Below are positions 1 to 64,000 of a stretch of DNA of 64,000 nt, one piece after another. How positions within the stretch are numbered: the stretch's first letter is position 1; each line of letters starts with the position of its first letter. This stretch comes from Magallana gigas. Lineage: Eukaryota. The position numbers were made by a program, and so were the translations under genes. The notes beneath the pieces were generated by a model, which had not been told where the DNA came from, made no database searches, and saw only the letters and a list, made by a program, of their open reading frames with translations. Location of the stretch: positions 50,778,001 to 50,842,000 of the forward strand of contig NC_088859.1 in assembly GCF_963853765.1 (NCBI RefSeq). Direction: 5' to 3'.

Positions 1-671
1 TCCATTTCTTGTAAAGAATAAACACCTTTAAGCTGTAATATAGCAATCTTATAAGGTAAGATAAGAGAACAACACTAATTATTTTAATATTATCTACCTA
101 ACTCTGGTGTCAACCTGAAAAATATCATTGCGACCTTAAATAGTAAACCACTTCGCGAATATTCTAACATGATAAGCGGTAAGCGCGCTGTTTTTCCTTA
201 AATAAAAATATCATATATTGTCATTAGTTTAATTTCCTCCGAAATGATGCCGCCGTCTATCAGTACTTTGATTCATAATAAGGAAACAAAGGTAGGGGAG
301 AAAACCCAGACAACTGTAACCCTAGGCCTAAGACCGGTGACAATCATTGGTTTCCTCTCTTTCAACTGAATGACAATTACACTAGTTTTATTTTGTTGCC
401 TAGTACATGTAGTAATAGATTTAAAGTAAGATCTTAGTCGGTCATACATGATCCAAATAACGGAGAACCGTAGGGTGCGGAGATGAGGTGATCTCATCTG
501 GGAAAATTACTCCAACAATTAGGAACAAACAAAATAAATAAATTAATTAATCAATAGAAGTGTCCTGATGATATAAAAATATTAGTATAAGACTTGCCAA
601 AAATATATCTATATTAAAAACTATGTTTAGCTGGGGGTTTTAGAAAGCCTTGGTCGGAACTTACAAGAAAG

Positions 672-786
672 TGTCATGTTGTAAGTTTTGTATTTTCTGG
701 GTGGGTGTAAATACAAAATTTAAATTGTTATGTTGTAAATTTTGTATTTACACCCACCAAGTAAATTCAAAATTAACAACATGACA
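672..786. repeat. ~115-bp imperfect palindrome (hairpin, MITE-like)
   Basis: TGTCATGTTG...GGGTGGGTGTAAATACAAAATTTA mirrored by TAAATTTTGTATTTACACCCACC...CAACATGACA. Confidence 0.7.
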
Positions 787-1149
787 AAAGGGTAATCCAT
801 TTAATTAATTTATATAGATTTTTTTTCTCGGGAGCTAGAGGAAAACTTTATTATAAATCAGGCCACTTTGTGATAAAAATAACCAAACACAAAGAGTTTT
901 GATTTTTATATTTTTATTAGAAAAGATAAGTAAAAATAAAGCAAGCCCTATATAGTCAGCATGGTGGCGAGAGAAGAGACGGCTCACCATGCATATTCGC
1001 CGTTCTTCCTCACATCTACAAAATGTCATGATCATATTTATTCTTAAAAAGTTGAAAAACATAAGAAATACTGTTACATATTCATTAAGCTAATTAATAT
1101 AATAGCTTTGAGTTACTTGTAAATTTTTACGACATTTTTAATACCTTTT

Positions 1150-3024
1150 TTACACTTTGTGACACGTGTGTGTGGGTGGATCAAACAATGCCGCAGGGGC
1201 GTGGTCAATATGTACGTCAGATATAATATACGTCATCGCCGAATAGGCTAGAAAATACAAGAGAGGTGTGTTCGAATGGAGTGATACATGGAATATAGTT
1301 AATATACTCCTTTTCTAGAATAAACCTAATTGATTAAACATAGTTTTATTGACAATAATATACAGTAGCCCTATGTACCACTACAACTAGTCCTATGTAG
1401 TATATATATATATATATATGTAGTATATTGTGGGACACGACTACAACTAGCGTTATGTAATATAGTATACTAGTTCATAACTGATTAAAAAAATGTTTTC
1501 GGAACACAGAAAAGGAAGTTTGTACCTCCGTTTAGAAATCCATGTTCTGCTTGTAGCACCGGCAGACACGTGCCGGGAGAGATCTCTGTTAACATCCGGT
1601 AATTGATGATGTCAGTTCCGGGTATTGAGAAGCGCCATGTTTGGATATTTAGTGGATTTTTCGGAGATCCAACGTATCCCGTTGAAACGAGTTGTGCATC
1701 AACTGTGAAATATGACTAAATATATATTTGATCACCTTATAATAATCAAAAAACGAATACTTATTGAATATTCCTAAAACCATCGTCTAATAGTTTACAG
1801 TATTAAAGGTCATGGAAAATTTTACTCAATAGTTATAAGTAAAATCAAACGGGGGGGGGGGGCAGTTAAATTATTAGTTTACAATCACATTACTGGAAAT
1901 AACACTTACAGCATGCTATCTTATCAATTGGTTCTTTACAAAACTCTCATCATATATTACAGTCATTGGAGGTTAAAACTAATTATTTACATTGCAGAGA
2001 AGATTACGTCATATTTTCACGTTATTTCATAAAGAAGATACACGTTAGTTTACAGTCAATATTTGAAGCAGTCACGAGACAGGAAACAACCACGTGCATG
2101 ACAGTTAGCAGCCATCTTACCCGAAATGCACCGGTCCTGAATGGTGGCATTCATGTGGCTCTCTACGCAGTGATCACCGTCTATCTTAAACACCCTGTGC
2201 TGTAATACGACAAACCTTTTATGCATATCAAATATATTTCTGTTTTTAAAAAATCTTTATAAAGTATACGTTTCCATATTACAAAACATGCAAATTATGG
2301 CACGACTTGATAGAACTTATTTCACCTTTAACTGGATAAACTTTAATTTTGTCAAATGATGAACTTTCAAACAGAGTAAAACCTCATTTCAGTGTACATA
2401 TTAATTAAAATATGGTATGACCTGGTCGAACTGAAAAGAGCACGAGCTTACCTTGGCGAAGTCTGCTATTTCCGTGTGAAGCAGGTGCCCGCCGCCAGGT
2501 AGAGTTATACGAGTCTCTGTTCTTGACCGCTCTGTCGGGTAATCGAAATAAAGCAACACCCGGTTCTGCAAAGAAAATGTCTTTACGTGAGAAACCGAAA
2601 ATTGAACAGAACTTTCATAACTCAGAAGTATGTAGAATCCTAAAATATATATTAAAATTTGAGAGGAACTTTGAGAGGTTTTTGTAGAGTCATAGAGACG
2701 ACGCTGAATTTTACTCAGGATAAAATGATTTGTATTCGAAACTATTGCAAATAAACATGCAACTTGCAACCAATCATGCTAAAATTTCAAAGGATCATAT
2801 GATAAATATTTGAGCTCATTGTTTTTATATACGCAGAGACCACAAATTGTTTTTAAGAGTGCACCTACGTCAACAATATTTGGACCGCTGTTACTGAGGA
2901 AACCACCCGTGACGTCCATATTAGACCGGAAGTTAGTCGGCACACAGCACCTGGTGGCTGATTCTGTCAGTAGGACCTGCGTGCAGCAGATGAGGAGGAG
3001 GAAGCTGTAAATTCGTAGAGACAT
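1150..3024 (-). CDS. Ependymin-related protein (EPDR-A), 5 coding exons, ~207 aa
   Basis: Exons 3024-2869, 2565-2452, 2199-2121, 1702-1526, 1247-1150, all GT-AG, total 624 nt in frame. Signal-peptide-like MSLRIYSFLLLICCTQVLL, then RCCVP, LYFDY, a central C...C pair, a TCLP motif and a terminal FDPP..C: the ependymin cysteine pattern. The upstream in-frame ATG at 3063 is an alternative start. Confidence 0.85.
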
Positions 3025-4689
3025 CGGGAGGACTACGATATAAAGAACTCGAGCACTGACCATCTTACAAAGGTATATCTAGTGCGCTGATAAGAAATGC
3101 ATGACATGTTTTGAAAAGTTCGGAATTCCGTCATATATGTGTTCTCAATGCATGACCTTCTTATCCCAGATAATTCGCTACGATTTGGAACATTATATTT
3201 ATGAGACGCAATTAAGATGCTTGTGTTTCAACAAAAGCGCTCAATGATAAGGAAAAATAGGAATCGATCTATATATATATAGTGAGAGGGTCGAATATTT
3301 ATTTTTCCTTTTCATTATCCGAGATTAACCTTTACAAAAAAAAAACGTCATTTATCATGACAGTGCCAAACACTCCGTTTTCGGAATCCGGCCAGATTCT
3401 TTATCTTATAAAAAGTGTTAAGTGTAAAAAGGTGTACAACGAAAAAACTATTCAATGAATATCCTTTCCTACACGATCATTTTGTCAAATCAAATAAAGA
3501 AAACAACTTAAAAAGCTGAAATTATTAAGCTACACATTCTTCTGAATTCAAGTTATTTCCCTCTTATTGATGACAAGTTAAAGAAACCAATTGTTGTGTC
3601 TCGTTTCAGCAAATTCGGTCATTAAAGATTTTACTAGAGAACGGCGAGGAATTCTAGCCTAAATGTACTACATTATCTACTAGTGCCCTTGACCTTTCCA
3701 GCGTTCCGGGTCCGACTCACGGTGACCCCAAGGTCAGAGTATACATGTACCAGTAATTGGTTATCTAAGTGACGTCAGATACAATATACTCCATACGCCA
3801 ATTCACTGAAGTACATTCTGACAATATCACGAGTGACACGAGGTTTGTATACCTGCCAAGTGTCTTAAAAACTCTATGAAACAAGAGTTTCGGAAAACCG
3901 AGTAACTGACAAGTAACTGACAAGATTTGGTTATGGGACCTGTTCCTTCCATTATTCAGTTGATTTACCTAACATCCTTGGATATGAGAAAAGGCAAGAT
4001 GGACGCCGGCGATATTTCTGGTTACGGGTACATGCTATAGAAAAATATCTTAATCGTCAAGAGTCAGTGCCGTTTACTTAAAATTAATTTTTGTTACACT
4101 TCTAAGCGAAAAGTTTATACCTCTATAGAGATATACTACCAGTACAGTATAGAAAAAAATATCCTTCCAATAAATTACACTTCTGCGTCGCCTTTCAGTT
4201 AGTTTTGGAGCAGGTCCCAAAGTGAAAACTGCAAGGTCCTAAATTCACCAAAGCTGTTTTGACTAGATAGGATTTCATGATTTATTCAGTGATAAATAAA
4301 GTTTTCAAGTGCTGAAAGCTTAAGTTTATTATTTGGCCATATCTTCACCAAACTTGAATGGATGGTTAACCTTTGAGTAAAATGTACTTGACAGGCTTGG
4401 GTGATTCATGTAAGCCGTATGATTCAGATGCTGGAGAAGTTTCAGTCCATGTTTAAATTATTACCAGGCAAATCTTCACCAATCTCGGATGGTTTATATC
4501 TAAACCTTTCATGACAGACTCCGATGCTGAATCTGAGTTTAAGGTTTTAGAGACTTGGGGAATTTACAGTTTTTGGAGCAAGTTAAAATTTCAGAGCAGC
4601 TAGATGCTATACTTAACTAGCCTCTGGATTTTAAGGTACACTGTATTTAGAATTATCGGTATAATGGTTAAAGTTTGATTATTCTCCGA

Positions 4690-4930
4690 ACATTAGAGCA
4701 AATTGGGCCGATGCTTCTCTCTGGTTTCATTGGTCATTGACTCTTTCTGAACCGAACACCAGTCTATCGCAGATTAACCCCCAGGGTACCATCAAAAGCC
4801 GAAACTAATTGGAATGGTGTAACGCAGATATGATGCTTTGTCCTAGAACACAACACAACGACAGCGGGGTTCGACCAGCGGCCTTTTAGTAACTGAGATC
4901 TTACATCTATGCTCCACCCAGACGTGTGGG
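4690..4930 (-). mobile_element. Putative degenerate tRNA-derived SINE
   Basis: The minus strand has a B-box-like GGTCGAACCCC, then GTGTTGTGTTCTAGGACAAAGCA and GGGGGTTAATCTGCGATAGACTGG, resembling central domains of metazoan tRNA-SINEs as I recall them. Boundaries approximate. Confidence 0.4.
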
Positions 4931-4932
4931 GT

Positions 4933-5625
4933 TAATGTAACACAATGTTTGTTAATGTAACACAATGTTTGTCGATGTAACACAATGTTTGTCAATGTAA
5001 CACAATGTTTGTCAAAGTAACACAATGTTTGTCAATGTAACACAATGTTTGTCAAAGTAACACAATGTAACACAATGTTTGTCAATGTAACCCAATGTTT
5101 GTCGATGTAACACAATGTTTGTCAATGTAACACAATGTTTGTCGATGTAACCCAATGTTTGTCGATGTAACACAATGTTTGTCAATGTAACACAATGTTT
5201 GTCAAAGTAACACAATGTTTGTCAATGTAACACAATGTTTGTCAATGTAACACAATGTTTGTCAAAGTAACACAATGTAACACAATGTTTGTCAATGTAA
5301 CACAATGTTTGTCAATGTAACACAATGTTTGTCGATGTAACCCAATGTTTGTCGATGTAACACAATGTTTGTCAATGTAACACAATGTTTGTCAATGTAA
5401 CACAATGTTTGTCAAAGTAACACAATGTTTGTCATTGTAACACAATGTTTGTCAATGTAACACAATGTTTGTCAATGTAACCCAATGTTTGTCGGTGTAA
5501 CCCAATGTTTGTCGATGTAACACAATGTTTGTCAATGTAACACAATGTTTGTCAAAGTAACACAATGTTTGTCAATGTAACACAATGTTTGTCAAAGTAA
5601 CACAATGTAACACAATGTTTGTCAA
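4933..5625. repeat. 20-bp minisatellite (AATGTAACACAATGTTTGTC)n, ~35 copies
   Basis: Directly visible 20-bp period with variants GTCGATG, GTCAAAG and CCCAATG, and three 10-bp half-unit events. Confidence 0.97.
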
Positions 5626-6724
5626 TTGACTGTTAAGAGGGCTGGATGGTCGTGAACATTTTTTGACTGGGTTGATCTCTTTAAAAAGAAGAGCTCTATA
5701 TAAATATATAGGGAAATGCTAAAAATTAAAAGCAAAAAGAAGATGGATGAATAAGGCGTGTAAACTGCCTGTATGAGGATAGATTAGATACTATAAAATT
5801 AAAATATCTACAAATCTCATAATTTCTTTCTAAATTTTTTAGATTGTGGGTTCGATACCACCAAAACTTAAGAATTTTTTTTCTCTTATCGTTTCTAAAA
5901 TATTCAAAACTGAATATAGTTAGAAATTGTGCTTTTGTAAACTTGTATTATAACATTATCAAGTATATTTAGTTGGAAAAAATTAAATTTGAAATTTTAT
6001 TTTACGACTAAACCAAATGGGCATTTGCACTACTCAGTATCTTGTTCCCCAATCTTCTTTATGATTTTTTTTTCACAACAAAATAATAGATTATAACTTT
6101 AAAAATTCATATCTAAAAAATTAAGGTAGATCTGGTAATTAATTTGTTGACTAACCAGCTTGCTTTATTTCCGTTAGCATCTTATTTTTCATGGACATCA
6201 CCACATGCACTGATCAACCCCCCCCCCCCCCCCCCCCCACAAAACAAACACAAAACATTTTAGATGGGGCAAAGGTACAACTGATATTTCGAATGGTATA
6301 AAAATAAAATACAGGGTATGTCAGGATACAATGTTTCCATCTTCCAAGCTGAATGATCAATAAATTAATGTGTCGATCGGGCTGGATTACTGTATTGCTT
6401 TGAAATCTGGTTTATCATCTTGTCTTTGGTCAATTTAAATAGGTGTCTTGTTACTTTAAAACCGTTAAGTAGATGTGTAGGATGGAAATGTCAAAGAACT
6501 TTGCACACTCCAATTAAAAATAGATGATTGATTCGTTCTTACATCTTAATTTAATTAGAGTGAACTTGATGTCAAATGTATGTTTATTGTGTGCTTCACT
6601 TTATATATACGTAAAATAATATACGTATCTATAATTCCATATAGAACTCGACATATGACAAGAACACTGAATCAGACTAAGACAAGGTTTATTATGACAC
6701 TGAGTCAGACTAAGACAAGGTTTA

Positions 6725-9700
6725 TTATGCGGTTGGTGCACTGGGTAATGGACCACAGGTCGACCTGTCGAAGTTAAACACCGACTCCTGGGTCAGTCCC
6801 CTGGTGTAGTTAGAGAAAAACAGCGTCAGCTGCTCAGCAACTAAAACAGACAACAAATAAAGGTCCGTGTGTAATGAGAGAAAAAGAGGGTCAGTTGTGT
6901 GGTGCCCCGATAGGACCAGTTGCAAAGTTGTAACTGCGTTAGAAACAACGCGCTAGCGCCTTTATAACAATGAGCTAGCGCGACGTTAGGAACAACGCAC
7001 TAGTACGAAGTGACAACGCGCTAGCGCGTTATTTAAAACACGCAATCAAGCTAACTCAAAACACATCGTCACGCTAACACAACAACGCAAATTATATTCA
7101 TCGTAGTAGAAGTTGTGAGTGGAAAAAATACATTAATGGATGTGTTGAATGGAAAAAGTGGAGTACACTTCTTTGCATTCAGAAACAGCGGCTGATTTGA
7201 TTTTATATTACTACTACTTGTTGTCATACCACAGATGTCCTGTAGATTACTTTATCATATCTTATGAAATATTCTTACTTTATATGATGCGGTTTTTTTT
7301 CATTTTTAAGACTACCATTTTGATAATAACATCTTCATAACTTATATGACCCGTATATAGATAAACAGAAATATTCATTTGATTCTTATTTAACAGAAAC
7401 ACATTTAAAATTCTTAGAGATGCGAGCTTTACTGGATCCGAATTTGTCAAATGCTCAAACAAATTATTTATGCATCTTGATATTATTAAAAGTATAACTT
7501 TTTCATCAAGTACTCTCAGTACTTTGATGGTTTTCACTGTTAGTGGCTAGCTGCTAGCTTCTGTATTCTCGGGTGAGGTCTTCTCCTACTAACAAATCAT
7601 TATCGGTCAAAATTAATTATGATATAAATGATCATTGATTCACTATTAATATAAAACCAAATCAGCTGCTGTTATAAAGGCGCAACTGCGCACTAGCGCG
7701 TTGTTTCTGACGTTGCGCTAGCGTGTTTTCACTTGTTGTTCCTGACGCGCTGTTACACGTTTGCAGATGGCTCTATCGGGACCAAATACAGGTGCGATGG
7801 GAATGTAAAGTACAGACACATGTAATGAGGTACGCAAATGACATAAATTCTACTTAAAATTAAAAATAACATTTACACATTTTTATTGATATGCTATGTA
7901 ATACAGCATAATAATGCTGTCCATCCTTATTTGTCTAGGTAATTGTCTTGACTGTAGATGAATAGTTGTATCTCCTAAGGGCATGTCTATTTACTTCCTC
8001 TCAAAAAAGAAAGATAAAGAATATCGACAAGACATTAAACAGAAATCAATCCATATCACCTCCTCCCATGTTTCCAACTAGCGACTCCATGATGGGGGTA
8101 CAGCTTCCGTCGGCGCTCAGCACGGCCTTGACACTCAGATCCCCAAGGTCAAGCTGATACGTGTTGACGGTGATGTGGTGGGAGGGGGACCCCAGCTGTG
8201 ACGTCCCCACGTAACGCGCAGTAGCTATTAATAGAACATTATGTCAAAAGAAAATCTTGGGAAAAGTGAATAAGGAAAATGTCTGTTAGACATAAACCTG
8301 ACTCCAAAAACCATAAAGTAGTTTCACTGTTATAAAACTTATCTACACTCTGTCCCGAGTTTTTGCTTCCACCACTTTTTGCTTGATATTTCAATAATCA
8401 TAAATACATTTGTGCTCAAACTACGTTCATCCACTATGAAAAATGTCCAGATTATCTGTTTTGAAACGCCCCCTCTAACGCTTCAGGTTTCAATACACAT
8501 TATAAAATAAAAAGTCTACGGGTATTTTGCATTGCATCAGCCATTAATAAGCCCGGATGATAACGTTGAAAAATTGCGCGAGGTGTCCCGAGTACTTACA
8601 AATGGAGATGTAAACAAGTCCCATTATAAATCTCCGTAAGAAATTTGTTTTCGTTCCTGGGAAATTTTATGAGTGAAAAATGATAATGTTCAATGAAGAT
8701 ATCTTAAATATATTCGCTTTCATCTATTTCAACTGTATTTCTTTCACATGAATATGTATTTTTATTAAAAATCATCAAAAAGTGATGGAAGCAATAACTT
8801 GGGGCAGACTATATATGTTTTACGGTGCGACCGTTGGGGCGAGCGCAGCAGGTGATCAAAAATGAATTATGAAAAATCAATAAAAATAAAAGTAGTGACG
8901 TAAAGTACACGTAAATGAAGAATGCAAAATAAAATAAATATATCAATTTTCCAGTAAATTTTTATTATTCATAATTCATAAGATTTTTTATTTATTTATA
9001 TACCAATCTGATTAAAATCAGATCTTAATAACGCTCCGAAATTCTGATAGTCGCTGAACAAAGTCTAGCGACATCAGAATTTGTCGGAGCGGATCAAAAA
9101 TCTGATTTTGATCAGATTGTTTATATACTGGTCGCACGCCAGTATAGAATTTATCTCAGATAAAATGTTGTTGAATAATAAAGATTTTAACATAATGTTT
9201 TAACATAATATTTCCTCTTTTCTTGCAGCAGACATTTTTCTTAAACAAATAAAAATTGACTTATCACAGAATCCCCCCTCCCTCGTTTAAAAAGAAATCA
9301 AATTTACGTATAAGAAAATTTGTTGATCACATAAGGAAAATGGATCCCCCGGTAGCATGTAATACCGTAAATTGTAGTGAAAATAAAGTCACTTTTGAGC
9401 AGCTAAAGAGCTAAAGGCATACCACGCACTCCCCATTCCTCACCCCGATTAGAATTTTCCTGATTTTGAGAATTTTAATTTTCTTTTTGCTTGTGATTTT
9501 TTGAATGATGTTGCCACGCCCCATTTAAAAAAACGTTCCTGGAAATTACCGTAAATACAGTGAATAAAATAAATGTGAGCATTCATCCAAATGAGAGCAA
9601 GTTACAGCTGTTTCCTATCTCTGTAGAAATGTCTCGATTTGTTAGCTCTGCAAGATTTTGAGAAGATTTTGGTATTTATATTTCAGCAGATTTACAATAA

Positions 9701-12456
9701 CTACTTAGAGTTGTTTCCCCTTATTGTGACGTCAAAGTTCACGTCGGTCAAGTGTAGTCTGTCTCTTTGAAAACACACTAGAAAAAACTACGCGAAAAAT
9801 ATTGATTGTTTACTTAAAAAGCATGATGTTCTGGAAATTACACAATTTATATGTTTCTCAAAAGTTTTACTTTGATTCTCGCGAGATGGTATCCAGTCTA
9901 GTGAGATCGGCCGACATTGAGGAATTGCATTGTGGGTCGAAATTTACTGACTCCGAAAAATTCTGTCGGATCAATGTGCAAGAAATCCATTGTGACGTCA
10001 CTCGAAAGGACGATAACTCCGTTAGTCTTAAAAGTAATGGAAATAGGCGTTGTGTTATTTACAATGCATGTACATAGTCTTTTATCTTGTTCTCGTGAGA
10101 GTGTGAACTGGGAAACCATAATTACAGAGAACTACTGGGACGATTAAAACAAGGCATTACTGGTCCGATTTACTGACGCCAAAAAATATCCGTTGAATGA
10201 ATGTGCAAATAGTCCGAATTTTCTATTCACACACGCCTTGTCGGTAGAGCTCGCTTCGCGCGCTATAATATACTTAATGTGGTTTTATCAATATTTGTAA
10301 TACAGAATTTTAGCCTGTATCGTAGTTGAGCTTATCCAAAAATTATTATAATAAGTGTTCATTGATCAGCTTTTTCATGTATAACTGTAACACTGTGTTA
10401 TTGGAATCAAATTAACGTATCCTTGAAATGTCATCTTTACTTAATCCATCAACATTAATTGATGCCCACGAGTGATAGAGAAACCACAGTACAACTTGAT
10501 TCATTGTATTACTCGATCTGTATATACAGTATAGATATGAAATTTTCAATTTCTTGTTTTAATCGTATTTACATCCACCAAGTTTGATTCCTCCAATTCT
10601 TAAGAAATAAGGAGTATTATAAGGTGATCATTTTGATCAGGGCGTGATCAAATCCTCTACGACACGTTAATCGATTGGTCGAAACCTTCAGCAACCAAAG
10701 TTAAATCACGGACTGCACGAAATAATCATGATGATGTTAGACTCAAAGACGATTTGGCTGTTTCTTTTAGCTAACGTACTGATGTATATGTACATTAACA
10801 TTAATTTAGTAATTTTTTTTTTACTTTTTACTATCAACTTATTTTTTTGTTAAAAGAGAGATTTAAATATTATAAACAATAAACAATGCTTTCTTTGATG
10901 ATACATGCGGGTTATGAGGGTTACACTGCAGAAAAAATTTACATAACCCACTAATATCACCTCTTGACAAGAGTATTTCATGCATGTGTTTTTTGTATAT
11001 TTAGGGAACAATGTCGAATTCCCTCGAGGAACTTCAATATCAAAATCTGAAAGCAAAATATTTTGTGACCGTTAATGTTGGATAGAATCTACCAGTAAAT
11101 GATATTAAATTGTCCGATCCTCCGAGTAGTTTGAGTTAAGTATATTTAATAAACAAAACATGTCATGGTAATATAATAGCATTACATGTATTAAATTACA
11201 TTCTTAAAGTATTTTGGAATTTGTGAACAGACTGGATCAAAATCTATAAGAATCAATCACTTGTACATGTAGTCGTATATGTTTCGATAGAACTATCACT
11301 ATAAAAGCCATATAAAAAGCCACCTAGTGTGTATTGAACATAAATCAATACAAAATCAATAAAATCATAAAATATGTAATGAAAATATTAAAATAAAACA
11401 TATAAAATGTTCAAAAAATTTTGTAGAGGCCAAATTTTAGGCAAGACCAATTCTTAAGGCTAGGCCAAAATTTGGGTCCAGGTCGATTTTGAGGCCAAAA
11501 ATGAGACCAGGTCAATTTTGAGGCCAGACCAGACAGGCCAATGGGACCAGGCAAAGCCAGGTTTTAGAGTATGCCGTTTAAATGAGCAATCAAGCTTAAA
11601 GTGATGAAATGGAAGCACACTTTGGTTCATACTTACATAGTTGGCATGGATCTTGCAGAGGGAAAGAAGGGGGCCCCATGGTGTAACAGGCGCCATTGGT
11701 GAAAGAGTAGGTTACATTCTACAGTTCAGTGAAGACAGTAAGTGTAAGCATTGTAATCATATAAACGTATATCAATTTTGTTTGTAAATATAAGACATAC
11801 AGACGGACAGACAATCACAAACATACCAAATGACAGGCAGACAGTCACACACACACAAACAGACTATGCAAACGAACAGACAATCATATGCAGACAGACC
11901 GACAAGCAAACACACACACACATCAACAGACAGACAGTGTGGGGGATTACCGCGGCGTAGTCGTTGACCACTTTGTAAGCTAAGGGACCGGTGGGAAGTA
12001 TCAGGGTGCCCTCCACGTACGTCCTTTTGTTGGTGTAGTCAAACTGTAGATACAGTTGTTGCTGAAAGAACACAAAGAATGCAGGTTAGTCAAAACACCG
12101 AAGTGATTGAATTCTTTGGTCGGAATTCTAAGTGATTTCTAAAAATTGAACGAATGGAACAAATACTTTACAGGCGATATTATTTACATACTCTGTTTCT
12201 TGAATACCGGTATTCACTCTATCCTAATAAATCATAAATTGTAAAAATTAAAAACTAAGGGAGGCTCATTTAAGTATCTGTTGAGTAATAATCATTATTT
12301 TCTTACATCAATAAACTTCCCGCCCGATGCTGTTGGTTGACCTCCAGTCTCATCGATGTAAGCCGAGAACTGCTTGCCTATACAACAAGGGGCTGGGCCA
12401 GCTGCCTTGCTTAACACCACTGGAACAGCAAAAATAAGGAGAGCACACAGAGACAT
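6725..12456 (-). CDS. Ependymin-related protein (EPDR-B), 5 coding exons, ~207 aa
   Basis: Exons 12456-12307, 12061-11951, 11718-11637, 8224-8060, 6840-6725, all GT-AG, total 624 nt. MSLCALLIFAVPVVLSKAAGPAPCCIGKQF...LYLQFDYTNKR...GACY...DPC...SCTPI...FFSNYTRG...SVFNFDRSTC. Intron phases 0,0,1,1 as in EPDR-A. Confidence 0.88.
6905..7783. mobile_element. Non-autonomous TIR element in the last intron of EPDR-B
   Basis: Left CCCGATAGGACCAGTTGCAAAGTTGTAACTGCG matches the reverse complement of the right end (CCCGATAGAGCCATCTGCAAACGTGTAACAGCG). Subterminal CGCGCTAG/AACAACGC motifs occur on both arms. No clear TSD. Confidence 0.65.
8346..8811. mobile_element. MITE with ~40-bp TIRs and TA flanks (Tc1/mariner-like)
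   Basis: TA|CACTCTGTCCCGAGTTTTTGCTTCCACCACTTTTTG ... CAAAAAGTGATGGAAGCAATAACTTGGGGCAGACTA|TA. Confidence 0.7.
8812..8998 (+). repeat. Dispersed repeat, copy 1 (copy 2 at ~53035-53208, opposite strand)
   Basis: ATATGTTTTACGGTGCGACCGTTGGGGCGAGC... aligns over ~180 bp with the reverse complement of 53035-53208. Confidence 0.8.
8997..9127. repeat. ~130-bp imperfect palindrome
   Basis: TATATACCAATCTGATTAAAATCAGAT...CTCCGAAATTCTGATAGTCGCT versus AGCGACATCAGAATTTGTCGGAG...ATCTGATTTTGATCAGATTGTTTATATA. Confidence 0.75.
11790..11940. repeat. CAGA/CA-rich simple repeat in EPDR-B intron 2
   Basis: Degenerate (CAGA)n/(CA)n runs. Confidence 0.7.
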
Positions 12457-13167
12457 GGTAATAGAAGAAAAAGTGAAAATCTTGTAGACGGAATTACTGT
12501 TCTAATGCCAAATCTCGAAACAGATAAGAATATTGTCTCATTCGCATTTAATGATTATTCAAAACATATGGCATTGAGTCATACAAGTCTTATCAAAACG
12601 GTCGATATATGGCACAGCCAGCTGCCTAAAAGAGTTCAAAATCCTAATAGTACTAATGTATAAATCTTGTTAGAAATATGTTGAATTTGGGTTCACACGG
12701 TCTACTACAGCAATTAATATGTTTCCAAACACTTTTAATATAATTGATTTACTTGCATATTAAACTTTATGTACTAAGGAGCCTTAATTTGGAACAATAA
12801 ATATATATAGGTCCCCTGTTCTATTCTGTACTCTTTATTCCTTTCTACTCTGTACTTTATTGATCGTCTCATGCTTTGCCATTCTGATTAATGCAAACAT
12901 TTTTAAACATTTGTTGGCACTATTTAGAAGCAGGGCAACGCAATTGCTCAAGGAACTTTTCTAGAATATGGTTTTTTAGCATTTATCTTGGAAAAATTTG
13001 ATTTGCAATAAATTAGAACATTTTGCAATAGATAGTTTCACATCTGATAACACACAAAGTACAGGTAATCTTGGTCTCTTTTGAACCTTGTTTTTCAGCC
13101 GTTCCATTGTCTACTGATAAGCAATACAGAAGCCTTCTCTCAGACTTAGCACAGACACATTACAAAC

Positions 13168-13344
13168 ATGGTAAAGGAAGTCTTCGTCCTGCTGGCCGCC
13201 GTAGCCGCTGCCCTCGGGGCTGACCCTACCCCCTGCTGTGTCCATCACCAATTCACGGCCGATCTGTTAGAGGTCGGCGGAAAGATCAACCCTATTCTTG
13301 CAGTACCAGAGCCAATCACAGTTAGTACAACACGTGGTCACTAG

Positions 13345-13391
<47 letters not shown>

Positions 13392-15755
13392 CATTTCGGA
13401 CCTTGGAGTCAAACTGTCAGATGATAATTTTAGATTCAGTCCCGGTTGTACTATGATTACGACGCCAAGAAGCAGCGCGTGGACAGGGTGGTGGAGAACG
13501 ACGACGGAACCACCAACAACCTGACCATCTACGTGGACTACACAGAGGTGAGCAAATCAACAAATAGTCCGTTCTACAGTTCAGACAAATGGGAATTTCT
13601 ACCCTGATTTTCTGGCCGTTTTTAAAAATTAAGCTTCACTTTTTAGTTTGTTGAAGGCTTTTCAGGCTTTTAGAAAGATAATACTAGCATTTCATGTTTG
13701 CAAAGTTGGTTGCATTGGTTGTTTGTGATTTTCAGCAAGTCGCCCGCTCGATTGTTGGCGGGAAGTGTGTGGTAACCAGTCTAAAACAGGCCACCATGCA
13801 GGAACCATGTGTTCCCGGTAAGTTTCGTGCTGTGGTGGTCAAACACAAGAACAAAAGAGAACATTCAAAACTAATCGCAAACATACTTTTGTATAAACTA
13901 CAAATTCACTGCATAGCCAATTGTAATTTCATGAAAATCAATATCGTACATGGTCATATACTACCGCAGCGCATTTCTAACTGTTACATCCTCGTGCCAG
14001 TCAAGCTACAAACACAAGATACACGTTGAAGGGTTCTGAGTCAGAGATTCTTTGCTTGCAGCAACGTCTAAGTTCGTGGGGACCCGCGTTCTGGGACCGG
14101 CCACTAATGGCGTCAGCATCAACTCGTTCACGGCTGACCTGACCAAGGTCCTCAACGTCACGATGAAGGTGTCCGTCACCTCGGACGACTGTACCCCGGT
14201 GTCTGTGTCGTCATACGGGGTCATGGAGGGAGGTAACTCTTACCTAGTCGTCATACAGTTTTATACCGAGGCTGCATTAAACGATCAATCTGTTTGAAAA
14301 TATGGGATTTTTTTCACTTTCATGTTTTGTTTCATTAACAATTTTTTATTTTTTTTTTTAAGTTTTTTTTTTTATATATATACAGTATCTCGGTTCATTC
14401 TGCTGCCTTTTTAAAACTATGTACATGTATCTCCATTGTCCTGATGCTACAATATTTGACACGCATTTTGTTTTCTTTCAAAACTTGTTTTTCTCTATTT
14501 CAGCTTTCCAGGAAATCACCTATTTCTTCACCAACCTTGTCTACAGCTTACCTCACCAAGTGTTCCACATACCCGCCATATGTCACGGTGTTCACGTGAG
14601 ATCCACTCATTTCTAAGAAATTTTACCAAAGCCTGCAATTACTTTTATTTAAGGAATGAGGAATCATTCGTTGAGTATTATGACGAGATAAAATACGATC
14701 AGGGTGATCAAATTAAATAAACCCAGGAGGGATTTATGATAGATTGGATCACGTTCGATCGTATTAATTTCATAATATTCAAAGAATGATTCCTGATTGC
14801 TTATAACACTGTGTCGAATACTTATGCCAGTGCCAAGGTGGCATTTTTGCACCCGCTTAAGATGCAGTTTCGGAAAAAATCCATATATACCAAATGATAA
14901 AACACTGTCTAAAGGGTATATAACCACTTCTGTTTTTAGTGTGTTTACCCGACATATGAGATATTTACCGTTATTAATATCCCATAGGAAAATGATAACT
15001 CCCATAGGAAATATTATTTTTCTACATGAAAAGGTTTTTCTAAAAATCCTATAGGAATTATATTTCCAATAGGATAATGGTGTTTCCTTCAGAAATTTGA
15101 TTCAGCCAGGTTGTTTTCCTATAGAAAATTAAGATTTCCTATCGGATTTTATCAAATCCTATCGGAATTGAAATTTCTATAGGAAGTTCTCCGATAGGAA
15201 ATTTGAAATTTCCCATCGGAATATTGTTTTTCCTATGGGAAAAATTATTTTTCTGTTGGAATTTACTTTGAAAAGGAGAGATACAATGATAACGAAGGTT
15301 AACTTTTTAAGCAATGGTCTATCATACGGCATATTTGAATTTTTCGATATATGCAGCTTATAGAGGGGGTGCAGAAATGCCACCTTGGCAATGGCATAAT
15401 TATCTGGCACAGTGTTATATATACATACATGCAAGTTTCAGCATCAGTACAATTTAATATTAAAATAGTCATTAACGAATTGTATTGGGACATACATTAC
15501 AAAATCGATTTGTTGTGTTATCATAGATAAAGACACTGGAAAATGTAAAGCCTACTTCGTTTGTTCTAAAGACGTTGTTTACAAGTTAGAGTCGTGTCAC
15601 TTACGTGTTGTATGTCAGTGATAAAGTTGACGTACTCTTTTGATAGTTGACAATCTTGATATTGAATTTTTTGTTTTTTCTGTTTTTAGGCCCCTCCTGT
15701 GGGACGAGACCTTCCTTTGTCACCAGCTCTCAAGCGATATCTAAACCTCCAATAA
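13168..15755 (+). CDS. Ependymin-related protein (EPDR-C), 6 coding exons, ~225 aa
   Basis: Exons 13168-13320, 13434-13547, 13736-13817, 14062-14232, 14504-14595, 15690-15755, total 678 nt. MVKEVFVLLAAVAAALGADPTPCCVHHQF...LYYDYDAKKQR...GKC...EPC...DDCTPV...FFTNL...VFHIPAIC; last exon APPVGRDLPLSPALKRYLNLQ*. If the GTGAG donor at 14596 is not used, the protein ends at 14616. Confidence 0.85.
13350..13386. repeat. (TC)n microsatellite in EPDR-C intron 1
   Basis: Pure TC run. Confidence 0.95.
14802..15419. mobile_element. TIR MITE (~120-bp arms) with an inner palindromic element at ~14980-15240
   Basis: TATAACACTGTGTCG...GCCAGTGCCAAGGTGGCATTTTTGCACCC versus GGGTGCAGAAATGCCACCTTGGCAATGGC...CACAGTGTTATA. 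Inner arms TCCCATAGGAAA ... TTTCCTATGGGA with CCTATAGG-type subrepeats. Confidence 0.7.
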
Positions 15756-16318
15756 ACCGCTTTTTGATACACGTTTGTTGTCATGTTGCTATTCTTTATA
15801 ATAACTGAGGGGTTTAGGAAGTTGATCATACTCTTTATATGATAAATCCATAAATAAAAGAACAAATGATGCATTGAAACGCCGCATTGTGTTTAATAAT
15901 GATAAATTAATAATTTAATTATTATACATTTTCCACAGAGCGATGTTAGCAGAAAAGGGAAATTAAAAAATGCTTAATTAAATTTTGTCTACATTTTGTA
16001 TATACATGTATGCACACGTAGCGGTTTATTTTAGGTAAATTAGCAAGGGTGTTATTGTAATCAGATAAAGTTAGGTTAACAATATTTTGCTTTTAGTATC
16101 ATTACATAAAAAGTAAAGTTTCATAGTGAAAAACAGGCATGTAGCATCGTTTTTTTAAAGTGGGGGGGGGGGGGGGCAGACTCATCCAAAAAATCTTGAC
16201 AAGCCAACAAAAAAAAAGGGAAAAGGCTACTTCCCAAGATCCTGAAAATCCTAATCCGGGGGGGGGGGGGGGGGGGGGCAAGTATCCTTTTCAATTCAAT
16301 TTCACTGTTTATCTGTTT

Positions 16319-18259
16319 CACCACGTATAACACAACATGCGTGGTGTATGCTATGTTGTACACGGGGTGTAGGCTTCCGAAGCGAGAAAACGGTGTCGAA
16401 GGTACGGTATTTGTCCAATTAATAAACAAAAGGACTTATTTTGCCAAAAAGAGTATGCTTACGGAAGAAAGCATGAATTACGGAATACAAAGACACGTTT
16501 TATTCCACTGTACATGTTCTAGTTTTCTCAAACACCTCAACACAATTCCGACAGTCAGGGTGAGTTTGACCCTGACGTACGTTAATGATCAAATATCTGG
16601 ACAAAGGTTCCGTTTATCATCTTTGTTTTGATACTAACAATTACATACTATCAGTGTTTGATTATTCATAAATTTTCTGTGAATAAAATCAATCGAATAC
16701 AGAAATATTTGCGAAAAAGTGATGTTGTACACGGGGTGTATACAACGTGTTGTACAAGGGGTGTATACAATCGGTTTTTATAACGAGTTAACGACACTCT
16801 AAAGTCTTGACAAGTATATTAGAAAATATCTGTAAACGAAATTATTAAACTAATTGCTTAACAAAATTGTCAAATTCCCATTTAATAATTTCAAGTTCTT
16901 ATTCTGTTGTAAAACACAACAAAAATTACAGGTTCTGATATGAGGATTAATTTAGTCAAAATACTCAAATACCAGGCTTTGAACACGCCTTCTTATGTCT
17001 GTTGAGAGAGGACCTGTATTTAAGCAATTTCCCGCAACAGCAAAGATATGCAGGAGTGGTTCATGGGTTTGTTTTCTTGTACACTTTCAGGCATCTTCTC
17101 AATGCATATTTTTTGTCGCAATAATGGCAAGAATACCTCTGTTCTGATTTCTCCTTTGTGCAATGTTTCAAATGTTCTTTTAAATTTTTAAAGTTTTTAT
17201 TGCAAATGGAGCGGTGCTGTGCCTTTTCTTCATGAGAAAACAAATGCCGTTTTAAACCGTAATGGTCTTTGAATTTACTTTCACATATGCTACATTCATT
17301 ACCCCCACCCTTATGCTTAAACTTTATATGGTTTGACAATGCACATGCAGTGAGACCATGCTCGACCACAATTGGGACAGAGGAGGTTTTTTGGCTCTGT
17401 ATGGACATTTCTAATATGAAGATTCAAGTAATGTCGCGTGGCAAATATTTTTGGGCATTGATTGCATTTAAACAGTTCATTTTTGTGATTATTCAGGTGT
17501 TTATACAAGGACGATCCATGTTTAAATGACTTTGAGCAAAATTCGCATATAAAGGATTCTTCTTCATCATGAACTTCCTCTTTATGATCAATTTCTATCT
17601 CCATCTGCAAAGCAGTTTTGGACTAATTTAAAACATTTGATCAAAATATTTATCAATATACACTGTTGAAAGTCTGTACCTACCGTGTGTTGATCTAACC
17701 AAGCTCTATACATGATAATCTAGAATGATCCAAGACAATGTAAAGATCTACATTATCAAAATAAATAGGCATTAAACATTTTCCATTAATATTATGCACT
17801 AGTCTCTGCAAGAAAAACCGATTGTATACACCTCTTATACACCCCGTGTACAACATCACTTTTTCGCAAATATTTCTGTATTCGATTGATTTTATTTACA
17901 GAAAATTTATGTATAATCAAACACAGATGGTATGTAATTGTTAGTAACAAAACAGTGATGATAAACGGAACAATTGTCCAGATATTTGATCATTAACGTA
18001 CGTCAGGGTCAAACTCACCCTGACTGTCGGAATTGTGTTGAGGTGTTTGAGAAAACTAGAACATGTACAGTGGAATAAAACGTGTCTTTGTATTCCGTAA
18101 TTCATGCTTTCTTCCGTAAGCATACTCTTTTTGGCAAAATAAGTCCTTTAGTTAATTAATTGGACAAATATCGTACCTTCGACACCGTTTTCTCGCTTCG
18201 GAAGCCTACACCCCGTGTAAAACATAACATACACCCCGCATGTTGTGTTATACGTGGTG
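16319..18259. mobile_element. Non-autonomous DNA transposon with ~450-bp TIRs, CAC...GTG termini and 5-bp TSD (Transib-like by termini and TSD only)
   Basis: Left TIR 16319-16779 and right TIR 17813-18259 are reverse complements (mirror ORFs at 16341 and 18123). TGTTT occurs at both 16314-16318 and 18260-18264. Confidence 0.85.
17061..17610 (-). pseudogene. Frameshifted multi-C2H2 zinc-finger ORF inside the TIR element
   Basis: ORF 17610-17317 (CEFCSKSFKHGSSLYKHLNNH; CNQCPKIFATRHYLNLHIRNVH; CPNCG) continues in another frame in ORF 17408-17061 (ALSNHIKFKH; CSICESKFKDHYGLKRHLFSH; CHYCDKKY). One finger has lost a Cys (HRSICNK). Confidence 0.8.
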
Positions 18260-19065
18260 TGTTTATTTCCTTATTTCATACTTGATTTTTACATGGTCAC
18301 AGAAAAGTGGGGGGGGGGGCCCATATTATTTCAATTTTTTGTATGTGAATTTAAGAAAATCTTTGCTGCGCAAACAGTGGGGGGCCAGGCCGCCCCTGCC
18401 CCCCCCCCCCCCCCCGGATGCTTCGTGCCTGAAAAATGTGCCTTTGATACTCTATCGTTACTTTATTAAAATCTAAGCTAATGAAACGATCCATAGATTA
18501 TCACTCAATATTTGGATCCATCAACTATCCGTGCTCCGACTTGTCCCAACAACCGCCTGTCGTAAAGCTCTGTCCTGGAGAAGATATGATGAATTATGAC
18601 CACCCAGATAAAACGAGAATATCAAGAGGGGTCCGTCTAAAACCAATATATTAAGACCTCTGTGTCAATCTCATGGGCATGAAAAAGAAGAACCTAAGTA
18701 TAATCTAAATAAACTTTGATTTAAATTTAACCCGCCTAACATTAACGTATTGGATAATAGCTTCTCATTTAATTTCACCCACACGATCTGATATTTAGTT
18801 GTAAATAACTTTAAAGGTCCCGCTGTTTGATAAAAATTCCATAACATTGTCCTAGGAATTAAAGCACGCATCTCGGTAGTCCGAGGGATTTATGGGATCA
18901 GCGCCACTTAATCGTCACCGAATTCCGATCGGAAACATTTTTTCATTAGTAGACAAACGTACTGCACGTTGACACCCTGGTCTCTCGAATTCCAAAAACA
19001 ACCTGTCAATTCAGGCCGAGATCACGGGGCCTGTCATCCCTCCACAGCTGTTGGATGTGATCATC

Positions 19066-20837
19066 ATGGGATCCGCTGCCTCCAAAAGAGTAGAACCACT
19101 GCACTCGGGCCTAAACGGCGATTGCCCGAGGGTCAGGGCCGAGGACAAATTCTCCACAGTTGATGAGCACGCAAGAAAGGTACAGTACTAGTGCATTTTT
19201 CTTAGACTTGTGCCTGAAAAGTAGAGAACTGAAAAAACATACATTCCGAGATTCTACACTAAACCTACTATTAACTTTTAACAAAATCTGAACTACTGTA
19301 ATCTGTTAAAGGTACAAATTAATCCAACCGTTATCTTTGATATATATAGCTATTGGGACAAACAATCAGGATTATTTTATACAAATGAAGTTTAGCTGTA
19401 ACAGTAACACCTGTCTTAGTAAGGCATTTATTTTTGCACCTCATTTAAAATCGGATTAATTTAACAGGCACCGACATCTTTGATGACGTCAGACCAGGAT
19501 CTCATCACTTATTTTTGCAGAGAGTCAAAAGATGACGTCAACAAGATTCGAGCAATTTACATCTGGATCATTTCAAATAGAAGGTGAGTGGTGAATAAAA
19601 TTTCAAAAAATTTAAAGTAGGACAATGTAAAGATACTGAACTCTGTGTTATGTGTATTTACAGACATTTAGAGGAACTTGCCAAAAATGAAAGGAAAGAA
19701 GGAGAAAAATTAGCAGAAAAATTCATTTCCTTGACCAAGTAAGACCCTGTCTATCATATTGAAAGCTGTTATAATTTCAAGACACACTGATATTTAGCTC
19801 AGAATTATATTCTTGCTTGTCATTTTAGAATTGTCGGTATCCAGTCCAGAGTGATCACAGGTTTACACAAGGCTCCCTCAAACCAGAGCGACTCAGGCCC
19901 TACTGTGTGTGGAAACCACTGCTGGAATGTCGTACATTTGGCGGGAAACTGGCACGTGGTTGACTGTCTGTGTGGAGCCAGTGATGTCTCTGTTGAATCA
20001 TTTTACTTTCTTCCGGATCCGGAACAGTTCATCAACAACCATTTCCCCCTGGACATAGACCAATCATGGCAGTTGGTACGAAATCCAATTTCTCTTGAAG
20101 AGTTTAACCAAGCGCCACTTATTTCTGAGATTGCCATGGTGCGCGGAGTGAGTTTATTGTCTCCAAAGTCCCGGATTATGAACGTTCACCAGTCGTTGGA
20201 TTGTACGATAAAGGACCCGAGAGCTGTACTGACAGATATTGCTGTCGTCTTAAGTTCAGAGGATGGACTCATACATAACGAGTTTGTTTTCATCTCTAGA
20301 ACCGATGTGAATACCTATGTGATAAATGCCACGCCTCCATTTGCAGGTAACTTCCGGTTAACAGTGCAAGGGAAACTCTCAACAACGAGGATAGAAACTA
20401 TAACGGAGCTCGTACTTCTGTGTGTGTCCGTAAAAAAACGGGTCAAGAAGTTTCCTAAAGATTATGAAACATGGGGAATAGAACCGAAATTTCCAGAAAT
20501 CGTTCAAGATTTGTGTGACGTTCCAAGGACATTCCAAGAGGTGAAGGACGGGAGATTGGACTGTTCCATCTCCACACGAACCAAGCTGGAGGTGTACGCC
20601 TCGCTGAAATGGCTGGGGGACGGACGGACGCTGGACGATCACGTGGGTACAGAGAGCACTCCTTCAAGAATCAGGCTGAAGTCAGTCCTTCCAAAGAAAG
20701 GGTTCTACAGAGTGTGTCTGTTCCTCCGGAGAACTGAGCTGTTGTATCCAGTGTTATACCTTCTGGTGTACAATAAGAAAGAGGTTTCCAAGGACACGCC
20801 TCGCCTTGGTTACTCCAACATGGAAGTGCTTGTGTGA
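19066..20837 (+). CDS. Kyphoscoliosis peptidase/hillarin-like transglutaminase-fold protein, 4 exons, ~437 aa, probably catalytically inactive
   Basis: Exons 19066-19179, 19468-19583, 19664-19738, 19829-20837, total 1314 nt in frame. Motifs KIRAIYIWI, GNHCWNVV...WHVVD, FYFLPDPEQFINNHFP...WQL, then beta-rich C-terminal repeats typical of KY/hillarin. Confidence 0.82.
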
Positions 20838-22121
20838 TCACTGCATGGGAGAGCAAGTCGATGAAATGACCAGTGAATGCTTTACTTAGTGTTACAGTAG
20901 CCAAAAATGGATATCTTGCGAGACGCCTCATAATTTTAAGCATTAACAAAGCTATATATTTTCTATGAATTAATATGTTGTTGGGTTTTTTTTCAGACTT
21001 CATAGCTAAAAATATATTTTGATGATAATTATAATTTGGTTGGACCGCAATTCAGTGTCATTAGCTTGACTAAAAATTTTTTTTGATATATTTGACATGT
21101 AACTGACGACGAGTGTGGAAATGTAATTTATTAAAATAAAATGCGCCTGTAAATAGTATATATTTAGTTTGTTGTTCACATTCAGACTCAAATGTAATCA
21201 GTCAAGTTTATGTCTTTTATATGAACTAAGACTAAAGTGGCTGTAGTGTTTAGATCTCCAAACATTCTACATGACTCTTTTATTTAGGCTTCTAAGCAAA
21301 AGTTAATTTAATTACTAGGTAAATAACACGAATTTCATGTAATTTTTATGCAAGCAATGTTAACCTTGGCCGAAACCCCTCTCATCTGTCAGTCTTTCAG
21401 AAATAATTTATCTTTAAAGGAAACAAAGTTATTGAATCAATGGATTTCACCTGTGAACAAGTGATGGAGGAATTGACCTTTGAATCAATCTGATATGGAT
21501 CTGATAACATCGATTACGGGAAGCAAATATCGGTTCATCGGACCTGGGAGCTTATTGTACCTAGTTCTTTAAAATGAATCAACTTCCTACATTATACTAG
21601 TACCACGTAGTTCTCTACGCTATATCTGATTCAGGGCGTATTGTATACGAGACAGGGGTCAGTTTGTACATGTAATATGTAATTGTAAACAAAACAATTA
21701 CTTAGTATATCAGCTAGGGACGTACATACCAGTATATAGCGTCCCTGATTATTTCAACTAATTACGTATTTATTTTGGGATGATAATTATTCTGTGACTT
21801 TAGTTGGTATATGTTCACTGAAGAGAAACGGAAGTTTACATTCTAACGTAATGACGTAGTATAAAGTCACCATTGATGGAGGGTTTAGTTGGATAAAGGA
21901 TTTCCTATATGAGTTTATACAAAACAGTTTATTCGATATGGGTACAAATACACAGGAAGTCCCCGCTTATCTCATTTACATTTTACGGAAACTAGAGCAG
22001 TATGGTCACATTGGTGTAAACAGCAATAGCTAACTTAAATATTTAGTATTTGAACCTATTCATGAGTCCATAATTTCATAATACTTTTCTTATAGTGTCA
22101 TTTTGAAAGGATTTATAAACA

Positions 22122-23213
22122 ATGGCTGATAACGACACGGTCCCTGAATATTGCTACTCGTGGCTGGAGGAGAGGGTCTCTGTTAACGCCACGCTACATG
22201 ACGTCAATGGACAGTTCCAGGCCAGAAACATTGGCGGGATCGTCTTTGTCTCTCTGCTCTGCATAGCTGGTGTCTTCGGAAATTTTCACGTGCTGTTAGT
22301 GTTTTCCCGCCATTACAAGCGATCGTCTTACCGGACCTACATCTTGTTCCTCGGGGCTCTAGACATGACAAACTCCGCCATCAGTATGCCACTGACGATA
22401 GTGTATCTAAGCTTCCCTCTGGAATACTTCAACGACTTCTTCTGTAAAATATACAGGTTCCTGCTTTATTACGTCAGTATTGCCTCTACACTCATCTTGG
22501 TCATTATAGCGGTTGATCGATACAGGAAAATTCGAACACCCCTTAAGCGTCAATGGACAGAAAAACAAACTTTTCGGTTTTGTATTGCAGGTCTGGCTTT
22601 TGGGTTACTTTTTGCGTGGCCAGCACCTGTTCTTTACGGTGGAAGTTCTGTGCCTTTACCAATTAATAATTTGACCGGGAACCGGTGTTACATAGAGGAT
22701 CAGTTCAAACACATGCCGTTTATTGCTATATTTAACATTATACTTTCGTCCCTATTTGTTTTGATACTATCTATTCTTACGACCCTTTATCATTACATTT
22801 GGAAAGCAGTGAAGAAGTTCGTCTATTTCCCCACAGATGTCGGGTCGGTGTCGTCGTTAACACATTCGACTTTGGTTGAACTCGATAAAAAATGTTCCAA
22901 TAAAGAATATCACAAAGAGAAGAACCCGCGGTACATACAGCTCCGGCGAACCACCATAACTCTCCTCCTGGTTACCGTTGGTTACCTGGTCTCGGCGTTC
23001 CCCCACCATGGTTTGGCGCTGGTCATCTTTGTTTTTCCGGATGTAGAGTGTAAGATGTCATTCGGTGCAGGTGTGATATACTACACATTTGTGTGGATAT
23101 TCCTCGTGAACAATGTGATCAACCCAATTATTTACTCACTTTCAGACGTGAAGTTTTTGAAAAGATTGAAATCGATGTACAATTTTAAAGCGATCAAATG
23201 TAATGGAACATGA
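22122..23213 (+). CDS. Intronless class A (rhodopsin-like) GPCR, peptide-receptor-like, 363 aa
   Basis: Seven hydrophobic segments; GN in TM1, LGALD in TM2, CK...AVDRY in TM3, W in TM4, NPIIY in TM7; N-terminal NxT sequons. Confidence 0.92.
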   Translation: MADNDTVPEYCYSWLEERVSVNATLHDVNGQFQARNIGGIVFVSLLCIAGVFGNFHVLLVFSRHYKRSSYRTYILFLGALDMTNSAISMPLTIVYLSFPLEYFNDFFCKIYRFLLYYVSIASTLILVIIAVDRYRKIRTPLKRQWTEKQTFRFCIAGLAFGLLFAWPAPVLYGGSSVPLPINNLTGNRCYIEDQFKHMPFIAIFNIILSSLFVLILSILTTLYHYIWKAVKKFVYFPTDVGSVSSLTHSTLVELDKKCSNKEYHKEKNPRYIQLRRTTITLLLVTVGYLVSAFPHHGLALVIFVFPDVECKMSFGAGVIYYTFVWIFLVNNVINPIIYSLSDVKFLKRLKSMYNFKAIKCNGT

Positions 23214-23579
23214 AAATATTGTCTTTTACAATATCGTTATCTGAAAATAGGGATGTTTTCATATGTTATCGGTTTCAGTAAGCACTTCCGGTCCAGTGCC
23301 ACCCATACAGTACCGAATGAGTTTGATCTCTGACCCATTTGGTCCTAACGATTTCATTGTCTACCCGGAAATAACAATTAAAAAACATTTTTAAAATTGT
23401 CACAATTTAAGTGTGTGTGCAACGAGCATTATACATTTATAGCGTTCTTTCAGCATGTTTCTGCTTTATAAGCGTGAATATCGTGTACATGATTAACTGT
23501 ACGGAATGTTGTGTGAGGATTTGGAATAAATATCATTCGACAAAAATAAAACGGTTATTTTTCTCCAAGATAGAAAGAA

Positions 23580-23580
<1 letters not shown>

Positions 23581-23634
<54 letters not shown>
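23581..23634. repeat. (TC)n microsatellite
   Basis: Pure TC run. Confidence 0.95.
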
Positions 23635-23637
<3 letters not shown>

Positions 23638-24448
23638 GACGTTGTTAAACAACTTAATAATCTAAAAATAATTAAGATAGAATAATTGTTTTAAGTCTTA
23701 TTGTACGCGTTTGAACTTATGCATTAAGGTGGAATAACACACTTGGAAAAAGTCACTCAAATAAACAGCAAATTATTTGGTTATGAAAAATAAATTAAGA
23801 TATAATAATAAATTAACTGTACATATGTCAAGTAAGCAGTTTGAGGATAAAAAATGTTTTGAATATCTTTAAAAAAATTTAATTCGGTAAATAACAACAA
23901 AAGCCACTGCGGGATTTGATCTCGGGATGTACGGATTGCAAACCCGACAGCTTTTCTACTCGGCTACGGAGTAAGATATATGTTTCCGTCGATTAAAACC
24001 TTTTAATAAAACGAAATGTCTTTTCGATTAGCAAGGTCAGTCATTCTGTGACGATGCGTTATTTCACCATAATATTAAAAAATCTTATTTTCATTTCGTT
24101 TGCCAAATTTCATAATACCGAGTTTAGGTTTACATATGTAATTCCATAGTTTACAGCTTTTTTTTTTTCTTTTTTAAAAATTTTTTGTTAAAATTTATTA
24201 AGGTATATATATAACACACACGCCATTCAAAATAAAAAAAAACAAAACATGACTTATAAAGAATAAATTTACAAATATTATCTTGAAAAAAAAAAACCAA
24301 ACCAAAAACAACATTTCAAAATTTAACAGGTATTTTGTGTGGTGTAATAGTTTTATACAACTCAGTTTGACAAAACAAAACTTACATGTTATCAATTATG
24401 TTCGGGCTCGGTCTCTAATTTGCACACGACACCAAAAGTAAGATAAAG

Positions 24449-30574
<6,126 letters not shown>

Positions 30575-31117
30575 ACCTGACAGCATGCTTGACAGAGATC
30601 ATAGACACTGGATTTGTTTTGTGATTCTAATGATTATTATGATTTGTATATTCCCTATATCTTGGAATGTGCATAGAGATTTTTTCTGAATGCACAGAAA
30701 TGCAAGAATTGTTATGATATTTTGTACTTAAAATGATTAATAATTAAAAAAATTCGAAACAAATGCTAGTGCTCATTGCTTTATTAAAAATATGTTTTAA
30801 AATACACACCTTTTCATCATGAAATTACTACAAATTAAAAAATATTCTACTTCAATATTGTTGTAGGGTTGACTTTCAATAGATTAACACTTGAAGCCAA
30901 AAAGATATCGTTAGGAAAATGTCCTTGATGCCATCTTACGTTTTATTGCTTGTAAAGATCCATTAGTTAGATATTGATATATGAAATACTTTTTTTTACA
31001 TTTTTTCACTGATAATGCAAATTATGCATCAAGATTAATACAATGAAGTTCAAATTGTTTTAATTTTGCGTTGTTAAGGTTTGTCATAAGGATAAAGACT
31101 ATCTCTATGCATCGTAT

Positions 31118-32196
31118 ATGGTGATGTGGGACACCTCCATGTTGTCACTTCCTATCAAAATCTATAATTGTTTTCTTTACCAGTATTGTTACCTAAATGT
31201 ATAGCGCCACGGTACAGGTCTAGGCAACCTCCGTTTTTGGAGGATAGCTCAATTTCAAGATGGCTGCTGATTTTTACCATATATGGAAAGTCACTTTGCA
31301 TTGTGGGTGAAATTATCCTCCATTTTTGGAGGATAGCATGGGTATATTTCAAAGGCTTCGTGCATATCTTTAATGAGAAAATGCAAGCACCAGACCATAT
31401 GGGAATTAAAGTTAAGTGAATAAACTAATGATTGTATGCGGCGATTTGAAATTCTATGTATAGTATTTTCACAATATGCTTTGAAAGTGTGTACTTCCTG
31501 TGTTCAGTTTTACAAATGACATAGACTATTTACATGTTTCATTTAATAAAAATCACAAAATAGTGATGTTTATTACTCATTAAAACATTAATGGGTTCAT
31601 TCACGTTTAGAGACACACAATAGATATCTTGATCAGCTATATTGTACATGTACAAAGTAAATGTTTGCATATACCTTAGGAACTTTGTAGCTCTTATTCT
31701 AATTAATTCACATGTTATTAAGTATCATTTAAATTTAATCCCTTCACACAAAAAGACATTGTTAAATTTTATTAATCAAAATGATACCATTTATAGATAT
31801 CAATTATCCAGAATATTAAAAAAAATTGTGAGAGTCTTCACATAAGATATTTTTCTTTAAAATCAGCCCTGCAATTATTTAAACTTAAATATTTATTAAA
31901 TATTATCAATAATTATAATTATTAATAGCTAAATAAGGTGATATTTTTATAGTATAATAATTATATTTTATTCATAGTTAACTCCCTTTGTAAAAACAGA
32001 GTTAATTGCCCTTCATCTGAAAAGATCCACCAGGGGGCGCATACATCTATCCTCCAAAAACGGAGGATAAAATCTATCCTCCAAAAACGGAGGTTGCCTA
32101 GACCTGCGGTATGGAGCGTTACTACGAATATGTAAGTCACGATGTCGAATCCTTTTTATCCACATTAATATTGACAGTTGTCCCATACCACCTTAA
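31118..32196. mobile_element. Degenerate host MITE (GGTG..TGGGACACC / GTCCCATACCACCTTAA) split by a nested insertion
   Basis: Imperfect inverted ends at ~31120 and ~32180; TTAA is present only on the right. Confidence 0.5.
31215..32106. mobile_element. Non-autonomous TIR element with CAG...CTG termini and 5-bp TSD
   Basis: CGGTA|CAGGTCTAGGCAACCTCCGTTTTTGGAGGATAG ... CTATCCTCCAAAAACGGAGGTTGCCTAGACCTG|CGGTA, with subterminal CCTCC...GGAGGATAG repeats. Confidence 0.85.
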
Positions 32197-32533
32197 ACTA
32201 CCCAAAACAATTCAAACTAGTTTACATGACTTCGGCAAATTAACAAAATAGGGCATCGATAGACATTATGAAGTAAAGGTGGTGATGATAAAGAGCACAA
32301 CAACATGTAATATATTTACACAGTGATGCATACATTTGTGCGTTCAAAAAATACAGATGAAAAAAAAACCATAAAGTTCAAGTCAGTTAAATATATGATA
32401 TAACTTGGATAAAATTGGGCAACAATGAACACTATATATATCTAAGTCAGTTAAATATACATGTATGATATATTATAACTTGGACAAATTAGACACACTT
32501 GGGCAATAATAGACACTATATATTTAGAGTCAG

Positions 32534-35500
32534 TTAAAAGACATAGTTCCCCATGTTAGCCTGCTCTGACCAGGCTGAGTGTGTCGCGCCGTCCATTTCC
32601 CCGGCCACCTGGTTGTCGGACCGAAGCTGATGTCTGGCCCCACCAATAGTCTCATTGCAATCCGGGCATCTCGATTCTATCAATGCACCCCCGCAGTCTC
32701 CAATACTATATATGTGACCTATAAATGCATGTTTTAGTAGCTGGTAAATTAATTCATTTATTCATGAGTTAAAATAAATACAGCCAATACTTTTACATGT
32801 ATAAACAAGAAATTTGATGTCGCAATTCATAAGGAAGATAAACACATAAAAATCTCACCATTCTTGCACTTGTACCAGTGCCCCTTTTTGCTGTAACTGA
32901 AGGCCTTAAGGATCATCCTTCTCTCCTCATCCGAGATCCCCAGACCAGCCCTTGGATGCTTATCTCGCATGTTTTTCAATGTATCTCTTGTCACTATCAG
33001 GTTCTCATCTGACAATTTTTGGTTTGGCCAAAAGAGCTTATCTCTCTGGTGTTTTATTAATTGCCTTTCTTCCTCTGGCACTTGGTTTTTTGAATCAAGT
33101 TCTCGCATAAGCAAAGTAAAATCAACGAACAAAAAAAGTCTATCTACTTCATAACTGAAATCGTGAACATCGCTTTCTGCAAATACATTATGTTTGTGAC
33201 GCATCAACCATTTTAAGAGGATATGAAATTGTTCTACTATTTCTATTTTATCTATTGACTCCTTGACATCTTTCAGGAATCCTTCGTGGAATTTCGTAAC
33301 AAAAAATATGAACAATTTCTCTGCTTTCTTATTGGAAAAATCAAGCTTGTACGGACAATTAGGAAGTATACTTGTGAGATATTTGACCGCTTTTGCAAAA
33401 TTCAAATTTTCTTCGACAGTCTTTGTTTCTAATTCATTTCTCCTCTCTTTCTCAATAGCTTCTTTTACGTCCTTGATGTTTTTTAAATTCTGGTTTAAAA
33501 CATCTTTATATCTTCGACCTCGTCGTATCGGCGTTTGGCATTTAGGACAACGTATTAATTTAATAACAAAGCTTTCCGGGGTTGAATTCATGTCTTTTTC
33601 TTTCTCCATTTCCATGTATTTGTCGAAATCATTAAATTCAAACACGTGGTGGCAATCCGCTAATTGTATGTACAGGGCGGATGGTTCGTCCTCATTTCCT
33701 AAGAATATAGTCGTCAATTCATCTTTATTGCATCTCCTACAAAGATTGGGACACGGCTCACCACATAAACCTACACAACGATGCCTACAGGGCAATATTT
33801 TTTTGCATCTATTGTTACAACGACTTCTGTCGCATTCCTCGAAACATAACTTCGTACACCGATACTGGTTTTTACAATCTTTATCGCAAATCCAAAGGCA
33901 AGGTTCCCTACAATCAATGCATTTCTCTCCACATTTTTTGGGACATCCACCTTTTGCGAGATGATCGCATCCAGAGGGACAACGTTCATTACAAGGCGGA
34001 CAGATTGTTGAGCAGGAATGTTTACTGTTGCAAGAATGCCCACATACAAGAACTCTTTGACAGAATTCCTCACATACAACATGTAGCCTACCGCTCGAAC
34101 AGGAGCAACAATCACCTTTACAGACATGTCCACAAGGGAGAATGGATTTGCACCGCTGATGGCAACGTTCCTCGTTGAGATTTGAAAGCTTGCAACACTG
34201 CACGCTTATTTCATGGCCACATCTTGGGTGGGTAGCCCGTGTCTTTACGTCGCATTGATCTGGTCGACAGATATTGCCACAGTTTTGTAAGCAGCGGTGA
34301 CCACAAGGATATAGTTTGTCGCATGGCTTTTGACAGGGAATGGTTTCTAGATCTACAGAACAATCCACTTTTACTTCATGTTTACATATGGGGTACACTT
34401 TTAACTTTTTAACGTTACAAGGCCCACACGATTGTGGATGAGAGCATACTTTTTTGCATTTGTGTCCGTTCTTACAAACAATCTTATCACATATTTTTTT
34501 GCATGGCATATCATGGAAAGACCTATCAGCGTGACACTTTAGGTTGCAAACATGACCACATTCATGCTGGAAACCACAAGGCTCATTACAACCTCCTTCT
34601 GGAGCATTGTCAAAATCATCTGGTTTGGAAACCTTTGTTATAGTGTCTGGGTGATTGACACACTGAAGGGGTAGATAGGGTCCACATATTCCATTTGATT
34701 CTGCTTTGGAAATTATCTTATTCCAAGTCTGGCTTTTTCGAATTGTTTGAAAGTTTCCGACTACGTAAAACCCCTGCTTTGCCCTGGAAAGTGAAACACA
34801 AATTCTCTTAATGTCGTGTAGATGTCCAATTTTTTTTTCATCATTTCCTCTAACAAGTGACAATAAGATTATTTCATTTTCTTCTCCTTGAAAATTGTCT
34901 ACTGCCGTAATTGTAACTCTTTGTGTTGCACTATCCTTTGTTTCGGTCAGATTTTTCATATTATCTCTAATTAGTTTTACTTGATCGTTGTAGGTCGAAA
35001 GAATAGTAATTTGTGTTCTGCTATATCCTTGGAGCACTAAATAGCGGAATAGCCCCACAATCATTTTTGCCTCAAATTCATTCATATGACTCGTCGAAAA
35101 TTCTGTCTGACTCTCCGGATGAGTATGATCAAGAAAGTAAATATTGTGTTTAAATCCTCGTACATTCTCATAATTCAAAACACTTGAGTGGTCTTTAAGA
35201 GTCTTGTATATGGTCGGAGTAAGAAGTGAGGAAATTTCTGGGCGCATTCTATGCTGCTGTGACAGACAAACAAATGGCATTCCATTCATTACAAGTCTTT
35301 CCATCATTGACACGTCTGTTTTATGGGATTTGGAGAGCTTGTAATTATTAATAGGCGGTCGCAGTTGTTGGTGATCGCCAATTAAAATCAGATGTTGCAG
35401 GCCCTCAGTGAGACACCCTATAATATGCTGTTCAAAGACTTGGGCCGCCTCTTCTACTACTACAATCCTTGGTTGGACCTGACGAAGGAGGTCAATATTT

Positions 35501-38500
35501 TGTGCAGCTCCTGTTGTTGTCATGCCAACAAGAGAACACGTTGAAACTATTTCTGTATTTTCCATCTGTTTTTCTATCATGTATTTATTATTCTCTACTT
35601 CAAAGTCGTGCATTAGTTCTTTTTTCCTTTGTTCAATTTTGATCCGAAGCTTTTGTATCCACGCCTTGTAGAGTCGCCATCTTTCATCTACTTCAAAAGT
35701 CCATACATCCTGTTTTCTTTCTTCCTCATCTATACTCATTGAAGTGTCTAAACGCAGACGCAGTGATACATGTTTTAAAATTTTTCCCCTTTCTTGCCGG
35801 GTATAAGATCTCCAAAACGGAAACATGTTTCTTTCGTCTTTAGGAAGAATGAGTTCTTCAGAAATAATAAGTTTCGAAAGTACCTTTGAAAGACAATCCT
35901 TTTCGTTGAATACGAAATCATCTGCATCATCAACTATTCTGGTCAGTAATCGAGTTCTCAATATATCTTCATCATCCTCATCAAACCCCAATAGATTGGT
36001 ATTTGAATTGTCATCAACATATGTTCCCCTCGACAATCCTTGAAAATGTCTGTCACAAGCATCTATTTCCAACCATTTTAATACAGTAGCAACATCGTTT
36101 TTTGCTGTGGGTTGATTGCATACACTTTTAATAGATTCAAAAGATTGTTTATGATTTTCAATCATGCAACCTTGTTCGAACAAGAAAGAGGGAGACACAA
36201 TGCTCGTTTTAATTTTATTCAACCACAGCTCAATTTCAAATAAATCTTGTTTAAGTTTCATGGCCTTTTTCAAGTAAATCTTTGAGTTACACGGCTTCAT
36301 TCGTTTTCTATGTTCCGTCAATGTGCATTGCTGAATCCTTTCAACGTTACTTCTCGATCCAACACGAACAAATGGAATTTCTCCAGCTGAAAACAGACCA
36401 AGAAGACTGTCGACATCAAACAGAGCATCGAAAATCTGATCGAGTGCATGATTAGTGTAACTCAGGAGAAGGATTGGCCTTTTCTCAGAATCAACAAACC
36501 CACAATTGTTGTTAAGCAAAAACTGCACGACTCGCAAGCCCATCCATGTTTTTCCTGTTCCAGGGGGTCCCTGCAGGATACCTAGTTTTCTAGTAAGGCA
36601 GAGCTGAAGCGCAGCGTATTGTTGTTCATCCATACCCAACTCTCTTGGTGATGGCCATTCTGTAACATCCATTAATGACACACTATTATAGCTCTTTCCG
36701 GCAATGTCGTTCTGGAGTAAACAATTGAAATTTACATACAAGTCTTCACCATTTTTTCTTTTGCAGTACGCAGGTTCCATAATATTAATCTTCAGCTCCA
36801 CTATATGTTCTGAAAAAGGAATTCTTGCATACTCGGGATTTATATACATCTTCCTTGCTATTGACTTCATTGATTCAAGTGTGTGTCGATATGCAGTGTA
36901 AAAAGCTTTGCTCTCTAGCATGACTATATTCTTATTTGCTTTCTCCATCATTTTTTCAACTGACTGGAAATCGTCTTCAACTAGACTAAGAGAAATCATT
37001 CCTTTATTTAATTTTTTTATGTTTCTTTCGGCAATAAGAGCATATAATAAGACGTTGCATTCACCATACGTTAAACAAACAATGTTTCCGTACTGCAAAA
37101 AATTACAGATATCCCATTGCACTCTCTTCAATCCTTTTGTTTCAAACTGTACTTCAATCACAACACCAGCATTGGGAACGCATTTCCTCTCTAAAATATG
37201 CACACCTTCGTAAGCTCTAATATTTTCATCTCTAAATCTTCTATTTGAGATGCGATCATCACTCGTTACGAAATTTATATAGTTTTGTATCCCTTCACGT
37301 AATGGACCAATAAAATCTTCTAGAAAAAGGTAAAATTGCTCTACAAGATAGTGTGTCTGTGATCTTGATGCTCTTTCTAACTGTCTTGGTTCAAAAATTG
37401 GCAGAATTTTATCTCGAATCATTTCACTTGTCGGTAATATTTTAAAATTCACCAAATTATACAGCTTCTCTCTCAGAGAGTCAGAGAAAGTTGTTTTACC
37501 TTTTTTGCCCGACTCTAACATTCCTTTGATTTCTTTTAGAGATATCGATGATATTGATTTTTTCGAAAGCATTGCGTTCTTTTCCAGTTTTTCAGTCAGG
37601 GAAATTAGCAAACTCAAGAATGTTCGGACCTTTCTTGCCTCTGTTGTGGTTTCCAATGACAGCGCGATCAATACCTCTGATGAATTTCTCAGAAATATTA
37701 TATCAGGGCCGCTTAATTCACGACATAATAATTCTGTAATATATGCCATTAGTTCCTTTTTATTAAAAACATCATTTTCTAGTAATTTTTCGCACAACTC
37801 AGTGTTGCACTCCTGCAAAAGATGACTTAAAATTTTCATTAAACACCATAGATTTTCTTTGCTGAAACTCTCAGCTGACCCAAGTAAAGACTTGAAATCT
37901 TCGTATTCTCCATCTTGAAAATCTTTGATATTTTTTATTCTTTCAAAGCGCTTTAATAAGTTATCTCTACTTTCTAGAAATCCATAGTTTCGAAAATCGT
38001 TAACGCGATACGTAAGAGTGTTACAGTTTTTCTTGGCATTCGTGCAGATTCTTTCTCTGCGTTTTGGTCCCTGGTCTTTTTTACTTGCTTTGTAATCATC
38101 GTTTTCATCCATATGCAATCTCCTTTTACCTTTAAATTGTTCTGAACTTTTTCGATTTGAGTTCGATGATTCACCATCATGAAGCTGTTTGTTGTATTGT
38201 AACCCATTTCTTGTTGAATTTCTCTGCCTTCCCGGATAACGATCAGAGGATGAGAGGTCTGATGGATTATAACCACTGGTTGTTCTCGTCCTACCGATTT
38301 GGTGGTTTTCATAGGTAGCTGACTTTGACATGGTTTCATTGTCGTAAGTAGTTGCTCTTGGTGAGCCAGGTGTCTCCCGAGAATAAATTTGAATACGGTT
38401 ATTGGACCAAACATTGTTTGTTGGTTTCGTAGGTATATCACGCCTTTGTGTATTTGTGTTTCCAGTCCATTCTTCTGGCCTCCTTCTTTTTGCAGAGTGT

Positions 38501-38550
38501 ATATCATATTCATGATTCCGTGTCCGTTTATTTGTTGTGTTTCCCCACAT
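32534..38550 (-). CDS. ZNFX1: NFX1-type zinc finger-containing protein 1 (ZNFX1 copy 1), ~1958 aa, intact RZ finger
   Basis: Exons 38550-32859 and 32718-32534. SF1 helicase motifs QGPPGTGKT, SYTNHALD, VEEAAQV, GDHQQLRP, QHRMRP, VDNFQGEE, VSLSRAK; NFX1-type Cys/His repeats; CHH...CPKC...RY; C-terminus GHWYKCKNGHIYSIGDCGGALIESRCPDCNETIGG...EMDGATHSAWS. Confidence 0.95.
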
Positions 38551-38842
38551 ACTCGTTTTCTATGGTTTGTAAACCAAGTGATGGAACGTCATGTTAAAGA
38601 AAGATCTAAAATAATTAAAATGCAATAACATGTATGAATTGTTTGGCTAAACAAAGACTCTTAAAGTCAATCTTAACAACTTATTTAAACATCTTAGAGT
38701 ATAAATGAATTGATTTTTCGCCTTATTCCATGTAATCTGTTTAAAAATTGTAATCATTATAACCATTATTTTCTAAACTTTGTAGTTTTTATCGTTCCTG
38801 ATATTGGTCCAGTAGATCCTGGGAAGACAAATATATGATAAA

Positions 38843-41800
38843 ACTAGAGCAAAGCTCGTTGCAAAGCAACGAGTGGGTCTTCCGTTAATGTCGGAAGTAA
38901 AGCTGGAAGTTCCTGTAAGAAGCAGAGCTCTTAAACCAATAACAAGAGTAACGATAATAAAAAGATGAAAAAAAATCGAATTATTCCTGGTACGACTTAA
39001 CAAAATCCGAATGATTTTAAGTACGAATTAACAAAAACCTTTCTGATTTCAAGAACGACTTAACAAAAAAATCCGAATGTGTTGAAGTACGACTTAACAA
39101 TTATTTTTGGTACGAGTTAATTTTACTTTGAACATAACGCTATTTTCTTAACCAAGAACGTGGAATCAAAATTTCCGGAAAACTCAATTTTTAAATCACA
39201 ATATTATTGTAATGCATCGTCCGATTTTAAAACGGATTTCGGTTTAAAATTAAGCATAAAAAAAGCTTCTTCGTTGCTTTATGAATAATATCAAATTATT
39301 GGTGAGAAAAAAGTTTTTATAAAAAGACTTAATAGCCCTTATGGCCCCTAATTTGAGGGGTCAGCCCCTTTTTCTTGATATCAAATAAAAGGTCTCGCTA
39401 ATTTAAACATATTTTGTTCTACAAGTGTTCACAAATTGTAAAACGTTATCGAGATATCTAAACAAATGTGTTTTAGGGGCTGACCTTTTAACCCCTTATC
39501 GGGGCTACTAACAACATTATTTTTGGTATCATTTTGTTTAGAACAATATTTTGAACAACTTTTGTTCTACATTGCTTTTCAAAATATTTCTCCTTTTTCA
39601 GATATTAATGATCAAAGTTTTCAACTTCTGGCCCCTTGAAACCCCTAATTACATAACATATGACTTAAGTATGATACTGTATAGATAAACAGCTGTACAA
39701 TGAGTATTTTTGCTTCTATAATTAATAACAAAATATTTTTCAGTAAAGAGTTATTATAAAAAGACTTTAGAGCCCCCTTGGTCCCTAATATGAGGGGCCA
39801 GCCCCTTTTTCTTGATATCAAATTAAAGGTCTTGCAAATATAAACATTTTTTGTTCAACAAGTGCTTAGGAATTGTTAACCGTTCTCAAGATATCTGTAT
39901 AAATGTGTTTTAGGGGCCGACCCTTAAACTCCTTACCGGGGCCACCAACAACAAAATTTTAGTTTTCGTATTGTTGAGAACATTATTTCAAACAACTTTT
40001 GTTCTACAGTGCTATTCAAAATATTTCTCCTTTTTCTGATATTAATGATCAAAGTTTTCAAATTCTGGCCCCTTGAAACCCCTAATTACGTAACATATGA
40101 CTAAGGTATTGTACTGAATAGATAAACAGCTGTACAGTAAACATTTTTGCTTCTATAATTAATCACAAAATATTGTTCAGTAAAGAGTTATTGTAAGAAG
40201 ACTTTAGAGCCATCTTGGCCCCCAATTTGAGAGGCCAGCCCCTTTTTCTTGATATCAAATTAAAGGTCTTGCAAAATTAAACAACTTTTCCATTACATGT
40301 GTTTACAAAATATTTATACATCAAAAGATATTACAGAAAATGTGCGAAAATTTCGTGAAAAAATTTGGTGCTATTTTTCAGGTTCAGGCGAGCTTCGAGG
40401 CCTTGAGCAATTTTCATAATTGGAAGCATGGGGGTACATCTACATACATTCATCAACAAGCCCTGAAAATTTCAAGCTTCTATCTTGATTAGTTTTGGAG
40501 GAGATGCGTGGACAAAATGACCCTTAAAAATTTACAAAATCGTCAATATCTGAAACCGGAAGTGACGTCATCATTTGAAAATTTGTAATATTAATATGTA
40601 GCACCGATCATGCTTTATCAGTTCTGAAAATTTTGTGCATATCGGTTGTATAGTTTTTGAGAAATAGCGCTCCAAAAAAGTCAGAAAAAGAAAAAAAAGA
40701 CTAGAGCAAAGCTCGTTGCAAAGCAACGAGTGGGTCTTCCGTTAGTGTCGAGAGTAAAGCTAGAAGTTCCTGTAAGAAGGAGAGTTCTAAAACCAATTAC
40801 AAGGGGAAATTAAAAAAAATATGTTAAAAATAACGAATAATTCTTAGTACGACTTAACTATATCTAAGTGATTTCAAGAACGAATTAACAAAAACCTTTA
40901 CAATTTCTAGAACAACTTAATAATAAAAGTCCCCAATGTGTTTAAGAACGAATTAACAATTTCCGAATTATTTTAGGTACGAGTTAATTTAACTTTGAAT
41001 ATAATACTTTTTTCTTAACCAAGAACGTGGAATCAAAATTTCCGGAAAACTCAATTTTTAAATCCCAAAATGTTTTTGTATTGCATCGTCCGATCTTAAA
41101 ACAGATTTCAGTTTTAAATTAAGATTAATAAAAGCTTCTTTGATGCTTTATGATTAATATCAAATTATTGGTCAGAAAAGAGTTATTATAAAAAGACTTG
41201 ATAGCCTTTCTGGCCCCTAGTTTGAGGGGTCAGCCCCTCCTTCTTGATATCAAATAAAAGGTATCGCTAATATAAACATATTTTGTTCTACAAGTGTTCA
41301 CGAATTGTAAACCATTATTGAGATATTTAAACAACTGTTTTTTAAGGGCCGACCCTAAAACCCCTTACCGGGGCCACTAACAACAACATTTTTGGTATCA
41401 TATTGTTAAGAACATTATTTTGATCAACTTTTGTTCTACATTGCTTTTCAAAATATTTCTCCTTTTTCAGATATTAATGATCAAAATTTTGAATGATGGC
41501 CCCTTGAAACCCTTAATTACGTAATGTATGACTTACGTATGATACTGTATAGATAAACAGTTGTACAATGAACATTTTTGCTTCTATAATTAATAACAAA
41601 TTATTATTCAGTAAAGAGTTATTGTACGAAGATTTTAGACCCCCCTTGACCCCTAATTTGAGGGGCCACCTCCTTTTTCTTGATATAAAATAAAAAGGCT
41701 TTTTAATATAAACATACAAGTGTTCACGAAATTTTAACCGTTCTTAAGATATCTGTACAAATGTGTTTTAGGGGCCGGCCCTTTATCTCCTAATTGGGAT

Positions 41801-42570
41801 CATAAACAAAAACATTTAAGGTAGCATATTGTATAGAACATTTTTTTGAGCAACTTTTGTTCTGCAATGCTTTTCAAAATATTTCTCCTTTTTCATATAT
41901 TAATGATCAAAGTTTATCATTCAGTAAAGAATTATTGTAAGAAGACATTACAGCCCCTTTGGTCCCTAATTTGAGGGACCAGCCCCTTTTTCTTGATTTC
42001 AAATGAAGGCCCGTGCAAATAGAAACAACTTTTGCATTACATATTTTAACAAAATATGTACACATCGAAAGGTATTACAGAAAACGTGCAAAAAGTTCGT
42101 TGAAAAATTTGGTGCTAAATTTCAGGTTCAGCGAGCTTTGAGGCCTTGAGCAATTTTCATAATTGGAAGCATGGGGGTACATCTACAGATATTCATCTAC
42201 AATCCCTGAAAATTTCAAGCTTCTATCTTGATTAGTTTCGGAGGAGATGGATGGACAAAATGACCCTTAAAAATTTACAAAATCGTAAATATCTGAAACC
42301 GGAAGTGACGTCAACAAAAAATGTAAGAAAAAACATTTATCCCCTCTGATGTCCTATAAGTCCTGAAAATTTGGTGCAAATCGGGCGAATAGTTTTCGTG
42401 AAATAAAGCTTTAAAGAAGGCAGAAAAAGAATGTTAAGAATAATAATAATAGAAAGAAACAGTAGAAAAACAAGAGGGTCTTCCGTCGAAAACGGAAGAC
42501 CCTAAATAATAAAGAAAAAGAAACCGTAGAATAACAAGAGGGTCTTCCGTTGGAAACGGAAGACCCTAAT
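38843..42570 (-). mobile_element. Helentron-like HINE (outer element) with ~437-bp internal tandem repeats
   Basis: 5' sub-TIR TAGGGTCTTCCGTTTCCAACGGAAGACCCT at ~42570. 3' AACGGAAGACCC followed by the hairpin CTCGTTGC-TTT-GCAACGAG and CTAGT at ~38843. Repeats at 39343, 39780, 40217. Confidence 0.8.
40700..42505 (-). mobile_element. Helentron-like HINE (inner element) nested in the T-rich 5' region of the outer copy
   Basis: A second 5' sub-TIR at ~42475-42505 and the same 3' hairpin at 40700-40745. Repeats at 41212, 41648, 41961. Confidence 0.8.
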
Positions 42571-42750
42571 TACCATTCTGCCATTAATACAATCAGAAGG
42601 GAAAACTGGTCACTTTAAGTTCAGGTGAGCTAAAACTGATTACTCCTCATTAAAGCAATGTAAGAAGCATTGTTAATGTTTACGGTTCGCAACCGTAGTT
42701 TATCGATTTTAATACGTATTTCTTTCTTTGGCAATGGTTAATAGGTACTG

Positions 42751-43090
42751 TTAGGTTCAGACGACACGTTCCTTAAAAAAATGATAATTATTTTTTCAAA
42801 TTTTCAACGGCCTGATAATATATAAACTAAAATTATAATTATCTATTATCATTTTTGAAATGATTTAAGTTTTAAAAATATTTTATATTTATGCCAACAA
42901 ATTTTATATCAGCAACTCAAGTGTATTTTCATAAAGATTATACAGGGAATCGCATTCTCTAGTATCTTACACAAATGCCTGGTAAGGTACCCTTAATTTT
43001 TGCAAGAAAGCTTGTCAAAGTTGAAGTAAATCAATAACATATTCCTGGAAAAAAATATATAAATTGAGGAACGTGTCGTCTGACCTTTAA
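42751..43090. mobile_element. MITE (TCAGACGACACGTTCCT TIR; TTAA on the right)
   Basis: GGTTCAGACGACACGTTCCT ... AGGAACGTGTCGTCTGACCTTTAA. Confidence 0.75.
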
Positions 43091-43296
43091 AAAATGTACA
43101 ACCCGCAATTTAGATCAATGCAATTATTCAACAATAGTAATCCAAATAGATTGTGGTGTCTTGTTTGTATAGCTATTATTGTTCTTTTTTACTTACTTTT
43201 GTAATCCATTTCCCAAGCTAAATCATTGCACACTTCAGGAGTGACTTTGGTTTGTATGGCAACAAGAAACTTTATATTGTCCTGTAAAATGTGTAT

Positions 43297-43372
43297 AGTT
43301 TCGATTTCAGTTCTAGGAAAGCAGTTGTTGACGAATTTCTGAAAACCTCAATTCAACTTTAGTTTCGATTTT
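43297..43372. promoter_or_regulatory. Two ISRE/IRF-element-like motifs between divergent ZNFX1 copies
   Basis: AGTTTCGATTTC at 43297-43308 (matches AGTTTCNNTTTC) and AGTTTCGATTTT at 43361-43372. Confidence 0.55.
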
Positions 43373-44283
43373 AATTCCTGGATTTAAAAGGCAAAGTTAA
43401 TCGTGGTATGGTGGCATATTTCTGGAACTTTTTTATCATCTCCCTTACTTGCTTCTCCTTGTTTTTGTACGTAAACTATAGTTAGATTTACCTGTGATGG
43501 TTCAGTGCGTTGATTAAATAAATAGTGTTCAATAGAAATGATAAATAACACCCCCCTCCCGAAGTTAATATCACACATAAATATTAAGTTATATATATCA
43601 CATATCAGCTGCATTACTGATCGAGTCATGACTCTCTCTATATATATTAATACGTTTTCAAAAAACATAAAAAAGGATAAACCGGGTACGATATTGCAAC
43701 ATTTACATAAAAAGATTAACAGTCCTACACTTTTACCATTTTGTTCACAGCAGAAGGTAAGTTCAAATTTAGGTAATATTTATATGTGTAAATGTAAACG
43801 AACAAGTATTGATTTACATGTTTTAAACCCTTTAAAAGTTAAGTACATCTTTTCTGTTAGGGGTTTTCTAATAATAGTATATTTTATAATTTTGATCTAA
43901 ACGACAATATAGGGATGATAAGCAAATAATAATGTTTACATAGTTCTTTGTCAATCTACGTAGTTGAATTTTTACTAATAATAGGCTTCTGGTTTAAAAA
44001 AAATGCAGGTCAAATAAGCAAGTGAGTGTGGGGGTGCAGGGGTTGGGGTGGGTGGAGGAGGGGGGGGGGGGGTAAAGGAGGACAACCTCATTGAGCAGGA
44101 TTTATATACATTTTTTTAACACTAGAAAGTGGTTGTAATTGGTTATATAGTGTTCTTGGCTTCATTTATTTTAGTTTTGATGCAAAAAAAAAGAACATTT
44201 CTAGACTGGGATATTGTTATTCGTTTTGTCTTTTTAGTAATTTTTATCGTTTATAGATGAAACCATTAGTGTAATTAGATGAG

Positions 44284-47200
44284 ATGGGGAGAAGGAGACG
44301 ACGGTCGTTTAATTATGTGTACAGGTCAAAACGAAGAAGAGAAAGGAGTCCTTTTAAATGCCTAGAGTATATACAAAAAACTAGTCATACAAATAGCAAT
44401 GAATGGCGACACAATCATCACAACAGTGGTGACACTTGGATTGGAAATGTTGGTTGGGCAACCGAGGAAAGGGAGGAGTTGTTATGGATGTGGACTCCAA
44501 GCAACCTTCAAAAAGTTGATAATACTCTCGAAAAAGAGAAATTAGACAATAGTGACATAAAATGGGTTATCCAAAGTTTAACGTCTGAAATTGACAACGA
44601 GCTGGAACAAGTTTGTTCAGTTATTACAAAACATGACTTTTTCCGAAGATCTGATGTATTCGGAAATGTTGTAGAGAGTATTAACTCAGATCATCAGGAT
44701 ATAGATGACTGGTTAAAAGACCTCGTAAAATTGGTTGTGTCGGTCTCAAAGCAAAGTAATATCAAAACAGTGTACACTAAAACAATTTTAGGACTTTTTT
44801 CCTCCCTTCTTTTGCCAACAAAATGCAGTAATGACCCTTTAATCGAAGATGAGATAGGCAATGCCTTTGAGAATCTGAAAGTCAGAGAATGGTATGAAGA
44901 TCTTCAAGATGACAGCCCTTCAAAGATACACGTACCCGGTCCCCTAAGAGCAATATTGCATACTTTGATAACTTGGCTAATATTACCAACATCTGAAATG
45001 GTTGACAAAGATGAACACCCTCCTCTGTGGCCACGCGACTTGCGTGCTCCATATCGGGGGCCTGTTCATTATTTAATAGAACAGTTCAGTCTATTTCTGG
45101 AAGATTTCATTGCTCCTCTACGTAGAGGAATAAAAAACTATATGAACTACGTACGATCGCAAGGAATGCAAAGCTCATTTAAAGATGAAAATATTCGAGT
45201 ATATAGAAGAGTCCGCCTGCTTGATAACAAATGTATCCATGGGTCAGGCGTGTGTCTTGAAGTACAGTTTGATACCAATACAATGAAGAGAGTGCGCTGG
45301 GATTCCTGTAATTTTTTACAGTACGGGAATGTAGTTTGTTTAACCTACGATGATTGCCCAGAATTAGTCTATGCATTGATCGCTAATCGGGATGTACAAC
45401 AACTTAAAGATGGAAAGATTTTCCTGAAAGTACTCAATGAAAACCCGCAAAGTCTCGGTAGACTAAGAAGGAAACAACAATCTCGACTCGTGATGATTGA
45501 AAGCAAATCATTTTTTATGGTATACAATCGCACACTTGAGTCATTTCAAAATATGGCTTTAAGAATGCTAGAAAATAATGAAAACATTCCATTTGCTAGG
45601 TATTTGGTAGATCTAAACACTGACGTTAGGGAACCATTATACACTCGGGAAAAGAACTTTGAATCAACAGGAGTTGACTTTAACTGCCTGGTTAAAATCA
45701 AGAAAGGCACATCAAAACAGTATAAAAAAATACCAATACTGGATGTGGAGAAATGGCCAACAAGAGAGGAAATGGGTCTCAATGAGGATCAATACAACGC
45801 ACTCAAGAAATGTTTGACGAAGAAAATCGGTATTCTCCAAGGTCCCCCTGGCACAGGAAAAACTTGGATGGGTGTGCGGATTGTGGAATTTTTATTAAGC
45901 AACTTCAGGAATTTGTTTACGAATGAAGAAAGCCGGCCAATTTTATTGCTCAGTTATACAAACCATGCACTTGATCAATTTTTTGAAAAGTTGTTGGAAC
46001 TAGAAAGTATTCAACGTATGCTGGCAGGAATGTCTCGTTTTAAAATACCTTTTGTGAGAGTAGGAGGGCGGTGTGAAAATGAAAAGGTTAAGGAATATTC
46101 ATTAAATGTACAAAGAAAGAAAATAAAATATTGGAGCGACAATAGAGCGGAAATGCAAAAATCTCTCAAATCTGTCAAGTTTATTGACACACTTCTTAGT
46201 TTCCTACAAGAAGGAATTATATCGGCCGATTTCCTAAAATCTGAGGAAATAATATTGTCGGACCACTACTCTTCCTTAATACAAGTTCAGTCCGTATTTC
46301 CTCCTAACAATGCTAATGATAGTTTACTTGCATGGTTATTTGAAAACGGAGTTGACTACAACCAGACAAACGAGACACCAACAACCAACAAGACAGAACT
46401 AACGGAAGATGACTTGTTTTTACAGGAATCTGAAAGAAGAATCTTAGACGACGATGACAAAAGTAAAGTCGACGAAAATGAAATTTTAAAGGAAATTTCC
46501 CCCTTATTTCTTCTCTCTAGCATAAATTCTCCGCCTAATTATCTGCTCGATAATATTCAAAGTAATTATGTTGCCATATTAAACTTCGTTCGTAAAATGC
46601 TTAGCAATCCCGATGATTGTATTTCGGATGAAATGATGAGGGGAGTCGATGACGTCTGGGATTTGTGTCATAAAGAACGTTGGAGACTTTACAAATTTTG
46701 GATTCGAGATATTTCTTTCAAATTTTCAAATCGTAGAAATAGGCTTGTAATATTATTTGATGATTACAGCAAAGCTGTTGAAAATGAGCGGTTTAAACAA
46801 GATTTGGGCATTCTAACTTCATGCTACATGGTGGGTATGACAACCACTGGTGCTGCAACAAATATGAATCTTCTGAGAGAAATACAACCACGTATTGTTG
46901 TTGTAGAGGAAGCAGCACAAGTTCACGAACAACACATTATTGGATGTCTGACTAAAGAATTGCAACATCTCATTTTGATAGGCGACCACCAGCAACTCCG
47001 TCCAGCAATGAACAATTATGATTTAAAACGATCTCATAAAACAGATGTTTCATTGATGGAGAGGTTGGTGATGAATAAGTTCCCCTTTCACTGTTTGACT
47101 TATCAACATAGAATGAGACCTGAGATCTCCCGAATGCTGACTCCAGCCATTTACCCAACACTCAAAAACCATTCGTCCGTCTTATCGTACCAAAATATCA

Positions 47201-50189
47201 AAGGTATGAAACATAACATATTTTGTGTCAATCATCAAAATTTTGAGAATCAATCGGAATTTTCTACAAGTTATACAAATGATTTTGAGGCTGATATGAT
47301 AGCTCAGCTTTACAAATACTTAATATTGCAAGGATATTCCAATGCAGATATCACCATTTTATCTGCATATAATGACCAAGTTAGAAAGATCAGAAGGAAA
47401 GTGACTGAAATTTCGAAAACAATTAGAGTAAGTGAGAGAAGGTTGGAATCAAGAGTTCATATCACAGCGGTTGACAATTTTCAGGGAGAAGAAAATAGAA
47501 TAATTCTGCTTTCACTTGTAAGAAGCAATTTGGAATGGAAATTAGGTCATCTAGGTGATCCTCAAAGAATTTGTGTTTCTTTGTCAAGAGCAAAAGAAGG
47601 ATTATATATATTTGGAAATTTTGAAATGATTGATAATCGCAAAAATATGTTATGGATGGAAATAATAAAAACTGCGAAAGAAATTGGCGTATTTGGTGAA
47701 AACATATCTCTAGTTTGTCAAAATCATCCAAAAACAATCACAAAAGTGTCCACTCCTCAGGATTTTGGGAAAGTTCCTGATGGTGGATGTACTGAACTGT
47801 GTGCAACCCAGCTGCAGTGTGGACACGTCTGTGAAAGGCAATGTCACGGTGATGATTCGATTCACAACCTTCTATGTCAAAAGCCATGTTTGAAGATAGT
47901 ATGTGAAAGTAATCATCCTTGTCCAAAAAAATGTCATGAAGAATGTGGTAAGTGCATGACAAAGGTGATGAAAAAGTTTGATATATGTAAACATGAAGTT
48001 GAAGTTCCTTGTTTTGTGGATCCTGCATCTACTCCATGCCCAGTTAAGTGTACAAAGACGCGGTCATGTGGACATCCTTGTACCTTGAAATGTGGTCAGA
48101 GTTGTGATAAATTACCATGTACAGAGAGATGTTTGGAAATATTATGTGACAGTGGACATCCATGTCCAAAGAAATGCCATGAAGAATGTGGAAAGTGTAT
48201 GACAAAAGTGATGAAAAGGTTTGATTCATGTGGACATGAATTGAAAGTACATTGCTATTTAGATCTTGCATCTATTTCATGCCCAGTTAAGTGTACCAGA
48301 ACACGACAGTGTGGACATCTTTGTACTTTGAAATGTGGTCAAAGTTGTGATCAAGTTCCATGTATGGAAACGTGTTTGAAAATGGTATGTGATAGTAAAC
48401 ATCCCTGTCCGAAAAAATGTCATGAAGATTGTGGGAAGTGTTCGAAAATGGTTACGAAAAAGTATAGTAATTGTGGACATGAAAATGAGATACCTTGTTG
48501 GATGGATCCTGCATTTGTTCCATGTAAAGCCGAGTGTTCCAAGAAACTACAGTGTGGACATCCTTGTACTTCAAAATGTGGTCAAAGTTGTGATGATGAT
48601 CTATGTAAAGTTATGATACAGAATATGCATCCACAATGTCGTCACATAACAATAATTAAATGTTACAAAAAAGATGAATATATCTGTCGAAAAAAATGTA
48701 CAGAAATTCTTGAGTGTGGACATCCATGTCAAGGGAATTGCCATGCGTGTTCGAATGGTAGATTACACGTACCCTGTAAAGAAAAGTGTACACGTACACT
48801 TGTTTGTGGACATGCTTGCAGTGATTTTTGTTGGAACCCCTGTCCCCCGTGTTCGAAAAGATGCGAAAGAGGATGTGTGCATAAAAGAAACGGCTGTAGT
48901 CATTTATGTAAAAATCTGTGTGAACCATGTGAAGAAATGTCAAATTGGATTTGCTATGATGAATGTGAAAATGAATTTCGTGGTAGTGAAAAGTGTCATA
49001 AAGACTACGTCCGGCCCCCTTGCAATAAACGATGCAAGAAATCGTTGATATGTAAACCTAATCACAGATGTATTGGATTGTGTGGGGAAAATTGCCCATC
49101 CATCTGTAAAAGATGTGACAAGAAAAAACTAACAAATATCCTTAGAGCAAAAAGCGTTGATGACTCGCTTGTCGTACAACTCATAGACTGTGGACACATA
49201 TTTAAGGTCGATACAATGGATGAGTATATGCGTTTGTATCCAGAACATTTCATTTTGGACGAAAAGATGGCATTAAAAACATGTCTTGAATGCTCGACAC
49301 CCATAAGAAGTAGTGGGCGATACAAAAACGTCATCAATCAAACATACAGTGATATTGTGGAAGTAAATCGGAAATGTAAAGTTGAAACAAACAACTTGTT
49401 TTTAAAACAATATAAAATTCAGAGAAATGTCCTCGATAAAGACATGCCACTCAAAGAACGGATTGCCTGTTGTCGCAACAGATATGTTAGAGCTGTTTGT
49501 AAAAGAGTCTTGAACAAGTTATGCCGAAGGTATAAAGCGATTCTTGCAATGGATGAACAATATAATATTAGGGAAATAACAAAAACTTACAATGTTATAT
49601 TTGACTGGATTTTTCATCATTCAAATGTTACTTTTGTTCACGAGGAACTCGAGCAGTTGAATGATGAGGTGGAGAGATTTTCGATGTATATTGACCTTGT
49701 GTTACTGAAACATGTCTGGGAAATCATTCTACCTCAAACCGAAAAGGACCTTATTCAATATCATTTATTGAAACTCCGATGCCCAGATGGCGATACCTTT
49801 AACCGTGGCGATGTTGTGTCAGCTCAGGCAGTATTTGATAAGATACGAGAAAAGCATTGTCTGTGGATGCCTGTTAGAGAAAGAAGAATGTCATTCAAAG
49901 ATGTGGTTTGCGGAAAACGAGGAAACTGGTATAAATGTAGCAAAGGTAAGCTTTATTATGACCTTAAATTAAAAGGAAAGATGACTATAGATAGTTCTTG
50001 TAACTGAATTATATTTGATTGGATCATGTGTGGAATACTACAGTGTAAATAATATGTATGAAATCTTATCCAGGTCACATCTACCTGAGCGAAGTTGGCG
50101 GTTCAGTTGATGATCCAAGATGCCCTGATTGTCTGTCACCTAAAGAAGATGGTCTACCCCTACATGAAGAAGAGATGGAGGTGGCTTGA
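44284..50189 (+). CDS. ZNFX1: ZNFX1 copy 2, ~1925 aa, expanded zinc-finger array, degenerate RZ finger
   Basis: Exons 44284-49945 and 50074-50189. All helicase motifs present. C-terminus GNWYKCSKGHIYLSEVGGSVDDPRCPDCLSPKEDGLPLHEEEMEVA*. Confidence 0.93.
47880..48610 (+). repeat. 243-bp (81-aa) coding tandem repeat, 3 copies, in ZNFX1 copy 2
   Basis: CPKKCHE starts at 47920, 48163 and 48406. Confidence 0.92.
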
Positions 50190-53034
50190 GGCACGACACG
50201 GCTTGAAAGCGGAGTTACCGTTGTATTTTTTTTTTTAGGAATTGTGGCGAGGAATTGGTTTGTAAATTCGATTATCGATTAACTTTTGATTGTTTTATGC
50301 ATATCAATAGATTATAACTGTAAACTAGATATCATTTGTACGAGATTTAGTATCACAATTTTGTACAATTAATTATTTTGTAGATTTGAATCAGAGGAAC
50401 AGAATGTATTCAATATGTATTTATTGTGGGTTTCAATTCATTTTAATGAAAGATTTATCAATTTTTTCATAACAAGACTATATTAATTATGCAAATCTGA
50501 CAAATAATGATATTGCATTTAAAGAAAAGAACCGTGTAAAAAAACCAAATCTTGATTTGAGTTTTTTTTGGTGGTTTGTATCTGAGTTATTTCTTTTTAT
50601 CATTTTAAACTCTGTAGCTCTTGATGTTTTACATTTTTGTTTTCTTGTCCCTTAAGGCTTGTTTGGATTTGTGGTAAATGAAAACAATAGTATACAGAGT
50701 TGTTTCTGTCGGTACGTCTTATGATTTTTGTATTCGATCGTATGTATCATATTGTGTCAAAAAATACACAGGGTGAAAATAACATATTTCAAATTTTATC
50801 CAGATGTATTAAAGTTAGGAAGTAGTAATTGTGCTGTCGTAAAATTCAGTAATGTTTCGGATGCCACTTGATCGTCGAATTTAAGTAACGTTGCTTTCGT
50901 GTCACGTGACTGTCTTGTAGATACTGTTGGTTCCTGAGGATGAGAGAGGTAAAACTGGTGTGGTGTGGTTGCTGAGTACGCATGTGTGACTGTTGATATG
51001 CATACCTTTGCACTAATTGTGCAATTTATTCTATGATGTTACCTATTACGATATGTTCTCCTGTGAGAAATACTTCACAGCAGTTTTCCTAGTAGGAATT
51101 TTATAACGAAATCTTTTGATTCCTCTGATAAGGGATAATTCCGTATTTATTTTAATTATTGAAATTAAATAAGTAATACTGTGTGAGTGAGTTTGATTTT
51201 TATTTTTAGGTCACCTTAATTTACTTTACGTTTCTTTAATAATCAATCTTTTGAACTTTTATCAATAGAGTTACGACACATTATTTTAAACTTTGTGGCT
51301 TATTTAGTTTTCTTGTTCTGTAAGGCGTTTGTGAATTTGTATCTTTCAAAGACAATGGTAAACAGGAATGTTTCAGATTGATTGATGACCATCTAGGTTT
51401 GCTGTTTATTTGACAATACTTATTTTCGTACATTGCTAAACGAGTATGTAGAAAATATTAACTGTATTGATGTATTGGTGACATTGAAGAGTATTTTTTT
51501 TTACAATACTTTATTACTTTGTATTGCTAAAGGCAGTATTGAGAAAATATTACACACTTATTGCTTTGTAGAACATATGAATGTGAATTTTTAAAAAAAT
51601 CTTGAACAATACATTTTAAAAGAGTGTGCCTTGATTTTGTTATTAAAAAAGTTTGTAATGACACTATCTTAAGTCTTAATCGGGTACAGGATGTAAGACA
51701 ACCAACGGATTTGTACTATATTGAACTAAGTAGATGATCAGTAGGTTTTGGTTGATTGAAGTTTAATTAGGAAACAAGTTTTATAGTTTTATTATCATTT
51801 CATTAAATATTCAGTAAAAGCAATAGTGACCCATTAAAGGCTTGGTGATTTTGAAACAGGTCACTTATATAGATATGAAGTGCACTGCTGGGTTCGTCAA
51901 TTTATCAACTGTTATTCCATGATGAAATTATAAAAATAATTAATGAATAGGTCCTAAAAATAAATATGAACAATGATAGATATATGACAATTATCGGTGT
52001 ATAAATTATATTCCATGAATATAATTTTAAAAATATTGAATAAATGGATTGTAGTTTTAAATTAAAGTCCAGTCTTTATTTATTATACATTTACACATCT
52101 TTACTATCTAACAATGTAAAAATGACCAGAGACACCTAAATACTTTTAAAACAAACATTGCAGCCGGTGATCAAAATGTACACAACAACAAAAAGATTGA
52201 ACTATGATATGTATTAGCTTTTTAGTTTAATATCCTGCACTATAAATACTTTATAGCAACAAATAACACTAAATTGTTTTATATTATTTTTATTTTACAA
52301 ATATAACAAATAAACCACTGTGGTTATGCGAACAATAAACAGGTTTGATAAGGTAGATTTTCTGGTAGCTGTAGAACCGTAGCGCTACGGGAAATTCGGT
52401 TTGACAGAAAAACTGCAGTTCCACCCATAAAAAATAGCTGTATCTTCAATCGCACAAAAAGTTTCAAACGGTTTAATTGGACTTTTCAAAATAATAAAGG
52501 AATATATTGTCTTTTAGATCATTATTTTCTATAGATAATATAATATCAATAATGAAATAAAATTTCTAGATTTAATGAAAAAGTATCTTTTGTAAAGACG
52601 ATATTGGTTTATATCTGCGTGGTGATTTGCTTGTTTTCTGACATATCTAAGCAGTATTTATATGGCAGTCATTACTTTCGATGTTCTTTTAACATGATAA
52701 GCAAATATTTTTAAGCGTAAATTAAAAATAAAATTAAACATTAATTATTTTTTTTTAAGTGGAGGGGCAAATCCATGGTAAGTCGATTTTCTATGTATAA
52801 ATTGACAAAAATGAAAAAAAATTTAGCATGGGGGGAGCTCTCTGATGAGTCAAGTTTTATATGTAAGTTTAAGAAAAAATGTCTACTCCAAAAAAAGGGG
52901 GAAATCAATCAATCAATCATAATCACAATCACTTTAAAAGAGGAGATACAGTGCAATGAATATTTATATATTAACATCTTTATTATTTAACAACATTGTA
53001 TCTGAGATTAAACTATTGTTCTACATATAAATAA

Positions 53035-53208
53035 ATAAATTATAACAAATCTTATAAACTATGAATAATGAAAATTTACTGAAAAATAGGTATGTTTTAT
53101 TTTTTGGCATTCAAATTTCACGTTGTTAATTTTATTTTATTAATTTATTATAATTCATTGTTTGATCACATGCTGTGCTCGCCCCAACGGTCGCACCGTA
53201 AAACATAT
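53035..53208 (-). repeat. Dispersed repeat, copy 2 (see 8812-8998)
   Basis: The reverse complement begins ATATGTTTTACGGTGCGACCGTTGGGGCGAGC. Confidence 0.8.
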
Positions 53209-53730
53209 TACAATATATTTATCTTTAAAGTACTGTTGAAGGTGTGTGTAACATCAATAGTGTAAACTTTTTATTTAAAACATACCATGCTTAGTCGTTG
53301 AGTACTGTTCGTCCGCCTTTTCATAAAAACAACAATCCATGACAGTGTGAGAACCTGTACTTTTTCTGGCCTTTTGACAAAATTGCAAATACTTCTTTTA
53401 GCTTGTCAGTTACACTTTTTGGCATATAAACGTTCATGTGTGTCGTATTCATTTTCTAATTTCAATGGACTACAGTAGCTTTTCTATATTCAAAACTCGT
53501 TACAATTCCAATAATGCCAATCTTTCTATTAAAAGAAGAATGAAATTTATCTTAAAGTCCAAATCAAAATGGAAACATATATTTCAATATTGTTGTTAAG
53601 ATAGAGCGCATGGCATTAAACTTAAAAAAAGGGTTTTGTTATTTTAAATTGATTTAATTTAATATGTAATTTAATAGTAGGAAATATATCAAACCTAGTT
53701 CGATTTATCGTTCAGGTAAATAGCTAAAGA

Positions 53731-56700
53731 ATGGGGAAAAGGAAGAGAACATGGTCGGATAATTACCAAAGCTGTTCAAAACGATATCGAAAGGAAGAAT
53801 TTACAAATTTTCGACAATTCATTCATGAAGCTCCAGATGCATTGCGACAAATCAAAGGTACAAAGCGTGTCTGCAGTCATAGGGATTTATTGGCAATATT
53901 ACAGTCATGCACTCAAGAAACGTCAATAAAAATGGTGGACTGTTCAAGCGAACTAACAAAAGTTGATAGCACGCTTTATGAAAGGAATAATTTAGAGAGT
54001 GGCGATATCATATGGATTATCAATATCTTAGCATCTGCAATTAATGACCAACCGGAGCTAGTGTGTTCTATTATTGAAAGAAGTAACTTTTTTGAAAGAT
54101 CAGATGTTTCAGGGATGGTCTTAAAAAGTGCAGCAACAGACTGCTATAAATTAAAAGGCTGGACAAAAGACTTTATCACTTTATTGGTGTCCGTACCAAG
54201 GCAATATACAAGTAAAAACATGTTCTTTAAAACTATTTTTAGACTTCTATCAAAATCAGAATGCATTAATGATTCTTTAGTAATAGAAGAGATAATAAAA
54301 ACCTTCAGAAATCTGAAAGTCAAAGAGAAGGATATTCAGGATGACAGCCAAACACAATTACCTGCACCTGGATGCATTGAAGACATATTGTGTGATTTGA
54401 TAACATGGACAATTTTTCCAACAAGAGAAATGGTGGTCAATGACAAATATCCGCCACGATGGCCACGCGACTTGAAAACGTTGCGTATTCCCTATGTAAA
54501 TTCTGCCCATTATCTAATGGAGCAGTTCAGTATGTTTCTGGAAGATTTCATTGGCCCACTGCGCAAAGGGATCCAGAACTTTATCAAATACGCACAGTCA
54601 AAACAACCACAAGGCAGATTCAGGGATAAAGATATTTGGATTTATAAAAGAGTTTGTCTACTTGGTAACAAATGCATCGAAGGTTCGGGCGTTTGTCTAG
54701 AAGTGCAGTTTGATACCAGTACCATGAAAAAAATGCGTTGGGGTGCCAATAAACGTTTGCAATACGGAAACGTAGTATGCTTAACAGTGGATGACTCTTC
54801 CGAGTTAATATACGCACTAGTTGCTAATCGGGATCTGAAACAACTGACGGAAGGAAGAACCTTTCTGAAAATACTCGAGGAGAATCCAGATATCATACAT
54901 AAGTTTAGACGGATGCATACATCTCGACTTGTGATGATTGAGGGCAAATCTTTTTTTGAAACGTACAATCACACGTTAAAATCTTTGCAAAATTTAGCTA
55001 TGAAAATGTTAGGCGGGAATGAAAACATACCATTTGCCAAATATTTCGTTAACCTCAATTCTGAAGTTTTGGAACCACTTTACATGCAAAGTAAGAACAA
55101 TGAAGAAATCACATTAGACTTTTCATGTCTAGTGCACACCGAACAGAACTTTTCTACTTTATATAAAAAAGTACCAATTTTGGAAGTTGAAAAATGGCCA
55201 ACACGAGAGGAAATGTATCTTAATGAGGATCAATATGAGGCACTCAAGAAATGTTTGACGAAGGAAGTTGGTATCCTTCAAGGCCCCCCAGGCACTGGAA
55301 AAACTTGGATGGGAGTACGGATTGTGGAATTTCTTATAAATAACTTTAGAAATATGTTCGACATTGCAGAAAGACGGCCAATTTTATTGCTTAGTCATAC
55401 AAATCATGCACTTGATCAGTTCTTTGCGAAGTTGTTGGAATTGAAGAGCATTAAACGTATTTTAGCACAAATGGGTTATAGGAAACCGTTTGTGAGAGTC
55501 GGACAGCGGTGTGGAAATGAACAAGTAATGGAATATTCAATAAATGCACATAGAAAACAATATAGGCAGAACACTAAATATTGGTCTGGTACGCTGAAGG
55601 AAATGCGAAAATCTCTAAAATCTGTGGATTACATAGACACTTTACTGGAATTCTTACAGGAGGGTATAGTGTCTGTTGATTTTCTAAAATCTGAGGAAAT
55701 TATATTACAGAAACATATTTTTTCCTTGACACACAATCCGTCCTTCGTTCCCAAAAACAATGGAATATTAGGTACTTGGTTAGGAATAAATGAGAATGAA
55801 GTTCGATACAATCACGGAAACGAAACACAGGCAGTTGATAGAACAGAAATGGAATTAGACAATATGTTTCCGCAGGAAACTGAAAGAAAATTCTTGGACG
55901 ATAATGACAAAAATGAAGTTGCAAAAAGGAACATTTTAAAAGCCATTAGCCCTCTTTTTGTTCTTTCCCGCTTACATTTTCTGCCAAATGAATATCACAT
56001 GCTCCAAAAAAGTAAACGCTCTGCGTTTGCATATATACGTAATATGCTTAGAAATCAGAATGACTTTATGCCTGATGAAACGGTGAGACGTTTAGAAAAT
56101 GTTTGGGATTTGAAATACAAAGACCGTTGGAGACTTTACAAGTTTTGGATTCGGAATATTACGTTCAAATTGAAAAATCGTAGGAAGCACATCGTAGAAT
56201 TATTCAATGAACGTGACAAAGCGGTTCAGATTGAACGTTTCGAACAAGATTTAGAAATCCTCACGTCAAGTTTAATGGTTGGTATGACAACAACTGGTGC
56301 TGCATTAAATATGAAACTTCTGAGAGAAATACAGCCACGTATTGTGGTTGTAGAGGAAGCAGCGCAAGTTCACGAACAACACATTATTGGATGTCTGACT
56401 AAAGAATTGCAACATCTAATTTTGATAGGCGACCACCAGCAACTCCGTCCAGCTATGAACAATTATGATTTAAAACAATCCCATAAAACGGATGTTTCAT
56501 TGATGGAGAGGTTGGTGATGAATAAGTTCCCCTTTCACTGTTTGACTTGTCAACACAGAATGAGACCCGAGATCTCCCGAATGCTGACTCCAGCCATTTA
56601 CCCAACACTCAAAAACCATTCGTCCGTTCTGTCCTACCAAAATATCAAAGGTATGAAGCATAACTTATTCTTTATGAATCACCAATATTTAGAGAATCAA

Positions 56701-59638
56701 ACGAAGTTTTCTACAAGTTATACAAATGACTTTGAGGCTGATATGATAGCTCAGCTTTACAAATACCTAATATTGCAAGGATATTCTAACGCTGATATTA
56801 CCATTTTATCTGCATATAATGATCAAGTTAAAAAAATCAGAAGGAACGTGGCTGAAATTTCACAAGGAATTCGAGTAAGTGAAGAAAGGTTGCAGCAGAG
56901 GGTTCAAATCACAACAGTTGACAATTTTCAAGGGGAAGAAAACAGAATTATTTTGCAATCGCTTGTTCGAAGCAATAAGAAGTGCATATTAGGTCATCTT
57001 TCCGATTCTTTGAGAATTTGCGTTTCATTGTCAAGAGCGAAAGAGGGAATGTATCTAATTGGAAATTTTGAAATGCTTAATAATGGTAGCGATGGTTTAT
57101 GGAAGAAAATGATCAAAAAAGCAAACGAAAGTGGAATGTTTGGGGAAAGCTTGTTGCTAGTATGTCAAAATCATTCAGAAACGATCACCGAAGTGTCTAC
57201 TCCTCAAGATTTTGAGAAAGTTCCAGACGGCGGGTGTATTGAGCCATGTGCAACCAAACTGCAGTGTGGGCACGACTGTGACAGACGATGTCACGGCGAT
57301 GAATCGATTCACAACCTTCCATGTCAAAGGCCATGCTTGAAGATCTGTGATAGTGGACATCTTTGTCCAAAAAAATGTTACAAAGAATGCGATGATTGTA
57401 TGACAAAAGTGATGAAAAAGCATCGGACTTGTGAACATGCAGTAGAAATACCTTGTTGTAGAGATCCTTCATTAACGTCATGCCGCTTTGATTGTGCCAG
57501 AGAACTCCAGTGCGGACATCCTTGTACCTTGCTATGTGACCAAAGTTGTGATGATTGCATTTGCAAAGTTTTGATAAACATTGTTCCCACACAATGTCAT
57601 CACAAAACAAAAATTGAATGTTACAAAAAGGATAGATATATCTGTCAGAAAAAATGTACAGAAATTCTTCCATGTGGCCATCGCTGCAAAGGAGATTGCC
57701 ATCAATGCTCAAATGGAAGATTGCACATTCCTTGTAAGGAAATGTGTGAAAAAACACTAGTTTGTGGACATCGTTGCAGAGATTTTTGCTGGAATCCATG
57801 CCCTCCATGTACGGAAAACTGCGACAGGGGTTGTATTCATAAAATAAATAGATTTGATCATTTATGTAAAAACGTGTGCGAGTCATGTGAAGAAATGTGT
57901 GACTGGAAGTGTTATGATGAATGCGAAAATAGATTTGCTTGTTCTGCAAAATGTTTCGAGGACTGTAGGAGACCCCCTTGTGAAAAAAGATGCAAAAAGT
58001 CGTTGGAATGTAGCCCCAATCATAGGTGTATTGGGTTGTGTGGTGAAAACTGTCCTAAAAAGTGCAAAAGATGTGACAGAAATGAATTAAGCAATTGTGT
58101 CGAATCAAAAAACATTGACAATTCTCTATTTATAGAACTCATAAAATGTGGACATGTATTTGAGGTTGAGACAATGGACACTCATATGAATCTGCACTCA
58201 AAAGACGATTCCTGTAGAGACAAACAGGTTGCATTAAAAAAATGCCCACGATGTTCGACGCCTATAAAAAGAAGTGGGCGATACAAAGTTGTTATTAATC
58301 AAGCATATCGGGATCTAATGAATGTAAATCGAAAATGTGAAGAAATGACAAATAATCTATTTTCTTACGAACATCTTTCTTTAAATGCACAAAACAAGGT
58401 ACAACGTCCCATTCATTTAGACGTTAATGCAGGTCCATTGGCCGCTGAACAATGGCGTAACAAACATGTCAAAACTGTCCTCCAAACTTTTTACAAGAAA
58501 GGAAACCCTCGAAAAAAAGAACTTCTTATTATCAGTGACCGTTCCTTTCTTCTGGAAATTGAAAATTCCTTTGATGTTCTATCGAAATGGATTTTACATC
58601 ATTCTGATATATGTTTTACTCAAAAGGAACTCGAACAATTGACTGATGAGTTGGAAAGGCTTTTGATGTATGCTGACTTGATATTACTGAAATTCAAAGA
58701 AAAAAGTATCTTATCTCAAAGTGAACTTGACATAATAGAGTCTAACTTATCAAAACTCCGATGTCCAGATGTCACTACCTTCAATCGTGGCGATATTGTG
58801 TCAGCTCAGTCAGTAGTTGATGAGATAAGAAGAATGCATGGTATTTCGTGTCAGTGGATGCTTGAAGAAGACAGAAGAATGTCATTCAAAGATGTGGTTT
58901 GTGGAAAACACGGAAACTGGTACAAATGTACCAAAGGTGAGTTTGTAATAAAATTCCATTCCGTCAATTTATTTTTGATAAATAGACTAGTACATTTTTT
59001 CATATATGATACATAGAGATACATATTATATAACAGCGAAGAATAATTGATATGTTAGAGAAAAGATATGAAATTTTATTTTATAACATGTACTCTCCTC
59101 TTGTTTAAACTGGAGAAAATGACAAGACTAGAATGTCTAACCTAGATTTGTAATTAAGCAATTCTTTTATCCACTCAAAGTTCTTGAACACTCGCATAGT
59201 TTTTAACATTATCATTCGTATAAAATGCTAAATTCCTTTGGGCTTTTGTTTGCCCTGCGTTTTAACCAGAGGCAATAGTAAAGGCGGTTCAAAACAGAAT
59301 CCGTGATTTTTTTTTCTAATGAATTTGTGTATTTTAAACACAAAAATAATCAGGAAACCGAAATACAACTATGTTGAATTAATTAAGCAAACAGTGATGG
59401 AAACAGAAACAGCTTATATAAAGTCCTATGACAAAAATGAATATAGCTTCTTTTAATTAGTAATAAAAAGTAGTTAGTGTGTTAAATTTGGCAACAGAAA
59501 ACTATTAAATTCGAAATCAATCCAGCAGGTCATATCTACTTGAGTGAAGTAGCCGGTACAGTTGACGATCCAAGATGCCCTGACTGCCTATCATCTGAAG
59601 GCGACTCTCCTTCCGAGGAAGAAATGGAGGTGGCCTAA
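53731..59638 (+). CDS. ZNFX1: ZNFX1 copy 3, ~1771 aa, degenerate RZ finger
   Basis: Exons 53731-58936 and 59529-59638. All helicase motifs present. C-terminus GNWYKCTKGHIYLSEVAGTVDDPRCPDCLSSEGDSPSEEEMEVA*. Confidence 0.93.
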
Positions 59639-60947
59639 GGCGCGACACGGCTAGATAGATGAAATTTACAATCAATATGAAATGTATCATAATTTTTTTT
59701 CAATAGTTGTAGCGTAGAAGTTGTTTGTTCATTAAAACGATAAATTATAAATAAATTACTGAGCATTTCATGTTTACTTATAGACCTGAAAGTAAACAAG
59801 ATACATGTATTAAATGTGTACGAGATGATGATTGTGCAATTTGTAGATATGAATCGAAAAATGCATTCAATATGTATTCATTGCTTGTGAAATTTACTTT
59901 ATTAGAAAGGTTTAGTTAAAAAAAATACAATGCATTCAAGTTTTGTCAAGTAATATTATTGCGCGTGTAGAAAATCGAGATTTGTTGTGGTGTATTATTA
60001 TGTCATGTGTGGACTGTTTCCTTTTAGCATTTTAAACTTTGTAGCTCATTTCATTTATTTTTTAAATCCTTTTTTCATATTTTGTAAGACTTTTGTGAAT
60101 TTGCATCTCTCAAAGAAAAATGGTACAGAGATGCATCGGTCAGTACATCGTGTGTTTACTGTACTCGTCTGAATCAAATCGTGTCTAATTGCTCATTTTG
60201 ATAGTAAGGTGATAATTCTTAGCTGAAACTTGTGTGGAAGTATCCTCATGTAGGGACTGGGTAGATTTAAGTTTATTTTTATTTTCAAGCTAAAATGTCA
60301 CCAGAGGCATGTCAAAATGTCGAACCAAACGTTCAAGTGGCAAATTCATGATTTGTGGCCCTGAAAAGTGTGTTTCTGTGCATTGCTTTAAACACTGTAA
60401 AAAAATATCAAACACGCATTTTACATAGAACATATATAAATATAAATAAATGAAACTTGGACTTTATTATTTTTCTTACAAGTGTTGCTCTGATGTCGTC
60501 ATCAGATAAAAGTTTTCAGTGATACTATCTTACAGAGGGGAAAGTAAACAAAAAGACAGATGTGATTATATGATTTTTGTTAGTTTTATTAGATTTAAAT
60601 GAATAGAGAAATAAACAGAGTGTTATAGCAAATATGTGTTTAAATATTTATTCATTAAAAGCTCATTAAAAGTTACCCATAATTGGTTTGACAGCTATGC
60701 AATATAAACTGGTCGTTTGCATGTCGCCTGCTGCTTCATTGCAATAAGAATTGTGAAAGAATTTCATACACTGTACTAGTAGATGCTCAACATTATTATT
60801 GAAGAAGTATTAACTTCTCATTAACCAGCCCCTAAGAACACAAGCTTAGGTCTGCGAGACCCAACGTACAGGCAATATCTCCTTGCATCTTGAATTCATT
60901 TTCTGACAATGCGGTGGACATTTTAATACCCACATCGAATAGATGCA

Positions 60948-61199
60948 CAGACATGTAGCATAGGGGGGTGGGGGTGGGGGTGTTAACATTGTGTTAAATT
61001 GGCCCCCATGCAGGTTATAGGTACGCTATGCTCTGCCAAGATACCCCTCCCACCCCCATGGATTGTGATTTTTGTGATTTGAGAAATGCATTATTTTATT
61101 CCTTTTAATATTTTTTCTTTTTTGCTTTTTTGGATGAGTTTGCACCCCCCCCCCCCCACCCCCCCGCCACACACTTTCTAAAACGATGCTACGAACCTG
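60948..61199. mobile_element. Poly-G/poly-C MITE related to 16134-18431
   Basis: CAGACATGTAGCAT ... ATGCTACGAACCTG ends; shares the CTCATCCAAAAAA segment in the opposite orientation; CA flanks both sides. Confidence 0.7.
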
Positions 61200-61607
61200 C
61201 ATGGAGAGCAGGCTCATACTCGTAAGCATTTTAACTTTACTTATGTACCTATATTGACACATAAATAGAGGGGTACCACTCACTATAGATTTCATAAGAA
61301 CAGATTCGATCAGTATACGCTCAATTTTAGCTTGAAGCAAACAGCTCCAGATCAATAAAGCAGATCGAAGTTGTAAAGAAAACAATTAGGTAAGAGAAAA
61401 TTTACACACTAATTCACCTATTATAATACGGTAGCATCTAAAAATTATTGGTTGTCATTTTACGTGAAATTGCTATAAAAAGATACCAAACAGTAACTGT
61501 TATAAATGCGAGCAGCCATGCACCGCATATTCATCGTTTTCTTGTGATGCGTTCGCAAAACCCCGCCTCGTAATGACGACTATTGGCGTATTGAATATAT
61601 AAATGGA

Positions 61608-63490
61608 ATGTTCAGTTTATTTCAAAGAATCAAGTTAAAATGGCTCCAATATCGATACAGATTTGTTCCTTGGATCGCTCTCAACTTGAATCAAAGGTTG
61701 GTCTAGGCCTATACCATATCCTATGACAAATGTAAGGAAAACCTTGAAATATAGTAAACCGAATTACCTCTGAAGCATATCGTAACGGCCTGTATTTATT
61801 TATTTATTTGGCGTTGCCGATAACTTAAAGCGACATTAAAAACATATCTTGTTTATGTGTGAATTTTGATGGTAACTGATCATAATCAATTTGTATGGAT
61901 TCAGTTTTGCACTGCAACACTCCTTAATTATATACTATGGATTTTATTTAATGTCTTTATAATATAGGTCAGCGAGAACTGTGGATCAAGGTCATAGTGA
62001 CAAACTAATTGCTGATCATGTGGTACTGCATTCTATTCTGGGTCTGTTTTCTGGATTCCATCAGTTTTACCAGCCTGAACAGAAGATATGTCTGGAGACT
62101 GCATATAAAGCACTGGCCAGTAGAGACCCTGCCAAGATAGCCAGACTGAACTCTCAGGCCACAGGGGCTCTACTGGGATTTACAGTAGAGAGGGGGCCCA
62201 GTACACTACCCCAGGGAGGGACAGGGGTGTTTGTGACCAGTGGATGTGTCCCCAAGGGATCAGTGGTGGCATTCTACCCAGGTACCATTATGAAACATTC
62301 ATCCTAATTCATTCTCTGAAGGACCGTTTTGGATTTTACAGTACTGTTCTATTATGTTAAGTAGTATACATGCACTTGTACAATGGATCATGTAAAGTCC
62401 CCAACTGTTAAATTTATTGCACATTTTTTGCTCTGCATTTTCTACCAGTTTCTTTTAATACAACATGTAATTTTACTTTGTTTACATAAGAAAATTCTCT
62501 GACAACTCTTCTGTAGTCAACACTACATTGTTCCAGGCACTGTTTACTATCCACATGAGGCCATTTTCTTCCAAAGCATTGGGAACTCGTTCATCTTCAG
62601 ATGCATTGACAGTGTGTTGATAGACGGCAATGACAGAGGCCTCTCTAAGATGATTTTCAAGTAAACCAGAATCACTTAGTTCAATACCAAACTTTCTGGT
62701 ACATTGATATGTCAACTATAACTTGTACATTGTACATACAATGATGTTTTTTTTTAGTTCATGTTCCCAGAGAGATAGACAAGGCCCATTCAATGTCTGT
62801 GATTCATCATGGCTGACCGCTTGTTTACAAAACCCACTAGCAATAGGACAGTATGTCAACAACCAGAGTAAAGGTCCTATTAACAGATCATTTTTTAAAT
62901 TTTGATTCTTTTGCTGTGAAACTTTTACATATGATAACAAAATCTGCAATGATTATAAACCTACTATCATAAATTAAGTAATGTTTAATATATAAAAGTT
63001 AGAACAGAAAATCATATTGCAATTATGATTTTTTTATAAGCCTTTAAGCTCGTTTGAACTGAGGGTTCAAGATAACTTCTCTGGTCACCTGTTGTCCATT
63101 ATCCATTCTTTAGTCTATCTGTATGTTTATAAACCTTTAGCCTTAAACCTTAAGAAATTTAGAAAGGAAAACAAATTCCAGAATATTGCTACTTGTGTGA
63201 GCAATATGGCCGATTAGCCTATTGAAAAATTGTTTCAATTAAATTACAATTCACTTAATTGTTGAATCTGTATGTATTAGTATGGTATTTCCTGTGTGTG
63301 ACAGTTTTACATGCTACAGTCAGTAAGTGGTCACCGTGGATAGTAAACATGTTAGTTGTTTTGTTACAGAGTTCCCGGCTAATGTGGCTTACCAGGAATT
63401 CAGTGTGCCTATGGATTTTCCTTTCCATCTGAGACAGTTTCTGCCCAATGTCTTCTACTCCCCACACTCGGCGGAAGATTTAACACAAAG
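61608..63490 (+). CDS. SETD9: SET domain-containing protein 9, 3' end not found in window
   Basis: Exons 61608-61696, 61968-62281, 62537-62660, 62758-62873, 63370-63490. WLQYRYRFVPWIALNL, GVFVTSGCVPKGSVVAFYPGTVY, FFQSIGNSFIFRC..SVLIDGND, NPLAIGQYVNN, ANVAYQEF..P..FP..LRQFLPN match SETD9 as recalled. Confidence 0.92.
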
Positions 63491-63839
63491 GTCTGTTGAA
63501 AATGAGTTTGTAAGTCCATAGTACAGGCTCAGTACACAAAGAAAGGTCCCATGTCTTATAATATAGTTACCATATTCTGTATTAGCAGACATGCCATATC
63601 ATTTGATTTAAATGAAGGAATTCATTGATTAGATTTAAAACTTGTAAATCATTTAATAGGATAAACTTAAAAAATTATTTTCAGATGCACATTTTTGTAG
63701 TGAATACATACAGGTATTTAATTCCATCAAGTATATGTACCGGTAGTATCATCTCATCTTGTCTTTGTGATTGCTTACAACTTGACATACCATAAGATTA
63801 CAAAAAGATAGAACTAGAACATTGACATATTGTTTATTG

Positions 63840-64000
63840 ACTACTATGACACTGGCTGGTATTAATGACTACAGTATGTGACATTGACTAGTACTTTGAG
63901 CCTGACTAATACATTGACATTGACTTGTACATTGACATTAACCATCAACACTGCCTTGTAATTTGACTCTGACTAGTACATTTACATTGATTTGTACATT
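63840..64000. repeat. Degenerate TGACATTGACTAGTAC-type tandem repeat in a SETD9 intron
   Basis: Recurring ACATTGAC/GACTAGTAC motifs running to the window edge. Confidence 0.7.

What the first reader, a model, noticed from the sequence alone, without database searches (positions are those of the whole stretch)
32534..59638. ZNFX1 trio: one RZ-intact copy and two copies that specifically lost the RZ reactive cysteine (possible active/pseudo-ligase antiviral set)
Seen: copy 1 ends C-KNG-H-IYSIGD-C-GGALIESR-C-PD-C plus the long EMDGA..W tail. Copies 2 and 3 read C-xKG-H-IYLSEV(G/A)G(S/T)VDDPR-C-PD-C, keeping the C,H,C,C positions but lacking the middle G-D/E-C-G Cys. They also have a 1-aa shortening and a short acidic EEEMEVA tail. 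All helicase motifs and the upstream C-x-H...C-x-x-C...RY domain remain, and the 5.2-5.7 kb ORFs are open, so these do not look like decaying pseudogenes. Established (recalled): in RNF213 and mammalian ZNFX1 that middle RZ Cys is the ubiquitin-accepting residue, and ZNFX1 is an RNA-sensing antiviral helicase. Inference: copies 2 and 3 are RNA-binding helicases without RZ ligase activity, acting as decoys, regulators or sensor partners of copy 1, analogous to LGP2 versus RIG-I/MDA5.
Basis: partly seen in the sequence, partly recalled or inferred. Interest (0 to 1): 0.78.

Follow-up and report, generated by a model that had tools for sequence, protein, structure and literature searches.

The report
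Oyster ZNFX1 cluster with RZ-dead paralogues
Three neighbouring antiviral-type RNA-helicase genes (ZNFX1 family) of the Pacific oyster: one keeps the complete ubiquitin-ligase "RZ" finger, and the other two belong to an old oyster-specific sister lineage, under purifying selection, in which that finger is reduced to a zinc-binding stump without its catalytic residues.

Summary
The window is Magallana (Crassostrea) gigas: the joined exons of copy B equal XP_034312822.2 exactly.

- **Copy A (minus strand):** a canonical ZNFX1 with all four zinc ligands, the nucleophile Cys, the general-base His, the ubiquitin-helix Ile and the conserved tail.
- **Copies B and C (plus strand, tandem):** these keep only the C-H-C-C zinc ligands.
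- **Second ligase domain:** in M. gigas the E2-contact Phe and the linchpin Gln of the Z-RING/Miz domain are also gone.

A and B/C are not recent copies (37-40% identity). They are sister clades, each present in Ostrea, Saccostrea, Crassostrea and Magallana, so the loss is old and stably inherited. dN/dS is about 0.25-0.30, against 0.33 for A. Helicase motifs are intact.

Transcript contigs confirm the last-exon splice of A and B. No other RZ exon exists in the window. A and B are transcribed head-to-head, with their 5' exons 444 bp apart. Copy C has an open frame but I found no transcript or database protein for it.

"Ligase-dead partner or regulator" is plausible but unproven. Natural RZ-less ZNFX1 is already known in C. 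elegans, and short Cys-less fingers are common in cnidarian ZNFX1-like proteins. I rate this a new variant of a known kind.

The parts
32534..38605 (-). Gene A, canonical ZNFX1 orthologue. Main exon 32859-38605 (ATG at 38550), last intron 32719-32858, last exon CDS 32534-32718. Product 1958 aa.
   Evidence: ORF and splice sites. The fully spliced transcript L008 is 99.7% identical. The protein is 99.4% identical to Logan protein P0252. Pfam finds the ZNFX1 domain plus AAA_11/AAA_12. Best PDB match is 9q9z.
42568..43251 (-). Alternative 5'UTR exons of gene A, at 43197-43251 and 42568-42821.
   Evidence: L008 bases 1-55 and L007 bases 1-254 match these stretches at 100% and are spliced onto the main exon.
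34753..36633 (-). Gene A SF1 helicase core (aa 640-1266).
   Evidence: Pfam AAA_11 and AAA_12. Motifs I, II, III, V and VI are intact.
33508..33741 (-). Gene A Z-RING/Miz domain (aa 1604-1681). The zinc ligands and the linchpin Gln are kept. The E2-contact Phe position holds Leu.
   Evidence: Alignment to numbering proxies P0180 and P0221.
32630..32877 (-). Gene A complete RZ finger, split by the last intron. It has the C, H, C, C zinc ligands, the nucleophile Cys and the general-base His. The conserved tail follows, down to 32537.
   Evidence: Pfam PF20173 at 83.7 bits. RNF213 RZ match at E=7e-8. Spacing as. Coordinates.
43252..43695 (.). 444-bp interval between the outermost 5' exons of A (-) and B (+), a putative bidirectional promoter. 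It holds the window's only two copies of an 11-mer, at 43297-43307 and 43361-43371 (- strand).
   Evidence: Transcript ends. The 11-mer occurs 2 times against 0.08 expected. Its ISRE-like reading rests on a pattern recalled from memory and is only a lead.
43696..50429 (+). Gene B, RZ-dead paralogue. 5'UTR exon 43696-43756, main exon 44236-49945 (ATG at 44284), intron 49946-50073, last exon 50074-50189 (CDS), 3'UTR to at least 50429. Product 1925 aa.
   Evidence: Transcript L001. Protein 100% identical to XP_034312822.2. Pfam. Best PDB match 9q9z.
45778..47619 (+). Gene B SF1 helicase core (aa 499-1112).
   Evidence: Pfam. Motifs intact.
47885..48594 (+). Gene B tandem repeat, 243 nt (81 aa) x 2.9, inside the Cys/His-rich zinc-finger stalk. 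It accounts for most of B being about 154 aa longer than C.
   Evidence: TRF. Overlapping BLASTP pieces for B against C.
49105..49323 (+). Gene B Z-RING/Miz-like domain (aa 1608-1680). The zinc ligands and RY are kept. The E2-contact Phe position is deleted, the acidic loop is replaced, and the linchpin Gln is Ser.
   Evidence: The AF2 model gives pLDDT 80-88 here.
49927..50132 (+). Gene B RZ remnant, split by the intron. It keeps the C-H-C-C zinc ligands only, has Gly at the nucleophile position and a loop one residue shorter. A short acidic tail follows, to 50186.
   Evidence: AF2 pLDDT is 41-64 with only one beta-hairpin, against a confident sandwich in the canonical control.
53731..59638 (+). 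Gene C, second RZ-dead paralogue. Main exon CDS 53731-58936, intron 58937-59528, last exon CDS 59529-59638. Product 1771 aa. The 3'UTR probably runs to about 60626.
   Evidence: ORF and splice sites. Pfam. The last exon plus 3'UTR are 99.5% identical to transcript L006. No database protein or contig matches C's own N-terminal part.
58063..58284 (+). Gene C Z-RING/Miz-like domain (aa 1445-1518), with the same changes as in B (Val then a gap at the Phe pair, linchpin Ser).
58918..59587 (+). Gene C RZ remnant, split by the 592-nt intron. It keeps the C-H-C-C ligands and has Ala at the nucleophile position.

Best explanation
This is a cluster of three ZNFX1-family SF1 RNA-helicase genes of the Pacific oyster. 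Gene A is the oyster's canonical ZNFX1. It has the helicase, the zinc-finger stalk, the Z-RING/Miz E2-binding domain and a complete RZ finger, so it should run both ubiquitin routes described for human ZNFX1.

Genes B and C belong to a sister clade. That clade arose from an A-like gene before the living oyster genera diverged. In every member the RZ domain has been cut down to its C-H-C-C zinc knuckle, and the nucleophile Cys, the general-base His, the ubiquitin-helix Ile and the distal strands are gone. These proteins therefore cannot form the RZ~ubiquitin thioester. In human ZNFX1 that thioester builds the K48 chains that drive the protein's own turnover.

B and C keep an intact ATP-binding and RNA-binding helicase, the ARM/ZNFX1 domain and the stalk, which are the parts through which ZNFX1 polymerises.

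Most likely mechanism (inferred): B is induced together with A and binds RNA like A. It acts as a transthiolation-dead subunit, probably longer-lived, of the same RNA-trapping assemblies. Any ubiquitin on it or made by it would come from its own weakened Z-RING or from A acting in trans. The ratio of A to B would then set how much of the response is self-limiting.

What is shown and what is inferred:
- Shown: the sequence losses, their age, purifying selection, the splicing and transcription of A and B, and the head-to-head arrangement.
- Inferred: every biochemical consequence, any co-assembly with A, and any role for C.
For: Family membership: Pfam ZNFX1 plus AAA_11/AAA_12 in all three. Best PDB hit is human ZNFX1 9q9z at E=1.6e-188 (A) and 1.5e-180 (B).

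A is canonical: RZ at 83.7 bits, RNF213 RZ at E=7e-8, canonical spacing and tail.

B and C have a dead RZ: a truncated, borderline RZ match and no RNF213 hit. The Cys, His and Ile equivalents are absent, with residue roles taken. AF2 gives one low-confidence hairpin (pLDDT 41-64). A canonical control run through the same pipeline gives a helix plus beta-sandwich at pLDDT 71-90.

Old and retained: an NJ tree gives 100% bootstrap for an all-oyster clade and for each subclade. Both subclades hold Magallana, C. virginica, Saccostrea and Ostrea, and all ten B/C-clade sequences aligned lack the Cys and His.

Selection: omega is 0.25-0.30 in the B/C clade against 0.33 in A. The finger is the best-conserved segment between M. 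gigas B and C. virginica, at 79-82% against 54-56% overall. Helicase motifs are intact.

Expression and splicing: B equals the RefSeq protein and spliced Logan contigs exist. There is no alternative canonical RZ exon in the window.

Co-regulation lead: the 5' exons of A and B are 444 bp apart on opposite strands, with a duplicated 11-mer between them.

Mechanistic frame: human C1860A is more stable, loses K48 chains and shifts flux to the K63 route. ZNFX1 ubiquitylates itself in trans within polymers.
Against: - No activity, binding or protein-level data exist for any oyster copy.
- The state of the Z-RING in B and C is ambiguous. The zinc ligands, the RY and a neighbouring hydrophobic residue remain, but the Phe1575 position is a gap and Gln1623 is Ser. 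The alignment around that gap is uncertain.
- The C-terminal 75 codons evolve faster in close comparisons, with omega 0.5-0.8 on few substitutions. Outside Crassostrea and Magallana the finger loop is not conserved, at 42-43%.
- dN/dS is pairwise Nei-Gojobori, the trees are NJ only, and the source species of the Logan contigs are unknown.
- Copy C has no matching protein or contig on record. It carries 4 changes at otherwise family-invariant columns, against 1 for B and 0 for A.
- Co-expression of A and B is inferred from gene arrangement only.
- Foldseek gave no significant hit for either model, so it is uninformative.
Confidence: 0.55

Rival explanations
1. Self-sufficient Z-RING-only effectors. 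B and C still recruit an E2 through their Z-RING/Miz-like domain and act on their own as one-route ligases. These would be K63-biased, RNA-entrapping, non-self-degrading ZNFX1 variants that do not need A.
For: Human ZNFX1 lacking RZ activity stays an active ligase through the Miz/Z-RING, becomes more stable and sends more flux down the K63 route. C. elegans ZNFX-1 lacks RZ altogether. B and C keep the Z-RING zinc ligands, the RY and a hydrophobic residue beside the lost Phe. The region is modelled at pLDDT 80-88 and gives weak RING-domain matches. The Ostrea edulis B/C-clade member keeps the canonical IFFG..E..DA loop.
Against: In M. gigas, C. virginica and Saccostrea the Phe1575 position is a gap, Asn, Ser or Pro. 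In human ZNFX1, F1575A/N/E abolishes E2 binding and all activity. The linchpin Gln is Ser, Phe or Glu and the acidic loop is replaced.
Confidence: 0.2
2. B and C are pure decoys or negative regulators, comparable to LGP2 beside RIG-I/MDA5. They bind the same RNAs or cap A polymers without contributing any ubiquitin signal, and so dampen the response.
For: Helicase motifs are intact while both E3 modules are altered. The lineage is kept by selection. B sits next to A and is divergently transcribed from it.
Against: Nothing in the sequence distinguishes dampening from amplifying. The zinc knuckle, stalk and Z-RING scaffold have been conserved across four oyster genera, which is more than a simple RNA sponge would need. 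The LGP2 comparison is an analogy, not homology.
Confidence: 0.12
3. Neofunctionalisation away from antiviral defence. The B/C clade would work in an RZ-independent RNA pathway, such as the small-RNA or germ-granule roles known for the RZ-less C. elegans ZNFX-1.
For: There is precedent for an RZ-less ZNFX1 that traps RNAs in granules. The two clades have been separate for a long time.
Against: No tissue data are at hand. B shares its promoter interval with A. ZNFX1 genes are induced by OsHV-1 in oyster, although the paralogue was not specified.
Confidence: 0.06
4. Decay. B and C are pseudogenes in the making and the altered finger is simply damage.
For: For C only: no protein or contig on record, slightly more changes at invariant columns, and no copy of the promoter 11-mer upstream of it.
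Against: The frames are open over 5.3-5.8 kb. Omega is 0.25-0.30, like A. All helicase motifs are intact. Counterparts with the same loss exist in four genera. B is transcribed, spliced and annotated.
Confidence: 0.04
5. Annotation artefact. The real last exon of B and C is another one that carries the Cys.
For: None was found.
Against: Transcript contigs L001, L004, L005 and L006 and the RefSeq protein all use the short exon. tblastn with A's last exon finds only the three known last exons in the window.
Confidence: 0.02

Closest known systems
Vertebrate ZNFX1 (human ZNFX1; PDB 9q9z)
   Same: It has the same architecture: ARM/ZNFX1 domain, SF1 helicase, Cys/His stalk, Z-RING/Miz and RZ. Gene A shares every catalytic and zinc-binding residue of the RZ and the C-terminal tail, and is 37-39% identical over the last 600 aa.
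   Different: B and C lack the RZ nucleophile, base, ubiquitin-helix Ile, distal strands and tail, and have a changed Z-RING E2 loop and linchpin. In A the E2-contact Phe is Leu.
C. elegans ZNFX-1 (RZ-less ZNFX1)
   Same: It is a natural ZNFX1 without RZ ligase chemistry, thought to rely on the Miz domain and to trap RNA in granules.
   Different: The nematode protein is stated to lack the RZ entirely and is not described as having an RZ-intact partner. The oyster clade keeps a conserved zinc-knuckle remnant and sits beside, and head-to-head with, an RZ-intact paralogue. I did not examine the nematode sequence here.
RNF213 RZ finger
   Same: A's finger aligns to it, with Cys and His in register, at E=7e-8. 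It belongs to the same Pfam family, PF20173.
   Different: B's finger gives no RNF213 match. RNF213 is an AAA protein, not an SF1 helicase.
Cnidarian ZNFX1-like expansions (Montipora, Stylophora, Oculina, Porites and unnamed metagenome proteins)
   Same: They end in a short C-H-C-C finger without the canonical Cys/His spacing. This holds for 104 of the 112 non-oyster hits of the B search, and none of the 112 is canonical. Further unnamed examples appear among the 50%-identity representatives.
   Different: They are about 2,500 aa long and fall outside the oyster clade in the tree. The resemblance to B and C is therefore parallel, not inherited. Their loops differ.
LGP2 beside RIG-I/MDA5
   Same: The logic is the same: a helicase paralogue that retains RNA binding but lacks the signalling or effector module of its relatives.
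   Different: It is an unrelated SF2 family with a different missing module (CARDs). This is an analogy only, recalled from general knowledge and not tested here.

Membership tests
ZNFX1 family | UPF1-like SF1 helicase core with intact ATP-binding and RNA-binding motifs | tested here: met
   AAA_11 and AAA_12 in A, B and C. Motifs I, II, III, V and VI are conserved.
ZNFX1 family | N-terminal ZNFX1/ARM domain (PF25396) | tested here: met
   73.9, 84.2 and 79.8 bits against a cut-off of 27.
ZNFX1 family | Closest solved relative is ZNFX1, with the match running through the zinc-finger stalk | tested here: met
   9q9z at E=1.6e-188 (A) and 1.5e-180 (B), aligned to about chain residue 1450. C was not searched against the PDB. 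Pfam's NF-X1 finger model itself was not detected in any copy, and it is also absent from the precomputed lists of vertebrate ZNFX1.
ZNFX1 family | Z-RING/Miz domain: zinc ligands C-x-H...C-x-x-C...RY | tested here: met
   Present in A, B, C and all oyster relatives.
ZNFX1 Z-RING as an active E2-binding module | E2-contact Phe1575 and linchpin Gln1623 (human numbering) | tested here: inconclusive
   A has Leu and Gln. B has a gap and Ser. C has a gap and Ser. A hydrophobic residue remains next to the gap. Leu also occurs in a relative with a canonical RZ.
RZ finger (PF20173), structural | Four zinc ligands C, H, C, C | tested here: met
   Kept in A, B, C and all ten B/C-clade sequences aligned.
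RZ finger (PF20173), structural | Full-length domain match (helix plus beta-sandwich) | tested here: not met
   This applies to B and C, which cover only profile positions 7-38 and 7-40 of 54 at 28.1 and 27.0 bits. AF2 gives a single hairpin at pLDDT 41-64. A meets the feature (83.7 bits, positions 5-53), and a canonical control fragment folds confidently.
RZ finger as a transthiolating E3 | Nucleophile Cys (human C1860, RNF213 C4516) | tested here: not met
   This applies to B (Gly) and C (Ala), which also have a one-residue deletion. A meets the feature.
RZ finger as a transthiolating E3 | General-base His (human H1881) and ubiquitin-binding helix Ile (human I1835) | tested here: not met
   In B and C the His column falls in the replaced tail, and the Ile is Ser. 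A meets both.
LGP2-like regulatory paralogue (functional analogy) | Binds the same ligands or partners as the active paralogue and modulates its output | not testable with these tools
   Only arrangement and sequence are available: head-to-head with A and an intact helicase.

The most novel reading that the evidence does not exclude
Oysters have split the two-route ubiquitin circuit of ZNFX1 across two co-regulated genes. A is the full bimodal ligase. B is a transthiolation-dead subunit, possibly ligase-dead altogether, expressed from the same bidirectional promoter. The two would co-polymerise on RNA, so the A:B ratio would set the balance between persistent RNA entrapment and self-destruction of the assembly. 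Retention of A's last intron, which yields an RZ-less A isoform, might add to this balance. The short Cys-less fingers of cnidarian ZNFX1-like proteins would be independent versions of the same solution, which would make the RZ remnant an unrecognised domain subtype.
Probability: 0.15. Interest if true: 0.75.

Novelty: new variant of a known kind. Interest (0 to 1): 0.5.

Why it matters
ZNFX1 was recognised only in 2025-2026 as a helicase with two ubiquitin-ligase routes. In human ZNFX1 the RZ cysteine builds the K48 chains that drive the protein's own turnover.

The oyster B/C clade looks like a natural version of the laboratory C1860 and delta-RZ mutants. It is found in all four oyster genera sampled and sits next to the intact gene. 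This gives a comparative handle on three questions:
- what the RZ route is for;
- which parts of the C-terminal module matter without catalysis (the zinc knuckle, the helical linker, the Z-RING scaffold);
- how invertebrates that lack interferon tune an RNA-trapping defence.

It also matters for practice. Oyster studies that report "ZNFX1" induction by OsHV-1 pool genes that probably differ in biochemistry. Paralogue-resolved analysis is therefore needed.

Tried and rejected
- **Recent-duplicate idea:** rejected. A against B/C is 37-40% identical, and the two are separate clades in four genera.
- **Ancient shared origin of B/C with the coral short-finger proteins:** suggested by the first search and rejected by the trees. 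Oyster A plus B/C are monophyletic at 100%. They also share oyster-only features (RYK and an extra residue before the finger).
- **Alternative canonical RZ exon:** none in the window.
- **Foldseek of the B-cluster C-terminal model against the PDB:** no significant hit. The canonical control was equally blank. The method was insensitive here, and only weak RING-domain matches appeared in both.
- **Pfam search for NF-X1 fingers or a MIZ model in the stalk and Z-RING at lax thresholds:** nothing.
- **Exact look-up of C's ORF:** not on record. A search with C's first 500 aa found nothing closer than 54%.
- **Blasi et al. 2022 survey of metazoan ZNFX1:** not held. I cannot say whether it noted the short-finger paralogues. 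Full-text searches found no paper describing them.
- **tRNA and Rfam scans of the window:** empty.
- **Species of the Logan runs:** these could not be determined.

Full report
**What is there.** The span holds three very long open frames: 32827-38550 on the minus strand, and 44284-50007 and 53731-59016 on the plus strand. Each frame runs out a few codons after a C-x-x-G motif. A canonical GT...AG intron sits in the same phase-1 position of that Gly codon in all three. Behind it lies a short last exon that continues with H-I-Y. Joining the exons as they stand gives proteins of 1958 aa (A), 1925 aa (B) and 1771 aa (C), each with one terminal stop.

**Organism and gene models.** The joined B protein is identical over all 1925 residues to XP_034312822.2/XP_034312823.2, [quoted passage not shown]. 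It is 98.8% identical to the Crassostrea angulata protein. The window is therefore Pacific oyster.

Intron-less Logan contigs confirm the splices:
- L001 is B-like (95% nt). It skips 49946-50073 exactly and adds a 5'UTR exon at 43696-43756.
- L004 and L005 do the same in more distant relatives of B.
- L008 is 99.7% identical to A. It skips 32719-32858 and starts with a 5'UTR exon at 43197-43251.

tblastn with A's last exon finds only the three known last exons. No hidden canonical exon lies behind B or C in this window.

**The fingers.** Two 2025 preprints define the residues for human ZNFX1:

| Role | Human residue(s) |
|---|---|
| Zinc ligands of RZ | C1849, H1853, C1869, C1872 |
| RZ nucleophile | C1860 |
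| General base | H1881 |
| Ubiquitin-binding helix | I1835 |
| Second E3 domain (Miz or Z-RING): E2 contact | F1575 |
| Second E3 domain: linchpin | Q1623 |

Two 1918-aa mammalian proteins returned by my search carry exactly these residues at these numbers. I used them as rulers.

Copy A has all seven RZ-related residues with the canonical spacing, and the conserved tail. It scores 83.7 bits on Pfam RZ across the whole model. It aligns to the RZ of RNF213 at E=7e-8 with Cys and His in register. Of 119 relatives found with A's C-terminal region, 114 share the spacing. The five exceptions are three unspliced read-throughs, one truncated model and one abalone protein.

Copies B and C keep the four zinc ligands. 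They differ from A as follows:
- Gly or Ala sits at the nucleophile position.
- The loop is one residue shorter.
- There is no His in register.
- Ser replaces the helix Ile.
- About 18 acidic residues replace the distal half of the domain and the tail.

B and C scrape the Pfam threshold (28.1 and 27.0 bits against 27) over the first two-thirds of the model only. B has no RNF213 match.

AlphaFold2 was run on a B-cluster C-terminal fragment. It models the Z-RING (pLDDT 80-88) and a long helical linker (80-93) well. The remnant appears as a single hairpin at pLDDT 41-64. A canonical fragment run the same way gives a helix plus a multi-strand sandwich at pLDDT 71-90.

**The second ligase domain.** Its zinc ligands and RY are kept everywhere. 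A has Leu for the E2-contact Phe, as does one relative with a canonical RZ, and it keeps the Gln linchpin.

In the B/C clade the conserved I-F-F-G-x-E-D-E-x-D-A loop is replaced, as follows:

| Lineage | State of the Phe1575 position or loop |
|---|---|
| Magallana | gap |
| C. virginica | Asn |
| Saccostrea | Ser or Pro |
| Ostrea edulis | canonical loop retained |

The linchpin in this clade is Ser, Phe or Glu.

In human ZNFX1, F1575A/N/E removes E2 binding and all activity. The oyster changes could therefore mean a fully ligase-dead protein. However, a hydrophobic residue remains beside the gap and the alignment there is uncertain. I leave this open.

**Age and relationships.** A is only 37-40% identical to B and C, and B is 59% identical to C. 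A's C-terminal region is as close to vertebrate ZNFX1 (37-39%) as to B (34%).

Neighbour-joining trees on about 1,600 columns put all oyster sequences in one clade (100% bootstrap). That clade splits into an A clade and a B/C clade, each at 100%. Each contains Magallana, Crassostrea virginica, Saccostrea and Ostrea. The duplication and the RZ loss therefore predate the divergence of these genera, and both genes have been kept in all of them. All ten B/C-clade sequences aligned lack the Cys and His and keep the four ligands.

The search with B's C-terminus against 1.84 billion representatives found only six proteins below 1e-30, all oyster-like or fragments.

**Selection.** Pairwise Nei-Gojobori dN/dS values are as follows:

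| Comparison | dN/dS |
|---|---|
| B against three transcript-derived relatives | 0.25-0.29 |
| B against C (dS 0.96) | 0.27 |
| A against its relative | 0.33 |

By region, the helicase and ZNFX1 domain are the most constrained (0.07-0.26). The last 75 codons give 0.25 in the deep B-C comparison but 0.5-0.8 in close pairs with few substitutions.

Between M. gigas B and C. virginica the 28-residue finger is 79-82% identical, against 54-56% overall. Against Saccostrea and Ostrea it drops to 42-43%, with only the ligands held.

Helicase motifs I, II, III, V and VI are unchanged in all copies. These are not decaying genes.

**Arrangement.** A and B are head-to-head. The outermost 5' exon of A ends at 43251 (minus strand), and that of B starts at 43696 (plus strand), 444 bp away. 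That interval holds the window's only two copies of an 11-mer, at 43297-43307 and 43361-43371, against 0.08 expected. C lies 3.3 kb downstream of B on the same strand.

**Copy C.** Its frame is open and its domains are intact. Its exact ORF is not on record. A search with its first 500 residues found nothing above 54% identity among 5.8 billion clusters, although B's protein is there. That search sees only proteins of 0.55-1.75 times the query's length. C has 4 changes at otherwise family-invariant columns, against 1 for B and 0 for A.

What is abundant in transcript assemblies is a mosaic relative (P0004/P0270, contig L006). It is B-like (about 81% nt) for most of its length. It is 99.5-100% identical to C from about 58,290 through the last exon and 3'UTR. 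In the 1841-aa members C's intron is read through as well. This copy is not in the window. I treat C's expression as unproven.

**How it most likely works.** In human ZNFX1 the Z-RING route makes K63 chains that drive aggregation and RNA entrapment. The RZ route makes K48 chains that drive turnover. C1860A is more stable, and removing the RZ sends more flux down the K63 route. Protomers ubiquitylate each other in trans within polymers nucleated by the ARM domain and the stalk.

B and C keep the helicase, ARM and stalk but cannot form the RZ thioester. The best-supported reading is a transthiolation-dead subunit or variant of the same RNA-trapping machinery, probably longer-lived. Its ubiquitin would come from a weakened Z-RING of its own or from A.

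Sequence alone does not separate them.

**Comparison with what is known.** Natural loss of RZ is reported for C. elegans. Short terminal C-H-C-C fingers without the catalytic pair end 104 of the 112 non-oyster hits of the B search. Those hits are mostly coral proteins, and none of the 112 is canonical. More such fingers appear among unnamed representatives and in an abalone protein.

I found no paper describing these remnants or an intact/dead paralogue pair. The one survey of metazoan ZNFX1 is not held. ZNFX1 genes are induced by OsHV-1 in oyster and by low salinity, without paralogue resolution.

Only the 11-mer read off the window should be relied on, and its regulatory meaning is a lead only.
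- In my reasoning I also recalled a short chaperone C-terminal motif when looking at the acidic tail.
- The consensus lines printed by the alignment tool were not used.

**Verdict.** I rate this a new variant of a known kind, of moderate interest.

Noticed in passing
window 32719-32858 (last intron of gene A); locus L007: Transcript L007 (ERR13986109) has its 3.7-kb 5'UTR intron removed but retains the 139-nt last intron. This gives a 1907-aa product that stops just after the first RZ zinc ligand. Among the listed full-length members of A's protein cluster, 11 are this read-through form and 3 are spliced. Intron retention could therefore yield an RZ-less isoform of the canonical gene.
   Followed up: partly
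window 43252-43695: A and B are transcribed divergently, with their 5' exons 444 bp apart. The window's only two copies of an 11-mer lie here, at 43297-43307 and 43361-43371 (expected 0.08).
   Followed up: partly
window 47885-48594: A tandem repeat of 243 nt (81 aa) x 2.9 lies inside the Cys/His-rich stalk of gene B. It lengthens the stalk relative to C.
   Followed up: partly
locus L006; window about 58290-60626: An abundant transcript-derived paralogue or allele (P0004/P0270) is B-like for about 1,700 aa and then 99.5-100% identical to gene C. The identity starts at the end of the Z-RING and runs through the last exon and 3'UTR. This points to recombination or gene conversion that moves the linker-plus-remnant module between copies. 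It is not present in the window or among named NCBI proteins.
   Followed up: partly
window 53731-59638 (gene C): No protein closer than 54% to C's first 500 residues was found in the 5.8-billion-cluster collection, and its exact ORF is not on record. It may be silent, rare or haplotype-specific.
   Followed up: partly
proteins P0009-P0120, P0126, P0335-P0425 (related loci, not the window): Of the 112 non-oyster hits of the B search, 104 end in a short C-H-C-C finger and none has the canonical RZ spacing. These hits are mostly coral ZNFX1-like proteins of about 2,500 aa. Similar fingers occur in an abalone protein and in unnamed representatives.
   Followed up: partly
protein P0436 (Ostrea edulis, B/C clade): This member has the dead RZ remnant but still carries the canonical Z-RING E2 loop with the Phe. 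The RZ was therefore lost before the Z-RING loop changed in the other genera.
   Followed up: partly
window 22122-23213 (+) and 19851-20837 (+): There is an intronless rhodopsin-family GPCR ORF (7tm_1, 95 bits). Upstream of it is an ORF with a KY-like immunoglobulin-like domain.
   Followed up: no
window 39274-40283 and about 42000-42432: A 437-bp unit is repeated 2.3 times in tandem between A and B. A further copy at 84% identity lies nearer to B. It is probably a dispersed repeat.
   Followed up: no
window 4934-5608: A 20-bp minisatellite with about 35 copies.
   Followed up: no
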